Assembly: GCA_007376445.1 (NCBI GenBank)
Contig: VMGF01000001.1
Coordinates: forward strand, 252,203-316,202
DNA length: 64,000 nucleotides
Source: Parcubacteria group bacterium Gr01-1014_3
GTDB taxonomy: Bacteria; Patescibacteriota; Minisyncoccia; UBA6257; WO2-44-18
Reading direction: 5' to 3'
Part shown: positions 1 through 64,000 of the stretch, piece by piece
Position numbering within the stretch: position 1 is the first letter of the stretch
How the letters are laid out: each line of letters begins with the position of its first letter
Made by a program: the position numbers and the translations under genes
Notes under the pieces: generated by a model
The model's input: only the letters and a program-made list of their open reading frames with translations
Told to the model about the DNA's origin: nothing
Databases searched by the model: none

Positions 1-741
1 GGATCATTCTTTAACGCAATTCTAATCCAGCCTCTTCTTAATACGCTCGTATTCTTATATGAGTATGTGTCTTTTCAAGATCTCGGCATTGCCATCATTT
101 TGTTAACCATCGTCATTCGGGTAATTTTATATCCCCTTTTCTATAAGAGCCTGCACAATCAATCAATGATGCAGAAGATCCAGCCGGAGATTGAGAAGGT
201 TCGTCACGAACATAAAGATAATAAAGAGAAACAGGCGCAGGTGCTGATGGAGCTCTACCGTACGCACAAAGTTAATCCATTCATGGGATTTTTATTGATC
301 CTGATCCAGCTCCCTATCTTAATTTCTCTCTACCATGTGATCCTTAAGGGTTTTACCCTGGAGTCTTTCAGTAATCTTTATTCTTTCATAACTCCGCCGG
401 CCGTGCTTAATCACTCTCTTCTTGGCTTGATAGATCTTCAGCAATCCAGTATAGTAATTGTTGGTTTGGCCGCTATCTTACAATATTTTCAGGGCAAGCT
501 GGCTTTGCCAAAAAAATCTGGAGACGCCAAAGGAGAAGAGTCGCCAGCGGCGAAAGTTGGCCGGCAGATGGTCTTTATCGGGCCAATCCTGACCTTATTG
601 ATCTTAAATAGTTTGCCTGGCGCGGTTGGCCTTTATTGGGCGACCACCTCGGCTTTCTCGATAGTCCAGCAGATCATCGTGAACAAGACACTTTATAAAG
701 AATATGGAGGAGATAAAACAAACAATTCAAAAAACTCTTGA
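1..741 (+). CDS. yidC: Membrane protein insertase YidC/Oxa1 family, C-terminal part (5' end lies outside the window)
   Basis: The frame is open from nt 1 into ORF 67..741. It has a multi-TM hydrophobic profile and a conserved YidC C-terminal region, and it is followed by a jag-like gene as in the canonical yidC-jag pair. Confidence 0.75.
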   Translation, partial: GSFFNAILIQPLLNTLVFLYEYVSFQDLGIAIILLTIVIRVILYPLFYKSLHNQSMMQKIQPEIEKVRHEHKDNKEKQAQVLMELYRTHKVNPFMGFLLILIQLPILISLYHVILKGFTLESFSNLYSFITPPAVLNHSLLGLIDLQQSSIVIVGLAAILQYFQGKLALPKKSGDAKGEESPAAKVGRQMVFIGPILTLLILNSLPGAVGLYWATTSAFSIVQQIIVNKTLYKEYGGDKTNNSKNS

Positions 742-1132
742 ACTAATAGGCTTTAGCGAAGTCTCTGTTGACGTTGACGCTGTAAATAAAAAAGTAATAG
801 TTTTTATTAATGAGGGTGAGTGGCTGAAAAAGTGGCTCCCCTCTTTTGTTTCCGACGTGGAGCGGATAGCAAATTTGATAGGAAAGAAGCAGAATATTTC
901 TCCGATCTTCGTGGATATCAATAATTATCGGAAAGAGCGGGAGAATTTAATCGTAGAAATAGCCAAGGCTGCGGCTAGAAAAGCCACTTCTTCGAAGTCT
1001 GAAGTAAAGCTTCCGGCCATGAATTCATATGAACGCCGATTGGTTCATACCGAACTCTCAACCCGACCGGACGTGAAAAGTGAAAGCGCTGGTGAAGGAA
1101 AAGAACGGTGCGTGGTGGTAAAGCCCTTATAA
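704..1132 (+). CDS. jag: Jag/KhpB-like RNA-binding protein (KH/R3H)
   Basis: A C-terminal R3H-type motif (NSYERRLVHTELS) is present. The gene overlaps the end of yidC by 38 nt. Confidence 0.7.
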   Translation: MEEIKQTIQKTLELIGFSEVSVDVDAVNKKVIVFINEGEWLKKWLPSFVSDVERIANLIGKKQNISPIFVDINNYRKERENLIVEIAKAAARKATSSKSEVKLPAMNSYERRLVHTELSTRPDVKSESAGEGKERCVVVKPL

Positions 1133-1204
1133 CACGAATCTAAAAATTTAAAACGAATGCCACAAATAGTATGCGAATAGCGTACTACAAATACGCACAC
1201 ACAA

Positions 1205-1594
1205 ATGTTGTCGACAAGAGATTTATCTAAGGTTTTATATCCAGAGTTGTCTTATAAAATTTGCGGACTTTGTTTCGAGATTCACAATAAGCTCGGCAGA
1301 TTTTTGAATGAAAAACAATATACCGATGCCCTTGAGCAACTTCTTATTCGAGATAAGGTTATATACGTTAGAGAAACTGCATTGGCAAGGAGCTTTGAAG
1401 GCGAGAAAGCTCGGAGAAATATACCAGATTTCGTTATCGATAATACGGTCATAGTTGATTTAAAAGCAAAACGACTCATCACTAAGGATGATTATTTTCA
1501 AATGCGACGTTACCTAGCATCTTCCAATAAAAGACTAGGAATTATTGTAAATTTTCGCCCAAAGTATCTGACTCCAAAACGAGTGGCGAATTAG
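1205..1594 (+). CDS. GxxExxY-family protein (PD-(D/E)XK-like)
   Basis: A 129-aa protein carrying the ICGLCFEIHNKLG...E..Y signature typical of GxxExxY proteins. Confidence 0.6.
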   Translation: MLSTRDLSKVLYPELSYKICGLCFEIHNKLGRFLNEKQYTDALEQLLIRDKVIYVRETALARSFEGEKARRNIPDFVIDNTVIVDLKAKRLITKDDYFQMRRYLASSNKRLGIIVNFRPKYLTPKRVAN

Positions 1595-1632
1595 TTATTC
1601 GTGGCATTTGTGCCATTTGTGGATTGGTGTTA

Positions 1633-2733
1633 TTAAAGAGCGAGAGAATAAAGTTTGTTATCATATCGATTAATAAAGTACAGTTTATCTCCGTGGACTT
1701 CGAGTTGATCAGCATCAATAATTAAATCATCGCTGGAGACGAAGAGCGGAAGCGCGCCGCCTAGTGGCCGATGACCTTCGCTGGATAGCGGAATTATATA
1801 AATATTGTCCGCGGTGTAAATTTTGCGTTTCCAGTAATCATCGGGCAGAGCTGATGAGCCAAAAGAGTTTGGGGCGGCGCAGTAAATTTCTATTCTATCC
1901 AGATTAAAGGTGCATTTGGATGGCAAGGTGATTAAGTTGGCTAAATTCCCCAGGCTGATGCCGGCAGCATTAACTAGGGCGAGGGAGTTCTGCCGATTTA
2001 ATGAGCTGAACTTTATTGCCTCTTGTCCGCTTGAGGACCACTTTAAAATAAGGCCAGCCTCATCTTTGATCACGCGGCGGAAAGCGGAGGTTTTCAAATT
2101 AAAAGACCACAATGAGCCAGTTAACCCAGCGGTGGCGCGTTCTTTAAAGTAAACCAAGTCCGGTGTGGCCCAATCTATCTCAATATCCTTTTGAGCGGTT
2201 CGGAAAACTTCGGTGGAGCGGCGTAGGCTGACATCGTAAGTATAAAGCCGGTTCAGAGTTCCATTTTCCCGGAGATAAACCAGGCGGTTATTGTCGGTCG
2301 GACTCCAGCTGACGGCCAGCGTACCGCTTGGTAATCCCTGCCACCCGCTATTAACCGAATTAAAGATTGTAAATGACAGGCCCTGCGGATAGCCGAACCC
2401 TACGATTGCGGAAGTTCCATCGGCGGATGACTCAAGCGAATTAATACTTTTTGGAGCCTGGCTACTGACGGTCTGCGCCACGTTGCCGTCAATTTTTACG
2501 ACTTGGCCCGCTGAGTTTATATAAAATGGAGCGCCATCGGTCTTATTGATCCAGTAAGCCAGAATAGATTCTCCGGAAACCGATTTTGGCTCGTTTTTGA
2601 GCCTTGGTTCTTCGGTCGCGATATCTTCGCTTGCAGGAGCGCCAGCGTTTTGGTCAGCCATAAATTGCCAGATTAAATATCCTGAGCCTCCAACCAGTAG
2701 GGCTACTCCAATGATTAAAAGAATCTTCTTCAT
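1633..2733 (-). CDS. Secreted/anchored beta-propeller-like protein (TolB/WD40-like repeats), hypothetical
   Basis: It has an N-terminal TM/signal sequence (MKKILLIIGVALLVGG) and repeated SPDG/WSP-like strands. It is the last gene of the minus-strand T4SS-like locus. Confidence 0.45.
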   Translation of the reverse strand: MKKILLIIGVALLVGGSGYLIWQFMADQNAGAPASEDIATEEPRLKNEPKSVSGESILAYWINKTDGAPFYINSAGQVVKIDGNVAQTVSSQAPKSINSLESSADGTSAIVGFGYPQGLSFTIFNSVNSGWQGLPSGTLAVSWSPTDNNRLVYLRENGTLNRLYTYDVSLRRSTEVFRTAQKDIEIDWATPDLVYFKERATAGLTGSLWSFNLKTSAFRRVIKDEAGLILKWSSSGQEAIKFSSLNRQNSLALVNAAGISLGNLANLITLPSKCTFNLDRIEIYCAAPNSFGSSALPDDYWKRKIYTADNIYIIPLSSEGHRPLGGALPLFVSSDDLIIDADQLEVHGDKLYFINRYDNKLYSLAL

Positions 2734-2736
2734 GGA

Positions 2737-3564
2737 TTATTGGCCTAAGGCTTTTTTAAGCTTGTCTTCCTCGCTCTGCCAGAGTAATTGTTGATGCTGA
2801 GAGTCCTTTCTCCCCTGTTCATATTGAGCAAACAGTTTTTCGTATTCTTTATTTAATCGTTCAGCTTCGGCTTTATTACCGGCAAGTTTTGCTTCATCTG
2901 CCTTCGCGCCAATAACCGCAAGTTGACGATTTAATTCGTCATTGTTAGCTACAATTTCCCAATACAGAGCTTTTGACGCATTCACATTGTTCTGTAGGAG
3001 ATTGATCAAGTTTTCCTGATTTTTATTGTCTTCATATTGCTGGTTAGCCAGCTTTGCTTTTTCAACGGCCGTTTTAAGCTCTGCATCTCTTTGGGCAGCT
3101 GTTAGCTTAGCTTGCTCTAATTCTGTTTCATACTTTTCGAGCAGTTCGCCGATTGAGGTCTTGGTTTTGGCTGTCGGCAAAGAAACCTTCTGAAGCTCCG
3201 GCAGAGTAAGGTTGGTAAGGTTAGGATTGATGGCGCGGAGGATGACATACGCGCCAAAGAGAAGCACTAAGCCGATCGCGGCTTGGGTGATGCGGTCGTT
3301 GGCGTCTTTAATCTTCGATTCATTACCGGCTGATACGATTCTTTCGATCGCGGCATAAACGATGATGGCCATGCCCAGCAAACCACCAATGCTTAGGCCG
3401 AAAAGATAGATGTAGCGTATATACTCACCAGGATTGGTTATTTGAGTAACTCCACCATCGATTGGAATTGGCACGATTAACGTGGTGGGTTTTATTTGCG
3501 CAAGAGCAAGATTGGAGGAGATCAGCAGGCCGAAGGTTAAGGAAATAAAAAATAGTTTTTTCAT
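2737..3564 (-). CDS. Signal-peptide plus TM protein with long coiled-coil C-terminus (T4SS-like locus component)
   Basis: Signal peptide MKKLFFISLTFGLLISSNLALAQ, one TM segment, and a heptad-rich charged C-terminal half. Confidence 0.45.
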   Translation of the reverse strand: MKKLFFISLTFGLLISSNLALAQIKPTTLIVPIPIDGGVTQITNPGEYIRYIYLFGLSIGGLLGMAIIVYAAIERIVSAGNESKIKDANDRITQAAIGLVLLFGAYVILRAINPNLTNLTLPELQKVSLPTAKTKTSIGELLEKYETELEQAKLTAAQRDAELKTAVEKAKLANQQYEDNKNQENLINLLQNNVNASKALYWEIVANNDELNRQLAVIGAKADEAKLAGNKAEAERLNKEYEKLFAQYEQGRKDSQHQQLLWQSEEDKLKKALGQ

Positions 3565-3565
3565 A

Positions 3566-4276
3566 TTAACGAATTATTAGGTTGGTTGAGGCCGAAGCGC
3601 TTTCGAGAGCTTGGCGGATATTTTGCGCGCTGGCCTCGAGTTTAACTGAAGTTCCTCTCGATAGTCCCCGTGTATCTAAGTCTAGTATATTCGATGCATT
3701 TTCCTCGGTAGCAGCGCCGTTGGCGGTCCAAGTGAAGTTGATCTGATCTAGCCCAGTAATGTTAAAGAAATAAAGGAGCGTTTTTATCGGATTAAGTCCG
3801 GCGGATATTAAATTACCTGGAAATGGAGCATCAATCACCAGTTCCGGATTAACTATCGGCACGGTGATAGTTTTGGATACATCATTACCCTTATAGCCAA
3901 CTACGACTGCCTGAACCGTGGCGTCACCTCTTAGAGAGTCAGCTATGAAAGAAAAACTACGCAATCCCCTGCCCGATTGTCCTAGTTCGTCATTGACGTA
4001 CCAGCGGATCGTATATGGCGCGAGATCAACGAGACGATTATTTTCCAAGAGATCTACGCCGGCCACTACACGCGCTCCGTTAACTGGCAGGACTTTCCCG
4101 GCGTAATCCGGCGGAACGCTATTGCCCGCTTTCCAGCTGAGGAGAAGCTCTGGCGCCTGCTGGGCGGTAGAAGAATTAGGAATCAAGAATAAAGAATAAA
4201 GAATAAATACAATAAAAATTAACCCATAATTCTTGATTCTTGATTCTTGATTCTTAGCCACTGATTCTTGATTCAT
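3566..4276 (-). CDS. Secreted hypothetical protein (T4SS-like locus)
   Basis: It has an N-terminal hydrophobic segment. Its 5' end is built from (aagaatc)n heptamer repeats and their inverted copy. Confidence 0.45.
   Translation of the reverse strand: MNQESVAKNQESRIKNYGLIFIVFILYSLFLIPNSSTAQQAPELLLSWKAGNSVPPDYAGKVLPVNGARVVAGVDLLENNRLVDLAPYTIRWYVNDELGQSGRGLRSFSFIADSLRGDATVQAVVVGYKGNDVSKTITVPIVNPELVIDAPFPGNLISAGLNPIKTLLYFFNITGLDQINFTWTANGAATEENASNILDLDTRGLSRGTSVKLEASAQNIRQALESASASTNLIIR
4178..4273. repeat. (aagaatc)n heptamer tandem repeat with inverted partner (gaatcaagaataaagaataaagaat ... attcttgattcttgattcttgattctta)
   Basis: Perfect 7-bp periodicity. It overlaps the 5' end of ORF 3566..4276. 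Confidence 0.6.
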
Positions 4277-4284
4277 AATTCTGT

Positions 4285-4656
4285 TTATTTTGAAGTGCTT
4301 ATTGGTATTTTCGGCACACCGGGCTTTTTAACGGGCATTTTTTGGGCAATGGACTGGATCTTTTGAGCTACTTGGCTCTCCGGATGGCGGTCGGCATAGA
4401 TCACCATACAGACCCCGATTGTTCTTAACGGCAGAGCGCCGACATAGGGAATAAGCTCAAGCAGGTTCATCGATAAATCATACTCCGCCCCTATCCCTTT
4501 CATTCTAAAATATAATTGGGTTATCGGAAATGTCAGGATATCGATGATCCAAAAGTCGTCTAAGGCCAGGAAAACCAGGATGATGCCGATAATATCGGTA
4601 AGCGCGATATAGCAAACCAGTAAAAAGGCGATGGGAAGTGAGATTTTGGGCTCCAT
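4285..4656 (-). CDS. Small polytopic membrane protein
   Basis: A 123-aa protein with two or three hydrophobic helices, in the same operon direction as the VirB4-like gene. Confidence 0.4.
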   Translation of the reverse strand: MEPKISLPIAFLLVCYIALTDIIGIILVFLALDDFWIIDILTFPITQLYFRMKGIGAEYDLSMNLLELIPYVGALPLRTIGVCMVIYADRHPESQVAQKIQSIAQKMPVKKPGVPKIPISTSK

Positions 4657-4680
4657 GTGAGTAATGAATTATTTAAATAC

Positions 4681-4745
4681 TAATTTTAAATTTTGAATTA
4701 TAAATTTTAATTTAATTTAAAATTGAAAATTTAGAATTTATAATT
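4681..4745. repeat. AT-rich (aatttta/gaaaatt)-type periodic repeat block, intergenic
   Basis: taattttaaattttgaattataaattttaatttaatttaaaattgaaaatttagaattta. Partially palindromic. Confidence 0.5.
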
Positions 4746-6474
4746 ATTTGTTTTCCAATATCTGTTCCGGCTTGGTGGTGATCACCTGGTCTTCCCCATA
4801 CGAAGCTACTATCTGGATAGCCACGTGATTCAAGCCGGCGAAAAACAAACCCAATCCGATCTCTGCCTGAAGCAGAAGGTTTTTTTCGGCTTCGCTGAGA
4901 TTAAAAGTTTTCGCTACGCTATCGATCATCGCCGGAGATTGTTTCAAAAGAAGCTGCATTGAAGAGTTGGTGATGATCGGGCGGCCGAATGGCGAGCTCA
5001 AGAAGTCTTCCACGTCTTGAGTGATAGTGCTGATGCCGAGGAAATATTTTCTGGCTCTCTTTACCAGGGCGAACAAGAAAGAAGCGCCATCCGGATATTT
5101 CATCATCCACCAGGCCTCGTCGATAATCAGAACACGGCGTTTTAATTGAGCGCGGACGATATTCCAAATGAAGTTGAGTACGATATACATCGCGATCGGA
5201 CGAAGTTCGTCCTCAAGGTCACGGATCGAAAATACTACAAGACGATTTTTGACATCAATATTGGTCGGCTGATTAGTGAAGCCAGCATAACTTCCTTTGG
5301 TGAAGCGATAAAGACGTTCGGCGATCTCGCGGCCGCCCTCCATATTTTCTAAAACAGCCTGCAGGTTTTCCATGAGTGGCGGCCTGGCGGTCGAGAAATC
5401 TTTACCAGGCACGATATCAAAAGCCGCGTAAGTTTCTGAGATTGCGCGGTCCAGCAAGGCTTCTTCTTGCGGATTGATCTCGCCAAGCATCAGTTTTACT
5501 AAACCGGTCAGATTTACCACGTGAGACTTCAAAACATCCGCCGGATCTTCACCTTGCGGGATCACCGGAATATCAAAAGGGTTGATGTGGCTTTGCGAAG
5601 CTAACGAAATCTTAAAGAAGCTCCCACCCACCACATTAGCCAGCTGTTGATATTCATTTTCCGGATCAATAATCAAAACATCGGTGCCAGTCATCAAAAG
5701 ACGAAGCGCTTCGAGTTTGGTGGCGTAAGATTTACCGGCGCCGGATTTGGCAAAGATGACCATATTGGCGTTTTCGAGCGAGAAGCGGTCAAAGATGATG
5801 AGGGTGCTGTTGTGGCGGTTAATGCCGTACAAAATTCCTTCATCCGAGGTTAGTGTGGCCGAGACAAACGGAAAGAACGAGGATAATGGGCTGGAATTGA
5901 GCGGGGTGTGAATGTCCAGCTGGTCAGTGCCGAGTGGTAGAACCGAAGAGATGCCTTCGATCTGCTGGAAAAGCGCCGGCTTAGCGTAAACCAACTTACT
6001 TTCCAGGACATAAGTGATCTCGGACTCGAGTTTATTCAGATTTTCGATGGTGTCGGCATAAAGCGTGATATAAACTCCGACATTAAAAAGGTGCTCTTGT
6101 CCCTGCTGGAGAGAATCTCGGAGCGCTTCGATGTCTTGAATGGCAGTTTCTAAGACCGGATTCCGGACTAAGCCCTTCTCTTGCTGTTCAGCGATCTCCG
6201 CCTCCACGATGGCGGCTTTTTTACGGAGATTTTTGAGCGCCATCGGCGTGTCCACCGGATGAACGACGACGGAGATATCTAAAAGATTCGGCAGATTGAT
6301 GATCGGCGAGAACCAACCGGTCGAGAGATAACGAGGATAGGTGAAAATAAAAAGCGTCTTCGCGAATTTATTGCCGAGCTTCACATAATTCGGATTTACC
6401 TCAATAGCCGGTGGGGCGATGATGTTTTTTATTTCTTGTTCCATTATTTTATTGCGCTGGTTCGGCTCGGGCAA
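4744..6474 (-). CDS. VirB4/TrbE/CagE-like type IV secretion ATPase
   Basis: Walker A (FAKSGAGKSYATK) and Walker B (RVLIIDEAWWMM) motifs in a protein of about 576 aa. Gene order and size match VirB4-like ATPases of Gram-positive/CPR T4SS-like loci. Confidence 0.8.
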   Translation of the reverse strand: MPEPNQRNKIMEQEIKNIIAPPAIEVNPNYVKLGNKFAKTLFIFTYPRYLSTGWFSPIINLPNLLDISVVVHPVDTPMALKNLRKKAAIVEAEIAEQQEKGLVRNPVLETAIQDIEALRDSLQQGQEHLFNVGVYITLYADTIENLNKLESEITYVLESKLVYAKPALFQQIEGISSVLPLGTDQLDIHTPLNSSPLSSFFPFVSATLTSDEGILYGINRHNSTLIIFDRFSLENANMVIFAKSGAGKSYATKLEALRLLMTGTDVLIIDPENEYQQLANVVGGSFFKISLASQSHINPFDIPVIPQGEDPADVLKSHVVNLTGLVKLMLGEINPQEEALLDRAISETYAAFDIVPGKDFSTARPPLMENLQAVLENMEGGREIAERLYRFTKGSYAGFTNQPTNIDVKNRLVVFSIRDLEDELRPIAMYIVLNFIWNIVRAQLKRRVLIIDEAWWMMKYPDGASFLFALVKRARKYFLGISTITQDVEDFLSSPFGRPIITNSSMQLLLKQSPAMIDSVAKTFNLSEAEKNLLLQAEIGLGLFFAGLNHVAIQIVASYGEDQVITTKPEQILENK

Positions 6475-7165
6475 TTTCTAATCTTTTTTTCTCAATCGAT
6501 TCTGGGTTGTATAGATTATAAAAAAGTTCCACGATTTCTTCGTTGGCCAAAAGTACCGATCTTAAGCCCATAGAATTCAAGCCACCGATAACCTCGTCTA
6601 CTCTTTGGGTTAATTGCTGGAGATTCTGCTGGAATTGCGGACCCATTTCTGAATTAGCCGAGGTAGAAGCCTTTTTGCCAAAGATTCCAAAGATCTTATT
6701 AAAGATTCCGGCGCCGCCCTTGGTTGGAAGAAAGACCGGATCAAAAGGAACGACCACGAAAAAAGTTTTCGACATGATCGGATTTTGAGAAACGAAGCTT
6801 TGCACGAAATCGTGGTATCCGGTTAATTGCGTCTTGAGCAGCTCGTTTGGTTCTTGAGCCTGGATCCCCTCCAAACGGCGCAAATAGTCCTCAATATTCA
6901 AACGGCGGGAATGAATAAAGACCTGCACGGAAAAATTCAGTGAATTTAGAAAATTTTGGTAAGCATAAGTAAGCAGTCCTTGCTCCTCCTCGGACTTTAA
7001 ATCAAAATTAACTCCGCTGACCATCAAAATTTGGCGCAATCCGCCATTTTTTAAGATCAGGGTGTTCTCCTGGACTGTTTCAATATTAATAAACTTCTGC
7101 GTCGGTTGAGATTTCGCTTGTGCCATCTTCCTTATTATAACAAACTTCACCAATATACGAATCAA
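6449..7165 (-). CDS. Hypothetical protein of the T4SS-like locus (start probably at the internal Met MAQAKSQ, about nt 7126)
   Basis: A contiguous ORF immediately upstream of the VirB4-like gene. No recognisable motif. Confidence 0.4.
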   Translation of the reverse strand: MIRILVKFVIIRKMAQAKSQPTQKFINIETVQENTLILKNGGLRQILMVSGVNFDLKSEEEQGLLTYAYQNFLNSLNFSVQVFIHSRRLNIEDYLRRLEGIQAQEPNELLKTQLTGYHDFVQSFVSQNPIMSKTFFVVVPFDPVFLPTKGGAGIFNKIFGIFGKKASTSANSEMGPQFQQNLQQLTQRVDEVIGGLNSMGLRSVLLANEEIVELFYNLYNPESIEKKRLEIARAEPAQ

Positions 7166-7182
7166 GCACTAATATACGAACA

Positions 7183-7650
7183 CTAGAATGACGAGTCTTT
7201 AGAATCTTGCGCCTGTTTCAGCGCTGTCGGTGAAGCCTTTTCTCGCCCAACGATACCGGCTGTGGTCGTCAAAAGTTTGGTCCAAAGGCTCTTAATTGAA
7301 GTTTTCCCTTCAGGTGAGCTCATTTGGCCGGCTTTAGGCAGGCGGATTTCGGTCAATTTAAGCGTGGCGTCTTCTCTTTGCCAGAGGTACATTCTTGGCT
7401 GCCAAAAGTAGCTCACTATGCTCTTTAAAATGACCGGCAGAGGCCGTCCGTTGAACTTAATAAACGCTAAAGCCGCCGCCGCGGTGCCCAAAATAACAGT
7501 GATAATCAGCCAAAGCCAGATTTGGAGCACAAAGAACAAGAAAAAGCTGATTAGCGAGGCCACGCCTATATATAGGAACTGCTTGAGTGTGAGCGGGCCG
7601 ACTATCTTAGTTTCCGTTTCGATAAATTGTGGAACCTGAAATTGGCTCAT
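7183..7650 (-). CDS. Two-TM small membrane protein (VirB3/PrgI-like candidate)
   Basis: A 155-aa protein with two adjacent TM helices. Its position near the VirB4-like ATPase is as expected for VirB3-like proteins. Confidence 0.4.
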   Translation of the reverse strand: MSQFQVPQFIETETKIVGPLTLKQFLYIGVASLISFFLFFVLQIWLWLIITVILGTAAAALAFIKFNGRPLPVILKSIVSYFWQPRMYLWQREDATLKLTEIRLPKAGQMSSPEGKTSIKSLWTKLLTTTAGIVGREKASPTALKQAQDSKDSSF

Positions 7651-8285
7651 TGGTTTTGGTCTGGCTTAGGAAAATTTATCGGCAATCTCACGATTGGTGG
7701 ACGGAGGGGCTGAAAGGTTGGGCGATTTTGCGGGATCGGGGGCGGGGTTGGAATTTGGCGAACCGGGGGTTCTACGACAACCTTCGGAGGTTCAACTCTT
7801 ATGGCTATTGGTGTTTGGATTGGTTGGGCTGGTGCCGGAGTTATGCTGTCATTCTGATCCGCCGGCTGGCGGAGAAGAATCTCGAGTTCCTTCGGCTGCG
7901 CCTCAGGATGACCGGGCCCCGGTTTCGCGAAATAAATTAATTTAATATCTATATCCGCCTCCCTTCTCAGTTGTCCTTCGATCGGCCGGAGAATTTTTTC
8001 TTCGATCTCTTGGGCGATATTTTTGGCGCTATTAAAATCTATATCCAACTCTTCGGAAAGAATATTAATAAATTCACCCGGCTCAATATCTTTGGTAACT
8101 AACCGGAGAATGGTAGTCGGAATTATTTTTACTAATGGCCCGGCCATATCCAGCCTTTCATTAATATCAATAACCACATAAGTCGCCCTCTCGGAGGTCA
8201 GCCATTCGCGGATTTTATCCGGAAGCTCGTCAAATTTTTTTCTTAAATCAGCTTTATTCATCATCGCCGATAGTTTGTTGGGCAA
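7647..8285 (-). CDS. Hypothetical protein with proline-rich C-terminus
   Basis: An ORF with a PPxxP-rich tail, translationally coupled to its neighbours. Confidence 0.45.
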   Translation of the reverse strand: MPNKLSAMMNKADLRKKFDELPDKIREWLTSERATYVVIDINERLDMAGPLVKIIPTTILRLVTKDIEPGEFINILSEELDIDFNSAKNIAQEIEEKILRPIEGQLRREADIDIKLIYFAKPGPGHPEAQPKELEILLRQPADQNDSITPAPAQPIQTPIAIRVEPPKVVVEPPVRQIPTPPPIPQNRPTFQPLRPPIVRLPINFPKPDQNQ

Positions 8286-10296
8286 ACTTTAATTTTTTAT
8301 AAGCAATCTTTTGAGTATCACTTCCGGCTGTTAATTTGGTTTTCTCATCAGCTCGATAGACTTTCAAAATTGACTGCAGAGTAGAAACCTTGCTCTTATC
8401 GCCGACTTCTTTAGCTTCGGTAATTTGCTTAAGAGTAAGGGCGATATCTTCATTGATTTTCCGGAGATCCGCGCCGATCTCTTTTTCCATGGTCTTTTTC
8501 AGGGCGGATCGTTGAAGTATAGTGCCCCTGCGATAGATATCACTAATTGCCGCTTGACTTAAACCAAGTACAAAATCCACCTCGTTAAACATCTCTTTTT
8601 CCACGTCCGCGGCTTTATCGGCGCGCATCTTCTCGGCAATCTGCTTGAGGGTCTTGCCGGTAAGTTTGGCGGTTAATCTTGGGCTCGTAGAGAGCGCGTC
8701 TTTAACATTCGGAACGTTTTCGATATTTTTCCTAATCTTTTTGCCGTCCACGATTTCTTCGGTATCGGCAATGCCTGGATTAACCTTTCGTGAAGCTTGA
8801 ATGAATTGTTCAAGACGCGCGTCCTTTTCCTCCGAAGTTGCCAAGTGCGCGGTTAATCCGCCAACTTCTTTACGCTTAACCGACTCAGCCAAAAGAGCTG
8901 CTTGTTCCACCGGACTGATTCTTTCGATTCTTGTAGTTTTTTGGCGTTCAGCAAACTGCTGTTCAGTCAGGCTAGATAGATATTGTTTCTGATAATCACC
9001 TACTTCATTAGATCGAGAGGCAGCTACATTCAGCCCCGCCACGGCGGCTTTGCTGCCAGGAATCCAACGCAGGGCTTTAGTATTTAATAGATTGGCGAGA
9101 GCATTGGCGCCGGCTTTAGCTGGACGCGTGCCAAGCTCTTGTGCCCCGGCCCGAGCGCCCGTCAATGGTAATCTCGCCGCTTTCCCGGTCGCGCCAATAA
9201 TCCAGCCCTTGGCGCTGTTCGCCATGCCCATAGCGGTATTCGCGCCAACGGCGCCAAGTTTTTGAGCTACTATTAACCCCGCGAACATCATTCCAACCTG
9301 GACTATGATTTGCAAAAAGCCGATCAAGACGCCCTCACTTAGCCCGGAGATCGTTTTAGCGGCCGCGAAGGCTTCCGGACTGGCTTGGCTTTTTAATACC
9401 GCGCCGAGTTTATCGGAGGTAAGAATACTTAAGTAAAGGAAGAATGAAATGGCGGGGAAAAATACGTTCCATTTCAAAAAAGTACTCCACCATTCAGAGC
9501 TGTGCTTAGCTAGATTCGGGAATATCCAGGCTAACCAGGCGAGTGGCATCACAATCAGCAAGAAGATCAGATAGATATACCGGACAAGGAGCATGAAAGC
9601 GATCGCGAAGAAAGTGATTACGAGGGTGGTCATAAATATCGCGGTGGAGGCCACCGAAACGAATGCACTGATATAACTTAATCCGAACTTTAAAATGTCG
9701 CCGCTGATATTTTCTGGAACGGCGATTTTAATGCCGCTCAGGCTGCTTACATTCAAGCTTTGCGCCAAATTGGCGGCAAAGTTATTAATATTTTCTGGAG
9801 AGGCAGCTTGAATGAAGTAGTTACCAAAAACATTGAAGAAATCGATGATGATGCCGGCAAAAGTGAAGCTGAAGTTGACTAACAAAGCGGCCGCGACCAA
9901 TTTCCAAATCATCTGCTTAAAGCCGTAGTTTTGCAGGCGGAGCATGGTGGCAAAAGCAATGACAATAATTGCAATGACGAAGCCTAAATTTGTCATACTC
10001 AATGTCAATCTGAATCCTTCACGCACAAGAGGGCTGCTAGTAATTTGCGGGCCTAAGTTAATCAATACACCTATAAGAGAGCTGGCGATTGAAATTAAAA
10101 ATCCCGCCACTATGCCTATCATGTTGCCAACCGCTAATGAGCCCCAGTTGAAAAACTGCATTAAGCCACAGAGTATCCAGCCCGACTGGCATTCAGGCGT
10201 TTTTTCTTGCGCGAAAGCCAGCGCTGGTGCCAATAATACCGAAACCATCATTAAACCCAAGAGGAATTTTTTCATTATGGATTGGTTAGCTGGCAT
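8254..10296 (-). CDS. Large polytopic membrane protein, VirB6/TrbL-like
   Basis: A 680-aa protein with a signal peptide, many TM helices in the N-terminal 350 aa, and a charged coiled C-terminal domain. This is typical of VirB6-like proteins found next to VirB4 in CPR loci. Confidence 0.55.
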   Translation of the reverse strand: MPANQSIMKKFLLGLMMVSVLLAPALAFAQEKTPECQSGWILCGLMQFFNWGSLAVGNMIGIVAGFLISIASSLIGVLINLGPQITSSPLVREGFRLTLSMTNLGFVIAIIVIAFATMLRLQNYGFKQMIWKLVAAALLVNFSFTFAGIIIDFFNVFGNYFIQAASPENINNFAANLAQSLNVSSLSGIKIAVPENISGDILKFGLSYISAFVSVASTAIFMTTLVITFFAIAFMLLVRYIYLIFLLIVMPLAWLAWIFPNLAKHSSEWWSTFLKWNVFFPAISFFLYLSILTSDKLGAVLKSQASPEAFAAAKTISGLSEGVLIGFLQIIVQVGMMFAGLIVAQKLGAVGANTAMGMANSAKGWIIGATGKAARLPLTGARAGAQELGTRPAKAGANALANLLNTKALRWIPGSKAAVAGLNVAASRSNEVGDYQKQYLSSLTEQQFAERQKTTRIERISPVEQAALLAESVKRKEVGGLTAHLATSEEKDARLEQFIQASRKVNPGIADTEEIVDGKKIRKNIENVPNVKDALSTSPRLTAKLTGKTLKQIAEKMRADKAADVEKEMFNEVDFVLGLSQAAISDIYRRGTILQRSALKKTMEKEIGADLRKINEDIALTLKQITEAKEVGDKSKVSTLQSILKVYRADEKTKLTAGSDTQKIAYKKLKFAQQTIGDDE

Positions 10297-11717
10297 TGGG
10301 TTAGTTGCAGGTTAAATCCGGCAAGTTTCTGGGTGATGTTGGTAGCTACCTCTTCATCCATTGCTTCAATGGCGGATTTAAATGAAGAAGCATCGATTGG
10401 TTTTAAGATGGAGGTAATCGAGTTGTAAATTGTGCCCATCTTGGCAAAATCAGTTTCAGTTTTTTGGAGAGAGGCAATGTCGGCTTTGGCTTGAACCAGC
10501 GGATCTATGATCGCCTGATTAGCGGCTTTGTCCGCTTGAAGGAGAGCGATAGTGGCATCGGTAGCGCTGATCTCGTTTAAGATCGCGTCTTTGACTTGCG
10601 TTACTACGACTATAGACGGGAAAAGAGGCGTGGCTATACAGATCGTAGTAGGGAGATTGGTGAAGTCTTGATGAAGCTTTTGAAGATCAGCCTTGAACTT
10701 GATCAAAGCATCGATGGTCAGGTTAACAATTATCCCAGCTTGTTGACGAGGAACGAGAGTCTGATCGATCTCGTCTAAGAATGTAGTTTTTTGTTGATCG
10801 AAACTGTTATTAAGCACTTCGTTGTATATTTTAGTGATGTCATCTTGCTGCTTGTCAGTAATAGATTCTTGCAAGCCGGTCAAACCCTCGGCGACCAGAC
10901 GATTAACTAGAGAATTAGCAATCGCGCTCGCGTATTCACCAAGCTGTTGGGCGTTTAAGATAAAGTCAAAGTCTTTTCCAACGGCCTTAGATACTAAGTC
11001 GCCAACCGTAGAGCCAGGAGTGATGATACGGCATTTTTCCGTGCCATCAGGAAAAAGCTCACATTTCTTTTGTGATATAAATCCATCGCCTGCCTGGGCT
11101 TCATTATAAGCGGCAAAGGCGGCCGCGGATTTTCGGATCTCATTTTCTTGAAGGGCCATAATCAAAGCTCCGAAATAGTTATTTCTTGGCTGAAGCGAAG
11201 TGCCATAAGCTAGCCAACCGCCATTTCTGAAGTCATTATAAAAATTGTTAATATTTCCGACAATCTTATCGAGAGTGCATTCAGCTTTTTGCGCGAAAGT
11301 TGGAATTTTGTAGAAGTTTATCTGGATACCAAAACGGAATGGTTCGCAGAGAAAGCCAGCGCCAAGTTCTTTGGCGAAATCTCCCGCTGCCGCTTGACCA
11401 GCATCTTCCAGAAAACCTTTCCAGTCAGTAACGAACTGTGGCTGACCGCCACCCTGGATATAAGAAACAACCTGGTCAACCAAGACATCTAACAGTCGCC
11501 GCTTAAGCGTGGAGAGGGCAAAAGTTTCCAGCCAATCCAAAATTTGTTGCGCCGCTGACTTGGTTGTAGCGGCGGCAATCGCGGCTGCCTGGGCATGTAT
11601 AACAGCATCGGCTATCATAACTGGAATAGCGGCTTTGGCGGTTGGGATTGGAAACGACCCGATGGTCTGCATCAGTATCGTGATTCCTAGAAGGATTGTT
11701 AAGATTCGTCTTTTCAT
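10275..11717 (-). CDS. Secreted hypothetical protein
   Basis: Signal peptide MKRRILTILLGITILMQTIGS, 480 aa, and it overlaps the downstream gene. Confidence 0.45.
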   Translation of the reverse strand: MKRRILTILLGITILMQTIGSFPIPTAKAAIPVMIADAVIHAQAAAIAAATTKSAAQQILDWLETFALSTLKRRLLDVLVDQVVSYIQGGGQPQFVTDWKGFLEDAGQAAAGDFAKELGAGFLCEPFRFGIQINFYKIPTFAQKAECTLDKIVGNINNFYNDFRNGGWLAYGTSLQPRNNYFGALIMALQENEIRKSAAAFAAYNEAQAGDGFISQKKCELFPDGTEKCRIITPGSTVGDLVSKAVGKDFDFILNAQQLGEYASAIANSLVNRLVAEGLTGLQESITDKQQDDITKIYNEVLNNSFDQQKTTFLDEIDQTLVPRQQAGIIVNLTIDALIKFKADLQKLHQDFTNLPTTICIATPLFPSIVVVTQVKDAILNEISATDATIALLQADKAANQAIIDPLVQAKADIASLQKTETDFAKMGTIYNSITSILKPIDASSFKSAIEAMDEEVATNITQKLAGFNLQLTQCQLTNP

Positions 11718-11719
11718 AG

Positions 11720-12475
11720 TTAGATTGTCAGGCCATTTTGCGACATAAATTGAGTGATCTTTTGCCCTAGGCTGGCAAGCTGGTTCTGAATGTCCGGCAT
11801 CATTTTACCGGCCACCAGAGCTTTTAGCGGGTCATCTTCATAATTGGCTAGGCTGGTGAAGATGTTTTTTTGAATAGTCAGCAATTTGATTTCTTCTTGA
11901 TGAATGCCGGATAGTACTTCCGGAACATTCAGTGAGTAAAACTGATCAAGCGTCTTTTCGTAGGCCAGTACTAGCTTCTGGAAGTCCTCAGTGTTCGGTT
12001 TTTGAAAGTCTATACCGAGAGTAGAGAAGTTACCGGTAAGTATTGATCGGAAATTTTTTAAATAATTACCCCAAACGGTTTTATCGGAAGTCTTTATGAT
12101 CTTTAACGCGGCAGCTTCGATGCTTGGGCTAAGATCGGGATAGTTGATATTGCCAAGCTCTGCCTCTAAAACTTTTTGCGCTAACTTATCCGGCTCAAGC
12201 GCGTTGATTTGTTGTTGGCCGCCAATGACCGAAGGACCTTCCGGATTTAATTTAATAATTTCTTCGGTGATCTTTTGAGAGAGTTTATTTAGCTCAGCGC
12301 TGGTGGCTTTTGGTTCATTCATATCTATGAAAGAAGGCAGCTGTTGCGGATTGGCTGAGAGATTAGCGATTCCCGTTTCTGTACCAGCGCCGTTTTTTTC
12401 ACTAACGATAAAAATTGCCAGAGTAGCCGAGCCGGCCAGGAGTAAAATCGCGAGTATGTTTTGAAATTTGAACAT
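11720..12475 (-). CDS. Secreted hypothetical protein
   Basis: Signal peptide MFKFQNILAILLLAGSATLA. Confidence 0.45.
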   Translation of the reverse strand: MFKFQNILAILLLAGSATLAIFIVSEKNGAGTETGIANLSANPQQLPSFIDMNEPKATSAELNKLSQKITEEIIKLNPEGPSVIGGQQQINALEPDKLAQKVLEAELGNINYPDLSPSIEAAALKIIKTSDKTVWGNYLKNFRSILTGNFSTLGIDFQKPNTEDFQKLVLAYEKTLDQFYSLNVPEVLSGIHQEEIKLLTIQKNIFTSLANYEDDPLKALVAGKMMPDIQNQLASLGQKITQFMSQNGLTI

Positions 12476-12498
12476 CTTGTGGTGAGTTTACCGAACCA

Positions 12499-12909
12499 TT
12501 ATTGAGAGCACCAACAAATTCCCAGCACCCAGAGCGCGCCCTGAGGTGGCGGGCAGAGAAGATTTAAACAACCAGGTATGGTTCCACTGGGTGTATGAAT
12601 ATCAAACGGCGGACCGGCTACCGCGTAGAATCTTGGGACAGTCTGCGGAGTATAATCACCTCCTTGGCGCCAGACGGTCGGATTATGAGTGGCTTGTCTG
12701 GCGAAAAACTTCTCAAATCCTGTAAAGGTATTAAGGGATGGCCGGGCCTTCCAGAAATCATAGGCGCTGATGCCAGATTTCAAGGTTTCTTTAACAGTTC
12801 GTTGCGGATTTTTGAGTAGCTCTAAACGAGTTGGCTGTGAAACAGCCAACGCATTGGTGGCGAGTGAACCGATAAGGATAAAAACCGCAATAAAGCCTGC
12901 TAGACGCAT
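12499..12909 (-). CDS. Small secreted protein; first gene of the minus-strand locus
   Basis: Signal peptide MRLAGFIAVFILIGSLATNALA. Confidence 0.4.
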   Translation of the reverse strand: MRLAGFIAVFILIGSLATNALAVSQPTRLELLKNPQRTVKETLKSGISAYDFWKARPSLNTFTGFEKFFARQATHNPTVWRQGGDYTPQTVPRFYAVAGPPFDIHTPSGTIPGCLNLLCPPPQGALWVLGICWCSQ

Positions 12910-13021
12910 ACATTAATTATACTCTCACATAGAGGAAAACCTAAAGGAACTTATTCACAAGCGCGCCGTAAGGCGCGCGAGTCAAAAGTCCATAAAGTTC
13001 GTAAAGTCTATAAGGCAAAAA

Positions 13022-13846
13022 TTAGAAATGATTTGCTAGGGTTTTTAACATATCAATATCGAGATTTTGGGGGCGAATGTCGGGTTTTAGGCCTATTTGT
13101 TCGAGAATTTTAGTAATTTCAGCCTTATTTTTACCAAGCCCTTCGGTTTTACTCAGGGCAAGTCCCTCAGATAAGTTATTCAGCAGGGTCTTTCTAGGCT
13201 GCTTAAAAGCGATTTTTATGAATTTATAGTATCGTTCCGCCTCCTTGATTCTTAATTCTTGATTCTTGATTCTTAATGTTATTATTGCCGAATCAACTTC
13301 CGGCGCCGGATCAAAATCGGTGGATTTCAGATTCATCAGGATCTTCGGTTCAGCCCAGAACTGCGTGGCGGCCGAAAGCAGATTCATCCTGGGTGGTTCG
13401 GCAATTATTCTTTCCGCAACCTCTTTTTGGATCATTAAGATGGTGAGTGCCGGTTTTCCGCCAGCTGGCGGATTCAGTTCGCTTAATACGCGCAGCAGTT
13501 TTCCGGTGATATAGTAAGGGATGTTTCCAACCAGTTTCCAGTTGTCAGTTTTCAGTTTTTCAGTTAAATCGGGGAGAATTTTTAATGCATCGCCTGTCAG
13601 TATTTCAAACTGATTAACTGTAGCGCTAGCGTAACTCATTAACTGATTCGCTAAACGCGCGTCTTTTTCGATACCGATGAAATTACAACCGACTTTTCGG
13701 CATTCTTCGATCAGAGGAATGGTTAACGCTCCCTTGCCCGGCCCGACCTCGATGACGGTTTCGCCAGTTTTCAGCTCTAAAGACGCGATTATCTTTTGGA
13801 TCGCGGCTTTATTTTTTAGGAAGTGCTGACCTAGTTTTTTTGGCAT
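13022..13846 (-). CDS. rsmA: 16S rRNA (adenine1518/1519-N6)-dimethyltransferase
   Basis: N-terminal KKLGQHFL motif and a SAM-binding VIEVGPGKGALT motif. It contains an in-frame (ttcttga)n repeat encoding RIKNQELRIK. Confidence 0.85.
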   Translation of the reverse strand: MPKKLGQHFLKNKAAIQKIIASLELKTGETVIEVGPGKGALTIPLIEECRKVGCNFIGIEKDARLANQLMSYASATVNQFEILTGDALKILPDLTEKLKTDNWKLVGNIPYYITGKLLRVLSELNPPAGGKPALTILMIQKEVAERIIAEPPRMNLLSAATQFWAEPKILMNLKSTDFDPAPEVDSAIITLRIKNQELRIKEAERYYKFIKIAFKQPRKTLLNNLSEGLALSKTEGLGKNKAEITKILEQIGLKPDIRPQNLDIDMLKTLANHF

Positions 13847-13887
13847 GGGTATTCACAGGGTAAAAGTTTTTATGGCATAATTCAAGG

Positions 13888-14241
13888 ATGGAAGAAACAA
13901 AATTCCGACCCAAAACTGAAGAGGAGGTTTTATTGGAGTCCACAATTTCTGGCGCGGAAAAGAAAGAACAGGAAGCTCAACAAAAAGAAGCCGTAGAATC
14001 TTCTATGGAAGAGGTAGTTAAAGAAAAGGAACAAGAAAAAGCGGGATCAGTTATAAACAAAGCCGCGGAAGAAGTTTTGAGGGGACAGATAGAGGATATT
14101 TTTAAGGAAGCAGAAGTTCAAAACAAATCTGAAAAAGAAGCCGTGGCGCGCAAGAAAACCTCCGGGAGTATTTCTTGGGAAAATTTAGCTAACGAACAAA
14201 AGAAGGAGGAAGAGGAGAAAAAGAAAGAAAGTTGGTTCTAG
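13888..14241 (+). CDS. Highly charged low-complexity protein (E/K-rich), hypothetical
   Basis: A 117-aa ORF with strongly biased composition. Coding status is uncertain. Confidence 0.35.
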   Translation: MEETKFRPKTEEEVLLESTISGAEKKEQEAQQKEAVESSMEEVVKEKEQEKAGSVINKAAEEVLRGQIEDIFKEAEVQNKSEKEAVARKKTSGSISWENLANEQKKEEEEKKKESWF

Positions 14242-14252
14242 GAAAAACTTTT

Positions 14253-16094
14253 TTACCAAGTATCTTCGATATACGAATCTTCTTCGTTCGGAAGATTGTT
14301 TTTGTTGCCGCTGAGGTCGGCAAATTCGGTCAGTTCCGGCGGAATTTCATACACAAATCTTGATGGAATGTGCGTAAAAGTGAGGCAGAGCCGTTTTCTT
14401 GCGCGAGTCATGGCCACGTACATCAGACGCCGCTCTTCCTCGATTTCATCCAATGATCCATAGGACATTTGATGGGGCAAAAGGCCTTCATTACATCCCA
14501 TTACGTAAACTTGGTCGAATTCCAGGCCCTTGGAGAGATGAATGGACATGAGATGGACAGGGTTTAGGGTATAGCGATTAGCGTTTAGGGATTCATTGGC
14601 CGGCATATCGTTGGCTTGTAGCAATAGCACCCGTTCCAAAAATTCCGGCAAGGATTTAAATGTGCCGGCAAAAACTATTAACTCGTTTATGTTTTCAGTC
14701 CTCTCTTTTACATTGTCGAATTTTTTTCCGAGGTGATCAAAGTAGTTGGTGTTTTCCAGGAAATAATTTATCAGTTCTAGGATCGAGAGTTTTTCGCCGA
14801 GGCGCTGAAGCTCCCCGATCAGCTCGCCGGTGATCTTTTTCGGAAAAGTTTTTTCCAGGCGGTCAATGCTGACACTATCCTTCGGATTGGAAGCAACGCG
14901 TAAACCGGCAAGAATATCTTTTACCTCTTTTCTTTGATAAAAACGCAGTCCGCCGAAAATTTTATATGGAATCTGGTTCATGATCAGCGATTGCTCGATC
15001 GCGCGGGATTGCGCGTTGGTCCGGTAGAGAATGGCCGTAGTTTCACTATGACCATGACTATGACCAATGACCAATCCTTGTTTTTTATTGTCATTGTTAT
15101 TTGTCATCGTCAAGATGTTTCTTGCGACATACCGCGCTTCCTCATCGGCGTCATAAGCCTTAACAACCCAGATCGGATCTCCGGCCTCATTATCGGTCCA
15201 AAGAGTTTTCGGAGTTTGCATGGAATTTTTCTTGATCAGCGCTGAGGCGGCGTTAATAATGTTGGCGGTAGAGCGGTAATTTTGCTCCAGCTTTACGATT
15301 TTCGCCTTCGGCCAGTCCTGTTCGAAGTTCAAAAAATTGCGGAAGTCCGATCCGCGGAAACGATAAATGCTTTGCGCGTCATCGCCGACGACGCTGATAT
15401 TTTGGTGTTTTTCAGCGAGCAAGCGGATCAGGCGATACTGGCTGGTGTTTATATCCTGATACTCATCTACCAGGACCTGTTGGAAGCGGTTTTGATATTT
15501 GGTTAAGATTTCCGGATGATCCTCAAAAAGACGCACCGGTTTTTCTATGAGGTCATCAAAATCAAAGGCATTATTTTCCCTAAGAGCTTGTTCGTATTTA
15601 TTGAAAAGATGAATGAGCTGCGGCTCCAGATATTCTTTGGGCGCGATCAGTTCATTTTTTATTGAGGAAAATTTATTCTGAAGCTTTATGGGATTGGCGG
15701 CCTCCTTGGAAATGTCCAGCTGTTTCAAAATTTGGCGGATTAAACTTAAGGAATCGTCGTTATCATAAATCGTGAAGTAAGCGTTCCGGCCGAGTAGCTT
15801 CGCCTCTTCTTTCAAGATTCTTACTCCCAGCGAATGGAAAGTACCTATAAACAAATTTTCAATTTTCAATTTTAAATTTTCAATTCGGTTTCGCATTTCA
15901 TTGGCGGCTTTATTGGTAAAGGTTATCGCGATGATGTTGGCCGGGTTTACTCCCCGTTCGATGATCTTCATCAGGCGAGTGGTTAGGGTCTTGGTTTTGC
16001 CGGAACCAGCGCCGGCGGCGATCAAAATAGGCCCATTTCCATGGTCTACAGCCTCTTGCTGCCTGTCATTCAGTCGATTGTTATTTTGCTCCAT
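14253..16094 (-). CDS. ATP-dependent DNA helicase, UvrD/PcrA/Rep family
   Basis: It carries helicase motif I (AGAGSGKT), motif II (DEYQD) and the rest of the motif series. Internally there are an in-frame (aattttc)n repeat (RIENLKLKIENL) and an (atgacca)-like repeat (GHSHGHS). Confidence 0.85.
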   Translation of the reverse strand: MEQNNNRLNDRQQEAVDHGNGPILIAAGAGSGKTKTLTTRLMKIIERGVNPANIIAITFTNKAANEMRNRIENLKLKIENLFIGTFHSLGVRILKEEAKLLGRNAYFTIYDNDDSLSLIRQILKQLDISKEAANPIKLQNKFSSIKNELIAPKEYLEPQLIHLFNKYEQALRENNAFDFDDLIEKPVRLFEDHPEILTKYQNRFQQVLVDEYQDINTSQYRLIRLLAEKHQNISVVGDDAQSIYRFRGSDFRNFLNFEQDWPKAKIVKLEQNYRSTANIINAASALIKKNSMQTPKTLWTDNEAGDPIWVVKAYDADEEARYVARNILTMTNNNDNKKQGLVIGHSHGHSETTAILYRTNAQSRAIEQSLIMNQIPYKIFGGLRFYQRKEVKDILAGLRVASNPKDSVSIDRLEKTFPKKITGELIGELQRLGEKLSILELINYFLENTNYFDHLGKKFDNVKERTENINELIVFAGTFKSLPEFLERVLLLQANDMPANESLNANRYTLNPVHLMSIHLSKGLEFDQVYVMGCNEGLLPHQMSYGSLDEIEEERRLMYVAMTRARKRLCLTFTHIPSRFVYEIPPELTEFADLSGNKNNLPNEEDSYIEDTW

Positions 16095-16256
16095 TTATGG
16101 TATATTTAGGCTATTAGTACGATCGTTAGAAAACTGATAAAGAAGCTATCTATTACAACCGCATTACCGGTTGTTTTCGTTCTATCAGGAATTCTATTAA
16201 ATCTACTTGTTTTAGGTGGTAACAAGCAACCCCAAGAGTCTCTTGGTGGCCCGTTT

Positions 16257-17144
16257 TTGGCCCAAGTTGCCGATGCTTTCAGTCAGGAGTCTAATGAAGT
16301 TTCGGCTTCCGAGGGAGCGATCTTTGAAGAAGATTTTACTTTGGCCGAAGGCGGAGATAATGCCGGTGGCTTCGTGCTAGTGGACGCCGATTCTTTATTG
16401 GCGGTGAATAATCCCCTGAGTACGATCTTGCCGACTCGCGATGGATTAATTATTTATAAAGTTCAAAAAGGAGATTCGCTTTCTAAGATCGCGGCTAACT
16501 TCGGCATTTCGCTTAATACTATTTTCTGGGCGAACCAGAGCGTGAAGAACAGCATCAAGCCTGGCCAGGAGATCGTGATCTTACCGGTGTCCGGCGTGCT
16601 TCATCAGGTTGAAGACGGCGATACCGTGGATAGTTTGGTGGAACTTTATGGCGCGCCGCGCGAGAAAATTTTAAAATATAACAAGATCGTGGGTGGCTAT
16701 CTGAAGCCTGGCGTGACTGTGGTGATTCCGGGCGCGAATCCGAAGAAAGGATTAACGACCGTTTCCGTAAAAGACTTGCCGAGCTATCCGGGATATTTTA
16801 TTTTGCCGACGATCGGTTGGAACTGGGGAAATTTGCATAACTATAACGCTGTCGATATCGCCAACTCTTGCGGCACGCCTGTTTACGCGGCGGCTGAAGG
16901 CTTGGTGGCTGACGCGAAATCTTATGGCTGGAACGGCGGCTACGGCCACTATATTGAAATTGAACATCCAAATAAAGCGATCACTCGTTATTCTCACATG
17001 CAGAAAAACGCGGTCTCGACCGGAGACTATGTGGTTCAGGGCGATCTGATCGGCTACATCGGCAACACCGGCAACGTGCACGGCCCGACGGGATGCCATC
17101 TTCATTTTGAAGTCAGAGGGGCCAGGAATCCATTTGCAAAATAA
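16257..17144 (+). CDS. LysM-domain M23 family metallopeptidase
   Basis: LysM motif (YKVQKGDSLSKIAANFGISLNTIFWANQ) and M23 motifs (HYIEIEH...GNTGNVHGPTGCHLHFE). The listed start is TTG. The in-frame upstream stretch encodes a TM helix, so the true start may be a non-canonical codon near 16119-16140. Confidence 0.75.
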   Translation: MAQVADAFSQESNEVSASEGAIFEEDFTLAEGGDNAGGFVLVDADSLLAVNNPLSTILPTRDGLIIYKVQKGDSLSKIAANFGISLNTIFWANQSVKNSIKPGQEIVILPVSGVLHQVEDGDTVDSLVELYGAPREKILKYNKIVGGYLKPGVTVVIPGANPKKGLTTVSVKDLPSYPGYFILPTIGWNWGNLHNYNAVDIANSCGTPVYAAAEGLVADAKSYGWNGGYGHYIEIEHPNKAITRYSHMQKNAVSTGDYVVQGDLIGYIGNTGNVHGPTGCHLHFEVRGARNPFAK

Positions 17145-17160
17145 GGGCTCCAGACAACTA

Positions 17161-17292
17161 CTTTTTCGAAAACAGAATAATCCGGCTCCAGCAGCCGGAT
17201 TTTCTTCGCCCTCGGCACGCCGGTCCGACCTTTTGGTCGGACACCGATCTTAGGATAGACCAGCCGGCGCGCCTCCGGGATGTTCCGAAAAA
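17161..17292. repeat. GC-rich structured repeat element, copy A (bidirectional terminator hairpin plus structured module closed by a long-range helix)
   Basis: About 85% identical to 43939..44071. Helices are maintained by compensatory changes (outer helix tttttcg/cgaaaaa here versus cctcttt/aaagagg in copy B). Confidence 0.6.
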
Positions 17293-17341
17293 TCAGTTGT
17301 CCTCCGCTTTGTTAACTAAATGAAAGATTTTTATATAAAAA

Positions 17342-17385
17342 GCCCCCATTCTGTTTAACAGAATGGGGGCGATGTTTTATTTCGT
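17342..17385 (-). terminator. Rho-independent terminator (hairpin gcccccattctg-tttaa-cagaatgggggc plus T-run), serves the minus gene 17377..18228
   Basis: A 12-bp GC-rich stem with U-runs on both strands. Confidence 0.6.
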
Positions 17386-18228
17386 TTCTCGAATTACCAT
17401 TTCGACCAGCACTTCTTCGTAGTGACCGATCAATCCGGCAGCGCGTCCGAGCATGGCTCGGTAGGTGTTATGCCATCCCGGACGTTGGCTCGCGTTGATG
17501 ACCATGCCGTAGCAGGTCTCGAACCGATCCAGAAATTTATACACCGTTCGGCTGATGAAGATGAAACGCTTGATCAGAAGCTTCTGCTCTTCGTGGTTAA
17601 GCGCCGGTCCATCTTCGAGCTCTTTGGCGAGGATCATTTCCTTAACGAACTTGCTCAGCTCGCCAATCACATCGCCGAGACCCGCCAGCCAGCCTGGGAA
17701 TGGGATGCTCAGCTTGTGATGCCGCTCTTCGGGAGGCAGAGCTTCTTCGGTTGATACCAGTTCGTCGAGACTATCATCAGCTTTCGGATCCCCCATCTTG
17801 TACCAGAGATTCTGAAGAACTTCCTGGGTCCGCTTTTGGATCGTTGCCCGGTCTTGGGCATACTCGGGATGCAACAGCGGCACAAGATGAAAAACTCCCT
17901 CGGCCTCCACTACTTCGCCACCGGATTCGGTGTCCTTTTCAGAGGCGAAGTGCAGGGGTAGATCAAGGTCCGAAAGCTCTTTCCAAAGGTCTGCGAAGAT
18001 CTGTCGGAATTCGTCAGCCTTGCTAAGGTCACCATACTTCAGAGCCTTGATAAATTCTTTTGAGGTTTTGACCAATAAGTTCGCGACCGCGTAAGATCCG
18101 CCGATATCACGGCGCTGCTGCTCCGACTTGTCTTGAATGCTTTTCGAAATCCGATCGATATCATCGATTACCGGATTGCCCATGAGCGTAAACAGACGCT
18201 CTTCAAGCTCTCGCATTTGTCGAACCAT
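17377..18228 (-). CDS. Hypothetical protein, elevated GC (second gene of the GC-rich pair)
   Basis: A 283-aa ORF with a taggagc RBS before the ATG. No recognisable domain. Confidence 0.5.
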   Translation of the reverse strand: MVRQMRELEERLFTLMGNPVIDDIDRISKSIQDKSEQQRRDIGGSYAVANLLVKTSKEFIKALKYGDLSKADEFRQIFADLWKELSDLDLPLHFASEKDTESGGEVVEAEGVFHLVPLLHPEYAQDRATIQKRTQEVLQNLWYKMGDPKADDSLDELVSTEEALPPEERHHKLSIPFPGWLAGLGDVIGELSKFVKEMILAKELEDGPALNHEEQKLLIKRFIFISRTVYKFLDRFETCYGMVINASQRPGWHNTYRAMLGRAAGLIGHYEEVLVEMVIRETK

Positions 18229-18396
18229 ACTAAAAGCTCCTAAAAAAGAGTGAAAAGAACCATTGCTCGAAATGAGCAGAGTTCAAAGTTTTGTTCTTTT
18301 GTTAAAGAACTCATCATTAGTGGCTAGATTCCGCTTCACCCGCCATAGGCGGGCAAGCTTGCAAAGACTGCTAACAACTAATGATAAATTCTCTAA

Positions 18397-18443
18397 TTTT
18401 TAAAAAGGTGCCCCAGTGGAGTGTTTTGCACACTCCACTGGGG
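18397..18443 (-). terminator. Rho-independent terminator for gene 18481..19380 (14-bp stem ccccagtggagtgt/cacactccactgggg plus T5)
   Basis: A perfect hairpin followed by TTTTT on the minus strand. Confidence 0.65.
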
Positions 18444-18480
18444 CGTTGCTGGTTCTCGCTTGATCAGCCGTTGCGGCTGA

Positions 18481-19380
18481 TTAGACCCGACGCCGGAAGT
18501 CCCTGCCTCCCCGGAAGCCGTGCTTCGCGGAGCGGTTGACCTCGCCGAGGGCGTTGACGTTGGATCCAAGCTTGGTGAGCTTGGCCCGACGCCTTTCGTC
18601 CTGGGCCTTGACCTCGCCGATTTCCGCCCCCATCTCCTCCGCGATGCTGGTGGCTTCGGCGTGGGTGTGACCGTGGAAGATCCTGGAGTCCGTGCCCTGA
18701 GGCAACGTTTCCCGGTAGTCCCTCACACAGTCACGGCAGATCGCGCCGACTCGGAAGGTTCCATCCTCGTTCGGGAGAACGAAGAAGTTCCCGCTCCGAT
18801 ACGGCTCACCGGTCTTCTGGTTGATGACCGGCCTGTCGTCCTTCACGGAGGTCCAGGACATCGCCTGGAACTCCTCTTCGCCGATGTCGCACATCGCGAG
18901 GCCGGAGGTCGTGTCGTCGGGGCGAACGTCGCGCAGCGTTTTGAGCTGCTCGGCCTTCGTGCCTTCCTCGGTGAGCTTGTCCTGCAGCCAGACGATGGCT
19001 TCCTTCGTTTCCGCCAGCGTGAGCTGACGTCCGAGGCCCAGCGCCCGGTTCTTCAGGATCTGGAACCGCAGCCGGTAGTTGAAACCGGCCTTGGGATTCA
19101 CCGGGCTGGGACGGGTGTCCGCGTAGCCCCCGGCGATGAGGTAGTCCTGCGCCACGGGGGTGACACAGTAGCCTTCCAGCGAGAGGGGCTTGTACCCCTT
19201 CGTCTTGAGCTCCTTGTTTTTCTCGGCCATCTCAGCCGACGTCATCGGCTTGTCGCTCCGTTCGCGCTTGACCGGCTTGTCCGCCATCGGGGCGGGCTCG
19301 CTGCCTTCTGCCCGAGCCATCTTGAGGCCCTCGGCTCGCTGGTCCTCTCGGACCTCGTCCTTGCCATTCGATCCCTTCAT
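18481..19380 (-). CDS. Hypothetical protein, strongly GC-rich, with charged N-terminus and RGG-like C-terminal tail
   Basis: The start is set at MKGSNGKD (ATG at 19380), which is preceded by GGAGG with 6-nt spacing. The longer listed ORF (to 19434) adds a spurious hydrophobic extension. Confidence 0.5.
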   Translation of the reverse strand: MKGSNGKDEVREDQRAEGLKMARAEGSEPAPMADKPVKRERSDKPMTSAEMAEKNKELKTKGYKPLSLEGYCVTPVAQDYLIAGGYADTRPSPVNPKAGFNYRLRFQILKNRALGLGRQLTLAETKEAIVWLQDKLTEEGTKAEQLKTLRDVRPDDTTSGLAMCDIGEEEFQAMSWTSVKDDRPVINQKTGEPYRSGNFFVLPNEDGTFRVGAICRDCVRDYRETLPQGTDSRIFHGHTHAEATSIAEEMGAEIGEVKAQDERRRAKLTKLGSNVNALGEVNRSAKHGFRGGRDFRRRV

Positions 19381-19494
19381 GAAAAACCTCCAGAAAAGGA
19401 AACCAAAAAACCAGAAGTTACTCCAAAAAATCAACCTCGAGCCACATAGCTAGAGGCCGGAGTAACGTTGTGCCCTTGTTTAAGATCTGCGCTC

Positions 19495-19522
19495 ATTATA
19501 GCAGATAGGGATATTTTGTCAA
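19495..19522 (-). promoter_or_regulatory. Consensus sigma70-type promoter (TTGACA-16-TATAAT) for the GC-rich gene 18481..19380
   Basis: The minus strand reads TTGACAaaatatccctatctgcTATAAT. A cccgcc/ggcggg hairpin motif (19525..19545) sits immediately upstream. Confidence 0.6.
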
Positions 19523-19672
19523 TACCCCGCCAGAGGCGGGCAAGCCCCCCATCTGCCTTAATTCAAAGTGCTTCTGGTTAATAAAACACCCCAGTTTAGC
19601 CACAGGTTTCGGTTGACATTCTCGGTTTTTATTCTTAATATATCGGTGGTTGTTTTACAAAGGAGTATTACC

Positions 19673-21046
19673 TTGGAAGATCGAAGCGAGCGTCATGTGA
19701 ATTTCGTTGACCTATTGTTTGTGGATATCGATGGCATGCGGAAGGCAGTCAGCATGCCTTACGAGCGCTATGCAGCCGGCATGAAAGAGGCAGCATTAAA
19801 AAAAGCTGAACAGAAGGACAAGGAAGACGTAGAATTTTACAAATGGTTTGACGGCTCTTCGATTGCTGGGTTTAATTCAATCGAAAACAGCGACATGCGA
19901 CTGAAGCCGGACGAGAGTACTTTTCATGTACTTCCCTGGACCGAGTCTCCATTTGAGACGGCTGTGGTTTTGTGCGATGTGCTTACTAAAGACGGTGAGC
20001 CATACACGGATGATCCTAAGCAAATGCTCAAGAATATCTTGGAGCGTTATAAGAAAAATGGCTGGCTTTATAAAGTTGGCTCCGAGGTCGAGTTCTTTAT
20101 CTTGAAGAAGGACGGCGATCGCTGGGTGCCGCATGACGCTGGGGAATATTTCCATTTCAAGCCCGGCGATGAAGGTGAGCGAATGAGGCAAGAAATCTGC
20201 AACTATCTTTTCCGAATGGGCGTGAAGCCCGAAGCGCATCACCACGAGGTTGCTCCAGGTCAGCACGAAATCGCGATCGAATTTGATGACGCTGAAAAGT
20301 CCGCGTTAAACATTTATCTTTTGAAGATGACGATTGAGTATGTGGCGAGCCAGCATGGTTATCGCGCGACCTTTATGCCAAAGCCCTTTGCTGGCATGAA
20401 CGGATCCGGCATGCACACGCATCAGAGCGTTTCTGACCTGGAAGGCAAGAATCTTTTCTATAATCCGGAAGAAACCGAGAAAGACAAAAGCCATCTTTCG
20501 GATCTGGCCAAAAAGTTCATGGCCGGCCAGCTGAAGTACCTGGAGAATATGTGCGTCTTCATCGCGCCGACCGTCAATTCCTACAAGCGCCTGATTCCCG
20601 GATATGAAGCCCCGGTGTATGTTTGCTGGGGTAAGCAGAATCGCTCTGCCGCTCTGCGTTTGCCGGCGATGACTAAAGAAGAGATGGAAAAGGGCATGCG
20701 CGTTGAGCTGCGTTGTCCAGATCCCAGCTGTAATCCCTACATCGCCTATACCGCCATGGCGATGGCTGGCTTTGAGGGAATGGACGGAGCGCCGGGTATG
20801 AGCGGCTTGCCAGAACCGATCGAAGAGAACGCTTACAAGATGACCGCTGATGAGAGGGATGAGCGGAACATTTATTCTCTTCCCAGTAATCTGGATCGAG
20901 CGATGACCGAGGCCAACATTTCCAATCTGCAATCCCTTGCTTTTAATGAAAGCTTTATGCAGAAGTTCAGCGACCGGAAGCGCGCCGAGTGGCGCGACTA
21001 CCACAGCTTCCAGGTGACGCCTTGGGAAATTGAAAAATATTTGTGA
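19673..21046 (+). CDS. glnA: Glutamine synthetase (type I-like)
   Basis: N-terminal beta-grasp motif (VNFVDLLFVDIDG), NGSGMHTHQS, and a C-terminal NPY region. The start is likely TTG at 19673 after an aaaggag RBS; the listed ORF begins earlier at 19568. Confidence 0.7.
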   Translation: MEDRSERHVNFVDLLFVDIDGMRKAVSMPYERYAAGMKEAALKKAEQKDKEDVEFYKWFDGSSIAGFNSIENSDMRLKPDESTFHVLPWTESPFETAVVLCDVLTKDGEPYTDDPKQMLKNILERYKKNGWLYKVGSEVEFFILKKDGDRWVPHDAGEYFHFKPGDEGERMRQEICNYLFRMGVKPEAHHHEVAPGQHEIAIEFDDAEKSALNIYLLKMTIEYVASQHGYRATFMPKPFAGMNGSGMHTHQSVSDLEGKNLFYNPEETEKDKSHLSDLAKKFMAGQLKYLENMCVFIAPTVNSYKRLIPGYEAPVYVCWGKQNRSAALRLPAMTKEEMEKGMRVELRCPDPSCNPYIAYTAMAMAGFEGMDGAPGMSGLPEPIEENAYKMTADERDERNIYSLPSNLDRAMTEANISNLQSLAFNESFMQKFSDRKRAEWRDYHSFQVTPWEIEKYL

Positions 21047-21053
21047 ATTAAAA

Positions 21054-21090
21054 AAAGCTCCGACATTATGTCGGAGCTTTATATTTTTAA
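21054..21090. terminator. Bidirectional rho-independent terminator between glnA and serA
   Basis: Stem aaagctccgaca-ttat-gtcggagcttt with A/T runs on both sides. Confidence 0.6.
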
Positions 21091-22280
21091 AAATTCAGGT
21101 CGCAGATTCGAGCGGAGGTTACGCCCTCTAACTTTTCGATTCCGAAAGTTACTTCCATCAATACGGGAGGTTTTCCGGAGAAATCCAGATCTAAGATCGT
21201 TACCGCGTGGCTACGATTTTTATTGGATTTATTGAGAGAGCCGGCGATATTGTAGCCCAGGCCAGCCGCGATTCCAGTGATCTGTGTCAGTATTCCGGGA
21301 GAATCCTTGTGATGCACCAGAATCCGATTCTGGCTTTTTCCAGCCGGAACCAGGAAGTTGATCTCCGGAAAATTCACCGAGTTTTTCACATACCCAAAGC
21401 GGAAAAAATCATCAAGTTGTTTCGCCACCATCGTGGCCGCGTTAGTTTCGGCTTCTTCGGTTGAAGCGCCGAGATGCGGGAAGAAAATCGCCTGCCCGCT
21501 TACGGCTTCGCTTGCGAACATCCGGTCATAGAAGTCGGAAACATATTTAGCGAGGTGTTGGTTTTGGAGCGCGTGCCGGACGGTGACCGTGTCGATCATC
21601 TCGCCGCGGGCGAAGTTTAATAGCTTGACGCCGCGTTTCATCTGATTAAGAAATTCTGAGTTCACCATTCCAGTGCTTTCGGGAGTAAGCGCGGAGTGCA
21701 GGGTTACGTAATCCGCGACTTCGAGCCCTTGCTTAACGTTCATCGCAACGTGAATTCTAGAGTCGCGGATGTTCTCCGATCGGACGAATGGATCATGCCC
21801 GATCACCCGCATTCCTAGGGCGACACACATCTCCGCTACTTCCATCCCTATTTTTCCGAGTCCGATGACAAAGATAGTTTTTCCGGCCAGCTCCGAACCG
21901 ACAAAATGAGACTTTACGGATTCGGCGTCGATTGTCTCACTAGCCGCGCGAATCATCATCGTAGCCGCGATTGCTGGTCTCGCGGCAGCCAGCAATCCAA
22001 AAAGTACCAGCTCTTTCACCGCGTTGGCGTTCGCGCCTGGCGCGTTGAAAACAGCGATCCCCTTCTGATTGCACTGCTCGATTGGGATGTTGTTCACGCC
22101 GGTCCCGGCCCGCCCAATGGCGATAATGCTTTTTGGAAGATCGGTCTTATTGAGATCATGCGAGCGCACAAAAACTAGATCGGGATGTTCTTCCAGAGAT
22201 ACTTCCTGGTACTGATTAAACTGCCCATTAAGAATGTCGCGAGAAATCTTGTTGAGCACCGCGATACGCAACATCCGCAC
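21087..22280 (-). CDS. serA: D-3-phosphoglycerate dehydrogenase with C-terminal ACT domain
   Basis: 2-hydroxyacid dehydrogenase NAD-binding motif (GKTIFVIGLGKIGMEVA), a catalytic-domain layout, and an ACT-like C-terminal 70 aa. Confidence 0.75.
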   Translation of the reverse strand: MRMLRIAVLNKISRDILNGQFNQYQEVSLEEHPDLVFVRSHDLNKTDLPKSIIAIGRAGTGVNNIPIEQCNQKGIAVFNAPGANANAVKELVLFGLLAAARPAIAATMMIRAASETIDAESVKSHFVGSELAGKTIFVIGLGKIGMEVAEMCVALGMRVIGHDPFVRSENIRDSRIHVAMNVKQGLEVADYVTLHSALTPESTGMVNSEFLNQMKRGVKLLNFARGEMIDTVTVRHALQNQHLAKYVSDFYDRMFASEAVSGQAIFFPHLGASTEEAETNAATMVAKQLDDFFRFGYVKNSVNFPEINFLVPAGKSQNRILVHHKDSPGILTQITGIAAGLGYNIAGSLNKSNKNRSHAVTILDLDFSGKPPVLMEVTFGIEKLEGVTSARICDLNF

Positions 22281-22325
22281 CTCCTTATATGTAAAAGGAC
22301 GCTTGTATTTTAGCGATTAATTATT

Positions 22326-22407
22326 AAAAACGCAAGATAATTTTAAATTCTCAATTTTAAATTTGAAATTAAATTAAAATTTATAATTAAAAATTTAAAA
22401 TTAAAAA
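22326..22407. repeat. AT-rich (aatttta/aaaattt)-type periodic repeat block, intergenic
   Basis: ataattttaaattctcaattttaaatttgaaattaaattaaaatttataattaaaaatttaaaattaaaaaa. Confidence 0.5.
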
Positions 22408-22424
22408 ACCCCTGAAAACCAGGG
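22396..22424 (-). terminator. Rho-independent terminator after the CPBP gene 22432..23256
   Basis: Stem cccctg/cagggg followed by TTTTTTAATTTT on the minus strand. Confidence 0.5.
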
Positions 22425-22431
22425 GTTTAAA

Positions 22432-23256
22432 CTATTTCCACCAGAAACCAGGACCAACCCGCATGCATCCGGATCCGATGAGCGGAGCCGCGATCATGAA
22501 CTTGATCGCTGTTCCGAGAATCGAATGAGCGAAGCCAAGCAGATAAGCATTCCGGGAATATTTCAGGAAGAGATAGCAGCTGGTGCTGGCCCAGAAGAAA
22601 GTTCCGATAGTCAGCACTGGATTCGGGAGGTGCAGGAAAGCGAAGAATAATCCTACGATCAGCGCGCTCTTCCACTCGCTTTTGACGAGCTGGCCGATGC
22701 GGTTGCTGAAGTAGCCGTTCAAAAGTCCTTCCTGAACGACCGACCAGATCAGATACGGACCTAGCGCTTGCTGGTATAGCTTGTCCACGAAGTTTTTACG
22801 TTCGTAGAATCTGGGGTCGATCAAGTAGCCGATTGCGACTATGATGATTACCGCGCTTAGTAAAAAGATCGCCAGTGGTTTTGCGATTCGGAGAGAGTCC
22901 GGGCAAAACCCCATCGTCTGTCCGTTATCGCCAATCACACAAAGTTGATCACCCTTCTTCACGCGATCACCACGCTTAACGGATGTGGCGACTACATGGG
23001 AGAGGGTATATTCTTTCGTTTCTTTTTCGGTCTTAATTTCGATAATCGTGACCAATCCTCGATTTTCAATTTTCTCAATTAATCCGCCTTCTTCGGCTAG
23101 ATAAAATTGACGGCGTATCCAGCTCCGGATGATCAATATCATCGAAGCGGTGCCAAGAATCACCGAGAGCCAGGCGCCGATCGCGAAGGCCCAGATCGTG
23201 GCCGTGATCATTACGCAAACCAGGATCGTTTCGTTCCTGAGTGATTTTTGTTCCAT
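22432..23256 (-). CDS. CPBP (CAAX protease / bacteriocin-processing, Abi) family intramembrane protease, paralog 1
   Basis: Multi-TM protein with motifs EGLLNGYFSNR, FAFLHLPN and GFAHSILG. The C-terminal tail GSGCMRVGPGFWWK is shared with paralog 24578..25243. Confidence 0.6.
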   Translation of the reverse strand: MEQKSLRNETILVCVMITATIWAFAIGAWLSVILGTASMILIIRSWIRRQFYLAEEGGLIEKIENRGLVTIIEIKTEKETKEYTLSHVVATSVKRGDRVKKGDQLCVIGDNGQTMGFCPDSLRIAKPLAIFLLSAVIIIVAIGYLIDPRFYERKNFVDKLYQQALGPYLIWSVVQEGLLNGYFSNRIGQLVKSEWKSALIVGLFFAFLHLPNPVLTIGTFFWASTSCYLFLKYSRNAYLLGFAHSILGTAIKFMIAAPLIGSGCMRVGPGFWWK

Positions 23257-23270
23257 GCGTCACCGATTCC

Positions 23271-24491
23271 TCAAGGTTCCACCAAGGCTTGAAAGGCTGT
23301 ATAAATACGCCTTCCAGTTTCCGGTCCTAAAGATTTAGCGCGTTCCTGCTTGTATTTCGGTAGATCGAAATCTTCAGTGGGCAAAATGTAGCCAATTTCA
23401 TCATTAGCAAGACCAAAAATCATTATTTCCGCTCTGCCGCCGCGCCTAAGCATTTGCTTTATCTTTTTCGCGAGTCCAGGCGTAATTTCTCCCGGCACCA
23501 TCAAAATCACTAGATCGGCAAAACGGATTACGCTAACTTCGGTATTAATTATGCCGTTGGCGTAAGTTTCGGAGAATGTCGGAATCAACTTTGTTGCAAT
23601 GGCTTTTTGGAAAAATTCATTTTGAAGCGGTATCGCGACCACAGCCTTTTTAATCGCAAAGTCATTGAATGTGATTAAGCGCTGACAAGAAAATTTATTT
23701 TTAACGCGAAGAGCAATCAGATCCCCAACTTCTTCGGCCCTTTCAAACCCCTTTTCTTTCGCTAGAAAAGTTTCTGGATGGATTGAGACCATTCCACCGA
23801 GAGCGCCGTTGACGTATAAAGCGACTCCTCCAAATCTTTTTTCAATTTCTTTTACTACATAACCAGGAAAGTCGGCAGTAATTAGTCGATTATTTTTGCC
23901 CAAAGCTTCCGGGTGACAAGCAAAATTTACTAAAGTAGCAATCGTTCCCATTTTTCCCACCGCGGTCAAAAAATTGATATCGCGGTCTAATTCGGTTGAT
24001 TTCCAATTAATAGATATCTCGCCGCTATCCGCTTTGCCAAAATAAAGCCGGACGGGTTCAAGATTTTTGGCAGTTGCCTTAAGAAGCTCAACAATTTTCT
24101 GCCGGACTTCCGACATATAATTTTCATCCCGACCAACACCAAATATACCAAGAGAGTCTGGACCGGAATGATTGTGCGTTGAACAAATAAAAATATTTTC
24201 TTCCTCAGCCTCTTTTCTTATTTGAATCAAGTCGTACGGTAAAAATCCGACAAGATCTATTGAAATAATTGCCAATCGTTTGCCGGACTTCGGTTCTAGA
24301 ATGAGGCAGCGAGCATATAGATCGTCATGAATTCCCAATGCTCGACGATCTTTATGAAGGTAACCACCCATCGGTATTCCCACTGGAGGCGTAATAGAAA
24401 TAGAAGCCGCGCCCGCGCGCAAATAGCCATCGATTTCTTCCTGGCCAATAAAACAACAGCCTGACAAAAACAAAATCACCAGAAAGCGCAT
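23271..24491 (-). CDS. Lipoprotein hydrolase, neutral/alkaline ceramidase-like
   Basis: Lipobox LFLSGC. N-terminal motifs GIPMGGY...GIHDDLYARCLIL...AIISIDLVGF...CSTHNHSGP resemble the neutral ceramidase N-terminal domain. The assignment is tentative. Confidence 0.45.
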   Translation of the reverse strand: MRFLVILFLSGCCFIGQEEIDGYLRAGAASISITPPVGIPMGGYLHKDRRALGIHDDLYARCLILEPKSGKRLAIISIDLVGFLPYDLIQIRKEAEEENIFICSTHNHSGPDSLGIFGVGRDENYMSEVRQKIVELLKATAKNLEPVRLYFGKADSGEISINWKSTELDRDINFLTAVGKMGTIATLVNFACHPEALGKNNRLITADFPGYVVKEIEKRFGGVALYVNGALGGMVSIHPETFLAKEKGFERAEEVGDLIALRVKNKFSCQRLITFNDFAIKKAVVAIPLQNEFFQKAIATKLIPTFSETYANGIINTEVSVIRFADLVILMVPGEITPGLAKKIKQMLRRGGRAEIMIFGLANDEIGYILPTEDFDLPKYKQERAKSLGPETGRRIYTAFQALVEP

Positions 24492-24577
24492 TTTTTACCT
24501 CTGTCAAAAAGCCGCATAAACTATACAATAATTCCTGTTATTTTTCAAATAAAAACCCGCAACAAAAGTTGCGGGAC

Positions 24578-25243
24578 TTAATCCAAAAATCCTGGGCCGA
24601 CCCTCATGCTGCCGTTACCAAAGAGCGGATTAGCTATGAAATATTTTATGGCCGTTCCCAGAATCGATTGGCAGATGGTCAAAAGGTACAGGTTTCGAGA
24701 TCTAAGAAAGAAATAGGCTCCGCCAGCACCGAAAATGAAAGTCGTGGGCGCAAGCACCGGATTAGGCAAATGAATGATTCCAAATAAAGTTCCAGCAACC
24801 AACGCCACCAACCACCTTTTTTTTAGGGCCTTTTCCAGACGATTGGTGAAATATCCCTGCAACAGCAGTTGCTGAATAAATGCCCATATCACATAACCCT
24901 TGAGTTGGATATAGAATTTTTTCCAAAAATCAGGCTTTTGTGAAGATTCGGGGAAAAAAGTGAAGAATATAGCAATCATAACCCCAAAAGAAATTGTGGT
25001 TAATAACAGTATCGGCAGAGCCTGACTAAAATCTGCTGGTTGGATTCCAATATGTTCTAGGGTTTTTCGACCGGCATTTTCTTTATTTTCCTTGTAATAA
25101 AGTTGCCAACTTCGAAATATCAATATGAGAATAGCGACCACGGCAATCATTGCGATTGATTTAGGAAAAATCCATACAATGCCCATTATTAATCCAAAAA
25201 CCACAAAGATTTCTGTCACTACACACCTCTCAAAATGAGCCAC
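24578..25243 (-). CDS. CPBP/Abi family intramembrane protease, paralog 2
   Basis: Motifs QQLLLQGYFTNR, FGIIHLPN and CQSILG. It overlaps the start of paralog 3 by 25 nt, and a terminator hairpin (cccgcaacaaaagttgcggg) follows it. Confidence 0.6.
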   Translation of the reverse strand: MAHFERCVVTEIFVVFGLIMGIVWIFPKSIAMIAVVAILILIFRSWQLYYKENKENAGRKTLEHIGIQPADFSQALPILLLTTISFGVMIAIFFTFFPESSQKPDFWKKFYIQLKGYVIWAFIQQLLLQGYFTNRLEKALKKRWLVALVAGTLFGIIHLPNPVLAPTTFIFGAGGAYFFLRSRNLYLLTICQSILGTAIKYFIANPLFGNGSMRVGPGFLD

Positions 25244-26118
25244 CAGATGAAGTCAACACTTGCATGGAGAACGACCGCGGCGGTCAAGGATTGTCGCCGC
25301 CAGTAGATGTAGCCGTATGCCAGTCCAGCAAGCGTTGCGAAACAAACATAATGCCAATTCGGATAATCGAAGGAGCCAACTTTGTTATTGATGTGAGCAA
25401 ATCCGAAAATAAGCGACGATGTGATAATCGCCACCGTCGGCTTCAAGTAGTTCCCCAGCACATTCTGAATAAGACCTCGGAAGATAATTTCTTCTGCTAG
25501 CGCTGGAGCAAATAGAAAAAGTAGATATACAATCGGTACTGCTATCGGATACTTTTCCGCGACTGGGTTGAGCGCTAGTTTGGTAAAACCAATAGCCAAT
25601 GTGATGGGAATGATTGGCAACGATAGGCCACCGATCATCAGTCCAATCATTTTCCAGTCGCCCTTATTCATTTTAAGATCGAACTTCAAATCGATTTTTC
25701 GAATTTCCATCACCATGAGAACGAAAACGATAGCGGTATAGGCAGTCAGCGGATAACCAATGCCACCGATTTTCCAACTCTTCAATATCCAACGGAATTC
25801 CACCGGCAGCCAAAGCAACACCGTGAACAAGAGCAAAACCAATCCAAGCTTGCCACTTCCGTTTCTTGTAAAATAAATAAGCAATGTCGGCGCCATCAGA
25901 TAGACAGCGAGACGGCCGAATAGCTCTAAATTACAATTGCCAGCAATGTACGTGAGTACGAAGTTTAACGCCAAGATAGCTGTAGGGATCAAGAAAATCC
26001 GCCAAGATTTTTCCTTAAACCAATTACCGACTTTTTCTCGTATTGCGCGCTTTGCTAAAAAGACAATTATGACCAATACGAAAAAAGTTCCGATTCCGGC
26101 AATAATTTTTGCCACCAT
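25219..26118 (-). CDS. CPBP/Abi family intramembrane protease, paralog 3
   Basis: Canonical motifs EEIIFRG, FGFAH and HASVD. Confidence 0.7.
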   Translation of the reverse strand: MVAKIIAGIGTFFVLVIIVFLAKRAIREKVGNWFKEKSWRIFLIPTAILALNFVLTYIAGNCNLELFGRLAVYLMAPTLLIYFTRNGSGKLGLVLLLFTVLLWLPVEFRWILKSWKIGGIGYPLTAYTAIVFVLMVMEIRKIDLKFDLKMNKGDWKMIGLMIGGLSLPIIPITLAIGFTKLALNPVAEKYPIAVPIVYLLFLFAPALAEEIIFRGLIQNVLGNYLKPTVAIITSSLIFGFAHINNKVGSFDYPNWHYVCFATLAGLAYGYIYWRRQSLTAAVVLHASVDFIWWLILRGV

Positions 26119-26203
26119 CTTTACCCCCTAAACAAGTTATCAACGAACGCAAAAAGAATACAAGAAAAACCGACTTTTGGCAAGCCGGTTTATATTGGTT
26201 CGG

Positions 26204-27097
26204 TTAACTCACCACGAGTAGCTCAGCTATCCCCTTTTCAAGGGAAATCTTCGGACTCCAGCCAAGAAGTTTTTTGGCTTTGGTGATGTCAGCGCAGGAA
26301 TGTTTTGGTTCAATGCGTGGCGGAAGATAGATGCGAGGTCCGCCGATCCACTTTGCGATCTGATTTACGCTATAACTTTTCGGCGTTCCGATGTTGATCA
26401 CTTCTCCCTTCCCCACCTTTTTACCTTGCATCGCGAGAATGTTTGCTCTAACCACATCACTGACATGCGTAAAGGATCGAGTTTGCTCGCCATCTCCGAT
26501 TATTGAGAGCGCCTGTTTGGCGGATTTCTGGTTCAAAAAAGTTTTCACCACACTCAAATAAGACCCGGCGTCCGCCATTCGTGGACCATAAACATTAAAA
26601 TATCTAAGCGAGACGGTTTCCATATTATATAGAAGCGCGAAGATACGGGCGTATTCCTCGCCGATATATTTTTGTAAACCATACGGACTCATCGGGGCGG
26701 GTTTTAATTCTTCATGTACCGGTAGAACCTTGGTATCTCCATAAGCGGACGAGGAAGCGGAGTATACTATCCTTTTTACTCCGGCATCGCGGGCGGCCAT
26801 CAGAACATTCAGCGTGCCGTTTACATTGGCCTCGTGGGTTTCAATTGGTTTCTCAATTGAGAGCGGGACGCGCGGAATCGCGGCCAAATGAAAAACCCCG
26901 TCCACGCCTTTAAAGTGCGGACGGAGTTTTTTGAGCTTAGTGATGTCGGCTTTAATGAATTTGGCCTTTTTATGGATATTGGATTTTTTTCCGGTCGAAA
27001 GATTATCTAGGACGGCCACTTCGTGCTTTTGTTTAATAAGCTCATCGACTAAATTCGAACCTATGAATCCCGCTCCCCCCACCACAAGATACTTCAT
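26204..27097 (-). CDS. NAD-dependent nucleotide-sugar epimerase/dehydratase (SDR family, GalE/UDP-xylose synthase-like)
   Basis: Rossmann motif VVGGAGFIGSNL, plus YxxxK spacing consistent with the extended SDR family. Confidence 0.75.
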   Translation of the reverse strand: MKYLVVGGAGFIGSNLVDELIKQKHEVAVLDNLSTGKKSNIHKKAKFIKADITKLKKLRPHFKGVDGVFHLAAIPRVPLSIEKPIETHEANVNGTLNVLMAARDAGVKRIVYSASSSAYGDTKVLPVHEELKPAPMSPYGLQKYIGEEYARIFALLYNMETVSLRYFNVYGPRMADAGSYLSVVKTFLNQKSAKQALSIIGDGEQTRSFTHVSDVVRANILAMQGKKVGKGEVINIGTPKSYSVNQIAKWIGGPRIYLPPRIEPKHSCADITKAKKLLGWSPKISLEKGIAELLVVS

Positions 27098-27145
27098 ATA
27101 TAAACTATAACACCGCTGACGCGGTGTTAGGTTTTGTTTTAAAGC

Positions 27146-27177
27146 ACCCGCCTTTACATAGTCATAATTTTTTGTTA
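27146..27177 (+). promoter_or_regulatory. Promoter (TTTACA-17-TGtTATAAT) for gene 27217
   Basis: Extended -10 motif followed by an aaggag RBS and a GTG start. Confidence 0.45.
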
Positions 27178-27216
27178 TAATTTGCGCAGAATCTTTACAT
27201 AGAAAGGAGATAAGGA

Positions 27217-27861
27217 GTGCTTGCTCTCAAGAAGGTCGTTGGTAACGGCATGGCGGCGGCGCTGGATCTTTCGATGGGAATTTTCATCGTTTTCTTGGCG
27301 AGTAAGGTGGCGGGCCGTGAGATCGCAGTATCGGCACTTGTTATCGGCGCCATCTTGGCCGTCCTTCCGGACTTCGATGTCATCTTCATGTTTCTTGGCA
27401 GAGGTAAGGTCTATGGAGACCACCATCAGATGTGGCCTCACAGGCCGGCCATCGTGATTCCGGTTGTAGTGCTACTCGGCTGGTTCCTGGGAGGAGTTTT
27501 TTGGGGAATCGTTGGAGGCGCCTGTGTCTTTTGGCACTACATTCACGATACCCGAGGATTTGGGGGTGGCGGCATTGCCTGGTTTTGGCCTTTGTCGAAG
27601 AAGTATTACAGCTTGAAAGGAGCCGAGGATCCGAAAGATTCCTTGATGGCTCAATCGGAAGGCAATCACGAAAGTTATATCGAGAAAGAAGTTCTTGGTC
27701 CCTCGACTCGATTTCTCATCGAGTACGCCTTATCGGCAGTCATAATCGGCGCCGTGGCCGTCGGACTCTTTGGCCTGCTGATCGGAAGCGTCGTTGGAAT
27801 TGCAATGATGCTATCAGCAATCACGGCTTGTCTGCTCAGTAAAAAAATCACTACCAGTTGA
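27217..27861 (+). CDS. Membrane-bound metal-dependent hydrolase (DUF457/YdjM-like), GC-rich
   Basis: 214-aa polytopic membrane protein with His/Asp-rich loops (GDHHQMWPH, HYIHD). Its GC is clearly higher than its surroundings. GTG start after aaggag. Confidence 0.45.
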   Translation: MLALKKVVGNGMAAALDLSMGIFIVFLASKVAGREIAVSALVIGAILAVLPDFDVIFMFLGRGKVYGDHHQMWPHRPAIVIPVVVLLGWFLGGVFWGIVGGACVFWHYIHDTRGFGGGGIAWFWPLSKKYYSLKGAEDPKDSLMAQSEGNHESYIEKEVLGPSTRFLIEYALSAVIIGAVAVGLFGLLIGSVVGIAMMLSAITACLLSKKITTS

Positions 27862-27868
27862 AACTGGC

Positions 27869-27899
27869 ACCACCTCGACTTCTATCGAGGTGGTTTTTT
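27869..27899 (+). terminator. Rho-independent terminator after 27217..27861
   Basis: ccacctcga-cttcta-tcgaggtgg followed by TTTTTT. Confidence 0.6.
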
Positions 27900-27915
27900 G
27901 TTAGGCCGCTGGGAA

Positions 27916-28776
27916 CTAGGACAGATTTTTTAATTTAGAATTTAAGTTCAGTTTGGGGTATAAGTCTTGAGGGTAGATTGCGACCAGGCGTATTCCAAGT
28001 TTTTCACAAATTTTTTTCTTAATTTTCATATCTCGATCATAACGCGGACTATCTCCTGCGAGACCGAAATACTCTATGAATAATGTGTCATTTATAGCCC
28101 AGTCCGCTTTGTGACCACTATTGGGATAAGGGAAATCTCGTAGGTGCTTAACTTCGTTGTCGGATAGCCAGTTATCAATCAACGCCTCGGAGATAGAATC
28201 ACAAGAGTGGCCATCTTTCGCCTTGGTCATCGTGCGTTTATACATTCTGTGCTCGTGAGAACGATTAGGTTCCAAGCCCGCGGCTTTAATGGCGTTGCCC
28301 CAAGAACCGAATGCATATATACATGGACTTGCTAGTTCGGGTATTTCACGTTTTGCCGGGACCCTTCCCAGCTTCTCATAAGTATGTTTTAGAGATTTAA
28401 TCAGATCCTCTGGTTTATGTCGCACGCGAGATTTCTTATAGCAAACATTTGCGCAATAGATATTGCCGCCTGTAAATTGTTTTTCGCAGATTCGGCAAAT
28501 TTTTAACTTAATAACATGTTTAGGAAATTTTTTGTTATTAACAATAGCGGCGCACCTCATAGAACAGTAATTATGCGCCCCAACTTCTTTTCTAAATTTT
28601 TTAAATTCGGCGCCGCATTCAGTGTTTTCACAAACAAATGATACTTGTTTATTAAAGGAACGGCCTTGACACTCCTTGGAACAATAAAAATTATGCCCCA
28701 ATTTTTGATTTTCGTTAAATCTATTCCTGGGTTTAAAAAACTTTTTTCTGCAATTATTACACCGCACCTCTGGCAT
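27916..28776 (-). CDS. Multi-zinc-ribbon protein with C-terminal Vsr/DUF559-like endonuclease-like domain, putative
   Basis: At least four CxxC pairs in the N-terminal half. The C-terminal segment ADWAINDTLFIEYFG...RYDRDMKIKKKICEKLGIRLV resembles PD-(D/E)XK Vsr-like folds. The gene is AT-rich and abuts tRNA-Pro. Confidence 0.4.
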   Translation of the reverse strand: MPEVRCNNCRKKFFKPRNRFNENQKLGHNFYCSKECQGRSFNKQVSFVCENTECGAEFKKFRKEVGAHNYCSMRCAAIVNNKKFPKHVIKLKICRICEKQFTGGNIYCANVCYKKSRVRHKPEDLIKSLKHTYEKLGRVPAKREIPELASPCIYAFGSWGNAIKAAGLEPNRSHEHRMYKRTMTKAKDGHSCDSISEALIDNWLSDNEVKHLRDFPYPNSGHKADWAINDTLFIEYFGLAGDSPRYDRDMKIKKKICEKLGIRLVAIYPQDLYPKLNLNSKLKNLS

Positions 28777-28820
28777 ATGCTAAATTATACCAGATCGGCA
28801 CACTGCGAGTCGAACTTCTA

Positions 28821-28894
28821 TGGTCAGGCTGCCCAGATTTGAACTGGGGCCGCCGCCTCCCGAAGGCGGTATGCTGCCGCTACACTACAGCCTG
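28821..28894 (-). tRNA. tRNA-Pro (anticodon CGG)
   Basis: Cloverleaf read from the reverse complement: acceptor caggctg/cagcctg with the C1-G72 pair typical of bacterial tRNA-Pro, anticodon stem ccgcc/ggcgg with loop uuCGGga, T-arm cccag-ttcaaat-ctggg, and an encoded CCA. The D-stem is weak. Confidence 0.7.
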
Positions 28895-28902
28895 AAGCTT
28901 AC

Positions 28903-30351
28903 CTACACAAAGTATTTCTTTTTTATCTCTTCGTCAATTCGCCCCTGCGCTTCCTGGGCCGACTTTTTGGATTTCTCGGAAAGTGTTCTTAGATCTTTTT
29001 CAGAGAGTTTTCCGAGTTCAAGGGCGCGATCAAGGAGCTTCTCCTTATTATTCAGCTTCGGTTCATCCAAAATCTCCTCTAAAAGGATAGCTATAATGTA
29101 GCCGACTATCGGTCCTGGTTCGATCTTGAGCGCTTTCATAATGTCAGTACCATTCGCCGCGATCATCTTTGGCCCGATCGGATCCTTTTTAACTTTCTCG
29201 ATCATGGCCTGAAGGTATCGCAAGCGATATGGCTGGGCTTTAGGCACACCGGAGCCGATGCGATCCGCCTCACGGATCTTAATGAGATCATCCATATTAT
29301 CCTGACCAACCCGGCTGATCAGTCGGCGTACCCCCCTTAAAGTCACGCTTTCCGGATCATAGACGAACATGTGCTCCCGAATAAGCAAGGCTATTTTCTC
29401 TATCATGGCCTTCGGGTACTTAAGCCTATCCAGAAGCCTGAGCGCTATTTTCTCCCCAACTACCTGATGGCCATAAAAGGTAGAATCCAAACCATTCCCC
29501 TTCTTCGTTCGAGGCTTGCCTACGTCATGAAGAAGTGAAGCAATGCGGAGATCCAGCGGAAATTTTTTCTTGGCGGCATATTCCAACGATCGCCAGTTGT
29601 GTTCAAAGACGCTATATATATGATGCTTGTTCTGTCCGACACCGACGCCTTCTTCAATTTCCGGCAAGACGAATTTTAATAATCCGGTTTCCTGCATGGC
29701 CACAATTCCCTCCGCGGCTTTGTCGGCGATCAGCAATTTGGAAAGCTCGTCGCGAATTCTTTCCTTGGCGATGAACTCGATCAGGCCGGCGGATTTCTTG
29801 ATCGCGGCCAAAGTTTCTTTTTCGATTTCAAAATCTAGTTGCGCCGAGAAACGGACCGCGCGCATCAAGCGGAGCGCGTCTTCATTAAATCTTTCTGCTG
29901 GTTTTCCAACGGCCCGGATGATTTTTTTCTTAAGATCTTTTTCGCCGCCGAAAGGATCGACGATGCCCCGCTTTGGATTCCAGGCCATCGCGTTGACGGT
30001 GAAATCCCGGCGGGCCAGATCGTCTTCAATATTTTTCGCGAAGACTACTTCGTCCGGATGCCGCTTGTCGGTATACTTCCCTTCTTTGCGGAAAGTCGTG
30101 ACTTCGATAATCTTTAAATCCGGATCTTTTGAATCCGTTTTAACTCCAACGGTACCGAATTGATTTTCATAAACGCTATCCGGAAAAATTTTCTGTAATT
30201 CGGTTGGCGTGGCGCTGGTGGCTAGATCCCAGTCGTGTGGAGTCCGGCCAATCAGAAGATCGCGCAGGCATCCGCCCACGAGATAGGACTCATGCTTGTG
30301 TTCAGCCAGTTTTTTCGCCACCTCATTAACTTCCGAGGGAACTTTCAACAT
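28903..30351 (-). CDS. cca: CCA-adding tRNA nucleotidyltransferase with HD domain
   Basis: The N-terminal polymerase-beta fold carries GGCLRDLLIGRTPHDWDL, followed by an HD motif (HDVGKP) and a C-terminal tRNA-binding region. Confidence 0.8.
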   Translation of the reverse strand: MLKVPSEVNEVAKKLAEHKHESYLVGGCLRDLLIGRTPHDWDLATSATPTELQKIFPDSVYENQFGTVGVKTDSKDPDLKIIEVTTFRKEGKYTDKRHPDEVVFAKNIEDDLARRDFTVNAMAWNPKRGIVDPFGGEKDLKKKIIRAVGKPAERFNEDALRLMRAVRFSAQLDFEIEKETLAAIKKSAGLIEFIAKERIRDELSKLLIADKAAEGIVAMQETGLLKFVLPEIEEGVGVGQNKHHIYSVFEHNWRSLEYAAKKKFPLDLRIASLLHDVGKPRTKKGNGLDSTFYGHQVVGEKIALRLLDRLKYPKAMIEKIALLIREHMFVYDPESVTLRGVRRLISRVGQDNMDDLIKIREADRIGSGVPKAQPYRLRYLQAMIEKVKKDPIGPKMIAANGTDIMKALKIEPGPIVGYIIAILLEEILDEPKLNNKEKLLDRALELGKLSEKDLRTLSEKSKKSAQEAQGRIDEEIKKKYFV

Positions 30352-30417
30352 TACCTATAATATATATGTAATTGACCGCCTTGTTAAATAAGCTTCGCCA
30401 AGATATTCTGTTATCGC

Positions 30418-30494
30418 GCGCCCATAGCTCAATTGGATAGAGCATCTGCCTTCGAAGCAGAGGGTTCCAGGTTCGAGTCCTGGTGGGCGCACCA
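30418..30494 (+). tRNA. tRNA-Arg (anticodon TCG)
   Basis: Acceptor gcgccca/tgggcgc, D-arm gctc-aattggat-agagc, anticodon loop cuUCGaa, T-arm ccagg-ttcgagt-cctgg, and an encoded CCA. Confidence 0.85.
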
Positions 30495-30559
30495 AATTTG
30501 ACTTTTAAGCAAAATAGCGTAATATTTGGTCGTACCTTTAAAACTCTATAGGAGGATGT

Positions 30560-31456
30560 ATGAAAATCGGCGCAAAGATGCCCTTGTCTGATATGGCAGG
30601 CTACAAGTTAAAAGACGAACAGGATATGTACATTGCGTTCCCGATTATCTTCTTCGTTGTGGCGTCGGTGATTTTTATACCGATAACCTTCGGTGCTGGC
30701 GGATTTGCGCCAGGCATTGTCGTATCTTCGGCCACTGTCTTTATATGGATCTTTGCGTCTTCGTTTTTGTATTTGAAAAAGTATAAGCCAGAGAGGGCTA
30801 AAATTTTATCGAACAATGAAATTGATTTCGCTAAATCGTGCCAGTTGCGAGAAATTCTCAAAAAGTTCTCTACGCTTCGATCGGTCAGTTTGCCAGTAGT
30901 TGAAGGCGTGATTCCCGGCGAATGGAGGCCGTTTAGAGTTGAACATGCTCTGAGTAATTCGCTTCGCGCTGAAGTATCTCGGGAACATATTCGGGGTATT
31001 GCTACGCCAAATCTTTTTGATTCCAGCTCCGTGGTCTTTCTTAAGAAAGCGGATGCAGTGCTACGAGTCATTGTGCCAAGTTCTCGAGCCACGCAGGAGA
31101 TGCTCAAGCAGACCATCGGGGTTTGTTGTAAGGGAGTGTGGCGCGACTCCCATGTTGGGAATTTAATCTACAACTTTTCGGTAGAAGATGATGTACTACT
31201 TTACAACATCTCTCACCCGCAACTGATCGATTCGATTGATGCGTCCTGCGAGATGCCATTGGAAGCTCGGCCGACGGTCAAGGTTATCGGTGAGAAAATC
31301 CAGGATGGTGTGGTGATCGCGACTGCGCTTGAAGTTAATGGCCGGCAAGAAATTTTTCTGCCATCTGGCTTCTTCCAGAAATTGCTGGCGGAAGTCGCAC
31401 CGGTTCTTGGTATCGCTCAGCAACCTTCTCAGAAACATGTTGCCACGTTAACATAA
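30560..31456 (+). CDS. Hypothetical membrane protein (two N-terminal TM helices plus a soluble domain)
   Basis: Preceded by a TTGACT-16-TAATAT promoter and a taggagg RBS. No assignable motif. Confidence 0.5.
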   Translation: MKIGAKMPLSDMAGYKLKDEQDMYIAFPIIFFVVASVIFIPITFGAGGFAPGIVVSSATVFIWIFASSFLYLKKYKPERAKILSNNEIDFAKSCQLREILKKFSTLRSVSLPVVEGVIPGEWRPFRVEHALSNSLRAEVSREHIRGIATPNLFDSSSVVFLKKADAVLRVIVPSSRATQEMLKQTIGVCCKGVWRDSHVGNLIYNFSVEDDVLLYNISHPQLIDSIDASCEMPLEARPTVKVIGEKIQDGVVIATALEVNGRQEIFLPSGFFQKLLAEVAPVLGIAQQPSQKHVATLT

Positions 31457-31618
31457 CTAGTATTCATGCCCCAGAGATCAGTCTCCGGGGCTTTTTATTT
31501 ATCTGGCCAGAGGGTTGATGGCTATTGCCTTTTAAGCTCAAAATCAGTATTCTTTTATCAGGATTCCTTCACAAAACGAGTTATCCACAGGATATCCCGC
31601 CCAAGGGCGAGACAAGTC

Positions 31619-31691
31619 GCATCCATAGCTCAGTTGGTAGAGCAGCTCCCTCTTAAGGAGACGGTCCCAGGTTCGATCCCTGGTGGATGCA
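31619..31691 (+). tRNA. tRNA-Lys (anticodon CTT)
   Basis: Acceptor gcatcca/tggatgc, anticodon stem ctccc/ggaga with loop ucCTTaa, and T-arm cccag-gttcgat-ccctgg. CCA is not encoded. Confidence 0.8.
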
Positions 31692-31777
31692 CAAATTTTC
31701 TAGACAATCGTCCATCAACGACGGATTCTTGTAGAAAATTTGTGCCCCGCCATGGCGGGGCTCGGAACTAGCTCCTC

Positions 31778-31848
31778 GGGCGCTTAGCTTAATGGTAGAG
31801 CAGTCGCCTTACACGCGACTGGCAGGGGTTCGATTCCCTTAGCGCCCA
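31778..31848 (+). tRNA. tRNA-Val (anticodon TAC)
   Basis: Acceptor gggcgct/agcgccc, anticodon stem gtcgc/gcgac with loop cuTACac, and T-arm agggg-ttcgatt-ccctt. Confidence 0.8.
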
Positions 31849-31862
31849 CTAACAAAATATAA

Positions 31863-31890
31863 ATCCCCGCTTTCACGGGGATATTTTTTA
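31863..31890 (+). terminator. Rho-independent terminator after the tRNA-Lys/Val pair
   Basis: atccccg-ctttca-cggggat followed by TTTTTT. Confidence 0.6.
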
Positions 31891-32103
31891 ATCTACCATT
31901 TCTTTTTCTGCGAAGTACACTATGCGCATTATCACGATTTGGTCTTCGTTGGTATGAGCGGCGAGCACTTTGAAATTTTCTGGCTCAAGCTGATTCTTGA
32001 TCAGCCAATCGACCACCTTCTGTTCCACTAACGTATTATTTGGATCTCCCCTGCCACCTGTATAATAAAATACTCTGCAGAACCATCTTTTTTCACCCAT
32101 CAT
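31888..32103 (-). CDS. Small hypothetical protein (71 aa)
   Basis: ORF only; the coding call is weak. Confidence 0.25.
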   Translation of the reverse strand: MMGEKRWFCRVFYYTGGRGDPNNTLVEQKVVDWLIKNQLEPENFKVLAAHTNEDQIVIMRIVYFAEKEMVD

Positions 32104-32237
32104 TCATCCCCTTTCAATGTTCAGCTGAATAATAACAAATGTTAATTCAAAAATCAAACCACAAATTTTTGAACTGTAAATATTGTTTTCAGTTTCGATA
32201 AAAGTTATTCTGAATTCGGATTTTTGAAAGGTAAAAA

Positions 32238-32750
32238 ATGGATTCACATAAGTCGATCCAGGAATTTCTGCGCGAATTAAAATCGCGGCCGCCAAATAAC
32301 CGGAGCGACAACGAAAGATTATTTTTGCGGTACAACGAATTTATTCTTTCATCGATTGCCGATTATAAAAGATTGGCGAGTCAAGATTGCCGGATTGATT
32401 GGGATGATGTTTATCAGGATGCCGCGGTCGCGCTCTTAGAGATCGCGAAAGATCCGGACATACGTGGAAATTTCTCGACTTATGTTCAACGGGAAATAAT
32501 AAACTCAATCCGAAGATCGGTAGAAACAGAATCACAGTTCAAAGATTTTGTGAGCCGTCTAAGGTTGGAGCTCAGACTCTACCAGAAATGTGTCCAGGAG
32601 CTTCACGCGAAGCTTCGGCGAACACCGACGACTACCGAGATCGCCAAACAGCTTGGATTGCCGTCTTTACATATCGCCCACCTCAAGAGGCTATGTCAGG
32701 CTGCTCGCGACTACGAAATGATGGATTACTTGACAGAGTGGCCTAATTAA
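32238..32750 (+). CDS. Small sigma-70 family RNA polymerase sigma factor (regions 2 and 4 only)
   Basis: Region 2-like segment DVYQDAAVALLEIAKDPDIRGNFSTYVQREIINSIRR and a region 4 HTH (TTTEIAKQLGLPSLHIAHLKR). Confidence 0.6.
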   Translation: MDSHKSIQEFLRELKSRPPNNRSDNERLFLRYNEFILSSIADYKRLASQDCRIDWDDVYQDAAVALLEIAKDPDIRGNFSTYVQREIINSIRRSVETESQFKDFVSRLRLELRLYQKCVQELHAKLRRTPTTTEIAKQLGLPSLHIAHLKRLCQAARDYEMMDYLTEWPN

Positions 32751-32789
32751 GTTAATATACAAGAAGTACATTTAAGGAGCTGAGCGTGA

Positions 32790-32956
32790 ATCGCTTCAAC
32801 AGCACCATGTAATTTATTCCCAGGACGACGGCCATGGGAGGCTAAGGGCTCCAAACCCTCAGCCTCCCCGATCAAACTAAGCCCCTCATCAGGGCTGTCC
32901 GCGGGTAAACAAGCAGTATTTAGCCAGTAACGCCAGTTACTGGCTATTTTTTTTGT
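32790..32956 (+). ncRNA. Candidate structured RNA / 3'UTR element ending in an intrinsic terminator
   Basis: Nested GC helices: gggaggct(aagggctccaaaccct)cagcctccc at 32836..32868, agccc-ctcatca-gggct at 32880..32896, and terminator agccagtaac-gcc-agttactggct plus T8 at 32921..32955. Confidence 0.35.
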
Positions 32957-33010
32957 TTGACAGGCAATATTAGTGCGTGGGTTGTTTAACAGACCATTTA
33001 GCTTCAACTT

Positions 33011-33048
33011 ACCAAGTGTGAAACATTTTAAAATGTTTCACACTTGGT
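33011..33048. promoter_or_regulatory. 38-bp perfect palindrome ACCAAGTGTGAAACATTTT|AAAATGTTTCACACTTGGT (operator or homodimeric-endonuclease-site-like)
   Basis: Two 19-bp arms with no spacer. The GTGAAACA core recurs five more times around the LAGLIDADG gene. Confidence 0.5.
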
Positions 33049-33135
33049 AATAAAAATGTTTAGCGAAAAAAGTGTCAAACACCGTTCGGAATTTAAGCAC
33101 AAAACTAATGGTTCGTTTGTCGTGAAACAAATTGC

Positions 33136-33579
33136 CTAATCTCGAAGAGCGTTTCTATCCCACCACCCTGTCTTATAGAGTCTATGTAAAACTTTATATG
33201 TATCGGCAACCATTGGATCTGAGCCGATCTTTTCTAGCCAATCTACAAATTGCTTAGATTTATGACCCTTTAATTTCCCATAGAAAAAGGGGATTATGAT
33301 ATTTTTGAGATCCCCAAAATTACGCACCATTAAAGCAGCCCGTAATCCACGAATAGAGCCAACTACTTCTTGGGGTTTATGTATATAAACTCGAGACTTA
33401 AGGCCAAGATGATCTCTAACGGCCTCGATTAACTCTTTATCTCTAATATGCATAACTAGCGCAAAGGCCGGCATTTTCTCTTTTACTGGTAATCCATCTT
33501 TGGTTGTGCTCCGGGTGTGAAATGTAAAACAGCCCTCTCCATCTACTAACCCACGGATATATTCATTGCTTAGCTTCAT
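33136..33579 (-). CDS. LAGLIDADG homing endonuclease, single-motif (I-CreI-like, homodimeric type)
   Basis: Motif YIRGLVDGEGCF near the N-terminus in a 147-aa protein. The gene is free-standing rather than inside a recognisable intron or intein. Confidence 0.75.
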   Translation of the reverse strand: MKLSNEYIRGLVDGEGCFTFHTRSTTKDGLPVKEKMPAFALVMHIRDKELIEAVRDHLGLKSRVYIHKPQEVVGSIRGLRAALMVRNFGDLKNIIIPFFYGKLKGHKSKQFVDWLEKIGSDPMVADTYKVLHRLYKTGWWDRNALRD

Positions 33580-33683
33580 AATATTAATAATGTTTCACGT
33601 TTTACTTGATACCAAACAGAGAACATGTTTCACTGTATAACATATATTATACTAAATTCTTTGTAATACGTGAAACAATCCAA

Positions 33684-34049
33684 ATGAACAGTAAAGCGAA
33701 TACGGGTAATTTAGGGGAGGACCTAGCATGCAGGTATCTAATTAATAATGGGTATAAAATTTTAGATCGTAATTTCAGGAAACCATGTGGAGAAATAGAT
33801 ATCATCGCGAAGGATAACGACGCGACCATTGTATTCGTTGAGGTTAAGGCATTACGCAGGGCGAGCTCATTATCCCCAGAAGATAATATGAGTAGTTCGA
33901 AAATTGCCAAGATTAACCGAACAGCATCTCTCTGGGCGGGATCTAATGACGCATCAATTAATCAAGAAAAGGGATTCAGGGTTGATTTAGTTGCGGTAGA
34001 ATTGGCCAACTGGCAGGATCCGATTATTCGGCACTATAAGAATGTATAA
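33684..34049 (+). CDS. yraN: YraN/UPF0102 family endonuclease (PD-(D/E)XK)
   Basis: Motif GEDLACRYLINNGYKILDRNFRKPCGEIDIIAKD...VFVEVKA. The start is set at the internal Met MNSKANTG; the listed ORF starts at 33606. Confidence 0.65.
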   Translation: MNSKANTGNLGEDLACRYLINNGYKILDRNFRKPCGEIDIIAKDNDATIVFVEVKALRRASSLSPEDNMSSSKIAKINRTASLWAGSNDASINQEKGFRVDLVAVELANWQDPIIRHYKNV

Positions 34050-34099
34050 ATTGTGAGAGATTGTTTAACGCCAAACAATACGGCAATCCGGCAATGCGG

Positions 34100-34205
34100 C
34101 AAAAGAGGCAATTGCCGAATAGGTTGCCGCATTATTTGACAAAATAAGCTAACATGGCGTTTTGAAAGTTATCCACATTGCCGCATTTACATAATGCGGC
34201 AATTG
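34100..34205. promoter_or_regulatory. Array of TTGCCGCATT/AATGCGGCAA half-sites (two composite palindromic operators)
   Basis: O1 is AATGCGGCAA-aagag-GCAATTGCC-gaatagg-TTGCCGCATT. O2 is a perfect IR, ATTGCCGCATT-tacat-AATGCGGCAAT. Additional cggcaat direct repeats are present. Confidence 0.45.
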
Positions 34206-34214
34206 TATTTTAAT

Positions 34215-34335
34215 AAGGTTAGTCCCTTGATAAAACCTTAACGTGAGATTTAGGCATCCTGCCTAAGTCAAACATCTCATTTTCTCTATTCCGCCTTACT
34301 GAGGCGGACCAATATAGTAGCCGGGTCATACACCC
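34215..34335 (+). other. Cluster of four consecutive hairpins ending in an intrinsic terminator (possible sRNA or structured 3'UTR)
   Basis: Stems aaggtta/taacctt, ttaggca-tcc-tgcctaa, tccgcc-ttactga-ggcgga, and agccgggt-cataca-cccggct followed by a T-run. Confidence 0.35.
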
Positions 34336-34430
34336 GGCTATTTTAATTTAGATAAGACTTAAAGATATAAAAATTTAAATATTGAAATGGCAAAATTAGT
34401 GCTGGGGTAAATTGCGGTATAATAATCTCA

Positions 34431-35180
34431 ATGAAAAAAGAAGCATTTGCCGAGCGGGCGGCGGAGAAGCGGGATATAAATGAAGCGGCCGGTGAGCATC
34501 TGGAAAAGATGGCGGAGTTTTTGTCAGCGGAAAGCGAGCGGCTCCGGAGCGAGGGATTTCCAGTAGATGAAGATTGCCGGATCGATTTACGAGAATTTGA
34601 AGATCTATATTCAAAAGAAGTCTTAGAGCGCGATAAGGAAAAAGTTTCCAAGATCGAAGCTGGATTTGAAAACAGCCAATCGGAAAAGATCGCCGAGCTT
34701 CTTGAGGCTGTAAAAACCTTAGTATTTAATAAATTCTGGTTTGATGGACGATTGGTAGCGGTTCGAACTTCAAAATTCGATGACTATACGAACGGGGTTG
34801 ATCAGCTGATCTTAGACCGAGATACTTTCCAACCGCTCGCGGCGGTTGATACGACACTCGACTGGAAGAGTAAATTGCCAAAAATAATGGATAAGATTCA
34901 AAAAGGCAGCGTGGTGAAATATGGCGTGGGTCTTTCTAAGGACGGTGTTGAGAAAATGAGCTATACAGGGCTTCCGGTTTTTATTATTTCGCTGAACGGC
35001 GACGAGGTGCTGGAGTTGGCGCGGGGGATCGAGGCCGGAGAGTTAGGCGAGGAAGGTGAGCGGTTGGCTGGCGTGGTGGCGGAAGAGCTTTCCCGGCAGA
35101 GCCAACAGCTTTCTAGTCTGACTGGCGGAAAACTGCAGTCTTCTTATTCATCGGCCAACAAAATTTTCAAAGCTTTATAG
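34431..35180 (+). CDS. Hypothetical protein (249 aa)
   Basis: The ORF has TGcgGTATAAT placed about 8 nt upstream of the ATG, which may indicate a leaderless mRNA. No domain recognised. Confidence 0.45.
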   Translation: MKKEAFAERAAEKRDINEAAGEHLEKMAEFLSAESERLRSEGFPVDEDCRIDLREFEDLYSKEVLERDKEKVSKIEAGFENSQSEKIAELLEAVKTLVFNKFWFDGRLVAVRTSKFDDYTNGVDQLILDRDTFQPLAAVDTTLDWKSKLPKIMDKIQKGSVVKYGVGLSKDGVEKMSYTGLPVFIISLNGDEVLELARGIEAGELGEEGERLAGVVAEELSRQSQQLSSLTGGKLQSSYSSANKIFKAL

Positions 35181-35249
35181 TTTTGATTATATAATGTAGA
35201 TTAGTAGCGTACTTTCACAAGGTAAAAATCTACAAAAAGGAGATGGTCA

Positions 35250-35939
35250 TTGAACATCACTGCTCTTCTGATCATTGTGGCCGCCTTACTATTGTTGGCG
35301 CTAATAGGTGGATGTGTAGCTACCCAGCCAAAGCTTCAACCGATATCTGATTTAAAATCAGCGCACGGTGTGGTCTTGCGTGGTCCGTTTAATCACCAAG
35401 ATGTTTTTGAGCTAGATAGGAATTTGATGGCTTTCCCGCCTTCGGTCATAAAATCTATTTCTTCCGTATCTTTGGTGTATTACGATTATCTTGGACCAAA
35501 TGAGGCTGGTCACTGCCATCACACGCGGGATATTTGTATTCTTTCGGGACACCTCATTGCTATATGGCACGAGGCAGGGCATGCCTATCATTTCTATCTC
35601 AGGATGATCAAAAGTCCTTTTGATCGGGAGTGGAATGAATTGTCTAAGGGCCTTTATGATCCCAACCGTTATTCTGGCGATCCAACTTACCCGAAGGACG
35701 GAATTTTGAGCGGGTACGGCAGCCGGACTCAGATGGAAGATGTGGCTGTGTATGTAGAAATGATTTACCATCGACTCAGGATGCCGGCTACCGACGATAT
35801 GCCACTTTTCAGTCGGCCAGAATTCAAGAAGGATTTTCGGTTTCGGGCTAAAGTAAATTTGCTTCGCAAGTACGGGTTTATCGGCGAAGGGGACTATAAG
35901 ACATTCTGTAAACTGGTCCGGCTTGACTCCGAAGATTAA
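35250..35939 (+). CDS. Lipoprotein zinc metallopeptidase (HExxH)
   Basis: Lipobox LIGGC, an HEAGH motif, and a downstream acidic residue. Confidence 0.5.
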   Translation: MNITALLIIVAALLLLALIGGCVATQPKLQPISDLKSAHGVVLRGPFNHQDVFELDRNLMAFPPSVIKSISSVSLVYYDYLGPNEAGHCHHTRDICILSGHLIAIWHEAGHAYHFYLRMIKSPFDREWNELSKGLYDPNRYSGDPTYPKDGILSGYGSRTQMEDVAVYVEMIYHRLRMPATDDMPLFSRPEFKKDFRFRAKVNLLRKYGFIGEGDYKTFCKLVRLDSED

Positions 35940-36010
35940 ACAATATATAATGAATCTATTAAAAGGTCGCTCTCGGGCGGCCTTTAAAAATAATTAAAAC
36001 AACTAAATAT

Positions 36011-37225
36011 ATGATGGACTTAAAAACATTAAAGCGGGCGATCGAACAGATTGCCGAAGAAAAAGGGATCGACGCGGCGAAAATCATGGAAGCTATCGAG
36101 GCTTCGATTGCCGCTGCCTATAAAAAAGAATACGAAAAGAAAGGCGAAGTTATTAAAGCTAAATTTGATCTTAAAACCGGTCAGTTAAAATTCTGGCAGG
36201 TGAAAACCGTGGTGGATGACACCACCGTCCGGATCGTGGAGGAGACCGTTGCCGAAGAAGGAGCCGAGCTACGCTCTGAGCCAGCGCGGGAAGAAGTAGA
36301 AGAAGAGGGTCTTCTGCCTCGTTATAATCCTGATCGTCATATGTTTATGGATGAGGCCAAAAAAGAAAAGAAAGACGCCAAGGTTGGCGATGAATTGGAG
36401 TTTCCGCTGGAAACCCGGGAGGACTTCAGTCGCATTGCCGCTCAAACCGCCAAGCAGGTAATTCTTCAGCGTTTGCGCGAAGCGGAGCGTGATTCGATTG
36501 TGCGCGAATTCCAGAATCGCGAGGGCGAGATTGTCAGTGGCGTGGTTCAGCGCTTTGATCGCGGAAATATTTACATTGATCTAGGCCGGGCTACCGGAAT
36601 TTTATTCGGCAATGAAACTATTCCAGGCGAACACTATCGCCAGGGAGAGCGCCTGCGGTTTTTCGTGGTCGCGGTTCAGCCGGACGCGAAAGTTCCGGGA
36701 ATTATTTTGTCCCGCTCTCATCCGAAATTCGTAAACAAACTTTTTGCCCTGGAAGTTCCGGAAATCAATGATGGTGTCGTGGAAATTAAAGCGATCGCTC
36801 GTGAGCCGGGGAGCCGAACTAAGGTGGCTGTGATCTCCAACGCCGATGGCGTGGACCCGGTGGGTAGCATGGTTGGTCAGCGCGGAACTCGCGTCATGGC
36901 CGTCAGCAATGAACTTGGCCAGGAAAAGTTGGATATCATGGAATGGTCTGAAGATCCGGCGAAATTTATTTCTAATTCTTTGTCTCCGGCAAAAGTTACC
37001 AATGTGGAAATTTTACCGAAGCGTGAAGCCCGGGTTTATGTACCGGAAGACCAGTTGAGTCTGGCGATTGGCAAAGGCGGACAGAATGTGCGCTTGGCCG
37101 CCAAGCTGACTGGCTGGAAGATCGATGTACGATCCCAAGCCAAGCCGGAAGAAGTTCTGGCCGGCGGTGTCGCCGAATCTTTGGAGAAAGAGGGCGAGAC
37201 TAAGAAAGAAAAGAAAGACGAATAG
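36011..37225 (+). CDS. nusA: Transcription termination/antitermination factor NusA
   Basis: NusA N-terminal domain, an S1 domain ([21 protein letters not shown]) and two KH domains, plus an acidic insertion. Confidence 0.85.
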
Positions 37226-37289
37226 TTCGGCCACCGCCACGGCGGGGCAGGCGGGCTCACTATAAATAAAAATAAATTAAAATAACTCT

Positions 37290-39254
37290 ATGAATCTTTA
37301 TTATTTAATCTTCGCTCCGGTAGCTATCGCGATAGTTTATAGCGTTTACATCATGCTTTGGCTGAAGAAGCAGCCGAACGGCAATGAAAAAATGCAGGAG
37401 ATTTCTAAAGCGATCCGGGAAGGTTCGGATGCTTTTTTGCGCCGCCAATATATTTCTGTGGCGTTGGTGGCTCTGCCAATCCTATTAATTATGTATTTCA
37501 CTCTCGGCGCCACCATGGCGTTGGGATTTTTAGTGGGAGCTTCCGCTTCGGCTCTCGCCGGATTTATCGGTATGAAGGTCGCGGTCCGTTCTAACTCGAA
37601 GAGCGCCGAGGCCGCTTCTCGAGGCTTAGGAGCTTCACTCACGCTCGCTTTCAAAGCCGGTTCGGTAACTGGTTATCTGGTGGTGGCTCTCGGTTTGTTA
37701 TCAGTCGCGGGATTTTATTTCATGACTGGCGATGTGAAATCGCTGATCGGTCTTGGCTTTGGCGCCAGCTTGATCTCGGTCTTCGCCCGCTTGGGCGGCG
37801 GTATTTTTACCAAGGCCGCGGATGTTGGTACGGATTTGGTGGGTAAAGTGGAGGCGGGTATTCCGGAGGACGATCCCAGGAATCCTGGTGTAATCGCGGA
37901 TAACGTGGGAGACAATGTCGGCGACTGCGCTGGCATGGCCGCCGATCTTTTTGAAACGTACGCGGTCACGCTGACGGCGGCGATGCTTTTGGGCGCGCTG
38001 ACCTTAACTGGCGGCCAGCTGGCTTTTCCATTAGTACTTGGCGGTCTCGCGATCATCGCTTCAATCGTGGGCGGCTGGTTTGTCCGTATCGGAAAATCTC
38101 AGGCTATCATGGGCGCTTTGTACAAAGGCCTGATCGCGTCTTTAGTGATCTCACTTGGGTTATTTTATTGGGCTTCCAAAGTTTATTTCCCGGAAAATTA
38201 TTGGAATATTTTCGGCGCGGCCGTTATCGGTTTAGTAGTTACCGCCTTGATGGTTATAGTAACTGACTATTACACCGCGAAAAATTTCCGCCCGGTTAAA
38301 ACTATCGCTGAAGCTTCTCGTTCCGGCCATGGCACGAACATCATCATGGGTCTTTCGGTCGGAATGGAGTCCACCGCGCTTCCTATATTAGTAATAGTGG
38401 CCGGTATGCTTGGCGCTTACGCTTTGGCCGGAGTTTATGGCATCGCCATCGCGGCGGTAGGCATGCTTTCAGTCGCGGGTATCGTGGTGGCGATTGATTC
38501 TTTCGGTCCGATCACGGATAACGCCGGCGGTATCGCGGAAATGAGCGGCGCTCCAGCCGAAGTCCGGAAAATTACCGACGCCTTGGATGCAGTGGGTAAC
38601 ACTACCAAAGCCGTTACGAAAGGTTACGCGATCGCTTCCGCTGGTTTGGCGGCCGTGGTTTTGTTCGCCGGTTATGTGGAAGAACTCCAGGCGTTGGCGA
38701 AGAATGTAGTTTTTGAACTTCAAAATCCATTGGTAGTGGTAGGACTTTTCTTAGGCGCGGCCGTGGTTTATCTTTTTGCTTCCATTGCTATGAAAGCCGT
38801 GGGTGATGCCGCGGGCGCGGTAGTTGAAGAAGTCCGCCGCCAGTTCCGGGAGATCCCGGGTATTATGGATGGCACTGGTAAGCCGGATTACAGCCGAGCC
38901 GTGGATATTGTTACGAAAGCGGCGCTTCGAAAGATGATCGTGCCGGCTTTGATCCCAATCGCTTCGGTTTTGCTGGTGGGTATGGTTTTAGGTCCGGAAG
39001 CGCTGGGTGGATTTTTGATGGGTACCATCGTGGCTGGTTTGTTCCTGGGAATTTCAATGACAACTGGTGGCGCCGCTTGGGATAACGCGAAGAAGTATAT
39101 AGAAGCCGCAGGCGCGAAAGGCACCGACTGGCACAAGGCAGCAGTCACCGGCGATATGGTGGGCGATCCTTATAAAGACACCGCCGGTCCGGCCATCAAT
39201 CCGTTGATCAAGGTGATAAATATTGTGGCCTTGCTATTGGTACCGTTCTTATAA
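37290..39254 (+). CDS. hppA: Membrane-bound H+/Na+-translocating pyrophosphatase
   Basis: About 16 TM helices with conserved motifs GGG(I)[11 protein letters not shown](V)GK and [19 protein letters not shown]. Confidence 0.85.
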
Positions 39255-39383
39255 AAGACACATATAGAGCTAAAACATACGAGGGGTCGTATATTGACAA
39301 AGGGGTGATAGTACGCTATATTTAGGACATCAAGACGAAGAAGGACCCGAAAGGTGTTGGTGCCTTAGGGGCCTTTTTCATTT

Positions 39384-39998
39384 TTAGGCTATATAAGTTT
39401 TTAAATTTTCTAGACAATCAAATGCTTCGCCACCTAATTCATTATATAAAGATGAGGCAAACTGTTTATTTGGGAAAAGTATTTTCTTAAACCTTTTCTT
39501 CGTTATAAGGTAACTAACCAGTTTCTTGTAATCGCCGTCCCCAGAAATTAAGACAACTTGATTAAAGTTTTGGTTGTCTATCAAATTTTTCATAACTTCA
39601 AAAACTAGATCAGCATCAACATTACCCTTCTTTTTTGATTTGGATTTATTGTGATGTTCTTTGAATACCAAAATAAAACCAGCCTTTTGTATCTCATTGT
39701 ACATATCCGCATTATTATCTTTTAGGTTTCCTAAAAGATAATATGCCTCAGAAACATTATAGTTTTCTTTCAGGTACACCCTCAGCTTGGCCAAATTTAC
39801 TTCCCATGCGTTTCCGCAATTACAATCCGCCAACTTTATTTCTTTTATAGAAATTTTGAGCCTAGCGGCACATTTATAACATTTAGTGGTTCCAAAATGC
39901 ATGTTCTGTCCGTCAACAAAAGCGAGATTTGGTTTATCGGATTTTTCCGAAAATACCTCGGCCTCTGTTTTTGTTGCCTGTTCTTGATATTTATCCAT
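39384..39998 (-). CDS. NYN/LabA-like (PIN-fold) nuclease domain protein with inserted zinc ribbon
   Basis: Motifs FVDGQNM, GNVDADLVFEVM and LISGDGDY with an internal CxxC...CNC segment. AT-rich gene. Confidence 0.55.
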   Translation of the reverse strand: MDKYQEQATKTEAEVFSEKSDKPNLAFVDGQNMHFGTTKCYKCAARLKISIKEIKLADCNCGNAWEVNLAKLRVYLKENYNVSEAYYLLGNLKDNNADMYNEIQKAGFILVFKEHHNKSKSKKKGNVDADLVFEVMKNLIDNQNFNQVVLISGDGDYKKLVSYLITKKRFKKILFPNKQFASSLYNELGGEAFDCLENLKTYIA

Positions 39999-40126
39999 TT
40001 ATCAAAATTATGCGATAACCAATCTCAAGTATCAACCCCATTTACCTCTATGGGAGAGTCAGTTTTTTGATTGACGTCCGACGGTGAAAAGTTTATTATC
40101 TTTTAAGTTCTAAAAGGAGGTGACAG

Positions 40127-40330
40127 ATGATCGGTTGGCTGATCTTCGCCGTGGTGGTTATCGCGATCGTGGGATGGAGGGTAGTCAGCTTTTTTCGCAG
40201 TCGTAAGATTGAAAAAGCGAAACGAGAAAAAGAATTAGATCGCGCGTACGAAGAGTACTACTCTGATCCCGTGAACATTCAGTGGCAGAAGCAGGCACGC
40301 GAAGAGTTCTGGGCGATGATGCGTTGGTAA
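40127..40330 (+). CDS. Small single-TM protein (67 aa)
   Basis: Strong RBS aaaaggaggtgacag before the ATG, an N-terminal TM helix, and a terminator hairpin after the stop. Confidence 0.45.
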   Translation: MIGWLIFAVVVIAIVGWRVVSFFRSRKIEKAKREKELDRAYEEYYSDPVNIQWQKQAREEFWAMMRW

Positions 40331-40380
40331 ATATATTTGGCCGCCTATTTAGGTGGCCATTTTAATTTAGCGAGATAGGA

Positions 40381-40408
40381 TTGACTTTATAACGTAATCT
40401 GTTAAGAT
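40381..40408 (+). promoter_or_regulatory. Promoter TTGACT-16-TAAGAT for the GC-rich gene 40468..41088
   Basis: Near-consensus -35/-10 elements, with the RBS aaaggagg 7 nt before the ATG. Confidence 0.5.
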
Positions 40409-40467
40409 ACGGTGAAATCTTGGCAATGCGCTGAGATAACAATCGTACCTTGAAAGGAGGAGTAGCA

Positions 40468-41088
40468 ATGCTCACGAACACAGGACGGACAATAACATTT
40501 CCTGAATTCTCCGGTATTCGGTGTTTGATGATGCCTTACATCCAGGGTCGGTCGGCGTCGATTCCCGACATCTACGCCCCGTATCGGGAGATCGTCGATT
40601 CGGTGTTTCTGCGAAAGGGCGACATCGGTTTCCTGACGATTGACGAGTCTCTTGCCACCGAAGGGAAGCCCCACCGAGGCCAGCGCGCACAATACGCCCG
40701 GGCATTGCACACAGAAGCAGGAAGGGATCCGAATAAAATCTACTACGGTTGGGGCGGAGGATGGGGCAAAGCACCACACCGCGTCACCCTCGACCGGGGT
40801 GTCCGGATCCTGCTCGCCAACAATCTCGACGAGAGCTGCGCCGTGTGGGATGGAGAACACGAGGACACGTCGCCTGACGGAGACATCGGACACGCGGCGG
40901 CCCAGTATCCGTATCGCGACGCCACGTTTCTCAGGGCCGGTGATGTCCACGAGATCGGCATCCTGACGCCACACGAAAGCTTGCCGGTGCCACGAGACTT
41001 CAACCGGCAGTTCTTGCGGATCATCTCGTCTGGAGTCCATGGGCGCGAGGAGTACTTCACTCGCAATCCTCTGGTGCCGTTCAATTAA
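40468..41088 (+). CDS. Hypothetical protein, strongly GC-rich (probable foreign origin)
   Basis: Start at ATG 40468 after aaaggagg (the listed ORF begins at the TTG inside the RBS). It contains a YYGWGGGWGKAPH motif and has no assignable family. The minus-strand ORF 40402..41109 is treated as an antisense artefact. Confidence 0.5.
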   Translation: MLTNTGRTITFPEFSGIRCLMMPYIQGRSASIPDIYAPYREIVDSVFLRKGDIGFLTIDESLATEGKPHRGQRAQYARALHTEAGRDPNKIYYGWGGGWGKAPHRVTLDRGVRILLANNLDESCAVWDGEHEDTSPDGDIGHAAAQYPYRDATFLRAGDVHEIGILTPHESLPVPRDFNRQFLRIISSGVHGREEYFTRNPLVPFN

Positions 41089-41101
41089 ACTGATAAGCTG
41101 A

Positions 41102-41136
41102 CCCGCCATCTCCTCTGGAGCTCTGGCGGGTTTTTA
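41102..41136 (+). terminator. Rho-independent terminator (cccgcca...tggcggg plus T5)
   Basis: A 7-bp GC stem with an internally structured loop, followed by TTTTTA. Confidence 0.6.
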
Positions 41137-41140
41137 TTCC

Positions 41141-41168
41141 TTGATTTTTATATAAAATATGCTAAGAT
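41141..41168 (+). promoter_or_regulatory. Promoter TTGATT-16-TAAGAT driving the structured leader of ORF 41488
   Basis: Same architecture as the 40381 promoter. Confidence 0.45.
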
Positions 41169-41189
41169 ATGGTCGTTCTTTGAATTTCC

Positions 41190-41487
41190 AATTCACTCCC
41201 TGGATTTGGAGGTGTAGCCACCTCCTTTCACATAAGCTCCCGGACGCGATGCGAGCTATTTTCTTACAGAACTAGGCTTGAGGGCGCAGGTAATAGAAAT
41301 CTATACCCAGCTCGAAAACGACGTTATGTAAGAAAATAGCCGCATCCCGAAGGGTTGTTGCTAAAATGTCAGCTCGCTTCAAAGATGAATCCTAGCAGTA
41401 GACCTCTACAGCTTCAGATTCACTTCTTCGCGATCTGAACATTTTAGCTAACAACGCGCCTGAGATTTATGTGAAAGGAGGTGGCAG
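41190..41487 (+). ncRNA. Large structured 5' leader (candidate riboswitch or cis-regulatory RNA) with SD-sequestering helix
   Basis: H1 pairs 41218..41235 with 41467..41484 over 18 perfect bp, and its 3' strand contains the SD aaggagg. H2 pairs 41255..41268 with 41327..41340 over 14 perfect bp. H3 pairs 41354..41368 with 41440..41455. A competing hairpin ggaggtg-tagc-cacctcc (41208..41224) and an upstream cactccc (41194..41200) are also present. Confidence 0.5.
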
Positions 41488-41949
41488 ATGGTCTTTGAAT
41501 TGCCCGTATTCCTCAGAAAGTCATTTTCGATGATGATCAGAGAGGCAAAATTCGACGACTACAATACCACCATCAACGCGCGTAACTTTCCGCTCCGGAA
41601 TAGAAATTACTGGAAGACTAAGCCTGATATCGTTTCCGTCGAACTTTTGACTTTCGGAAGAAGGGTTGATAACAACGAAATTCTGACCGCAGTCACGGCC
41701 AAGAATCTTAGATTTTCTACGCTGGTGGAGCTGCTGGCGCTTGCTAAGCACTTTCCCGAAGAATCGATCCGGCAGCCGATCGTGGCCATGGGCTCAGCGT
41801 GGCATGAGCGCAGTTATCTCGGCGGACCAGTCCTCCGATATTTCCCGTATCTTTATTCTTATGATCATAATAAGAAACGCGGTTTGGATCTATTTTGGCT
41901 CGAGACGGAATGGGATGAGAATTGGGCGTTTGCCTGTACCCGGTGTTAA
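41488..41949 (+). CDS. Hypothetical protein (153 aa)
   Basis: ATG lies 6 nt after aaggagg. The gene is followed by terminator acccgg-tgttaa-accgggt plus T6. No domain recognised. Confidence 0.5.
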   Translation: MVFELPVFLRKSFSMMIREAKFDDYNTTINARNFPLRNRNYWKTKPDIVSVELLTFGRRVDNNEILTAVTAKNLRFSTLVELLALAKHFPEESIRQPIVAMGSAWHERSYLGGPVLRYFPYLYSYDHNKKRGLDLFWLETEWDENWAFACTRC

Positions 41950-41999
41950 ACCGGGTTTTTTATTTGATTTTTATTTAAAATTTGCTATAATATATCGAA

Positions 42000-43247
42000 A
42001 TGAAATCATCGTTCAAAAAACTTCCGGGTTCGCAAATTGAGCTTGAAGTGGAGTTAGACCAAAAAGAATTCGAGCCTTACTGGAAAGAGGCGCATGAAAA
42101 AGCCTTTAAGTCAGTTGATATTAAAGGTTTTCGCCCTGGTGCCGCGCCAAAAGAACTGGCCGAGAAAGCCGTGGATCAGGAAAAGGTTTTTTCGGAAGCC
42201 GCCAATCGAGCGGTTAGGATCACCTTGGACGAAGTTGCCCAAGATAATAGCTGGACGATCATCGATGCTCCCAAGATCGAATTAACGGATGCTCAGCTTG
42301 GCTTGAAGTACAAAGGAACTCTTACTTTGTTCCCGGAAGTTAAATTGGGAAACTATAAAAAGATCGCCAAAAAAGTTTTTGGTGAGAAAAAAGAAGTTAA
42401 AGCTGAAGCCGCTGAAATAGATAAGACGATCGAGTGGGTTCGTAATTCACGCGCTAAGCAAACTTTAGTTAATCGCGCCGCTAAGGCAGGCGATCTGGTG
42501 GAGACTGATGTTGAAACGTTAATTGAGGGTAAGCCAGTGGAAGGCGCTCAACTGAAAGGCGATAAATTCATTCTCGGCGACAGCCGTCTGATGCCGGGTT
42601 TTGATAAGCAATTAGAAAATCATTCGGCCGGCGAGAAGCTGGAGTTTTCCATTACCGCTCCGGCAGATTATTGGCACAAGGAAATTCGCGGCAAGAAGGT
42701 GGATTTTAAAGTTAACTTAATTTCCGTCTTTGAACGTGAGCTTCCGGAGGTCAATGAAGAGTTCGTCAAAGGACTAGGAAAATTTACTTCCGTAGAAGAA
42801 TTGAAGAAGAGCATCGCCGATGGCTTGATTAAAGAAAAATCCGAAAAAGAAGGCGAGCGTTTGCGCATCAAGACGTTGGAGGAGATTATTAAGGACGCGG
42901 ACATGGATATCCCCGAAGTTATGATCGAGAAAACCCTCGAAGGAATGGTGGCCGACGCGCAGGCGATGATGAAAGCGCAGCGCTTGCCTGCCGATAGGCA
43001 GGGCCTGAAAGAAGAAGACGTCCGAAATTCATTGAAAGATCGCGCACGCAACAATGTAGCCACCAATTTAGTTATTTATAAGATCTCCGAAACGGAAAAT
43101 CTCAAGCCGACCGAAGAAGAGGTGCAGGCCGAGGTGGATATTTTGACCGGCCGCATGGAGCGGAGCGTGAATCCGAAGCAGTATTACAACTACGCTTTCG
43201 GTTTAGTGCAGAATAGGAAAGTCTTTGAGTTTTTAGCGAAGCAATAG
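42000..43247 (+). CDS. tig: Trigger factor
   Basis: N-terminal ribosome-binding region (GFRPGAAPK), a central PPIase-like domain and a C-terminal arm. Confidence 0.85.
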   Translation: MKSSFKKLPGSQIELEVELDQKEFEPYWKEAHEKAFKSVDIKGFRPGAAPKELAEKAVDQEKVFSEAANRAVRITLDEVAQDNSWTIIDAPKIELTDAQLGLKYKGTLTLFPEVKLGNYKKIAKKVFGEKKEVKAEAAEIDKTIEWVRNSRAKQTLVNRAAKAGDLVETDVETLIEGKPVEGAQLKGDKFILGDSRLMPGFDKQLENHSAGEKLEFSITAPADYWHKEIRGKKVDFKVNLISVFERELPEVNEEFVKGLGKFTSVEELKKSIADGLIKEKSEKEGERLRIKTLEEIIKDADMDIPEVMIEKTLEGMVADAQAMMKAQRLPADRQGLKEEDVRNSLKDRARNNVATNLVIYKISETENLKPTEEEVQAEVDILTGRMERSVNPKQYYNYAFGLVQNRKVFEFLAKQ

Positions 43248-43316
43248 GAGTAATCGCGAATATACAAATAAAAAGGTAATATTACGAATAGGAAGACTAA
43301 TTGACTAAATAATCAT

Positions 43317-43928
43317 ATGACCAATAAACAAGAAGTTAGGAACGACTACCTGATCCCGACGGTTATCGAGAAGGTTGCCGGAGGTGAGCGGGCTTTTGAT
43401 ATTTATTCTCGCTTACTGAAGGAACGCATCATCTTTTTAACCGGTCCTATCAACGATGTAGTAGCCAACTTGGTTATCGCTCAATTACTTTTCCTGGAAC
43501 ACGAAGATCCGAAAAAGGATATTAAACTGTACATCAACAGCCCGGGTGGTTCAGTGACGGCTGGTATGGCGATCTATGACACGATGCAGTATGTAAAACC
43601 GGATGTTTCCACGATTTGCGTGGGAATGGCGGCTTCGATGGGCGCGGTATTGCTTGGTTCTGGCGCCAAGGGAAAGCGTGTGGCTTTGCCGAACGCGGAA
43701 ATCTTGCTTCACCAGGTAATGGGAGGCGTGGAAGGTCAGGCGAGCGAGATCGAGATCACCGCTAAGCAAATCATTAAGATGAAGGAGCGTTTGAATAATG
43801 TGCTTGCTAAAAATACCGGTCAGTCACTTTCTAAGATCGAAAAAGACACCGATCGCGACTTTTATATGACCGCGGCGGAAGCCAAGGAGTACGGGTTGAT
43901 CGACGAGATCATCAAAGGAAAGAAGTAG
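43317..43928 (+). CDS. clpP: ATP-dependent Clp protease proteolytic subunit
   Basis: Active-site region [11 protein letters not shown], a His in LHQVMGG, and overall ClpP length and layout. Confidence 0.9.
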
Positions 43929-43938
43929 GTTCGAGCAT

Positions 43939-44071
43939 CCTCTTTCCGGAAACAGAATAAAACGGCTCCAGCGGCCGTTTTTTCTTCGCCCTCGGCGCGC
44001 CGCTCCGGCTTAAGTCGGAGACCGATTATAGGAGAACAGCCGGCGCGCCTCCGGGATGTTCCGTAAAGAGG
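43939..44071. repeat. GC-rich structured repeat element, copy B
   Basis: See copy A at 17161..17292. It includes the bidirectional terminator acggctccagcggccgt plus T-run, a GGCGCGCC core, and the closing helix cctctttccgg/ccgtaaagagg. Confidence 0.6.
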
Positions 44072-44105
44072 ATACTCTCAACTCGGTGAATTAAATGTGG
44101 TAAAA

Positions 44106-44134
44106 TTGACAAAATAGGGTATTTGTCTTAGAAT
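44106..44134 (+). promoter_or_regulatory. Promoter TTGACA-17-TAGAAT for ORF 44186
   Basis: Consensus -35 element with 17-nt spacing, followed by a 5'UTR hairpin aatcggga-atgg-tcccgatt. Confidence 0.55.
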
Positions 44135-44185
44135 ACGACTAGCTAAATCGGGAATGGTCCCGATTGTTTACAGCTTCAAAGGAGG

Positions 44186-44992
44186 GTGAAGGTGGTTGAC
44201 CTTACTAGGGGCGGGGCGCTGACGCGATTTCTTGATGAATTTTCATTCCCTCAGATTCGGGGTTTAATGAAATTCTTGGCCTCCAGCAGTTCCGAAAATA
44301 ACGACAGGGCGTATTTTCAGCTAATGTCTGTGGGCTCCGATGCGCATTTCACTGAATCATTATCTCTGCCAAAAGTGTTCAGATCTTTTAGTCTCAGCTT
44401 TTGTCAGATCAGGCAGGATGGTCAGGTTAAAGAGTACATTACCGAAGAAGACTTTAATAAAGCGGCATCTATTATCAATTCTCTATTTGATACGAAAAAG
44501 ATAGCTTTATCAGAAGAGCCTAAGGGCAAAAGAAAAAATCCGGTTTGCGCGATTATCGCCGCTAAAGGCGGTAAATCCGATATCGTTGTTTGGAATCCTC
44601 TAACCGGAGAAGTAGTGATCTCCAATCATGCCTGGCGTCGATTCTTGGAGAGGTTTTATAAGATGACGCGCAAAGAGGCCAAGGCCAACAAATTTTCCGA
44701 AGATGAGCTCGTGAAACTTCAATCAAGCTTTCTCAAGGCCAAAAAGACCAATCTTTCTGAAAGAGTCGCCTTTGGCAGGTTGTTAAATAATGGCGTTAAG
44801 CCAGCGACCTATCTTTACAATCAGAAAGATAATCTGCGGTTTATCGTTATTGATCAAGGCGAGACAAAGCTACTTGTCACCGCTGAGGATCCCTATCATC
44901 GTGGCAAAAAGCCTATCGAGGCGCCTAGCGAGTGTGATTTACCTGATTACATGCAGCGTTATTTCGAAAAAAAGAAAGAGCTTGACTCATAA
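44186..44992 (+). CDS. Hypothetical protein (268 aa)
   Basis: GTG start following aaggaggg. A strong terminator (acagcccacctgggctgt plus T-run) follows. No domain recognised. Confidence 0.5.
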   Translation: MKVVDLTRGGALTRFLDEFSFPQIRGLMKFLASSSSENNDRAYFQLMSVGSDAHFTESLSLPKVFRSFSLSFCQIRQDGQVKEYITEEDFNKAASIINSLFDTKKIALSEEPKGKRKNPVCAIIAAKGGKSDIVVWNPLTGEVVISNHAWRRFLERFYKMTRKEAKANKFSEDELVKLQSSFLKAKKTNLSERVAFGRLLNNGVKPATYLYNQKDNLRFIVIDQGETKLLVTAEDPYHRGKKPIEAPSECDLPDYMQRYFEKKKELDS

Positions 44993-45047
44993 CAGCCCAC
45001 CTGGGCTGTTTTTTATTTTTCGTCAGGTTAAGTTAGAATATAGCTAT

Positions 45048-45170
45048 GAATCCCACACATAACAAAGAGCGCTGTGGCGATTCGGTAGTGGTCGTAAATA
45101 ATAGAATTACTTATAAAAATAATTAACCAAGAACAAAGAGCGAATACATAAACTCTTTGTTATGTGTGGG
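45048..45170. repeat. 20-bp perfect inverted repeat pair (ATCCCACACATAACAAAGAG ... CTCTTTGTTATGTGTGGGAT) enclosing about 83 bp; MITE-like or long-range leader helix
   Basis: The arms are exact reverse complements. The 3' arm ends at the tyrS ATG. An internal direct repeat aacaaagagcg occurs twice. Confidence 0.55.
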
Positions 45171-46295
45171 ATGAACGATTCATTGCTTACTCGCGGAGTT
45201 GAAGAGGTGATTGTCAAAGACCATCTTGAGGCCGCGCTAAAATCCGGTAAGAAATTACGAGTGAAGTTTGGCATTGATCCGACCGCGCCAGATTTACATT
45301 TGGGGCACACAGTTCCGCTTCGTAAGCTTCGGCAATTTCAGGATGCCGGGCATACGGCGGTTTTAATAATCGGTGACTTTACCGCGATGATCGGAGATCC
45401 TACGGGTCGCTCCGAAGAGCGTATGCCGCTCTCCACAAAAGAGGTGAAGCAAAATATGAAAAAATATCTGAAACAGGCCGGAAAGATTTTGAACGTTAAG
45501 AAGGCGGAGGTCCACTATAATAGTAAATGGCTAAACAAAAGCCTAGACACAATCATAGAAATATCCAGGGTCGGGACAATCCAGCAAGTATTACATCGGG
45601 CAGATTTTAAAAAACGCATAGATGAAGGGAGCGACATCACCTTGCTTGAAGTTATGTACCCGCTGTTCCAGGGTTATGATTCAGTGAAAGTTGAAGCAGA
45701 TGTCGAAATAGGAGGAACCGATCAGAAATTCAATCTTTTGATGGGACGAAGAGTTCAGCGCCATTTCAAGATGCCAGAGCAAGACATGGTTACCGTGCCA
45801 TTATTAGAAGGCACTGATGGCAATCATAAAATGTCCAAGTCCAAGGGAAATTACATTGCTATCGATGAGGCTCCGGATGAAATGTTTGGAAAAATAATGA
45901 GAATACCCGATATTTTGATCGATAAGTATTACAATTTACTTACTGACGCGGATCGCTCAATTCAAGATCCCCTCAAAGCGAAATTAGAGCTCGCGAAAGT
46001 TCTTGTTACCATGTACCATGGCGAAAAATCAGCGACAAAGGCCCAGGAAGAATTTATAAAAATTCATTCGGAGCACGGAAAACCAACCGATAGACCTCGA
46101 TACACAAACTTAGCGGGAAAGTCCGTATTGGACGCGATAAGTGTGGCTGGGATAATTTCAAGTAGAAGCGAAGCTCGTCGTCTGATCGAGCAGGGCGCTG
46201 TCCGTATTAACGACAAGAAAGTTTCAGATCCTAACGAAATAATACCCCCGGGCGCTACCGTGCAAGTCGGCCCCCGCCGTTTTTTTGACACCTAA
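45171..46295 (+). CDS. tyrS: Tyrosyl-tRNA synthetase
   Basis: HIGH-class motif PDLHLGH, the KMSKS motif, and a C-terminal S4 domain. The start is set at ATG 45171 (MNDSLL); the listed ORF starts at 45162. Confidence 0.85.
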   Translation: MNDSLLTRGVEEVIVKDHLEAALKSGKKLRVKFGIDPTAPDLHLGHTVPLRKLRQFQDAGHTAVLIIGDFTAMIGDPTGRSEERMPLSTKEVKQNMKKYLKQAGKILNVKKAEVHYNSKWLNKSLDTIIEISRVGTIQQVLHRADFKKRIDEGSDITLLEVMYPLFQGYDSVKVEADVEIGGTDQKFNLLMGRRVQRHFKMPEQDMVTVPLLEGTDGNHKMSKSKGNYIAIDEAPDEMFGKIMRIPDILIDKYYNLLTDADRSIQDPLKAKLELAKVLVTMYHGEKSATKAQEEFIKIHSEHGKPTDRPRYTNLAGKSVLDAISVAGIISSRSEARRLIEQGAVRINDKKVSDPNEIIPPGATVQVGPRRFFDT

Positions 46296-46987
46296 TGGCC
46301 GCTGAAAAATTCCCAAGACCTGAAAATTCCGAACATCGAGAATCGCTCGAGCATTTTTTCGCGGAAAGTTTAGCGCGCAAAATAAAAGCCGATGATGATG
46401 AGGCGACTCGGCTCGATAAATATCGAAGACAGGAATATGACCCGGAGGAAAAGGCTATGATTGATCAGCAGATCAAGGATGGTGTTTACACCAAAAAAAA
46501 CGCGCCGATTCCCGCGATTCCCGAAGAAAAGATCGAAAAAATCGAACACGCTAATGCTATCCGGGCTAAAATCCTGGAATCTTGGCCCGTTTTTATGAAA
46601 AAGATTGCCGAATGGAATCCGGAGATGGAGCTTGAGCCGACTATCGAAGACCTGGGTATGACGGCCACGGAATTTATAGACCAAGAAGTGGAAAGAGAGC
46701 CGGAGCAATGGACAATTTTCGCGATGGAGCTAGATGATTTGGCTAACCGTGTTCTCGATGACTTCCAGCAAGCGCCATCACCTGAGGGAGTTATGGAAAC
46801 GGCGCAGAAATTGTTCGTGATCAAGAAAGCTTTCAAAATCCTGGAAAAGACGGATTTTTATTCCAAGGAGGAAGGTGAAGATGAGGATGAAGATATTTGG
46901 CGCGAGACGGCCTCCGTACTGGTGAATAACTTTGAAGATACAATGGAAAGAGCCCGCAATCTTTCCGTTTTCGGCCGCGCGAAATAG
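46295..46987 (+). CDS. Acidic hypothetical protein (230 aa)
   Basis: ORF with E/D-rich composition and no motif. Confidence 0.4.
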   Translation: MAAEKFPRPENSEHRESLEHFFAESLARKIKADDDEATRLDKYRRQEYDPEEKAMIDQQIKDGVYTKKNAPIPAIPEEKIEKIEHANAIRAKILESWPVFMKKIAEWNPEMELEPTIEDLGMTATEFIDQEVEREPEQWTIFAMELDDLANRVLDDFQQAPSPEGVMETAQKLFVIKKAFKILEKTDFYSKEEGEDEDEDIWRETASVLVNNFEDTMERARNLSVFGRAK

Positions 46988-47053
46988 CTGTTGTAGTCTC
47001 TAAAAAAGCTTTGTATAATGACTCCGACCTTAAACGGCCGGAGTTTTCTATAT

Positions 47054-49423
47054 ATGTCACCACAGAAGAAAAAAATCACAAGCAAAATAGTGAAAATATT
47101 GAAATTCGGCGGCTCATCCGTTGGTTCGGCTGAGCGGATTAAGAATGTATGTAGAATTATTTATAATTCTACCCTGAGCTTGTCGAAGGGCGCCCGAATC
47201 GCCGTGGTAGTTTCGGCAATGCAAGGAGTAACCGACAAGCTTTTGGCTTTAAAGATCAAAGAAGTAAAAGAAATTCATCAAAAAGCCGCCGCTGAGCTGA
47301 AAGTGCCTTTCCCGGCGTTCATTTTTCAAGAATTAGAAGCGGTGGAGAGCGGCGCCCGGATGCTTGGCGACTTCTCTCCGATGGTGATGGATCGGGTGGC
47401 GAGTTTCGGCGAGCGATTGTCGGCGGCCTTAGTGGCTTCCTATTTACATAAAAAACTACCGGCGGAAGCCTTGGACGCGCGCGAGGTGGTAAAAACCGAT
47501 AACAATTTTCAAAACGCGGCCGTGGATTTCCCGGCGACCAATCGTGCAATTCAGAATTATTTTAAAAAACATCCGGCAGTCCAGGTAATTACAGGATTTA
47601 TCGGTTCCACTAAAGATAATAAAACCACGACCCTCGGCCGCGGTGGTTCAGATTATTCCGCGGCGATCTTCGGCGCGGCGCTTGGCGTGGAAGCGATCGA
47701 GATTTGGACGGACGCCAACGGAATTTTGAGCGCCGATCCGCGAGTTGTCCCGGAGGCTAAGACTTTACCGGCTGTGAGCTATGAAGAAGCTTTTGAGATG
47801 GCGTACTTTGGCGCCAAGGTTATTCATCCGGCCACGATGGTGCCGGCGATTAAAAAAAGTATTCCGATCGTGATTAAAAATACTTTTAATCCGGCGCATT
47901 CCGGTACATTCATTGGAAATCGAAAATTGAAAATTGAAAATTCTGGTAGTCCCGCTAAGAACATTTCTTCACTTGATGGAATGGCTTTAATTACGGTGGG
48001 CGGTACGGATCTCGCTGGCGTGCCTGGTACGGCGGAGCGGGTTTTTCGCGCGGCAGCTAAAGAAAAAGCCAATATAGTCTTAATTGCCCAGGCTTCTTCC
48101 GAGCACACGATCTGCTTCGCGGTAAAGGAAACGGAAGCGGAACGAGCTATTCGCGGCTTGAAAGCGGAATTTGATCTCGAAATTGGCCGGGGGAAGATGT
48201 CGATAGAAGTTCGTAAGGGCCAGAGCGTAGTAGCGGTAGTCGGTGACGGAATGCGAGGCGTTCCAGGAATCTCCGGTAAAATTTTTGATGTATTGGGCAA
48301 AGAAAAAATTAACGTTAATGCTATCGCTCAGGGCGGCTCAGAGAAAAATATTTCATTAGTAGTTCAAGAAAGCGATAAGGCGGTGGCCGTGCAGGCAGTT
48401 CACCGGATTTTGTTTGAAAAATCATTAACACCGGCTATTTTCATTATCGGCGCCGGCAATGTTGGCGGGGAGCTTCTTAGACAGCTTAATGAAAGAATCA
48501 AGAATCAGGAATTAAGAATCAGGATTTGTGGAATTGCCGATTCAAATAAAATGCACCTTGAGGAAGGCGGCATTGATTTAAAAAATTGGAAAAAACCGCT
48601 GGCCGCATCCGCAACCAAAATGAACCTGGATAATTTCTTAAAGGAGGTTCAAAAAAACAGGTCGGATAAGAAAGTTTTAGTGGATTGCACGGCGAGCGAA
48701 CCGATCGCGAAAAGATATTCTGAATTCGTGGCGGCGGGGTGCGATATCGTGACTCCGAATAAAAAGGCCAACGTGCTCCCGATGGCGAAATATACTGCTT
48801 TCCGGAAAGTTTTGGAAAAATATGGAAAAACTTTCCATTATCAGGCCAATGTCGGCGCCGGGTTGCCGGTTTTGGACTCGGTAAAAGGTTTAGTATCGGT
48901 GGGCGATAGCATAAAAAAGATCGAGGGAATTTTCTCTGGTACCTTGAGCTACCTTTTTAATAATTTCGATGGTAAGAAAAAATTCAGCGAACTGGTTTTG
49001 GATGCGAAAGCGAAAGGCTATACCGAGCCGGATCCGAAAGAGGACCTGAGTGGGCAGGATGTTGGTAGGAAACTTCTGATCCTGGCGAGAGCTACTGGCC
49101 TACCGGCTGAACTTTCGGAGGTGGTTTTAGAAAATCTGGCTGAATATAATGATCAGCAGATGGCGAATAAGCTGAAAAAGGCTAAGGCCAAGAAGTGCGT
49201 CCTACGATATGTTGGTTCTGTACAAGGTGGTCGGTTATCCGCTAAATTAAAGGAGATTCCGCTAGATAACCCATTAGCCCATGTAAGCGGAGCCGATAAT
49301 ATAGTCGCAATCTATAGCGGGTACTATAAAAATCAGCCGTTGGTCATAAAAGGGCCTGGCGCCGGAGCAGAAGTGACCGCTGCGGCCGTGTTGAGGGGTA
49401 TTATAAGAGCAATTCAAAATTAA
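47054..49423 (+). CDS. thrA: Bifunctional aspartokinase / homoserine dehydrogenase
   Basis: N-terminal aspartokinase (KILKFGGSSVGS), ACT domains, and a C-terminal homoserine dehydrogenase Rossmann fold (IIGAGNVGGELL). The start is likely ATG 47054; the listed ORF starts at 47018. It contains in-frame (gaaaatt)3 and (aagaatc)n repeats. Confidence 0.8.
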   Translation: MSPQKKKITSKIVKILKFGGSSVGSAERIKNVCRIIYNSTLSLSKGARIAVVVSAMQGVTDKLLALKIKEVKEIHQKAAAELKVPFPAFIFQELEAVESGARMLGDFSPMVMDRVASFGERLSAALVASYLHKKLPAEALDAREVVKTDNNFQNAAVDFPATNRAIQNYFKKHPAVQVITGFIGSTKDNKTTTLGRGGSDYSAAIFGAALGVEAIEIWTDANGILSADPRVVPEAKTLPAVSYEEAFEMAYFGAKVIHPATMVPAIKKSIPIVIKNTFNPAHSGTFIGNRKLKIENSGSPAKNISSLDGMALITVGGTDLAGVPGTAERVFRAAAKEKANIVLIAQASSEHTICFAVKETEAERAIRGLKAEFDLEIGRGKMSIEVRKGQSVVAVVGDGMRGVPGISGKIFDVLGKEKINVNAIAQGGSEKNISLVVQESDKAVAVQAVHRILFEKSLTPAIFIIGAGNVGGELLRQLNERIKNQELRIRICGIADSNKMHLEEGGIDLKNWKKPLAASATKMNLDNFLKEVQKNRSDKKVLVDCTASEPIAKRYSEFVAAGCDIVTPNKKANVLPMAKYTAFRKVLEKYGKTFHYQANVGAGLPVLDSVKGLVSVGDSIKKIEGIFSGTLSYLFNNFDGKKKFSELVLDAKAKGYTEPDPKEDLSGQDVGRKLLILARATGLPAELSEVVLENLAEYNDQQMANKLKKAKAKKCVLRYVGSVQGGRLSAKLKEIPLDNPLAHVSGADNIVAIYSGYYKNQPLVIKGPGAGAEVTAAAVLRGIIRAIQN

Positions 49424-49639
49424 ATGACCATAGAAAAACCAAAATCTCCAGAATCGGAATTTCCAAAATATGAAAACCTTTCCGAGTTACAAAAAGAAAT
49501 GTTAAAAGGCCAATTTGGCATTGAAGACGCGGAAACTTATGATTTCGCTATGGATGCTAGTATCACCAAAGGAGAAAATCCTTTCACACCAGAGGAAGTC
49601 CGAGAATGTCTAAAACAGGCCATGGAGGGAGAACAATAA
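49424..49639 (+). CDS. Small hypothetical protein (71 aa)
   Basis: ORF only, translationally coupled to thrA. Confidence 0.3.
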   Translation: MTIEKPKSPESEFPKYENLSELQKEMLKGQFGIEDAETYDFAMDASITKGENPFTPEEVRECLKQAMEGEQ

Positions 49640-49643
49640 AAAT

Positions 49644-50042
49644 ATGAAATTAGAAACCAAAACACCGAAGATCGAGAGAAAGCCTTTAACCAAGGAGCAG
49701 AAAGAGATATTAAGCGATATCGGCTTTCGAGGCCTTAGCGCGCTGGAAAAATTCGTTAAGGAATATCCAGACTGGGAAGGCACGAAATATTTTAACGTAG
49801 TGTTGGAAGAATTGTGGGAGGAAGAGGGCTATGAAGGGCCAAGCTCCGAGGGCATTGGTTCTGTATCGCCAATTACCGAAAAAGAAGCGGATGAATTACT
49901 GGAAGCTGTTCGCGCAAAAGAAGAGGAGCCAGAAGAGGGTCTGCCCTTAACTAAGGAGGAAGCGCCCTGGGTTTTTGAAAAAGAAAAGGAAAAGAACGCC
50001 ATCCAAAAAGTCTGGGCAGACATCAAGAAATTATTTGAATAA
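49644..50042 (+). CDS. Acidic hypothetical protein (132 aa)
   Basis: ORF only. Confidence 0.3.
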   Translation: MKLETKTPKIERKPLTKEQKEILSDIGFRGLSALEKFVKEYPDWEGTKYFNVVLEELWEEEGYEGPSSEGIGSVSPITEKEADELLEAVRAKEEEPEEGLPLTKEEAPWVFEKEKEKNAIQKVWADIKKLFE

Positions 50043-51124
50043 TGGATAAAGAGAAATCGTTTAAAAAACTGAAGGTTGGAATTCTTGGCGCGACCGGCAC
50101 GGTCGGGCAGAAGTTTATCGTGTTATTACAAAATCATCCGTGGTTTGAGATTTCCGCGCTGGCCGCCTCCAAAGAATCCGCAGGAAAAACCTACGAAGAG
50201 GCCGTTAAGGGCCGCTGGAAGCAGGAGGTGGATATTCCGGAATCAATCCGCGGCATTGTAATCCAGGACGCTTCTAAGCCGAATCTGAAATGTGATTTTG
50301 TGTTTTCTGGTCTTGACGCCGGAGTGGCAGGGGAGATCGAGAAAGCTTTTGCCGCCGCCGGTTATGGCGTGATTTCCAACACGAAAAATTATCGCACCGA
50401 GCAGGATGTGCCGCTGATGGTGCCGGAAGTTAATCCCGATCACGCTTCAATCATTCCTTTCCAACAAAAACGCCGTAAGTGGACAGGTTTTATCGTGACC
50501 AATCCGAATTGCGTGGTGGTGCCACTCGTGATGGCGTTAAAACCAGTGATGGATAAGTTCGGTGTCAGTAAAATTATGCTGACTTCGATGCAGGCCATTT
50601 CTGGCGCTGGTTATCCGGGCGTGCCATCGCTAGATATTTTAGATAATGTGATTCCGATGATCGGCGGCGAGGAGCCGAAAGTAGAATGGGAACCACTCAA
50701 ACTTCTTGGTGACGTAAAAAAAGACGGATTCAAATTGGCCAATATCAAAATTTCCGCGCAGTGCAACCGGGTGCCTACCAAAGATGGCCATTTTTTGACG
50801 GTGGCTTTCAGCACGCGTAAACCGGCGAAAGTGGGGGAGATCAAGCGTTTAATTAAAAACTTCAAAGGCGAGCCGCAGAAAATGAAGCTACCTAGCGCGC
50901 CGCAAAAACCGCTTTTTTATCATGAAGATGAATATCGTCCGCAAACTAGACTAGATCGGGATCGGGAAGGCGGCATGTCAGTTTCCGTCGGTCGTTTGCG
51001 AGAAGACGCGGTGCTCGATTTCAAAATGGTGGTCTTGGGCCACAACACTATCCGCGGCGCCGCCGGCGCGGCAATCTTAAACGCGGAGCTTCTACACAAG
51101 AAGGGTTATTTAAAAGCCCGTTAA
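50042..51124 (+). CDS. asd: Aspartate-semialdehyde dehydrogenase
   Basis: N-terminal NAD(P)-binding motif GILGATGTVGQ, an active-site Cys region, and a C-terminal dimerisation domain. Confidence 0.85.
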   Translation: MDKEKSFKKLKVGILGATGTVGQKFIVLLQNHPWFEISALAASKESAGKTYEEAVKGRWKQEVDIPESIRGIVIQDASKPNLKCDFVFSGLDAGVAGEIEKAFAAAGYGVISNTKNYRTEQDVPLMVPEVNPDHASIIPFQQKRRKWTGFIVTNPNCVVVPLVMALKPVMDKFGVSKIMLTSMQAISGAGYPGVPSLDILDNVIPMIGGEEPKVEWEPLKLLGDVKKDGFKLANIKISAQCNRVPTKDGHFLTVAFSTRKPAKVGEIKRLIKNFKGEPQKMKLPSAPQKPLFYHEDEYRPQTRLDRDREGGMSVSVGRLREDAVLDFKMVVLGHNTIRGAAGAAILNAELLHKKGYLKAR

Positions 51125-51128
51125 ATTT

Positions 51129-51623
51129 ATGCGCGGCATTACTCTAATCGGCATGCCGGGGGCGGGGAAGTCTACGATCGGAAAACAGCTCGCCAAAAAG
51201 CTGGATTATTATTTTTTGGATTTGGATGTTCTCATCAAAGAAAAAGAGGGCCAGACGCACGCGGCGATCGCCAAGGCCAAGGGCGATACCGAACTCCTTC
51301 GCCTGGAAGAGGAGTACGCGCTTGGACTGACTTTAGATAAAACGGTTTTTTCTCCTGGTGGGAGTATCGTTTATTCAGAGCCTGCGATGGACAAGCTTAG
51401 AAAAGAAACGGAAATTTTTTATTTAGAATTACCTTTCACGGAAATTCAACGACGACTTGGCCGCGGCGCCAAGGATAGGGGAATAATCGGTCTCGCAGAA
51501 AAAGGACTTCGCGGCCTTTATGATGAGCGCTCCATTTTATACAAGAAATTCGCGGATCATATTATAAATTGCCACAGAGTTTCGGATGAAGAAGTGGTTA
51601 AAGAAATAAATGCTTTTTTATAG
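51129..51623 (+). CDS. P-loop kinase of the shikimate-kinase/AAA-lid family embedded in the threonine operon
   Basis: P-loop GMPGAGKST, 164 aa, located between asd and thrC where homoserine kinase would be expected. Confidence 0.55.
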   Translation: MRGITLIGMPGAGKSTIGKQLAKKLDYYFLDLDVLIKEKEGQTHAAIAKAKGDTELLRLEEEYALGLTLDKTVFSPGGSIVYSEPAMDKLRKETEIFYLELPFTEIQRRLGRGAKDRGIIGLAEKGLRGLYDERSILYKKFADHIINCHRVSDEEVVKEINAFL

Positions 51624-52881
51624 CACCAACGGAAAATCCAAGCCGGTGGATTTTAAAACCGCGCTTTTACGTGGTTTGGCGGAGGACGGGGGACTCTACA
51701 TGCCCAACGAGTTGGGCAATTTTCAATTTTCAATTTCTAATTTTCAATTTTGGAAGATTTTAAAAAACTTTATAGATATTCCAGAAAAGGATTTAGAAAA
51801 AATCTGCGCGGAAGCATTTAATTTTCCGGTGCCGCTAGTGCGAATAAGCAAAGATATACATGTCTTGGAGCTGTTTCACGGCCGAACACTTTCCTTCAAA
51901 GATTTCGGCGCGCGATTTATGGCGCGAGTGATGGATTATTACATGAGAATAAAGAATCAAGAATTAGGAATTAAGGAAAAATTAAATATTGTTGTCGCAA
52001 CCTCGGGCGACACAGGGAGCGCCGTGGCCAACGGATTTTATGGTTTATCCAACATCAAAGTCTTTGTTTTGTATCCGAGCAAACGGGTGAGTGAGCTGCA
52101 GGAAAAACAGATGACGACTTTAGGAAAAAATATCGTAGCCTTGGAGGTACAGGGTGACTTTGATGATTGTCAGCGTCTCGCCAAGCAAGCCTTGGCCGAT
52201 TCGAATCTGAGAAAAGAGAAAAATCTTTCTTCGGCGAACTCTATAAATATTGGCCGACTTTTACCGCAGATGTTTTATTACTTTGAAGGCGTAAAACAAC
52301 TTGGTAAACAGGCGGTGTTCGTGGTGCCAAGCGGGAATTTCGGCAATCTGACTGCCGGTTTGTTTGCCAAAAATTTAGGTTTGCCGATTGAGCGGTTTAT
52401 CGCGGCCGTTAATATCAATTCCGCTATCCCCCGTTTTTTGGAGTCTGGCAAAATGGAAATTCGCAAAACACGTTTAACGCTCTCTAACGCGATGGACGTC
52501 GGAAGCCCCAGCAACTGGGCTCGGATTGCCGATTTATATGAGGGAAATCGGGAAAAAATTCAGAAAGATATTTCGGCAGTTACGATCAGCGAAGAAGAGA
52601 CGCATGAAACAATTAAAAAGGTTTACCAGGAGTTTGGCTATATAGCCGATCCGCACACGGCCGTTGGTTTGGCGGCGGCGATGAAAGATACAAGCCGATC
52701 TCCAAAAATAGTCTTAGCGACCGCTCACCCGGCTAAATTCAAAGAGACCGTGGAAGAAGCAATTGGAAGCAAAATCAGTTTGCCACCCGCCTTATCTAAA
52801 CTACGTGGAAAAACTAAAAAAAGCATAGTAATCGGTAAAAACTATTCGGAATTATACTTACAACTTACGACTAATAACTAA
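51610..52881 (+). CDS. thrC: Threonine synthase
   Basis: PLP-lysine region LELFHGRTLSFKDFGARFMA and a glycine-rich SGNFGNLTAG loop. Its N-terminal variable region contains the (aattttc)5 repeat. Confidence 0.85.
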   Translation: MLFYSTNGKSKPVDFKTALLRGLAEDGGLYMPNELGNFQFSISNFQFWKILKNFIDIPEKDLEKICAEAFNFPVPLVRISKDIHVLELFHGRTLSFKDFGARFMARVMDYYMRIKNQELGIKEKLNIVVATSGDTGSAVANGFYGLSNIKVFVLYPSKRVSELQEKQMTTLGKNIVALEVQGDFDDCQRLAKQALADSNLRKEKNLSSANSINIGRLLPQMFYYFEGVKQLGKQAVFVVPSGNFGNLTAGLFAKNLGLPIERFIAAVNINSAIPRFLESGKMEIRKTRLTLSNAMDVGSPSNWARIADLYEGNREKIQKDISAVTISEEETHETIKKVYQEFGYIADPHTAVGLAAAMKDTSRSPKIVLATAHPAKFKETVEEAIGSKISLPPALSKLRGKTKKSIVIGKNYSELYLQLTTNN

Positions 52882-52885
52882 TAAC

Positions 52886-53332
52886 TTATATTCCGGTACT
52901 GCCAAAACCACCTCGGCTTTCGCCTTCAAGATTTTCTACCTCTTCCCATTCGATCTTTTCATAGGGACGGAAAATTATTTGCGCGATCCGGTCGCCGCGT
53001 TCGATCGTGACCGGTTTATCGGTGAAGTTATAAATTGCCGCGCGGTACTCATCTTTATTGCCGGAAAAATCCTCGTCACCGATGCCGATGCCGTTAGCCA
53101 ACATAAGTCCTTTTTTGGGAAGCGAGCTTCTTGCAGCGAGCATCACGTAGTGATTTTTCGGAGGTTTAATACAGATGTTTAACGGAACTAGCGTAAGCTT
53201 GCCCGGTTCAGCGATAGTTGTTTCGCGCGCCGCGCAATCCAAAGCGGCAGCCCCAGGAGTTTTATATTCCGGAAGCGGAAGAGATTTATCGATACGCTTG
53301 ATTTTCGCTTTCATTCCTTTAATATTAACCAA
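52886..53332 (-). CDS. dut: dUTP diphosphatase
   Basis: dUTPase motifs (GIGDEDFSGN, RGDRIAQII) in a 148-aa protein. Confidence 0.8.
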   Translation of the reverse strand: MVNIKGMKAKIKRIDKSLPLPEYKTPGAAALDCAARETTIAEPGKLTLVPLNICIKPPKNHYVMLAARSSLPKKGLMLANGIGIGDEDFSGNKDEYRAAIYNFTDKPVTIERGDRIAQIIFRPYEKIEWEEVENLEGESRGGFGSTGI

Positions 53333-53369
53333 GACGTAGATCCTTTACAATTAAATAAGGGAGCAATCT

Positions 53370-54020
53370 ATGAAGGGCAATCGCGGAATTTTCATAGTTT
53401 TTGAAGGTGGTGAAGGCAGTGGCAAGAGCACCCAGGCCAAGCTTTTGTATGAAGAACTGGTAAGTAAAGGCTGGCCTATGTTTCTCACGAAAGAACCGGG
53501 CGGTGATGATGGAGTCTGTAAGGATATCCGGACGGTACTCCTGAACCCAAAATATAAGGGTTCGATGGATCCGAAGACCGAGTTGATGCTTTTTGCGGCT
53601 GATCGCGCCCAGCATGTTGGGCAGGTTTTGGAGCCGGAGATCAAAAATGGGAAGTTGGTGATTTGTGATCGATATGAAGGCTCGACCTTTGCTTATCAGT
53701 GCGCCGCGCGCGGATTTTCGATCCAGGCGTTTGAAATGCTTAATCAATACGCGACCGGTGGATTGAAACCAAATTTTATTTTTTGGCTGGACATTGATCC
53801 TGAGATTGGCTTGAAGCGGAATGTCGAGGTTAGTAAACGGGATCGGTTTGAGATGGAGGATGTGTCGTTCCACAAAAATGTGCGGGTCGGCTATGAGGAA
53901 TATTTCAAGAACATGGAACCGAGAAAATACCTAAAGCTGGACGCGTCGAGACCGATCGATGAACTTCATAAAGAAATTGTTTTGAAGGTCGTTTATATGA
54001 TCAGAAGCGGCCTTTATTAA
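53370..54020 (+). CDS. tmk: Thymidylate kinase
   Basis: P-loop FEGGEGSGKST and a DRY-like motif (CDRY). Confidence 0.85.
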   Translation: MKGNRGIFIVFEGGEGSGKSTQAKLLYEELVSKGWPMFLTKEPGGDDGVCKDIRTVLLNPKYKGSMDPKTELMLFAADRAQHVGQVLEPEIKNGKLVICDRYEGSTFAYQCAARGFSIQAFEMLNQYATGGLKPNFIFWLDIDPEIGLKRNVEVSKRDRFEMEDVSFHKNVRVGYEEYFKNMEPRKYLKLDASRPIDELHKEIVLKVVYMIRSGLY

Positions 54021-54076
54021 ACCCCCAATTGGGGGTTTTCTTTTTATCATATTTACGATAGAATTCGTTCAGCAAT

Positions 54077-54583
54077 TTGAAAGGAGCCGATATGGCCGTG
54101 GAAGACCTGATGCGTTTGTTGACGGAAGATCAGATTGAATATTTCATGGGCCTAGCCATTCAAGAGGCAGAAAAAGGATTGGCGGAGGGCGGAATTCCAA
54201 TCGGTTCGGTTTTGGCCGAAGCGAGCGATGGACGTTGTTGGCATACTTACGCGGGTCACAATCAGCGAGTTCAGAAGAGCGATCCAATCCTTCACGCGGA
54301 GATGGACTGCCTCAAGAACGCCGGACGACTCCGCTCGGATGTTTACCAGGAGTCGGTACTCTTCTCGACGCTTTCGCCTTGCGATATGTGCAGCGGCGCG
54401 GTCTTGCTTTATAAAATTCCGATCGTGGTGATCGGCGAGAACGAGACTTTCAGGGGCCCCGAAGCCTACCTTATGTCTATGGGCGTTAAGCTGATCCGCA
54501 TGAATGATTCTCGTTGCATCAAGCTAATGCGGGACTTTATCAAAAAGAATCCCAAGCTTTGGAATGAGGATATAGGAGTTTAG
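54077..54583 (+). CDS. CMP/dCMP-type zinc deaminase (cytosine/deoxycytidylate deaminase-like)
   Basis: HAEMDCL and SPCDMCSGAV zinc-binding motifs. Confidence 0.7.
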   Translation: MKGADMAVEDLMRLLTEDQIEYFMGLAIQEAEKGLAEGGIPIGSVLAEASDGRCWHTYAGHNQRVQKSDPILHAEMDCLKNAGRLRSDVYQESVLFSTLSPCDMCSGAVLLYKIPIVVIGENETFRGPEAYLMSMGVKLIRMNDSRCIKLMRDFIKKNPKLWNEDIGV

Positions 54584-54585
54584 TA

Positions 54586-54750
54586 TGGGTAGCAAAAGAA
54601 AGAAGAGACAGAGGATCTTTATTTCCACTCCATATCCCGACCCGAAAGCAACGGCAAAGATGTTTGGACTTTCTAAGAGAGAAGTTCAGCGGGTGGAAAA
54701 AATAGTAGAGAAGGTGACGGGAAATAAAAAGAAATCTAAACGGCGATAAG
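54586..54750 (+). CDS. Small basic protein (54 aa), candidate
   Basis: taggag RBS, a K/R-rich sequence, and the terminator hairpin aacggcg-ataa-gccgtt plus T7 at the stop. It is below the 60-aa ORF-track cutoff. Confidence 0.3.
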
Positions 54751-54866
54751 CCGTTTTTTTAATTTTGATATTAGCGAAGTCTAACTTCGCTAAAAATTAT
54801 ATTTATATAGATAAAAGCCAAGTCAGACTTGGCCCTCGCAAACTCGTGAACCGAGTTTGACTCGGG

Positions 54867-54938
54867 AGCGGGTAACGGGAGTCGAACCCGTATCTAAACC
54901 TTGGCAAGGTTTTATAATAGCCGCTATACGATACCCGC
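54867..54938 (-). tRNA. tRNA-Gly (anticodon GCC)
   Basis: Read from the reverse complement: acceptor gcgggta/tacccgc, anticodon stem aaacc/ggttt with loop uuGCCaa, and T-arm acggg-ttcgact-cccgt. The D-stem is weak. Confidence 0.7.
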
Positions 54939-55079
54939 AATATTAACTTTAGAAGAAATAACCGGCGACAAGACCCACGATAACGATTACCGCAAAGGTT
55001 ATTTGAAGAGCCTTTTTAGCCTTGGTCATCATTGCGTGTCTTGCTGAATATCATATAAAATAATATGATATAGCGCAAG

Positions 55080-56915
55080 ATGAAAAAGCTCTCTTCTAAC
55101 ATCGTTTGGGCGGTCGCGACTCTCTTTATTTTGACGGTCGTTTTTTCTTTTTTGATCCAATCTGGCCCGGAGCCCGTGGCGCTAACCATCAATCAGCTGG
55201 TTGAAAAGGTGAATAATGGCGATGTGGCGAAGATCATGATTAGCGGTCAGGACATCGAGGTTACCCTCAAGGATAAAACTACCTCTACGCTGAAAAAGGA
55301 AAGCGAAGCGCCACTCACCGACACTCTGAAGAACTTGGGGGTAGATACCTTTGAACTTCAAAAAGTGGCCCTGGAGGTGAAGGATGAATCGGGAGTCAGA
55401 TTTTGGTTGGGAGTTCTGGTTCCAACCTTGCTTCCATTGATAGTTATCGTGGCAATCTTCTGGTTCGTGTTCCGCCAAGCCAAAGGCGGTGCTTCTCAGG
55501 CCTTTACCTTCGGCAAAGCGAATATCCGGTTATTCACTCCATTTAAAGACCGGGTCACTTTCAAGGATGTCGCCGGTTTGAAAGAAGCCAAGCGAGAACT
55601 TGAAGAAGTAGTCGACTTTTTAAAAAATCCGAAAAAGTATTTAGCGATCGGCGCCAGGATTCCACGCGGCGTTTTGTTGATGGGATCTCCGGGTACAGGA
55701 AAAACTTTATTGGCGAGAGCGGTGGCGGGCGAAGCTGGTGTGCCGTTCTTCCACATTTCCGCTTCTGAATTCGTGGAAATGTTTGTGGGTGTGGGCGCGT
55801 CTAGAACTCGGGACGCGTTTACGACCGCTAAAAAAGCGGCTCCGGCAATTTTGTTTATTGATGAGATTGACGCGGTTGGCCGCGAGCGCGGCACCGGTGT
55901 TGGAGGTGGTCATGACGAGCGGGAACAGACTCTTAACCAGATATTAGTAGAAATGGATGGTTTCGAGCGGGACGCTCGTTTAATCGTGTTGGCGGCCACG
56001 AATCGGCCAGATGTTTTGGACGCGGCTTTGTTAAGGCCGGGACGTTTTGACCGCCGGGTAATGTTGGATTTGCCGGACAAAAAAGATCGTGAAGCAATTT
56101 TGAAAATTCACGCTCGAGGCAAGGCCTTCGAGAAAGATATCGATCTTGCTAAGGCGGCGACCCGCACCCCGGGATTTTCTGGCGCTGACTTGGCTAATCT
56201 TTTGAACGAAGCGGCGATTTTAGCAGCCAGCAAAAACCAGGCCACGATCTTACAGGAAGATGTTTTAAATTCCGTTGAAAAAGTTTTGCTGGGTCCGGCG
56301 CGTCTGGGTCGCGTCATTTCCGACAAAGAGCGCGCGGTGACGGCATATCATGAAGCCGGTCACGCCTTGGTTACCGCCAGCTTGAAAGACACCGATCCGG
56401 TACATAAAGTCTCTATCGTCAGCCGTGGCCGAGCTGGTGGATATACTTTGAAACTCCCATCAGATGAGCAGAGATTAAAAACTCGCACTCAATTTATTTC
56501 CGAGTTGGCCGCGATGCTAGGTGGTTTCGTGTCGGAACAGGAGACTTTTGGCGATGTTACCACTGGCGCGTCAAATGATCTTAAGGAAGCCTCGAATTTG
56601 GCCCGTAGCCTAGTGGTTAAATATGGCATGAGCGAAAAGCTGGGCCCGATGACCTTTGGAAATACCCAGGAACTGATTTTCTTGGGCAGGGAAATTTCCC
56701 ATGAGCGTAATTATTCTGAGCAAGTTGCTTCGGAGATCGATAGAGAAGTTAGCGCGTTTATTCAAAGAGCTCACCTGATCGCGAAAAAGATAATTACAAC
56801 TCGCGCTAAGACCCTGAAGGTGATTGCCGACGCTTTATTGGAGAAAGAAAATTTAGAACAAGAAGAGTTTGACGAAATTATGAAAAAATCCGGCTTGAAG
56901 CCGATGGCGATTTAA
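55080..56915 (+). CDS. ftsH: ATP-dependent zinc metalloprotease FtsH
   Basis: N-terminal TM helices, AAA+ Walker A (GSPGTGKT) and Walker B plus the SRH region, and the protease HEAGH motif. Confidence 0.9.
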
Positions 56916-56920
56916 TATGA

Positions 56921-56970
56921 AACCCCGCCCTTTCTAAGACTTCAAAGAAAGGGCGGGGTTTTTAGTTTTT
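56921..56970 (+). terminator. Rho-independent terminator (ccccgccctttct ... agaaagggcgggg plus T-run)
   Basis: A 15-bp stem. A near-identical copy occurs at 61168..61214. Confidence 0.65.
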
Positions 56971-57008
56971 GGGGTTCCTGTGCTATAATTTCGGCAAACA
57001 GAGGATAC

Positions 57009-57081
57009 GGGTGCGTAGCTCAGTGGTTAGAGCAGTCGTCTTATACACGACCGGTCCCTGGTTCGAATCCAGGCGCACCCA
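57009..57081 (+). tRNA. tRNA-Ile with unmodified-type anticodon TAT (UAU)
   Basis: Acceptor gggtgcg/cgcaccc, D-arm gctc-agtggttag-agc, anticodon stem gtcgt/acgac with loop cuTATac, and T-arm cctgg-ttcgaat-ccagg. It is preceded by an extended -10 motif TGcTATAAT. Confidence 0.7.
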
Positions 57082-57096
57082 CTCAAAAGATTTTTC

Positions 57097-59241
57097 ATGC
57101 TCAAACTCACCACGCAAATAGCTTTGATCCAGGGATTGCCTTCTAAGTTTGTTAGTAATCTCAAAAAACTGGATATTCTGACGATCAAAGACCTTCTGCT
57201 TCACTTTCCGACGCGATACGAGGATTTTTCCAGCGTGGTGAAGATTGCTGACTTGAAAGTAAACGAAGCGGCGACGATCAGCGGTTTCGTGAAGCGGATC
57301 GAATCCAGGCGTTCCTGGAGGAGAAAGATATTCGTGATCGAAGCCTCAATTATGGATGAAACGGGCAGTATCAAGGCGCTTTGGTTCAATCAGCCATACA
57401 TCGCAAAGGTTCTTCAGCCTGGCCGCAGGATAAATTTTGCCGGAAAAGTAACTGTGTCGGATGACGAACTTTGTTTATCCGGACCAACTTTTGAGTTTGT
57501 CGGCGCCGGAGAGGCTAAGCACACCGCCGGCCTAATCCCGATCTATCCAGAAACAAAAGGACTGACTTCAAAAGGTATCCGATACTTAATGAGAGCCGCG
57601 CTGACCAATCTAGAACCAGTCGCGGATTTTATTCCAAAAGCGATTTTGGCTGAGCACGCGCTTCCCGATGTCACCAAGTCTTTCCAGACGATCCATTTCC
57701 CGAAAAGCATGGAAGATGTTGAAATTGCCCGCCAACGCTTTGCCTTTGAAGATTTGTTTTTACTTCAACTAAATAACGCGAAGGCCAGATTGGATCTGGC
57801 CAAAGAAAAAGCGCCGTCACTTAAATTTACCGATGAAGATCTCACCGCGATCCTTAAAAATCTGCCGTTTGAACTGACCGCCTCCCAGCTTACCAGCGTC
57901 AAAGAAATTTTATCCGATCTATCTGGGACTAAACCGATGAACCGGTTGCTTCAAGGAGATGTTGGCTCAGGAAAGACAGTGGTCGCGGCAATCGCGGCGA
58001 TCGTGGCCGCCAAAAACGGGAAGCAGACCGCTCTTATGGCGCCGACCGAAGTATTAGCTCGCCAACACTACAAAACATTAACTTCGATCTTCGGAAAACA
58101 TGGAGTTGGTATCGGACTTTTGACCAGCGGAGAGGCAAGGTCGTTTTTCGGCGAGAACTTGGAGGCGAAAACCACCAAACCCAAGCTACTCAAAGATATC
58201 GAGAGCGGCAAGATCACCCTGGTAATTGGTACCCATGCCATTATTTCTACCGGCAAGGATCGGGTGCCGGTCGCGTTTAATGACTTAGCTCTCGCTATCG
58301 TGGACGAACAGCACCGCTTTGGCGTGGAGCAACGCGCCGCCCTGGTAAAACAAGAGAGGAATCCAGGCGATGAGACGACCATTCATTTCTTATCGATGAG
58401 CGCCACGCCGATCCCACGCACGCTTTCCCTCACACTTTTCGGCGATCTTGATTTATCGATCATCAACGAACTTCCGAAAGGAAGAAAAGAAATCATCACG
58501 AAAGTCGTGGCTCCAACCAATCGCGCTAAGGCCTATCAGTTCGTGCGCGAGCAGGTTTTGCAGGGCCGTCAGGTATTCGTGATCTGTCCGCGTATCGAAG
58601 CCGCGGTTGAGGAAGAGTCAGATGAAGCAAATCCAAAACTAAAACTTTGGTCAGATGTTAAAGCCGTGAAAGAAGAGTTCGAAAGGCTATCCACCAAAAT
58701 TTTCCCGGATTTGAAACTGGCGATGCTGCATGGAAAACTTAAAGCCGCGGAGAAATCCAAGATCATGGCGGATTTCATGGCCGGTCAAACCAATATTTTA
58801 GTATCGACTTCGGTGATCGAAGTCGGTGTGGATGTGCAGAACGCGAACATTATGATCATCGAAGGCGCGGATCGTTTCGGTCTTGCCCAGCTTTATCAGT
58901 TCCGCGGACGCGTGGGCCGGGGCGAACATCAATCATATTGCCTGCTTTTTACCGATTCTTCCTCCGATTCGACGAGTCAGCGCCTAAACGCTCTTTTGCG
59001 CGCCAAGAATGGCTTTGAGTTAGCGGAAGAAGATCTCAAGCTCCGTGGTCCGGGCCAGTTCATCGGGTCTAAACAAACCGGCATTCCGGATCTGGCGATG
59101 AAGGCCTTGAATAACATTGAACTTATTAAAATGGCCCGTACCTCCGCGGACATCATATTGAAAGAGGACGCCAGACTCACTAAATACGCGCCCCTTAGAG
59201 CGGTTCTAAAGGCATTCCAAAAGAAGATACATTTAGAATAA
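57097..59241 (+). CDS. recG: ATP-dependent DNA helicase RecG
   Basis: N-terminal wedge domain, helicase motif I (GDVGSGKT), DEQH box, and the motif VI region. Confidence 0.85.
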   Translation: MLKLTTQIALIQGLPSKFVSNLKKLDILTIKDLLLHFPTRYEDFSSVVKIADLKVNEAATISGFVKRIESRRSWRRKIFVIEASIMDETGSIKALWFNQPYIAKVLQPGRRINFAGKVTVSDDELCLSGPTFEFVGAGEAKHTAGLIPIYPETKGLTSKGIRYLMRAALTNLEPVADFIPKAILAEHALPDVTKSFQTIHFPKSMEDVEIARQRFAFEDLFLLQLNNAKARLDLAKEKAPSLKFTDEDLTAILKNLPFELTASQLTSVKEILSDLSGTKPMNRLLQGDVGSGKTVVAAIAAIVAAKNGKQTALMAPTEVLARQHYKTLTSIFGKHGVGIGLLTSGEARSFFGENLEAKTTKPKLLKDIESGKITLVIGTHAIISTGKDRVPVAFNDLALAIVDEQHRFGVEQRAALVKQERNPGDETTIHFLSMSATPIPRTLSLTLFGDLDLSIINELPKGRKEIITKVVAPTNRAKAYQFVREQVLQGRQVFVICPRIEAAVEEESDEANPKLKLWSDVKAVKEEFERLSTKIFPDLKLAMLHGKLKAAEKSKIMADFMAGQTNILVSTSVIEVGVDVQNANIMIIEGADRFGLAQLYQFRGRVGRGEHQSYCLLFTDSSSDSTSQRLNALLRAKNGFELAEEDLKLRGPGQFIGSKQTGIPDLAMKALNNIELIKMARTSADIILKEDARLTKYAPLRAVLKAFQKKIHLE

Positions 59242-59347
59242 ATAACGTGTTATAATGAGGCGCACTTTAACAAAGGCTAAACCTAATTCGCTATGTGGCG
59301 AATTAGGTCGCCCGATCAAATCAGGGATTTGATTTAGGGAGGTTCTA

Positions 59348-59926
59348 ATGAAAGCGCTTTTGATGGTTGATCCGCAGAATGATTTTTGCCCGGGTGGTTC
59401 TTTGCCGGTTAAGGACGGCGACCAGGTGATGGAGCCGTTAAACCGGATGATGGAATACGCCAAGAAAAATAACTGGGTTTTGGCCGCATCGCGCGACTGG
59501 CATCCGAAAAAGACCAATCATTTCGCCAAATATGGCGGAAAATGGGCGGTACATTGCGTGAAGAATACCAATGGCGCCAAATTTCATCCGGCGCTCAAGG
59601 TTACGAAAGACGTGATGGTTTTCTCCAAAGGTATGCTGAAGGACCAGGATGCTTACTCGGCTTTCCAGGGATATTCCAAGTTTGGTGAGACATTGGCGGA
59701 CTACCTGAAGTCTTATGGAGTTCAGGAGTTATATGTTGGCGGCCTAGCTACCGATTATTGCGTGAAGGAAAGCGTGATTTCGGCTATCAAAGAATGTTTC
59801 AAGGTTTATCTTCTTCTTGACGCGTGCCGGGCAGTAGATATCGAGCCGGGCGATGGTGATCGGGCGATTGAAGTAATGAAGCAAGTCGGCGCGATTCTGA
59901 CCACCACCAAAAAGGTGATGGCATGA
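59348..59926 (+). CDS. pncA: Nicotinamidase/pyrazinamidase (isochorismatase family)
   Basis: MVDPQNDF motif, a catalytic Cys in GLATDYCV, and it overlaps the downstream pncB by 4 nt. Confidence 0.8.
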   Translation: MKALLMVDPQNDFCPGGSLPVKDGDQVMEPLNRMMEYAKKNNWVLAASRDWHPKKTNHFAKYGGKWAVHCVKNTNGAKFHPALKVTKDVMVFSKGMLKDQDAYSAFQGYSKFGETLADYLKSYGVQELYVGGLATDYCVKESVISAIKECFKVYLLLDACRAVDIEPGDGDRAIEVMKQVGAILTTTKKVMA

Positions 59927-61164
59927 GCTACATCATCAACTCGCTTCTCGATACGGATTTCTATAAGTTCACGATGGGTCAGTTGGTTTTTAAGCATTTC
60001 CGGGATGTTCCCGTGCGGTATGCTTTCAAGAACCGGACGGCGAAGGTTCCGCTTGGTCGGATCATCAAAGAGGCCGATCTCCGGCGAGAGCTGGACCATG
60101 TGATGGAGTTACGCCTTGGCAACAGCGAATATCATTATCTGCTCGGAACGTATGAGTACAAAGAGCGGATGTTCCGAGAGGATTATCTCCAGTTTTTGAA
60201 GAATCTGGAACTTCAGCCTTATGAGCTTCGCTACGAAGGCGACGCGATTAAGCTTGAGTTTGCCGGTCCTTGGTCATCGGAAATTCAATGGGAGACCATG
60301 GCGCTTTCGATCATCAACGAACTTTACTATCGGGTGTACATGGAGCGGCTATCGGAGTTTGAGAGAGACGCTGTTCACGCGGAGGGCGTATTGCGGTTTA
60401 AGCGCAAAGTCGATGTTTTAAAGAAAAATCCGGGAATTGTGTTCACGGATTTCGGAACTCGGCGGCGCTTTAGCTTTGATCAGCAGGATTACGTGAACGG
60501 CGTGCTTGCGAAAGAGTTTCCAGCAACCCAGTTCCGCGGCACTTCCAATACTTATCTAGCAATGAAGCATGGTCTGACGCCGATGGGTACTTCGGCTCAC
60601 GAATTGTTCATGGTCATGGCCGGTATCAAACATAATAGCGACGAAAGTATCCGCCAATCGCACAACGAAGTTTTGCGTTATTGGTGGGAAGAGTACGGCT
60701 ACGGCCTTTCGATCGCGCTGACAGATACCTATGGAAGCGATTTCTTTTTCCTGGATATGACTGCCGAGCAGGCGCGTCAGTGGAAGGGTCTTCGGCAGGA
60801 TTCCGGCGACCCATTCGATTTCGGCGAAAAAGCGATTAAGTTTTACGAAAAGCACGGCATTGATCCGAAGAAGGATGAAAAGATAATCGTTTTCAGTGAC
60901 GGATTGGATATCGAGATGATCGAAAAACTTTATGAACGATTCCATGATCGGATCAAGGTCACGTTCGGCTGGGGCACCAACCTCACCAACGATCTTGGTT
61001 TCCCGGCGCTCTCACTTGTCGTCAAGGCGGTGGAGGCCAACGGCAATCGATTAGTGAAGCTGAGCGACAACCTCGCTAAGGCTACTGGCGACATGGACGA
61101 TATCGCGAGATTCAAATCCATCTTCGGATATTCCGGAGATAATTACGAAGAGTGCAAATACTAA
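59923..61164 (+). CDS. pncB: Nicotinate phosphoribosyltransferase
   Basis: N-terminal LDTDFYKFTM motif, a His in the GTSAHE motif, and NAPRTase length. Confidence 0.8.
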   Translation: MSYIINSLLDTDFYKFTMGQLVFKHFRDVPVRYAFKNRTAKVPLGRIIKEADLRRELDHVMELRLGNSEYHYLLGTYEYKERMFREDYLQFLKNLELQPYELRYEGDAIKLEFAGPWSSEIQWETMALSIINELYYRVYMERLSEFERDAVHAEGVLRFKRKVDVLKKNPGIVFTDFGTRRRFSFDQQDYVNGVLAKEFPATQFRGTSNTYLAMKHGLTPMGTSAHELFMVMAGIKHNSDESIRQSHNEVLRYWWEEYGYGLSIALTDTYGSDFFFLDMTAEQARQWKGLRQDSGDPFDFGEKAIKFYEKHGIDPKKDEKIIVFSDGLDIEMIEKLYERFHDRIKVTFGWGTNLTNDLGFPALSLVVKAVEANGNRLVKLSDNLAKATGDMDDIARFKSIFGYSGDNYEECKY

Positions 61165-61167
61165 AAC

Positions 61168-61214
61168 CAACCCCGCCCTTTCTGGGATTCAAAGAAAGAG
61201 CGGGGTTATTTTTA
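61168..61214. terminator. Bidirectional terminator (ccccgccctttct ... agaaagagcgggg), a paralog of the ftsH terminator
   Basis: Lies between pncB (+) and the DoxX gene (-). Confidence 0.6.
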
Positions 61215-61622
61215 TTAATAAATCGCTACCGGCCAGGAGTTGTCTAGGGCATAAACGCCTCCACCGATGCCAACGATGATGAGTAGGGCCGCGAGAATGG
61301 CGATGTCTAGTTCATATCCGCCAACCAACTTTTGGCCACGGCTCATTTTCCAGAGAGCGGCGACGATAATATCCACGGCTAGCAAGATAGCTATGAGTTG
61401 CGTGCCAACTCCAAGAATCAAAGCCAGACTACCGAAGAATTCCACATGAGCGACGATCGTACCCCAGAAAAAACCTGGCTTGAAACCCATCATGGAAAAA
61501 CTTTGCCAAGTCGCCGGCAAATTCCGCAGTTTTGGCCAGCCGTGAGCCAAAAATATCGCTCCGATGATCAATCGGGCAATCACTAAATAATAATCACTGA
61601 AACCTGAAAGTAATGTAATCAT
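61215..61622 (-). CDS. DoxX family membrane protein
   Basis: Four TM helices including the typical ARLIIGAIFLAHGWPK motif. Confidence 0.7.
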   Translation of the reverse strand: MITLLSGFSDYYLVIARLIIGAIFLAHGWPKLRNLPATWQSFSMMGFKPGFFWGTIVAHVEFFGSLALILGVGTQLIAILLAVDIIVAALWKMSRGQKLVGGYELDIAILAALLIIVGIGGGVYALDNSWPVAIY

Positions 61623-61684
61623 ACAAAAAGTATATCATATTAACTTTTGCCAAGCGCTAAATTTTATAGTATAATCGGGGAAAT

Positions 61685-61759
61685 GGCCTCATCGTCTAAC
61701 GGCTAGGACAGCCCCCTTTCACGGGGCAAATAGGGGTTCGATTCCCCTTGAGGCTACCA
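61685..61759 (+). tRNA. tRNA-Glu (anticodon TTC)
   Basis: Acceptor ggcctca/tgaggct with a G1-U pair, anticodon stem gcccc/ggggc with loop cuTTCac, T-arm agggg-ttcgatt-cccct, and an encoded CCA. Confidence 0.8.
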
Positions 61760-61768
61760 AAAGTTTTT

Positions 61769-62824
61769 ATGAAAATCTTATCTATCGAAACGAGTTGCGA
61801 TGAGACCTCGGTCGCTTTAGTTGAGGCGAAGGGCGGATTAAAATATCCGGAGTTTAAGGTTATCGAGAATATCGTCTCCTCGCAGATCGCCGTGCACCGG
61901 CCATTTGGCGGCGTGGTGCCTAATCTCGCCAAGCGGGAACACCTTAAGAATCTTCCTAAGATTCTACAAAAATTGAAAATTAAAAATTTAAAATTTAAAA
62001 TTGATGCCGTCGCGGTCACCGTTGGCCCCGGTCTCGAACCGGCGCTTTGGACCGGAATCGAATATGCCAAGCAGCTATCAAAGGATTTAAATAAGCCGCT
62101 TATCGGGGCGAATCATATGGAGGGCCACCTATATTCTAATTGGTTACCGCGTAAGATTGCCGCGCTTGCTTCTACGCGTAGAAGCGCTCGCAATGACGGA
62201 ATACGATTCCCAGCGATTGCGTTGGTGGTGAGCGGGGGACACACGATACTTTTGAAAATGGATTCGCTGACCAAGTGGAAAAACTTGGGCGAAACGCTTG
62301 ATGACGCGGCTGGAGAAGCTTTTGATAAAGTCGCGCGAATGTTGAAGTTGCCATATCCGGGCGGGCCAGAAATTCAAAAACTAGCCCTTCGACAGGCTCA
62401 GGGTAAACATCCGAAAGGCACGATCAAGTTCCCACGGCCGATGTTGCGAGACGATAATTATAAATTCAGCTTCTCTGGATTAAAAACCTCCGTGCTTTAT
62501 TATCTTCGCGATAATCCGAAAGCTAAAAAAGAAGATGTGGCGGCCTCATTCCAGCAGGCGGTTCTGGATGTGCTGGTTGGTAAAACCATGCGCGCGGCCA
62601 GAGCGTACCGCGCGAAATCGGTTTTGCTTTGCGGTGGCGTGTCGGCCAACGTGGCATTGCGGGAATCTTTGAAAGAATCAGCAGAAAAATATGGCATGAA
62701 ATTTTTTGTGCCGGAATTTGAATATAATACCGATAACGCGGCCATGATCGCCGCCGCGGCGTATATTCAGTATTTAAGAAAGAAGAAGTTAAAACTGGAA
62801 GCAAATTCAAATTTAAGTTTATAA
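61769..62824 (+). CDS. tsaD: tRNA N6-adenosine threonylcarbamoyltransferase TsaD
   Basis: Motifs LSIETSCDET and HRPFGGVVPNLA, plus a His-rich metal site (NHMEGH). The start is set at ATG 61769; the listed ORF start at 61748 overlaps tRNA-Glu. A linker region contains the (gaaaatt)-type repeat. Confidence 0.85.
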   Translation: MKILSIETSCDETSVALVEAKGGLKYPEFKVIENIVSSQIAVHRPFGGVVPNLAKREHLKNLPKILQKLKIKNLKFKIDAVAVTVGPGLEPALWTGIEYAKQLSKDLNKPLIGANHMEGHLYSNWLPRKIAALASTRRSARNDGIRFPAIALVVSGGHTILLKMDSLTKWKNLGETLDDAAGEAFDKVARMLKLPYPGGPEIQKLALRQAQGKHPKGTIKFPRPMLRDDNYKFSFSGLKTSVLYYLRDNPKAKKEDVAASFQQAVLDVLVGKTMRAARAYRAKSVLLCGGVSANVALRESLKESAEKYGMKFFVPEFEYNTDNAAMIAAAAYIQYLRKKKLKLEANSNLSL

Positions 62825-62871
62825 AAAAATCCAAGCGTGTTAGGCTCGGGTTAGCTTTTTGAGGGTAAAAA

Positions 62872-63147
62872 GTGGACAAAATAGTTCTCTGGAGCGCAGT
62901 AATCATCAACCTTCTTGTCATTAGTGTCGGGCTTGGATTGCAAGCTTATAAGAACTATCAGGCCAAGAGTACCCAGCACTTATCGTTGATTCTTTACACT
63001 CTAAGTTTTCTTGGATGGGTTTCTTGGTCCGCTTACGGATTTACAAAGCAAGATTGGTTTTTGCTTGGCGTACAAAGTCTTGGAGCCATGATGACTGCCG
63101 CGATACTTACGCAGTTCTTTATATATAGGAAGAAAAAGGCCCCCTAA
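62872..63147 (+). CDS. SemiSWEET / PQ-loop sugar transporter (three-TM, 91 aa)
   Basis: Three TM helices and the size typical of bacterial SemiSWEETs. Confidence 0.55.
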   Translation: MDKIVLWSAVIINLLVISVGLGLQAYKNYQAKSTQHLSLILYTLSFLGWVSWSAYGFTKQDWFLLGVQSLGAMMTAAILTQFFIYRKKKAP

Positions 63148-63190
63148 AGGGTCTTTTTATTTGGAAATTAACCGATATACTATATTCATA

Positions 63191-64000
63191 ATGACTATTG
63201 ATGGGGCATACGATCCAAAACAAACTGAGGATCGGATCTATAAAGCCTGGGAAGATGGCGGGTTTTTTAATCCGGATAATTTAAAGAAAGCTAAAAAACC
63301 ATATGCCGTTCATCTTCCCCCGCCGAATGTGACCGGATCGCTTCACATGGGCCACGCTCTCAACGCCACGATCACGGACATTTTAATCCGCTATCACCGG
63401 ATGAGGGGATATAAAACCGTCTGGTTTCCGGGCACGGACCACGCCGGCATCGCCACCCAGAACGTGGTTGAGAAAAATTTAAAAAAAGAGGGAATTTCCC
63501 GCTGGGATTTGGGCCGGGAAAAATTTATCGAGAAAGTCTGGGAGTGGAAAGAAAAATACGGCAACATCATCATTGAGCAGTTGAAAAAACTGGGCGCCTC
63601 CGCTGATTGGTCTCGTTTGCGGTTCACGATGGACGACAATTATGCCGAATGGGTCAAAAAAGCTTTTATGCACTATCACGAAAAAGGCTGGATTTATCGT
63701 GGGAAAAGAATCGTGAGCTGGTGTACGGCTTGCCAAACCTCGCTTTCGGACCTCGAAATTGAATACAAAGAAGAGAATGGGAAACTGTGGTATATAAAGT
63801 ACCCAATAGTGAAGGAGGCTAGAATTAATAGTCCCAGTCAAAGAGGGACATATGAAGTTCACGAAAAAGATTACATTGTGGTGGCGACGACGCGGCCGGA
63901 GACCCTGCTTGGAGACGCGGCAGTAGCCGTAAATCCGAAAGACGACCGGTATAAGAAGCTGGTTGGTAAAAAGGTAATGCTGCCGATCCAAAATCGGGAA
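63191..64000 (+). CDS. valS: Valyl-tRNA synthetase, N-terminal part (3' end outside window)
   Basis: Motif PPPNVTGSLHMGHALN (HIGH), and the frame is open to the window end. Confidence 0.85.
   Translation, partial: MTIDGAYDPKQTEDRIYKAWEDGGFFNPDNLKKAKKPYAVHLPPPNVTGSLHMGHALNATITDILIRYHRMRGYKTVWFPGTDHAGIATQNVVEKNLKKEGISRWDLGREKFIEKVWEWKEKYGNIIIEQLKKLGASADWSRLRFTMDDNYAEWVKKAFMHYHEKGWIYRGKRIVSWCTACQTSLSDLEIEYKEENGKLWYIKYPIVKEARINSPSQRGTYEVHEKDYIVVATTRPETLLGDAAVAVNPKDDRYKKLVGKKVMLPIQNRE

Follow-up and report, generated by a model that had tools for sequence, protein, structure and literature searches.

The analysed sequence, referred to here as the window, is a 64-kb stretch of a Parcubacteria MAG and begins beside dnaA/oriC. 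The host is a tiny CPR bacterium from groundwater with a small, gene-dense genome. Arrays of 7-nt units lie in frame within RsmA, the UvrD/PcrA helicase, ThrA, ThrC, TsaD and a T4SS-cluster protein at 11 loci, and further arrays are intergenic. The host genes and the tracts are as follows.

13022-13846, minus strand: rsmA, RrnaAD/RsmA (Pfam)
14253-16094, minus strand: uvrD, UvrD/PcrA-like helicase (Pfam)
47018-49423, plus strand: ThrA, aspartokinase-homoserine dehydrogenase (Pfam)
51610-52881, plus strand: ThrC (Pfam)
61748/61769-62824, plus strand: TsaD (Pfam)
4171..4207, minus strand: arm 1 of an inverted double array, (AAGAATA)5 on the plus strand (TRF)
4229..4282, minus strand: arm 2 of the inverted double array, (ATTCTTG)7.7 on the plus strand, AAGAATC in the coding sense (TRF)
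4681..4745, no strand: intergenic AT-rich palindromic element of AATTTTN/NAAAATT heptamers (TRF, sequence)
13244..13274, minus strand: rsmA AAGAATC tract, RIKNQELRIK (TRF, codons)
13532..13565, minus strand: rsmA AAAACTG tract (CAGTTTT on the plus strand), TEKLKTDNWKL (TRF, codons)
14559..14593, minus strand: uvrD site 3, interrupted CTAAACC-type module, LNANRYTLNP (TRF, codons)
15045..15112, minus strand: uvrD site 2, inverted TGACCAT/TGACCAA heptamer arrays (TRF, codons)
15854..15885, minus strand: uvrD site 1, GAAAATT tract coding RIENLKLKIENL (TRF, codons)
22326..22407, no strand: second copy of the ~66-nt AT-rich palindromic heptamer element, reversed relative to 4681-4745 (TRF, sequence)
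47912..47942, plus strand: thrA GAAAATT tract, NRKLKIENS (TRF, codons)
48493..48524, plus strand: thrA AAGAATC tract coding ERIKNQELRIRI (TRF, codons)
51717..51751, plus strand: thrC tract 1, (CAATTTT)5, antisense GAAAATT, NFQFSISNFQF (TRF, codons)
51946..51975, plus strand: thrC tract 2, AAGAATC, RIKNQELGIK (TRF, codons)
52856..52888, plus strand: thrC 3' end, ACTTACA/ACTAATA tract (TRF, codons)
61968..62004, plus strand: tsaD GAAAATT/TAAAATT tract, KLKIKNLKFKI (TRF, codons)

Every run listed in the initial annotation was recovered by TRF and in the raw sequence within a few bases of its reported position, in the host genes named there (RsmA, UvrD, ThrA, ThrC and TsaD). The peptides also agreed, both for the AAGAATC runs (RIKNQELRIK in rsmA, RIKNQELRIR in thrA, RIKNQELGIK in thrC) and for the others (RIENLKLKIENL and GHSHGHS in uvrD, RKLKIEN in thrA, NFQFSISNFQF in thrC, KLKIKNLKFK in tsaD). 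Four further features had been overlooked: the tracts at 13532-13565 (rsmA, CAGTTTT), 14559-14593 (uvrD, CTAAACC type) and 52856-52888 (thrC 3' end), and the inverted partner of the ATGACCA run at 15090-15112.

The period-7 scan that had been suggested revealed about 14 tandem-repeat loci in the window against about 1.3 expected (TRF compared with shuffles), with 4.1-9.6 copies per locus at the 14 loci. After overlapping TRF rows were merged, nine clusters had period 7, four had period 14 and two had period 32, the latter both being AT-rich arrays that TRF also calls at period 7; order-3 Markov shuffles predicted 1.2 clusters at period 7 and 0.13 at period 14. The tracts are either single arrays of 4-5 units or inverted double arrays (hairpins). 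Within the 64 kb, 5 loci use AAGAATC and 6-7 use GAAAATT-type units, and one more heptamer array lies in the 8 kb flanking the window. Because the scope is the 64 kb plus this flank of about 8 kb, neither the unit families nor the module sharing described below represents a genome-wide census. Single copies of AAGAATC and GAAAATT outside tracts were at or below expectation, counting all rotations and both strands. A DNA uptake sequence (USS/DUS) was rejected, since the tract heptamers show no single-copy over-representation outside the tracts.

Heptamer tracts are also dense in relatives, where stretches of 8.6, 12.6 and 17.2 kb hold 3, 7 and 10 of them, respectively; the pooled CPR loci contain 141 per 285 kb, compared with 10 per 100 kb in unrelated control loci. 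Unrelated phyla show a period-7 excess as well, and (AAGAATC)3 is present in more than 120 species-level genomes from many phyla, usually with other heptamer arrays beside it.

Alignments to solved structures and orthologues, together with an AF2 model, placed the intragenic tracts in variable loops, linkers or termini, in line with the initial annotation. In rsmA, the 13244..13274 tract lies in the linker that joins the methyltransferase domain to the C-terminal domain and aligns with the B. subtilis KsgA linker with one residue fewer (-1 aa), and the 13532..13565 tract is 2 aa longer than KsgA. The thrA tracts lie in the linker following the amino-acid-kinase domain (47912..47942) and C-terminal of the GAGNVGG NAD-binding helix (48493..48524). 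In thrC, tract 1 is modelled as a coil (AF2), and tract 2 (51946..51975) is modelled with high confidence as a C-terminal extension of helix 97-119 (AF2). The 52856..52888 tract runs through the ThrC C-terminal tail and stop codon and also covers the stop codon of ORF 52886-53332 (minus strand), which converges on thrC. The tsaD tract region aligns with T. maritima TsaD without gaps; the one GC palindrome insert of the window also lies in tsaD, outside any tract. The initial annotation held that the runs cause no large change in length, and this is true of TsaD, RsmA and UvrD sites 1 (same length as PcrA) and 3. It fails for ThrC tract 2, an insertion of 6 aa relative to the closest relatives and 8 aa relative to E. 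coli ThrC, and for UvrD site 2, which codes TMTNNNDN ... LVIGHSHGHS and is 12 aa longer than PcrA.

Four of the 14 loci (4171-4282, 4681-4745, 15045-15112 and 22326-22407) are palindromic inverted double arrays, and the other 10 are single arrays without an inverted partner. The hairpin reported at 4178..4273 corresponds to the 4171-4282 pair (DNA fold z -4.19; inverted partner z 13.5). Arm 1 lies in ORF 3566-4276 (minus strand), where it reads TATTCTT and codes the hydrophobic FIVFILYSLFLI; arm 2 spans the start of the same ORF, codes MNQESVAKNQESRIKN and directly follows the stop of ORF 4285-4656 (minus strand). The 4681..4745 element (hairpin z -2.60; inverted partner z 8.3) is flanked by the stop of ORF 4744-6474 and the start of ORF 4285-4656, both on the minus strand. 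Its copy at 22326..22407 (hairpin z -2.38; inverted partner z 12.3) lies between ORFs 22432-23256 and 21087-22280 (minus strand) and differs from it at 6 core positions. The arms of 15045-15112 (fold z -3.40), at 15049-15071 and 15090-15112, are 23 nt long and 78% complementary. We looked for a T-run 3' of the hairpins and found none.

The tracts have period 7 rather than 3, and the GAAAATT unit occurs in both orientations, giving the unrelated peptides KLKIEN and NFQFSI, as well as in intergenic copies. Additionally, the genic copies bear the mark of stop-codon filtering. GATTCTT contains TGA in every frame, and genic AAGAATC is always sense-oriented; the sole antisense arm (4171..4207) is AAGAATA, in which C>A removes the TGA of GATTCTT. 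Each of the three sense GAAAATT tracts has other codons where TGA would fall in frame (CGA/TCT, TTA/TTG or TTA); in thrA, the two positions concerned form the ends of 47912..47942 and read CGA and TCT. For 26 of the 92 intragenic tracts in the CPR loci (285 kb), the consensus unit contains a stop when read in the coding orientation; read the other way, it does so for 72 of 92. Tract orientation and internal variants match the prediction of stop-codon avoidance. Heptamer tracts arise and persist as DNA and not as protein motifs, which agrees with the earlier view of DNA-level repeats tolerated in frame. Within genes, tracts persist solely where a loop, linker or terminus is permissive, and only in orientations or point variants that leave all frames stop-free. 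They may also be selfish or mobile, as had been proposed.

Sibling genomes, whose comparison had been recommended, carry tracts at orthologous sites, often with other units. The unit at an orthologous loop differs among sister genomes in thrC (sites 1 and 2), in thrA (sites A and B) and at the rsmA site. At thrC site 1, the sister genomes have CAATTTT, CAAATTT, CAAAGCT/CAAAATC or a 9-mer; in L122, the thrA sites at 47912..47942 and 48493..48524 have AAAGTTC and AACTTAA, respectively, and in L210 the rsmA site at 13532..13565 has an AAAATTA-type tract (LKLKIKNFKL). Furthermore, interrupted modules recur identically at non-orthologous sites. The CGCTATACCCTAAAC module (RYTLNP) was observed in uvrD of the window, in thrA of L122, at another thrA site of L123 and in thrC of L127, with TAA>TAT in all four CTAAACC modules. 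The SKSKAQ module is present at thrC site 1 of L125 and thrC site 2 of L122, a TCA>TTA variant is common to three window genes, and modules related to 15045..15112 were found in P0143 and P0167 at uvrD sites 2 and 3. In L211, each of the three hot-spot loops in a single uvrD gene holds a 66-nt heptamer-armed hairpin. Few instances of module sharing were seen, and part of this could be due to convergent stop-codon escape; recurrence at the same loops is explicable by selection alone, because these loops may be the only tolerated places.

The DNA of thrC tract 1 is 89-92% identical to that of L121/L122, against 67% for the rest of thrC, and its third codon positions are identical at 11 of 12, against 0.43-0.46 in the rest of the gene; this conservation could instead reflect a function of the DNA or RNA sequence. 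At one thrC loop tract, two strains with 98.1% identity across 4.8 kb show a length difference of exactly three units (21 nt). The indel falls among clustered substitutions, in one of the several recombination patches between the two strains, and therefore may represent allelic import and not a new insertion. GC-rich palindromes of 20-30 nt are nested within heptamer tracts at four sites in relatives (L122 10133-10162; L127 ~4124-4144 and 4712-4741; L210 2708-2728). The L210 orthologue of the uvrD site 1 tract, for instance, is split by a 20-21-nt GC palindrome. Once the nested palindrome is removed, the tract is as long as its orthologue without an interruption. Gain or loss, swapping and interruption of tracts are visible among relatives.

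In other assemblies of the same organism, the tracts are 100% identical, and the tsaD tract is identical in the independent assembly L207. The relatives L123 and L124 agree across two samples. No phase variation was seen, because the tracts, lengths included, are identical in every assembly and sample compared. An assembly artefact was excluded, as the tracts recur in other assemblies of the organism and at orthologous sites.

The window tracts belong to the known class of heptanucleotide long SSRs and cyanobacterial STRRs (PMC4679880, PMC4692102): their 7-nt units are tandem, their families are dispersed and their lineage has a period-7 excess. STRR heptanucleotides were described in heterocystous cyanobacteria (Mazel et al. 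1990, as cited in PMC4692102). Both kinds repeat 7-nt units in tandem few to many times, with few unit families over many loci. However, STRRs are known mainly from intergenic DNA and RNA genes, whereas the window tracts lie mostly in frame in housekeeping ORFs, in a small-genome CPR host and with mostly other units (AAGAATC, GAAAATT). The STRR units of heterocystous cyanobacteria are CCCCAGT, TTGGTCA and CAACAGT, and the TGACCAATGACCAA run at 15062-15075 is the reverse complement of TTGGTCA, the STRR2 unit. STRRs sensu stricto were rejected given the Parcubacteria host and the different main units, with only 15062-15075 matching the TTGGTCA complement.

Long heptanucleotide SSRs are over-represented in prokaryotes (Mrazek et al. 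2007, as cited in PMC4679880 and PMC4692102), including TAACTGA repeats in Beggiatoaceae, cyanobacteria and Bacteroidetes (PMC4679880) and GGGAATC/GGGGAYT repeats in Xanthomonas and Nostoc (PMC4692102). As in long SSRs, period 7 exceeds neighbouring periods, 2-8 units are typical, inverted pairs occur at times and the distribution across phyla is patchy. TAACTGA and GGGAATC-type repeats are mainly intergenic and under-represented in coding DNA, whereas between 65% and 79% of the tracts in CPR loci fall within or overlap long ORFs (ORF coverage 85%). The tracts have neither G-quadruplex potential nor a preference for sites immediately before start codons.

Rickettsia palindromic elements (RPEs) are ~150 bp long and form ten families, each with a conserved peptide, in Rickettsia only (PMC10969869). 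The likeness to them drawn in the initial annotation is apt as an analogy: non-genic repeats stand in frame at tolerated positions of unrelated metabolic or housekeeping genes, 4 of the 14 loci are palindromic, and the hairpins at 15045-15112 and in L211 (66 nt) behave similarly. Unlike RPEs, the window elements are heptamer arrays of 30-110 nt, mostly non-palindromic (10 of 14 without an inverted partner), and membership was rejected because size, sequence and taxon all differ. The SDRs of Nostoc punctiforme, 21-27 nt long and described by Elhai et al. in 2008, are reportedly often inserted within tandem heptameric repeats. They resemble the nested GC palindromes as very small repeats without coding capacity placed in heptamer tracts, an arrangement seen here in relatives only; taxon and sequences differ.

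We consider it probable that the tracts are of the STRR/heptanucleotide-long-SSR kind and undergo block-wise copying between tracts or alleles, filtered by selection. Unit-by-unit assembly in place would be precluded, because each 7-nt step frameshifts an essential gene; instead, tracts would be gained, replaced and homogenised in blocks of 21-35 nt. This would most likely proceed by template-directed copying among dispersed tracts or alleles, through gene conversion, recombination or template switching at replication, a mechanism that we infer, with polymerase slippage in a 7-nt register as the ultimate source. The role of selection would be limited to filtering for frame, stops and loop tolerance; the tracts may then serve as landing sites for the smaller GC-rich palindromes, and no benefit to the host would be required. 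A transposase, a reverse transcriptase and a RAYT-like protein are all missing from the proteins encoded in the 64-kb window, and neither a copying enzyme nor a donor template was found in it.

A purely local origin, in which each tract grew by slippage in a 7-nt register and then drifted without copying between loci, is possible but doubtful. On this view, units are shared because slippage favours certain sequences, and variants are shared through convergent stop avoidance. Among the long SSRs of many bacteria, heptanucleotide repeats are indeed the commonest class, polymerase-footprint slippage has been proposed for them (Mrazek 2007, as cited in PMC4679880 and PMC4692102), and both the period-7 excess of unrelated phyla and a strain polymorphism of exactly three units fit. 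Growth to 4-5 units would, however, need rare 21-nt events, because a one-unit step frameshifts essential genes, and local growth does not account for identical interrupted modules at non-orthologous sites, TAA>TAT in every CTAAACC module, a site where every unit differs from that of a sister genome, or the clustered substitutions adjoining the 21-nt indel. It is unlikely that the arrays are functional nucleic-acid motifs, that is, binding sites or structural signals under DNA or RNA selection, with OB-fold/cold-shock protein binding, nucleoid organisation, hairpin termination or attenuation and translational pausing at domain linkers as candidates. In favour of such motifs, every codon position of thrC tract 1 is far more conserved than the rest of the gene, four hairpin loci lie at gene boundaries or within loops, and TAACTGA and GGGAATC repeats have been credited with possible regulatory roles (PMC4679880, PMC4692102). 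Yet many different units are in use, the closest relative has a different unit or no tract at a given site, single heptamers are not enriched, placement follows protein tolerance and not gene starts or ends, and the hairpins lack a following T-run.

Miniature transposable elements (MITE or RPE-like), mobilised by a transposase encoded elsewhere in the genome, are quite improbable. The hairpin forms, the multicopy palindromic element of ~66 nt within one L211 gene, the two ~66-nt AT-rich palindrome copies of the window and the RPE-like occupancy of housekeeping genes (PMC10969869) would suit them, but single arrays predominate, no target-site duplication was found where empty and filled sites are comparable, the window lacks a transposase and 30-110 nt is below the typical MITE size. 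We find it hard to credit that selection on the protein favours low-complexity, helix-friendly or heptad-like loop peptides, with the DNA periodicity as a by-product. It is true that 21 nt equal 7 aa, that the RIKNQELRIK tract is modelled with high confidence as a helix extension (AF2) and that the 4171-4282 arms provide a charged n-region and a hydrophobic h-region resembling a signal anchor. Such selection requires neither identical codons nor a 7-nt register, however, and the units also occur intergenically and reversed, with unrelated peptides. Orthologues have unrelated sequences at the tract sites. Least probable are contingency (phase-variation) loci, the alternative offered in the initial annotation, or an assembly artefact. 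Non-triplet repeats within ORFs are a classic signature of phase-variable genes, and one short Logan contig of the same organism (L209) ends within the arm-2 tract, at window position 4256. Contingency loci of Haemophilus and Neisseria, however, are long, perfect, length-polymorphic tracts in surface or restriction genes (PMC2651432), whereas the window tracts in rsmA, uvrD, thrA, thrC and tsaD comprise 4-5 interrupted units, are stable in length and belong to core metabolism, including single-copy core genes (rsmA, thrA, thrC, tsaD) that a one-unit slip would frameshift. Membership was rejected on these grounds and because the only length polymorphism found among assemblies is an in-frame 21 nt and not a single-unit step; against an artefact, tracts recur at orthologous sites in NCBI, ENA, JGI and Logan assemblies.

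No description of heptamer repeats in CPR bacteria, or in frame in housekeeping genes, was found in the literature. The window thus presents a new setting for a known, unexplained class of bacterial repeats, in frame in the essential enzymes of a CPR bacterium.

Every repeat run listed in the initial annotation was recovered by TRF, and the raw sequence and codon-level translation agreed with the peptides ascribed to them. After overlapping TRF rows were merged, the window held 9 clusters of period 7, 4 of period 14 and 2 of period 32, compared with 1.2, 0.13 and 0, respectively, expected from order-3 Markov shuffles run through the same program. Both period-32 clusters are AT-rich arrays that TRF reports at period 7 as well. 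Additional loci were found at 13532-13565 (rsmA), 14559-14593 (uvrD) and 52856-52888 (thrC tail), along with an inverted partner at 15090-15112, giving about 14 loci (11 inside ORFs, 2 intergenic and 1 across the thrC stop). Their clustering along the window is mild (variance/mean about 1.4, counted by hand in 2-kb bins). Single copies of the heptamers outside the tracts showed no enrichment in the window; the signal is therefore the array and not the word. An uptake-sequence function was ruled out, as single motifs were not enriched.

In ten of the loci there is one array, 4-5 units or 28-37 nt long; the other four pair two arrays in inverted orientation and fold as hairpins:

4171-4282, inverted double array, AAGAATC type
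4681-4745, inverted double array, GAAAATT type, intergenic and AT-rich
22326-22407, inverted double array, GAAAATT type, intergenic and AT-rich
15045-15112, inverted double array, TGACCAA type

The double arrays have DNA-fold z-scores of -2.4 to -4.2, and their partner-arm z-scores range from 4.8 to 13.5 versus at most 2.6 in the single arrays. The two intergenic runs are copies of one palindromic element of about 66 nt, with cores differing at 6 positions. The pair at 4171-4282 directly follows the upstream gene's stop codon and spans the first ~35 codons of the ORF at 3566-4276. Its sense arm encodes the charged MNQESVAKNQESRIKN and its antisense arm the hydrophobic FIVFILYSLFLI, which together look like a predicted signal anchor.

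The initial proposal of a DNA-level repeat tolerated in frame was borne out by the GAAAATT-type unit, which encodes KLKIEN-type peptides in the sense orientation (uvrD, thrA and tsaD) and NFQFSI in the antisense orientation (thrC), and is also present in intergenic DNA. Since a 7-nt repeat runs through three frames per 21 nt, a stop triplet within the tandem unit is met in each of them. GATTCTT includes a TGA; in genes, AAGAATC accordingly occurs in the sense orientation only, and the sole antisense arm of this type is the stop-free AAGAATA variant. Sense GAAAATT has a TGA at each unit junction. The perfect GAAAATT run in thrA ends at CGA and TCT, exactly at would-be in-frame TGA positions, and such positions carry TTA and TTG in uvrD and TTA in tsaD. 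Across 285 kb of candidate phyla radiation (CPR) loci, a pool including loci picked for carrying (AAGAATC)3, 26 of 92 intragenic tracts have a stop in their consensus unit when it is read in the coding orientation, versus 72 of 92 in the opposite one; the stop-containing share among all heptamers is 31%.

Alignment with orthologues gave the following length changes at the tract sites:

TsaD tract, against T. maritima TsaD: none, gap-free alignment
RsmA AAGAATC tract, against the interdomain linker of B. subtilis KsgA: -1 aa
RsmA second tract, against KsgA: +2 aa
UvrD site 1, against PcrA: none
UvrD site 2, against PcrA: +12 aa
UvrD site 3, against PcrA: -3 aa
ThrC tract 1, against E. coli ThrC: within a region 8 aa shorter
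ThrC tract 2: +8 aa against E. coli ThrC, +6 aa against the closest relatives

All tract sites are variable in the orthologue alignments, and in UvrD a comparison of 60 relatives shows all three to be hypervariable hot spots of insertion. The runs had been placed in linkers or variable regions without large length change; the alignments confirm the placement, and the constancy of length holds for TsaD, RsmA and UvrD sites 1 and 3 but fails for UvrD site 2 and ThrC tract 2. In the AlphaFold model of ThrC (mean pLDDT 88.8), tract 1 is predicted to be mostly coil and tract 2 to prolong the helix at 97-119.

The units present at fixed sites were compared between the window and loci of relatives (L121-L127), using codon-threaded alignments for thrC:

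thrC site 1, window, L121, L122 and L127: CAATTTT array
thrC site 1, L123: CAAATTT array
thrC site 1, L125 (closest relative, 82% nt): CAAAGCT/CAAAATC array
thrC site 1, L126: array of the 9-mer AAAGTCCAT
thrC site 2, L125 and L126: empty
thrC site 2, window, L121 and L123: AAGAATC
thrC site 2, L122: CAAAATC
thrA sites A / B: GAAAATT / AAGAATC in the window, AAAGTTC / AACTTAA in L122

L122 and L123 have extra thrA tract sites at which the window lacks a tract and is 6-9 aa shorter, and the first rsmA site holds AAAACTG in the window versus an AAAATTA type in another relative, L210. Tracts, whose presence in sibling genomes the initial annotation had left to be checked, do occur in the relatives, often with other units at the same loop. 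A 9-nt tandem family, AAAGTC(C/T)AT, was also found dispersed at window 12985-13013, at 19533-19555 of L208 (another assembly of the same organism) and at thrC site 1 of L126, where it fills the loop that carries heptamer tracts elsewhere.

Some interrupted tracts recur as modules. The module ...CTAAACGCTA..CGCTATACCCTAAAC..., encoding LNA(K/N)RYTLN(P/A), is shared by uvrD of the window, thrC of L127 and two different thrA sites, one in L122 and one in L123; in every copy, the in-frame TAA of the perfect unit is changed to TAT, one of seven possible non-stop single changes. A SKSKAQ module (CAAAATC/CAAAGCT) occupies thrC site 1 of L125 and thrC site 2 of L122. Within the window, the AAGAATC tracts of rsmA, thrA and thrC have a common TCA>TTA variant and a common frame. 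In the relative L211, a hairpin of ~66 nt with ACGAATA-heptamer arms is found in each of the three hot-spot loops within one uvrD gene, encoding TNKRIRKFExxSLFAD:

L211 ~1335-1400, uvrD hairpin copy
L211 ~2154-2230, uvrD hairpin copy
L211 ~2682-2750, uvrD hairpin copy

RNA folds of 120-nt windows holding each copy range from -28 to -39 kcal/mol. Judged from these sequences, interrupted modules at non-orthologous sites suggest block copying; the cases are few, and convergence is also possible.

In the relatives, GC-rich palindromes of 20-30 nt lie in frame within heptamer tracts of thrC and uvrD and encode the peptides SAEGRSLSEG, HAYRQAG and PACRQAG:

L122 thrC, 10133-10162: nested palindrome of 30 nt, TCCGCCGAAGGCCGATCCCTCTCCGAAGGA
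L127 thrC, ~4124-4144: nested insert of 21 nt
L127 thrC, 4712-4741: related nested 30-mer, within a CTATACC/CTAAATC tract
L210 uvrD site 1, 2708-2728: nested palindrome CCTGCCTGCCGGCAGGCAGG, in the tract orthologous to window 15854-15885

Taking out each nested insert regained the uninterrupted tract length; the palindromes are therefore without target duplication. As no extra unit was left after removal, the idea that heptamer arrays are stacked 7-bp target-site duplications of the nested palindromes was discarded. PACRQAG/PAGRQ-like peptides recur in several UvrD homologues. The window has a single such palindrome, outside any heptamer tract:

62153-62194, in-frame TsaD insert KIAALASTRRSARN, 14 aa, absent from T. 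maritima TsaD

The insert DNA contains a perfect 18-nt palindrome, GCTTCTACGCGTAGAAGC (62168-62185), resembling the GC-rich mini-palindromes of the relatives. Small dispersed repeats of Nostoc, reportedly described by Elhai and colleagues in 2008, are likewise said to be associated with heptamer arrays.

Between the window and L121/L122, the DNA of thrC tract 1 is 92% and 89% identical (11/12 at third codon positions), compared with 67% identity and 0.43-0.46 at third positions in the remainder of thrC. In L127, the same tract minus its nested insert is a perfect (CAATTTT)5 of equal length. Either tract 1 therefore evolves much more slowly than synonymous sites do, or it keeps being returned to its consensus. 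The data do not separate three accounts of this conservation: purifying selection acting on the sequence itself, conversion that homogenises tracts, and a spread of recent date.

Other assemblies of the window's organism, possibly from the same sample, match it at 100% identity over a 20-kb stretch that takes in six tracts; they exclude an assembler artefact and reveal little on population variation. One short contig ends within the 4229-4282 tract, a typical repeat-induced assembly break. L123 and L124, which come from different samples, are identical in sequence. Two alleles in a 90% cluster of ThrC relatives differ by 7 aa. At the DNA level, two near-identical strain contigs, L212 and L213 (98.1% identity over 4.8 kb), show a difference of exactly 21 nt, or three units of an (A/T)(A/T)GTCA(A/T)-type array, situated in a ~55-nt patch of clustered substitutions. 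Because indel-free substitution patches occur elsewhere in the same two contigs, allelic recombination is the simplest carrier of this difference. In total, 91 of the 110 differing alignment columns fall in 7 clusters (12 of the 110 are terminal length overhang), with patches at 864-990, 1229-1257 and 3681-3739. This clustering suggests frequent short-patch recombination in these CPR populations.

The window's ThrC and UvrD-like helicase match proteins of Parcubacteria group bacterium Gr01-1014_3 (taxid 2017173) at 100% identity. The host is a CPR/Patescibacteria MAG (contig of 400 kb), with Candidatus Harrisonbacteria and groundwater Patescibacteria as nearest relatives (60-80% amino-acid identity). 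In L208, rnpA, yidC, dnaA and dnaN lie just before the window start; the window therefore probably begins next to the replication origin, in agreement with a GC skew that is positive all along it. Long ORFs cover about 91% of the window. Its genes include a T4SS-like cluster (1.6-12.5 kb), rsmA, UvrD/PcrA helicase, glutamine synthetase, NusA, H+-pyrophosphatase, trigger factor, ClpP, TyrRS, thrA-asd-aroK-thrC, FtsH, RecG, TsaD and seven tRNAs. Further features are as follows:

1633-12475, T4SS-like gene cluster: PrgI, TraC-like, VirB4/TraG P-loop ATPase, a faint T4SS pilin and several ORFs without Pfam match
27916-28776, ORF with a homing-endonuclease-associated HNH_repeat
32238-32750, short ORF with a sigma-70 region 3 match only, near the HNH_repeat and LAGLIDADG ORFs
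33136-33579, free-standing LAGLIDADG endonuclease ORF
57009-57082, tRNA-Ile, anticodon TAT (UAU)

The order of the T4SS-like cluster beside rsmA-uvrD is kept in L210. A tRNA-Ile(UAU) is rare in bacteria, where AUA is normally decoded by a lysidine-modified CAU tRNA. The region 16000-21000, with glutamine synthetase and two long ORFs without Pfam match, has a GC of 0.50-0.54 versus ~0.45, and long ORFs overlap on opposite strands at 18481-19449. At L208 12759-16031 (0.03-3.3 kb before window position 1), 20-21-nt tandem repeats occupy intergenic regions flanking rnpA/dnaA/dnaN. A 73-nt dispersed repeat at window 59269-59341 and L208 20032-20104 (97% identical, ~67 kb apart in the genome) folds as two hairpins and matched no Rfam family at the gathering score; its copy in the window is immediately upstream of the RBS for the ORF at 59348-59926.

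The tracts are genuine heptanucleotide arrays, DNA in origin, frame-filtered and limited to permissive protein sites; they are identical in every assembly compared and replaced between genomes. No support was found for the contingency (phase-variation) alternative of the initial annotation. Slippage may be the ultimate source of the tracts. A single 7-nt step is taken to be lethal in tract-bearing genes, and the tracts would be installed and refreshed as blocks, via template-directed copying between tracts or alleles. We infer block copying from this presumed lethality, from sister genomes that differ in the unit of a whole tract and from the recurrence of interrupted modules; no enzyme, donor or directionality was identified for it.

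A single-unit (7-nt) length difference was seen in no assembly, sample or allele compared. Purely local slippage would need no copying between sites and shares the same ultimate source; we consider this explanation less probable than block copying. The same lower standing is given to a functional DNA/RNA motif, with which the folding of the inverted arrays would be consistent and to which the unit replacement at fixed loops lends little, and to transposase-driven MITEs. The latter would suit the paired intergenic palindromic elements; neither transposase nor reverse transcriptase was found among the window genes. Extending block copying further, we tentatively entertain a rather doubtful reading in which heptamer arrays, inverted-array hairpins and the GC-rich 20-30-nt palindromes nested in them are successive levels of a hierarchy of very small DNA modules that encode no protein and are mobile or copied from templates. 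Such modules would move between tolerant loops of essential genes across the Patescibacteria, and perhaps in further phyla rich in heptamers, and an active process of copying or homogenising would hold their sequence tighter than synonymous sites. If true, this hierarchy would be a form of selfish DNA, and a way of diversifying loops in minimal genomes, that has not been described before.

An exact (AAGAATC)3 scan of 596 Gb matched at least 120 stretches, against ~0.3 expected by our own calculation with uniform base composition. Among the matches listed, 23 belong to Patescibacteria and others to Bacteroidota, Verrucomicrobiota, Acidobacteriota (including Vicinamibacterales of 65-70% GC), cyanobacteria, Xenorhabdus and Polynucleobacter. 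In 830 kb of these listed loci, TRF reported 371 period-7 arrays versus 37 of period 6 and 62 of period 8, with at least two arrays in 81 of the 120 loci. Unrelated control loci (79 other loci from a metagenome scan for ThrC relatives, among whose listed matches L127 is the one close relative) had 10 period-7 arrays per 100 kb; relatives of the window had 3 tracts in 8.6 kb, 7 in 12.6 kb and 10 in 17.2 kb. The spread of (AAGAATC)3 and the period-7 excess show the phenomenon to be general. AT-rich heptamer arrays (AAGAATC, AATCATG, AAGAGTC, AAGATTC) recur across phyla, including very GC-rich genomes such as the Vicinamibacterales loci L004, L022, L027 and L040 (GC 0.64-0.70). Among near-variants of AAGAATC in the 120 loci, fifth-base changes (AAGANTC, with GANTC kept) seem commonest.

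The present excess agrees with an over-representation of heptanucleotide SSRs, according to passages of PMC4679880 and PMC4692102 that cite Mrazek 2007. Our literature searches found no description of heptamer repeats in CPR. Heptanucleotide repeats, known since 1990, exceed statistical expectation in many bacteria. To our knowledge, their origin and purpose are not understood, and their study has been almost wholly on intergenic DNA. The repeat described here is of a known kind (heptanucleotide SSR, or STRR of cyanobacteria); what is new is the host group and the niche, in frame in the essential genes of a minimal genome.

A gene-dense CPR genome pushes heptamer repeats into essential genes, and the reading frame of these genes then keeps an internal record: it forbids slippage by one unit, so each surviving tract bears witness to block installation, replacement and filtering. 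This constraint makes the mechanism testable via comparative genomics and read-level population data, such as groundwater time series, and site-fixed unit switching, module sharing, nucleotide-level maintenance and nested palindromes make the spread of such repeats directly testable. The tracts and nested palindromes cause short-read assembly breaks and pose a risk to the annotation, alignment and phylogeny of marker genes; they also enlarge and diversify the loops of CPR proteins.

Follow-up and report, generated by a model that had tools for sequence, protein, structure and literature searches.

A family of structured extragenic repeats with a three-way-junction fold and a terminator-like arm in Parcubacteria

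REP, BIME and REPIN sequences are multi-copy, GC-rich, extragenic and structured, and are found at the 3′ ends of genes or between convergent ones. Their fold is strand-specific, with G·T or G·U wobbles, they may be present in one genome and absent from a relative, and they can act as terminators or as stabilisers of mRNA 3′ ends. REPs are single hairpins of 20–40 nt, have a conserved 5′ tetranucleotide, number in the hundreds and are RAYT-dependent. ERIC (IRU), the Correia elements of Neisseria, pneumococcal RUP and BOX, and bcr1 of Bacillus cereus are intergenic, 100–160 bp long and form stable RNA structures; they carry terminator, promoter or RNase sites, are transcribed into mRNA tails, and have copies with conserved terminal inverted repeats and, usually, target-site duplications. 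Compensatory changes between copies have reportedly been seen in bcr1. The genomes of the CPR (Patescibacteria) are tiny and were not expected to hold repeat families, and we know of almost nothing described about CPR non-coding RNAs. Here we describe a family of elements in Parcubacteria that resembles REP, BIME and REPIN in multiplicity, composition, position, strand-specific folding and patchy occurrence, and ERIC, Correia, RUP, BOX and bcr1 in length, intergenic position and structure.

We analysed a stretch of 64,000 nucleotides from Parcubacteria group bacterium Gr01-1014_3 (the window), in which an initial annotation had placed two GC-rich copies of a structured element. Both are present where it put them, about 26 kb apart, and a 26-mer, AGCCGGCGCGCCTCCGGGATGTTCCG, occurs exactly twice in the window and in none of 100 shuffles. 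Matches of a covariance model (R1) extend beyond the annotated ends, to 17152–17302 for copy A (143 bits, E = 2e-40) and 43932–44078 for copy B (140.8 bits), and a covariance-model scan with filters off found only these two in the window. The identity of the copies, first put at roughly 85%, measured 81% over the annotated coordinates and 78% over the full elements by global alignment. The GC content of the element is 55–58% (55% in copy A) against a window background of 46%. Compared with dinucleotide shuffles, copy A folds with z = −5.3 on the plus and −8.0 on the minus strand, and copy B with z = −4.6 and −4.7, respectively.

The annotation had also called for a search beyond the window, and further copies are indeed found in other Parcubacteria contigs. 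Nine members are known: A, B and seven in metagenomic or metagenome-assembled genome (MAG) contigs, of which five are canonical, one is divergent and one decayed. An 18-mer from the core, scanned against metagenomes, gave 94 loci, mostly chance matches in GC-rich DNA; BLAST with the whole element picked L043 (Ga0082335), L011, L090 and L091, and a variant copy in L084 was detected after the scan and BLAST. L011, L090 and L091 are contigs of the Hainich H51 0.1-μm groundwater sample with coverage 12. Several copies occur in this one assembly (H51 contigs 56, 6 and 3904, each with coverage 12), and its coverage-12 contigs together hold at least five, divergent and decayed ones included. The covariance model R1 added a divergent copy, L011b (L011 4356–4476, 60 bits), and a new copy in an unrelated NCBI MAG (L295 6842–6961, 81 bits). 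The blocks GAAACAGAATAA and TTTTCTTCGCCCTC, which lie outside the search pattern, are conserved in the copies of other genomes. The members number only nine, several of them from one sample, and the conservation of the 18-mer block is forced by the search that found five of them.

A broader covariance model, R2, run over 324 kb of Parcubacteria loci gave no additional members, and a scan of genome contigs with a 20-mer that included variable P3 pairs gave only two chance matches, in GC-rich genomes. Two scans of IMG/VR with conserved 14- and 15-mers, which addressed a viral or phage origin, likewise returned chance matches only. At gathering thresholds, Rfam 15 reports seven tRNAs and nothing else in the window; with E ≤ 10, copies A, B and L295 give weak, mutually inconsistent matches of terminator type (10–24 bits), and the comparison with Rfam that the annotation had recommended therefore leads to none of its families. 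Searches of the literature by sequence and, in full text, by topic returned nothing relevant to the element. The family is previously undescribed in Parcubacteria (CPR). A structured region directly after a reverse-transcriptase (RT) gene in L011 (11744–11892, minus strand) scores 20–22 bits with the family model and has the P2 loop CGCCGGAG and the junction CGA in common with it; it may be a distant relative of the family or an unrelated RT-associated RNA.

The family has the architecture of a three-way junction, predicted on both strands by RNAalifold on MAFFT alignments, with a closing helix P1, a terminator-like arm P2 and a variable arm P3, in 120–150 nt (up to 232 nt with insertions). 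Read 5′ to 3′ on the minus strand, the order is P1a (variable, ending CGGAAC), AU, P3, CGA, P2 and P1b (G-YUUCYG, then variable). P1 is a helix of 17–35 bp with a variable outer part and a conserved inner CGGAAC/GUUYCYG. The base of P3 is conserved as CCC-G(G/C)A-GGCG ... CGCY-GA-GGG, with a purine-rich internal loop, and its tip is free to vary. P2 is laid out as AGAAAAU-stem-loop-stem-AUUAUUCU, that is, A-tract, GC hairpin and U-tract. The shared core noted by the annotation is conserved, except that it is not confined to the 26-mer: around the junction, about 45 nt hardly vary among members. The strands at the junction itself measure only 0–3 nt, and the conserved bases are mostly within helices.

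On the minus strand of copy A (151 nt; minimum free energy −83.5 kcal/mol, versus −65.2 kcal/mol on the plus strand), the 5′ strand of P1, with its variable outer part and conserved CGGAAC, occupies 17282–17302. It is followed by the 5′ core of P3, CCC-GGA-GGCGCGCCGG (17264–17279), which forms the conserved base of the arm with a GGA/GA internal loop; by the distal region of P3 (17224–17263), which differs in length and sequence among members and includes the hairpin gtccgacc/ggtcggac; and by the 3′ core of P3, CCGGCGUGCC-GA-GGG, with the junction CGA (17206–17223). A G·U pair at GUGCC in this 3′ core is an A·C mismatch on the plus strand. P2, with A-tract, GC hairpin and U-tract and a bidirectional terminator-like appearance, lies at 17174–17205 (17201–17179 in the terminator scan) and the 3′ strand of P1 at 17152–17173. 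Copy B (147 nt; −73.3 on the minus versus −69.5 on the plus strand) has the same parts on the same strand: P1 5′ strand at 44058–44078, P3 with its conserved base and variable distal part at 43989–44055, P2 at 43954–43985 (43981–43959 in the terminator scan; the plus strand reads AAAACGGCTCCAGCGGCCGTTTTTTCTTCG) and P1 3′ strand at 43932–43953. In the L084 copy (6546–6777, minus strand), R1 resolved a 94-nt insertion in the loop of P2; a further GC hairpin, CCTGCCTGCCGGCAGGCAGG, follows P3, and several P1 pairs are broken. This is a decaying copy or a nested insertion.

Between A and B, eight pairs are changed on both sides, three become wobbles and one is broken; as first annotated, the arms of the inner hairpin vary between the two copies and retain their pairing, and the outer closing helix differs in sequence and is paired in both. 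In the nine-member alignment, standard pairs fill 94.7% of the pair cells, and double compensatory changes are seen in 32 of 43 pairs (14 of 18 in P1, 10 of 13 in P2). When the 3′ partner was slid by one to three columns as a control, 40–54% of cells were paired and 10–17 pairs showed double changes; the covariation score was 0.60 against 0.12–0.16 for the slid registers, and none of 500 shuffles reached the observed values. The nine-member alignment was fitted to the model, which inflates these counts somewhat; alignments made with MAFFT alone already give double changes in 19 of 40 and 22 of 43 pairs. In addition, single-sequence minimum free energy folds of L011b and L295, for which no model was used, have the same Y shape. 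Covariation support is comparable to that of accepted Rfam motifs. The outer differences between A and B, which might have been flanking target sequence, are thus paired, covarying positions in the further copies as well, and the proposal of a small-RNA or structured-repeat family under selection for its structure is supported by these copies and by covariation above the controls.

A transition within a stem leaves G·U on one strand and A·C on the other, with equal chance. On the minus strand, however, G·U is found in 23 cells and A·C in 3 (17 versus 3 counted by pair; binomial 9e-5), which indicates that the minus strand is selected as a single strand. In individual members several core pairs read A·C on the plus strand and G·U on the minus strand, G·A or A·G outnumbers U·C by 10 to 2 on the minus strand, and the minus orientation is the more stable in all nine members, by 2.5–18 kcal/mol. 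The element had been read on the plus strand in the annotation; the G·U excess and the stabilities place the structural selection on the minus strand. The folded minus strand is most likely RNA and less likely single-stranded DNA (ssDNA).

Every copy adjoins at least one gene 3′ end. The annotation had both window copies at the 3′ ends of plus-strand genes, as they are: A follows a LysM/M23 peptidase gene ending at 17144 and B follows clpP, ending at 43928. In six of the nine copies a gene in plus orientation enters the element within 3–130 nt, the genes being those for the M23 peptidase (A), ClpP (B), 16S rRNA (L043), GyrA (L090), an Mqo-like oxidoreductase (L091) and pyruvate kinase (L295); in the same six, P2 is the first terminator-like hairpin downstream of the gene, and the gene that follows in the RNA orientation is convergent. 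With 130 nt between the 16S 3′ end and the L043 copy, we considered whether the element belongs to 16S rRNA or to an intron, and rejected this: the other copies follow protein genes. The 16S gene of L043 (1894–4500) is itself split: close to the 3′ end it contains an insert of about 1.1 kb with a LAGLIDADG ORF and a group-II-intron D1–D4-like match. The 16S 3′ tail, GGATCAATTAAATT, is without the usual CCUCC anti-Shine–Dalgarno. Homing-type genes occur in the window too, among tRNA genes: a free-standing LAGLIDADG endonuclease ORF (33136–33579, minus strand) and a protein with a homing-endonuclease-associated repeat (27916–28776, minus strand). No neighbouring protein is common to the member loci, and we rejected homology between the neighbours of A and those of B, having found none.

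The hairpin with T-run that the annotation described as terminator-like is found in both copies. A scan for GC hairpins directly followed by a U-run flags P2 on the minus strand at 17201–17179 and 43981–43959, and the plus strand has TTTTCTTCG after the hairpin of copy A and TTTTTTCTTCG after that of copy B. From its sequence, P2 looks like a bidirectional intrinsic-terminator-like arm that would end transcription. In copy B it is the sole terminator candidate from the clpP stop (43928) to the next promoter (44106–44134).

In the orientation of the folded strand, a co-directional gene lies upstream of copy A, L091, L011a, L011b and L084. Such genes usually have their own terminator 25–60 nt ahead of P1 (so in four copies), and transcription of the full element would therefore need read-through. 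L011b, which begins 6 nt past the stop of a co-directional DoxX gene, is the only member placed so that transcription of the folded strand is nearly unavoidable. No sigma-70-like promoter consensus was found upstream of the element in minus orientation. A and B have some 12 more bases in common, CATTTARTT.AC, 10–25 nt upstream of P1.

Orthologous sites without the element are readily found. Five relatives have a plain terminator after clpP, then tyrS (a diversity-generating retroelement, DGR, in L296), and lack copy B and the neighbouring ORF268. L303 (GCA_964361325.1) has the gene order of the window around copy A (317-aa gene, 283-aa gene, M23, PcrA, rRNA methylase, type IV secretion system (T4SS) genes); in place of the copy it has a 50-nt spacer with a small hairpin, the upstream terminator hairpin being retained. 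L011 is syntenic with 59.3–64 kb of the window; the copies that it has by its isochorismatase and DoxX genes are absent there, and DoxX of the window is followed by a plain hairpin. Distribution is sporadic, most related loci having no copy within 20 kb. A Logan contig with clpP (L003), assembled from the window organism, breaks off within copy B. Taken together, the absences at orthologous sites, several copies per assembly, a decayed copy and the assembly break in B speak for an expendable and probably mobile repeat, and against a housekeeping RNA with a fixed locus.

The T4SS genes mentioned above belong to a type-IV-secretion- or conjugation-like cluster (about 1600–12500, minus strand, and in L301) with a T4SS pilin, a VirB4/TraG-type ATPase, a TraC-like protein and PrgI, which adjoins the replication-origin genes dnaA, dnaN, rnpA and yidC and is also present in L303; dnaA lies just left of the window. 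Between clpP and tyrS of the window, an inverted repeat of about 20 bp, atcccacacataacaaagag ... ctctttgttatgtgtgggat (45049–45172, plus strand), encloses the tyrS leader and extends to the start codon at 45162. Rfam gives no match to this repeat and the covariance model only a weak one of hairpin type; it may be a tyrS leader or attenuator structure.

A partner enzyme was sought in the surrounding genes. Pfam searches covered about 44 of the 67 window ORFs, together with ORFs flanking the other copies, and returned no transposase, integrase or HUH enzyme. No RT was found in the window, by Pfam in about 44 of the 67 ORFs or by tblastn with the L011 RT, nor at the other loci; the only RT near any copy is that of L011 (11883–12944), 2.4 kb from one of the copies of that contig, and probably that of a DGR, cut off at the contig end. 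We rejected a link with RTs, retrons or DGRs, since no RT was found in the window, complete DGRs in L296 and L298 are without the element, and the family-model match beside the L011 RT does not rise above 20–22 bits. PADLOC found nothing.

We also rejected the idea that the element bounds gene cassettes, the candidates being ORF268 by B, a GC-rich gene pair by A, and the RT, radical-SAM and NDT genes by L011a. That copy A borders the GC-rich pair, as annotated, is correct; a linkage of the pair to the element is not borne out, because L303 has the pair in synteny and no copy of the element. Nor does the boundary reading hold elsewhere, because in relatives the radical-SAM and NDT genes are part of the NAD cluster and because ORF268 is an ORFan without informative homologues. 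The pair (17377–19434, minus strand) consists of genes for proteins of 317 and 283 aa, each with its own terminator and no assigned function. The 317-aa family has 16 representatives in 1.8 billion proteins and conserved Cys pairs; weak single-sequence PDB matches to a Cas6e-like RNase vanished with a family profile, and we discarded that candidate. The 283-aa protein gives a weak match to NCBIfam PRK14562. A motif, CTTGCCCGCCTNTGGCGGG, which forms a small GC hairpin, occurs on the minus strand at 19526–19544, immediately ahead of the 317-aa gene's TTGACA-N17-TATAAT promoter, and at 18339–18357, in the spacer upstream of the 283-aa gene (0.06 matches expected), and may be an operator shared by the two genes. 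ORF268 (44186–44992, plus strand), whose sole database match is itself, has a near-consensus promoter (TTGACA-17-TAGAAT) and its own terminator; the clpP–tyrS slot that it fills holds in L296 a complete DGR (target gene with VR, TR and RT).

The reading that we place first, tentatively and somewhat short of calling it probable, is that the element is an expendable and probably mobile Y-shaped RNA module with a bidirectional terminator, the junction of which likely serves as a protein-recognition platform. We infer that the element is transcribed, that P2 terminates, that a protein binds at the junction and that the element moves. On this proposal P2 would halt transcription arriving from either side, and read-through on the element's own strand would yield the complete Y-shaped RNA. 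A putative protein would bind the core of about 45 nt, for RNA processing, for stabilisation or for propagation of the element. The copies take spots held in relatives by plain terminator hairpins, always against a gene 3′ end. There is a tension here: if P2 terminates efficiently, P1 could not form in the released transcript, though P1 covaries strongly.

Alternatively, the minus strand may fold as ssDNA and be a site for a recombinase or an HUH-type transposase, in the manner of attC, of IS200/IS605 ends or of REP and RAYT, with the enzyme encoded elsewhere. A strand-specific fold that tolerates G·T and G·A mismatches is equally expected of ssDNA, no promoter consensus was found for the element, and the conserved core would be what the enzyme recognises; such an enzyme would also account for the spread of copies, and presence/absence polymorphism with several copies per genome fits as well. 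The inner P1 has AAC ... GTT, like the R boxes of attC. However, only these bases fit: the consensus R″ RYYYAAC and R′ GTTRRRY compares with CGGAAAC ... GTTCCG in the element. Furthermore, neither the scanned window ORFs nor the flanks of the other copies contain a tyrosine recombinase or Y1/HUH transposase, the copies are isolated, without cassette arrays, and the folded strand of A and B is on the leading-strand template (judged from GC skew and dnaA at the left), where it is less exposed as ssDNA. We regard this as unlikely.

It is also possible, though to our mind doubtful, that the copies are stand-alone small RNA genes (paralogous sRNAs or a protein-partnered non-coding RNA) that are immobile and are each transcribed on the minus strand from a weak or non-canonical promoter of their own. 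Close to the junction the sequence is almost invariant in genomes whose proteins are only 50–70% identical, covariation is of RNA type with G·U and G·A pairs, the elements are GC-rich in an AT-richer genome, and the match of some 12 bases upstream of A and B could belong to such genes. Against this stand the missing promoter consensus, the sporadic distribution, the decayed copies, the lack of a conserved position or partner gene, and a terminator-like arm in the middle of the molecule.

A more far-reaching idea, and a quite improbable one, is a self-propagating structured RNA, either a retro-mobile RNA that borrows a CPR reverse transcriptase or a new class of small ribozyme. Reverse transcriptases are common in CPR genomes, and DGR RTs occupy the same intergenic slots in relatives. 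If it were true, ready-made bidirectional terminators would be installed at gene ends of streamlined CPR genomes.

Very unlikely, in our judgement, is a cis-regulatory RNA (riboswitch or attenuator) or a self-cleaving ribozyme, with the junction as ligand pocket or active site and P2 as expression platform. Aptamers and small ribozymes typically have a three-way junction, conserved junction-proximal nucleotides and variable tips, and one of the L011 copies lies 62 nt upstream of the co-directional NAD-salvage genes pncA–pncB. Most members, however, are not in the 5′ leader of a co-directional gene, and the convergent downstream gene in six of the nine leaves nothing to regulate; no riboswitch or ribozyme family of Rfam matches even at E ≤ 10, and the junction strands measure 0–3 nt, with the conserved bases mainly in helices. 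It is scarcely credible that the fold is not selected at all and that we see a duplicated palindromic terminator with chance similarity elsewhere, because, although P2 resembles an ordinary bidirectional terminator and template switching in imperfect palindromes (quasi-palindrome correction) can imitate compensatory change, the blocks outside the search pattern are conserved in other genomes, the conserved fold is branched and not a single palindrome, and the excess of G·U over A·C and of G·A over U·C, with all nine members stabler on one strand, is unexpected from strand-symmetric DNA repair.

The family offers a testable handle on a new CPR RNA–protein system, or on the spread of a terminator-supplying non-autonomous element without terminal repeats. 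For annotators, the covariance model explains assembly breaks such as the Logan contig ending in copy B, and marks gene-order breaks between related genomes.

Among described systems, integron attC sites are like the element in being defined by structure more than by sequence, in strand-specific folding, in length, in a possible branched variable tip and in the inner AAC ... GTT pairing. The element differs from them in its much more conserved sequence, three-way junction and invariant core; its window copies are 26 kb apart, and the scanned ORFs hold no intI or integrase domain. In retron msr–msd RNAs terminal inverted repeats likewise close a junction bearing two stem-loop regions, whereas eight of the nine element copies are without an adjacent RT (Pfam finds no RVT_1 near A or B), the arms are short and the copies are multiple and dispersed. 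Bidirectional intrinsic terminators are matched by the P2 arm alone and by its location where relatives have plain terminators, but P2 is set within a larger conserved fold, P1 and P3, that terminators do not need. Compared with REPs, the element is a three-way junction of 120–150 nt with an invariant core of 45 nt and few visible copies, and RAYT or HUH proteins were not found in the scanned ORFs. Unlike ERIC, Correia, RUP, BOX and bcr1, it has no conserved terminal inverted repeats: the outer P1 differs between A, B and the other members and is still paired, so the element is not a classic MITE, a comparison that the annotation had suggested. Four copies are flanked by (G)GA ... (G)GA(G); in the others there is no repeat, or P1 simply continues. 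By analogy, the element would work most like the REP/BIME or ERIC/Correia/bcr1 types of structured repeat that double as terminators. It is outside the definition of these types, having no conserved terminal repeats, no cognate enzyme in view and a branched fold, and we file it as a structured extragenic repeat or orphan non-coding RNA.

What the first reader, a model, noticed from the sequence alone, without database searches (positions are those of the whole stretch)
17377..19547. GC-rich two-gene operon (17377..18228 and 18481..19380, minus strand) with a perfect consensus promoter and a shared upstream hairpin motif; likely horizontally acquired unit of unknown function
Both ORFs have markedly higher GC than the window background (by eye, high-50s % versus low-40s %). 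That GC level also produces a long spurious antisense ORF (18520..19449). The upstream gene is driven by an exact TTGACA-16-TATAAT promoter (19495..19522, minus) with GGAGG-6-ATG. Each gene is preceded 110-150 bp upstream by the motif accCGCCAnAGGCGGGcaagc (18337..18358 and 19525..19545), a 20/22 direct repeat forming a cccgcc/ggcggg hairpin. Each has its own strong terminator (18397..18443 and 17342..17385). Neither protein (about 283 and 300 aa; the latter has a K/E-rich N-terminus and an RGG-like C-terminus) matches a family I can name. The unit is bounded on one side by copy A of the structured repeat. A compact, foreign two-gene cassette with dedicated regulation is the typical footprint of defence or toxin-type systems, though that is conjecture.
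Basis: partly seen in the sequence, partly recalled or inferred. Interest (0 to 1): 0.6.

Follow-up and report, generated by a model that had tools for sequence, protein, structure and literature searches.

The report
TRAX-like nuclease plus hypervariable GC-rich partner
Two neighbouring 'hypothetical' genes of a tiny groundwater bacterium are a distant relative of the TRAX/C3PO RNA-cutting enzyme and a fast-changing, very GC-rich protein of unknown role, and related genomes keep them side by side with their own RNA hairpins, so this is not a recently imported defence cassette.

Summary
The described features are real. The window comes from Parcubacteria group bacterium Gr01-1014_3, a member of the Candidate Phyla Radiation (CPR).

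- **Gene A (17377..18228, minus)** is a very divergent TRAX/C3PO-type nuclease. This rests on the fold match, profile matches and an invariant ExxE…DxxxE metal-binding tetrad.
- **Gene B (18481..19380, minus)** belongs to a rare family with no known domain. The family has a zinc-ribbon-like core and an RG-rich tail.
- **Composition:** only B is an outlier (GC 64%, GC3 86%). A is ordinary.
- **B's GC3 is a family trait:** it is 83-90% in all nine loci examined, whose backgrounds are 43-50% GC.
- **Synteny:** the order B–A–M23 peptidase–UvrD recurs in related genomes, and B–A adjacency also occurs in a Saccharibacteria genome.
- **B is swapped as a cassette:** the closest relative has M23 at 95% and A at 88% identity, but B at only 24%.
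- **Conserved regulation:** every B has a near-consensus promoter. A-family genes in 14 loci are preceded by a covarying leader hairpin with no Rfam match.
- **Defence models:** they found nothing for the window's proteins.

Best reading: a resident RNA-metabolism module in which abundant B partners or regulates nuclease A.

The parts
19495..19522 (-). Promoter of gene B: TTGACA, 16 nt, TGcTATAAT (extended -10). A conserved GCAG lies at about 19487-19490.
   Evidence: It matches 12 of 12 consensus positions. The same TTGACAA-N15/16-TGnTAtAAT sits upstream of B in all 9 loci. GCAG follows it in 7 of the 9; L010 and L016 lack it.
19526..19545 (.).
   Evidence: It is absent at this position in L010, L002, L006, L008 and L012, so it is a lineage-specific insertion.
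19417..19466 (-). Two-tier hairpin in the roughly 105-nt 5' UTR of B (GUUACUCC…GGAGUAAC enclosing GCCUC.AGCU…GGCU.GAGGU).
   Evidence: It appears in the minimum-free-energy fold and the centroid. Seven of the eight B leaders folded have a two-tier hairpin at the same relative place with different sequences; L012 has a single stem. Whole-leader z-scores are -0.7 to -4.2. Covariation was not formally counted.
19387..19391 (-). Shine-Dalgarno sequence GGAGG, 6 nt before the ATG of B.
   Evidence: Read directly from the sequence.
18481..19380 (-). Gene B (NCBI G01um10143_298, TSC89808.1), 299 aa, basic (pI 8.7). It has a disordered K/E-rich N-terminus with an ERSDKPxT motif, a helical region with RQLTLAE, a zinc-ribbon-like core (C164…GNF…C215xxC218) and an RGG/RR tail. 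GC is 64% and GC3 is 86%.
   Evidence: The differences between orthologues are largest at codon position 3 of this frame. There is no Pfam, PDB, PADLOC or PHROGs match. The AlphaFold2 model is poor, with pLDDT 52.
18520..19449 (+). Antisense ORF of 309 aa, a by-product of B's codon usage and not a gene.
   Evidence: It is in the codon-aligned antisense frame. Stops there need the sense codons TTA, CTA or TCA, and B uses none of them. The product is not in the protein collection.
18410..18444 (-). Intrinsic terminator of B: a 15-bp stem with 10 G-C pairs, followed by a T run.
   Evidence: A terminator hairpin at the same place, with different stem sequences, is seen in five relatives.
18302..18396 (-). 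Leader hairpin of gene A. The basal stem GAAUUUA…/…(A/G)AGUUC is conserved and the inner stem covaries. In this genome the apex carries palindrome copy 2 (18339-18358).
   Evidence: The inverted repeat has 26-nt arms. The fold is -45 kcal/mol, z -7.2. The element lies upstream of A-family genes in 14 loci. Over 16 pairs, 87.5% of cells are paired against 69.9% in shuffles (0 of 500 shuffles reach it), and 10 pairs show compensatory changes. There is no Rfam match.
18237..18241 (-). Shine-Dalgarno sequence AGGAG, 8 nt before the ATG of A at 18228.
   Evidence: Read from the sequence. NCBI's start is four codons further in.
17377..18228 (-). Gene A (NCBI G01um10143_297), 283 aa, acidic (pI 5.2), all-helical TRAX/C3PO-like nuclease. 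The predicted metal ligands are E105 (17914-17916), E108 (17905-17907), D186 (17671-17673) and E190 (17659-17661). K193 sits where NeC3PO has R124.
   Evidence: Fold and profile matches. Invariant residues. Catalytic residues of C3PO are taken from PMC5100593.
17342..17370 (.). Two-way intrinsic terminator that ends gene A.
   Evidence: 13-bp stem with T runs on both strands.

Best explanation
This is a resident, vertically inherited module of CPR bacteria, not an imported island.

**Gene A.** It encodes a very divergent member of the translin/TRAX superfamily. It most resembles the single-subunit archaeal C3PO nucleases and keeps the four acidic residues (ExxE…DxxxE) that hold the two catalytic metal ions. 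I therefore predict a Mg2+/Mn2+-dependent RNase (with DNase activity as well) that probably works as a closed oligomer.

**Gene B.** It encodes a basic protein with a zinc-ribbon-like core and an RG-rich tail. It is made in large amounts from a near-consensus promoter through a structured 5' UTR.

**Expression of A.** No promoter was found for A. It is most likely made in smaller amounts by read-through of B's terminator. Its mRNA begins with a long, evolutionarily maintained hairpin, a likely site of processing or autoregulation.

**Proposed function (inferred).** B is the nucleic-acid-binding partner or regulator of nuclease A in RNA processing or turnover. This is loosely comparable to translin beside TRAX, although B is unrelated to translin.

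**B's composition (inferred).** B's extreme GC3 is a family-wide trait. B alleles are replaced as cassettes between close relatives, so recombination-linked GC bias (biased gene conversion) is the most economical cause.

**Shown:** the identity of A, the synteny, the conserved promoter, the covarying A leader, family-wide high GC3 in B, and the cassette swap. **Inferred:** enzymatic activity, the B–A partnership, read-through, and the cause of the GC bias.
For: **A is TRAX/C3PO-like**
- The AlphaFold2 model has pLDDT 82 and is all helical.
- The top Foldseek hits in the PDB are NeC3PO, AfC3PO, translin and human C3PO, with probability 0.99-1.0 and target-normalised TM-score up to 0.79.
- The A-family profile hits AfTRAX at E 7.7e-4, Drosophila TRAX at 2.8e-3 and human TRAX at 0.08. 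The alignment places the invariant E105/E108 on 'QELVEA' and D186/E190 on 'ADAVGEL'. The D in that motif is the residue mutated in the AfC3PO–RNA structure.
- NCBIfam PRK14562 matches A at E 7.7e-7. An AfTRAX fragment hits the same models at 2.5e-27.
- One family member hits Pfam Translin at E 5e-4.

**The module is resident**
- The order B–A–M23–UvrD(–RsmA) occurs in L002, L006, L010 and L012, and L001 has a B-type gene in the same position. B–A also occurs in Saccharibacteria locus L008.
- B is 61-68% identical between the window and L002/L006. UvrD is 64% and M23 is 66-67%.

**High expression of B**
- All 9 loci have a near-consensus promoter.
- All 8 leaders folded contain a stable hairpin, two-tiered in 7.

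**A leader hairpin:**

**GC3 and cassette replacement**
- B has GC3 0.83-0.90 in 9 loci.
- B's codon use is a general preference for G or C at the third position (CGG, GCG, ACG, CCG as well as NNC), not a narrow 'optimal' set.
- Window versus L010: 85-90% nucleotide identity across M23, A and the spacer, dropping to about 50% from 18513 across B. Protein identity is M23 95% and A 88%, and B 24%.
- Recombining bacterial genes are reported to have raised GC3 (PMC4450053).

**An RG-rich partner upstream of A recurs in other forms**
- B (basic, pI 8-9.5) stands next to acidic A (pI about 5.2).
- A 464-494-aa protein with a Gly/Arg-rich tail precedes A in L003, L009 and L024.
- A 62-aa zf_Tbcl_2 zinc-finger protein ending in RRDFRR precedes A in L023 and L025.
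Against: - No activity, oligomeric state or B–A contact has been tested.
- A itself does not reach any Pfam hit. The profile-to-PDB E-values are modest, 1e-3 to 1e-1.
- B has no detectable homology to anything characterised, and its model is unreliable.
- In the window's B subtype the second cysteine of the first zinc knuckle is missing, so zinc binding is uncertain.
- The pairing is not obligatory. L016 has B next to M23 without A, and many A genes lack B.
- B and A types reassort. The window's B type goes with an A only 27% identical in L002 and L006. This argues against a tight, specific protein–protein fit.
- Absence of an A promoter rests on one consensus scan.
- Biased gene conversion is not demonstrated here. 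Selection on mRNA stability or translation could also hold GC3 high. The window holds no ribosomal protein or elongation factor genes to calibrate codon preference.
Confidence: 0.5

Rival explanations
1. B and A are neighbours by history only. A is a stand-alone housekeeping RNase of CPR bacteria. B is an unrelated, abundant nucleic-acid-binding protein (for example nucleoid- or ribosome-associated) that happens to sit upstream of A in some lineages.
For: - A occurs without B in the LeuRS–TrmD–A–SecDF context.
- B occurs without A in L016.
- B and A types reassort.
- Each gene has its own terminator.
- The leader hairpin follows A and not B. It is absent in L016.
Against: - B–A adjacency in the same order, with the same spacer layout, survives in at least 8 loci across Parcubacteria and Saccharibacteria, even with different outer flanks.
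- No promoter was found for A downstream of B's terminator.
- In lineages without B, another RG-rich protein sits directly upstream of A.
- A's GC3 is raised only when B is next to it.
Confidence: 0.28
2. This is the first reader's idea: a defence or toxin–antitoxin-like cassette. A is a nuclease toxin or effector. B is its abundant, fast-evolving inhibitor or sensor, and it diversifies under conflict with phages or hosts.
For: - The layout is two genes, with an abundant upstream partner and a less expressed nuclease downstream.
- B is hypervariable, 24% identical where the neighbours are 88-95%.
- B is basic and A is acidic.
Against: - The window's proteins have no PADLOC hit. The 16 A-family members give only two weak single-member hits.
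- No relatives were found on viral contigs.
- The position is fixed among housekeeping genes, with no mobility genes nearby.
- Neither gene needs the other nearby.
- B at 300 aa, a 252-bp spacer and an internal terminator are unlike classical type II modules.
- B and A types reassort freely.
Confidence: 0.12
3. This is a recently acquired foreign island. The whole unit came from a GC-rich donor and has not yet drifted to the host's composition.
For: B has GC 64% against 46% for the window, and the antisense ORF is typical of GC-rich genes.
Against: - A's composition is ordinary.
- The unit is syntenic in relatives at the same divergence as its flanks.
- B's GC3 is 0.83-0.90 in nine genomes that are deeply diverged from one another. 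Over such distances an imported gene should have drifted to host composition.
- There is no integrase, transposase or direct-repeat boundary.
Confidence: 0.05

Closest known systems
Archaeal single-subunit C3PO (AfTRAX of Archaeoglobus fulgidus, PDB 3zc0/3zc1; NeTrax of Nanoarchaeum equitans, PDB 5jr9/5jrc)
   Same: - Same all-helical fold (Foldseek probability 1.0, target-normalised TM-score 0.65-0.79).
- Same ExxE…DxxxE metal-binding tetrad, plus a basic residue three positions after the last Glu (K193 against R124).
- Matches the same NCBIfam models.
- Encoded as a single TRAX-like gene with no translin paralogue.
   Different: - The sequence is too divergent for Pfam Translin.
- This subtype has an insert of about 55 aa between the two halves of the active site. 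The 242-245-aa subtype lacks it.
- The host is a CPR bacterium. The literature read here lists prokaryotic members only in archaea and Chloroflexi, and no paper links translin with CPR.
- It has a conserved structured mRNA leader and, often, an RG-rich gene upstream.
Eukaryotic C3PO (translin–TRAX hetero-octamer, for example PDB 3qb5 and 3pja)
   Same: - It is a nuclease subunit with the same catalytic residues.
- The idea of a more abundant nucleic-acid-binding partner beside a less abundant catalytic subunit is similar (6:2 in human C3PO, PMC5100593). Here this similarity is inferred only from expression signals.
   Different: - B is not translin-like. It has predicted beta strands, Cys knuckles and an RG tail, and it shows no profile or fold match.
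- No evidence exists for a B–A complex.
Type II toxin–antitoxin and two-gene defence cassettes
   Same: - Compact two-gene layout.
- A strongly expressed upstream gene and a downstream nuclease.
- A rapidly diversifying upstream partner.
   Different: - No significant defence-model hits.
- An internal terminator and a long spacer.
- Stable housekeeping synteny.
- Either gene can occur alone.
- Not found on viral contigs.
Small zf_Tbcl_2 (PF23477) treble-clef zinc-finger proteins
   Same: - In L023 and L025 a 62-aa member (E 2e-21) with a Gly-rich N-terminus and an RRDFRR C-terminus occupies B's place: upstream of A and followed by a terminator.
- B also has CxxC-type knuckles and ends in …DFRRRV.
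   Different: - Profile comparison with the B family is not significant (probability 3.7%).
- B is five times longer and has extra helical and disordered regions.

Membership tests
Translin/TRAX superfamily (C3PO nucleases; Pfam PF01997) | All-alpha helical-bundle fold of translin/TRAX | tested here: met
   The AlphaFold2 model has pLDDT 82 and 9 helices. The top 11 Foldseek PDB hits are all C3PO or translin chains, with probability 1.0 and target-normalised TM-score up to 0.79.
Translin/TRAX superfamily (C3PO nucleases; Pfam PF01997) | Significant sequence-profile match to the family | tested here: inconclusive
   - The window protein has no Pfam hit at E<=1.
- The family profile hits TRAX chains at E 7.7e-4 to 0.08.
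- One of 16 members hits PF01997 at E 5e-4.
- The NCBIfam archaeal-TRAX models hit at E 7.7e-7 but far below their curated cut-off: 28 bits against 228.
Translin/TRAX superfamily (C3PO nucleases; Pfam PF01997) | TRAX-type catalytic tetrad (Glu, Glu, Asp, Glu; NeC3PO E82/E85/D117/E121) | tested here: met
   E105, E108, D186 and E190 are invariant in 16 family members. They align to the ExxE and DxxxE motifs of AfTRAX and Drosophila TRAX. The residue roles come from PMC5100593.
Translin/TRAX superfamily (C3PO nucleases; Pfam PF01997) | Closed octameric barrel with internal active sites; metal-dependent cleavage of single-stranded RNA | not testable with these tools
Known anti-phage defence systems (PADLOC) | A protein matches a defence-system model | tested here: not met
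   Both window proteins give 0 families at E<=1. Among 16 A-family members there are only two weak single-member hits, E 0.002-0.003. B-family relatives were not scanned against PADLOC.
Known anti-phage defence systems (PADLOC) | Variable, island-like or mobile genomic context | tested here: not met
   The same housekeeping neighbours (M23 peptidase, UvrD, RsmA, MetK or tRNA-Arg) occur in five relatives. There are no relatives on viral contigs.
Type II toxin–antitoxin module | Obligate adjacent pair, co-transcribed, with short or overlapping spacing | tested here: not met
   The spacer is 252 bp and holds a strong terminator. B occurs without A, and A occurs without B.
Recently acquired genomic island | Atypical composition of the whole unit, absence from close relatives, mobility genes or repeats at the borders | tested here: not met
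   Only B is atypical. The unit is present and syntenic in relatives. B's high GC3 is family-wide. No mobility genes or bounding direct repeats were found.
Rfam RNA families (for the A leader hairpin and the B 5' UTR) | A match to any curated covariance model | tested here: not met
   At gathering scores the window shows only 7 tRNAs. In 17100-19700 at E<=5 there are only sub-threshold matches, most of them at the 17342-17370 terminator.

The most novel reading that the evidence does not exclude
B–A would be a CPR-specific two-component analogue of C3PO. An unrelated, abundant zinc-ribbon/RG-tail protein takes the place of translin as the RNA-selecting subunit of a TRAX-like nuclease. B's cassette-like hypervariability and recombination-driven GC3 would then reflect an arms race over which RNAs are targeted (from phages, hosts or mobile elements). 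That would make this a new kind of RNA-directed conflict or surveillance system, carried in the core genome of ultra-small symbiotic bacteria and controlled through a previously undescribed leader RNA.
Probability: 0.12. Interest if true: 0.8.

Novelty: new variant of a known kind. Interest (0 to 1): 0.55.

Why it matters
- **Wider reach of a known enzyme family.** Translin/TRAX (C3PO) nucleases are known from eukaryotic RNA interference and tRNA processing, and from archaea. The literature read here lists Chloroflexi as the only bacterial phylum that has them. A distinct, Pfam-invisible clade spread through CPR bacteria, in both tRNA-related and B-linked contexts, extends the family. It also names a gene now labelled 'hypothetical' in many genomes assembled from metagenomes.
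- **An unexplained compositional pattern.** B keeps GC3 at 83-90% in genomes of 43-50% GC across deep divergence, and it is swapped as a cassette between near-identical genomes. This is a clean natural case for testing recombination-linked GC bias against selection on synonymous sites in bacteria.
- **A new RNA element.** The covarying leader hairpin upstream of A-family genes is a candidate new cis-regulatory RNA.
- **A caution for annotation.** High GC together with an antisense ORF does not by itself indicate a foreign island.

Tried and rejected
- **Weak single-sequence hits for B.** B matched Cas6e/Cse3 in the PDB (E 0.04-0.05, aa 81-142) and Pfam BTRD1 (E 0.0025, below cut-off). I rejected both, because the 16-member B profile finds nothing in the PDB and no family recurs across members.
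- **Weak single-sequence hits for A.** A matched RAD50 and OspC in the PDB at chance level.
- **Fold search with the B model.** The best E-value is 0.33, to small ribosomal zinc-ribbon proteins. The model is too poor (pLDDT 52) to use.
- **Phage origin.** Neither family has relatives on viral contigs, and PHROGs gives nothing useful.
- **The palindrome as a shared operator.** It is absent at both sites in L010 and in the other loci. L010 carries a similar CCGCCTTTGGCGG at a different place.
- **A promoter for A.** The scan found none. Reading the conserved TT(G/T/A)ACA at the 3' foot of the hairpin as a -35 element fails, because no -10 follows it in any locus (own reading).
- **Consensus fold of the B 5' UTRs from a MAFFT alignment.** It gave no structure because the alignment is poor, so I folded each sequence separately.
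- **The antisense ORF as the real gene.** I rejected this on the codon-position pattern of substitutions and its absence from protein collections.
- **Translational selection as the cause of B's GC3.** It could not be calibrated, because the window has no ribosomal protein or elongation factor genes. The broad third-position G/C preference argues against it.
- **The 494-aa and 62-aa upstream partners as B homologues.** Neither comparison is significant by hhalign.


Full report
**Source and observation.** Exact matches identify the window as Parcubacteria group bacterium Gr01-1014_3, a member of the Candidate Phyla Radiation (CPR). Gene A is G01um10143_297 and gene B is G01um10143_298. Both are annotated as hypothetical proteins and lie on a 400-kb contig.

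- ORF A is at 17377..18228 and ORF B at 18481..19380, both on the minus strand.
- A TTGACA-16-TGcTATAAT promoter at 19522..19495 matches 12 of 12 consensus positions.
- GGAGG lies 6 nt before B's ATG, and AGGAG lies 8 nt before A's ATG.
- A 15-bp terminator follows B at 18444..18410. A two-way terminator follows A at 17342..17370.
- The motif GCTTGCCCGCCnnnGGCGGG occurs exactly twice in 64 kb, against a chance expectation of 0.17.
- The antisense ORF 18520..19449 exists.

**Composition.** Across 61 long ORFs of the window, mean GC3 is 0.50 with sd 0.08.
- B is an extreme outlier, with GC 0.64 and GC3 0.86 from the ATG start.
- A is not an outlier, with GC 0.52 and GC3 0.60.
- The antisense ORF lies in the codon-aligned frame. 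It can only be stopped by the sense codons TTA, CTA or TCA, and B never uses them. It is therefore a by-product of B's codon usage, and no gene caller has recorded it.
- Between B orthologues, differences are largest at codon position 3 of B's frame. This confirms that B's frame is the coding one.

**Gene A is a TRAX/C3PO-type nuclease.** Pfam, PADLOC and PHROGs gave nothing. NCBIfam PRK14562 matched aa 169-205 at E 7.7e-7. These models are named 'haloacid dehalogenase superfamily protein', but a fragment of Archaeoglobus AfTRAX hits them at 2.5e-27. They therefore describe archaeal TRAX homologues.
- *Fold.* An AlphaFold2 model built on 7 homologues has pLDDT 82 and is all helical. Its best PDB matches by Foldseek are NeC3PO, AfC3PO, fungal translin and human C3PO, with probability 0.99-1.0 and target-normalised TM-score up to 0.79.
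- *Profile.* A 16-member family profile hits AfTRAX (E 7.7e-4), Drosophila TRAX (2.8e-3) and human TRAX (0.08). One member hits Pfam Translin at 5e-4.
- *Active site.* E105, E108, D186, E190 and K193 are invariant in the family. They align to AfTRAX 'QELVEA' and 'ADAVGELRR'. The NeC3PO paper assigns exactly these positions (E82, E85, D117, E121) to coordination of two metal ions, and R124 to substrate binding. AfC3PO D114 is the aspartate mutated in the RNA complex (PMC5100593).
- *Distribution.* That paper lists prokaryotic members only in five archaeal phyla and Chloroflexi. No paper in the library links translin with CPR.

**Gene B.** It is rare. The indexed search found four close relatives among 5.8 billion clusters. 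An exhaustive profile search of 1.84 billion representatives found 18.
- Members are 230-320 aa and basic.
- They share a disordered N-terminus with an ERSD(K)P(L)T motif, a VTPAA motif, an RQLTLAE helix and a core of Cys knuckles flanking a G·P·R·GNF strand. They also share a K·GF·G·RR…RR tail.
- In the window's subtype the second Cys of the first knuckle is missing.
- No Pfam family recurs across members. The profile finds nothing in the PDB. The AlphaFold2 model is poor, with pLDDT 52, and its fold search is meaningless.

**Context and inheritance.** The order B–A–(M23/LysM peptidase, opposite strand)–UvrD–RsmA recurs in L002, L006, L010 and L012, and in L001 with a B-type gene in B's place. 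MetK and tRNA-Arg(TCG) lie upstream in several of these loci. B–A adjacency also occurs in a Saccharibacteria genome assembled from a metagenome, with different outer neighbours (L008).

Between the window and L002/L006, B is 61-68% identical. This equals UvrD (64%) and M23 (66-67%), as expected for vertical descent.

The pairing is frequent but not obligatory:
- L016 has B directly beside M23 with no A.
- A-family genes also follow a 464-494-aa protein with a Gly/Arg-rich tail (L003, L009, L024).
- In L023 and L025, A sits between TrmD and SecDF, downstream of LeuRS. There a 62-aa zf_Tbcl_2 zinc-finger protein ending in RRDFRR precedes A. Neither of these upstream proteins is demonstrably homologous to B.
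- Neither family has relatives on viral contigs.

**B's GC3 and cassette replacement.** B has GC3 0.83-0.90 in all nine loci, whose remaining sequence is 43-50% GC. A has GC3 0.59-0.79 when it lies beside B and 0.39-0.43 when it does not.

B's codon use is a broad preference for G or C at the third position: AAG 91%, GAC 95%, TTC 100%, and frequent CGG, GCG, ACG and CCG.

The closest relative, L010, has M23 at 95% and A at 88% identity. Its B is only 24% identical, recognisable through the zinc-ribbon part and the first roughly 20 residues. Nucleotide identity is 85-90% from M23 through A and the spacer up to window position 18513. It then falls to about 50% across B's body.

B and A subtypes also reassort. 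The window's B subtype is paired in L002 and L006 with an A only 27% identical. So B, and to a lesser degree A, is exchanged as a cassette at a fixed locus.

Recombining bacterial genes are reported to have raised GC3 (PMC4450053). I take biased gene conversion as the most economical cause of B's GC3, but it is not proven here.

**Regulatory anatomy.**
- *B promoter.* All nine B loci carry TTGACAA-N15/16-TGnTAtAAT. A GCAG follows in seven of them.
- *B leader.* The leader is 90-130 nt. All eight leaders folded contain a stable hairpin about 20-25 nt into the transcript. It is two-tiered in seven, with unrelated sequences, and a single stem in L012. Whole-leader z-scores are -0.7 to -4.2.
- *B–A spacer.* After B's terminator, all seven spacers examined contain a second long hairpin, with z -3.4 to -7.2.
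- *A leader hairpin.* Its foot, GAAUUUA…/…(A/G)AGUUC(UUU), is conserved and its interior changes in a compensated way. Fourteen loci with the RAGTTCTTT foot motif just upstream of an A-family gene yielded a hairpin in this register. They include loci where A follows the larger Gly/Arg-tailed protein and loci where the upstream gene is cut off. The motif is absent in L016, which lacks A.
- *Covariation.* On a base-anchored, gap-free alignment of 14 loci, 87.5% of cells pair against 69.9% in shuffles (0 of 500 shuffles reach it). Ten of 16 pairs show double changes. The covariation score is 0.53, against 0.18 when shuffled and 0.07-0.15 when the partners are slid. One caveat applies: the 5' arm was located by best pairing, although it coincides with the conserved GAATTTA-type foot (one or two substitutions in some loci) in all 14.
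- *Rfam.* There is no match.
- *A promoter.* No promoter-like site precedes A. A is therefore probably expressed by read-through at a lower level than B.

In the window it sits at the apex of the A leader hairpin and directly upstream of B's -35 element. L010 lacks it at both places and has a similar CCGCCTTTGGCGG elsewhere in the spacer. The other loci lack it entirely. It is a lineage-specific small palindromic insertion and not a conserved operator.

**Interpretation.**
- *Shown:* A is a TRAX/C3PO-like protein with an intact catalytic signature. The B–A unit is resident and syntenic. B's promoter and A's leader structure are conserved. High GC3 is intrinsic to the B family. B is replaced as a cassette.
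- *Inferred:* A is an active metal-dependent RNase. B is an abundant nucleic-acid-binding partner or regulator of A. A is expressed by read-through. Recombination drives B's GC3.
- *Rivals:* the two genes are neighbours only (0.28); a defence or toxin–antitoxin cassette (0.12); a recent foreign island (0.05).

**Verdict.** This is a new, divergent bacterial branch of a known nuclease family. It comes with an uncharacterised hypervariable partner and a previously undescribed leader RNA.

Noticed in passing
window 17163-17291 and 43943-44067: A GC-rich element of about 130 nt occurs twice, with 86-94% identity over the 65-nt and 35-nt repeat blocks. Each copy begins 15-19 nt after the stop codon of a plus-strand gene and contains a terminator-like hairpin. 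Nothing in 17100-19700 reaches an Rfam gathering score, and L010 has no room for it between A and M23.
   Followed up: partly
L023 about 3680-3870 and L025 about 3620-3810: An uncalled 62-aa ORF lies between TrmD and the A-family gene. It is a zf_Tbcl_2 (PF23477, E 2e-21) zinc-finger protein with a GGGGFGG N-terminus and an RRDFRR C-terminus, and its own terminator follows. It occupies the place that B has in the window.
   Followed up: partly
L003 2654-4048, L009 3131-4615, L024 2260-3654: In a third arrangement, a 464-494-aa protein with no Pfam domain on record and a Gly/Arg-rich tail precedes the A-family gene. The L003 and L009 proteins are 38% identical, and their GC3 is moderately raised (0.59-0.60). 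The same leader hairpin precedes A there.
   Followed up: partly
NCBIfam NF011156-NF011161 (PRK14562): These models are named 'haloacid dehalogenase superfamily protein', but a fragment of the crystallised AfTRAX (C3PO) matches them at E 2.5e-27. The name seems to be wrong and would hide TRAX homologues in annotations.
   Followed up: yes
L010 about 1275-1295: The closest relative carries a similar small palindrome (CCGCCTTTGGCGG) directly after B's terminator. It has none at the two places where the window has its copies. This suggests that small GC-rich palindromes insert at varying spots in this lineage.
   Followed up: partly
L002 3328-3400, L006 3465-3537, L012 3776-3848, L013 1294-1366: A tRNA-Arg(TCG) gene lies divergently just upstream of B's promoter in several relatives, next to MetK. 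In the window the upstream neighbour is glutamine synthetase instead, so the flank on that side has been rearranged.
   Followed up: no
window 39384-41109: A very low-GC gene (39384-39998, GC 0.33) lies about 450 nt from a GC-rich stretch (GC 0.57). That stretch has overlapping ORFs on both strands (40450-41088 plus, 40402-41109 minus). The minus-strand ORF has no Pfam hit. The plus-strand ORF looks more protein-like but was not searched.
   Followed up: no
window 4210-4284, 13229-13275, 4668-4759, 22339-22402 and others: Short AT-rich periodic repeats recur at several places in the window. One type is 7-nt TTCTTGA units and the other is AATTTTnAATTTT-type runs.
   Followed up: no
window 19568-19700 and 19613-19641: The glutamine synthetase ORF as listed starts at a GTG and has about 40 residues ahead of the Gln-synt_N domain. 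A TTGACA-17-TAATAT promoter-like site lies inside that extension. The true start is therefore probably further downstream.
   Followed up: no
window 18228 versus NCBI start: NCBI's model of gene A starts four codons downstream (279 aa). The ATG at 18228 has AGGAG 8 nt upstream and matches the start of the closest homologue.
   Followed up: partly
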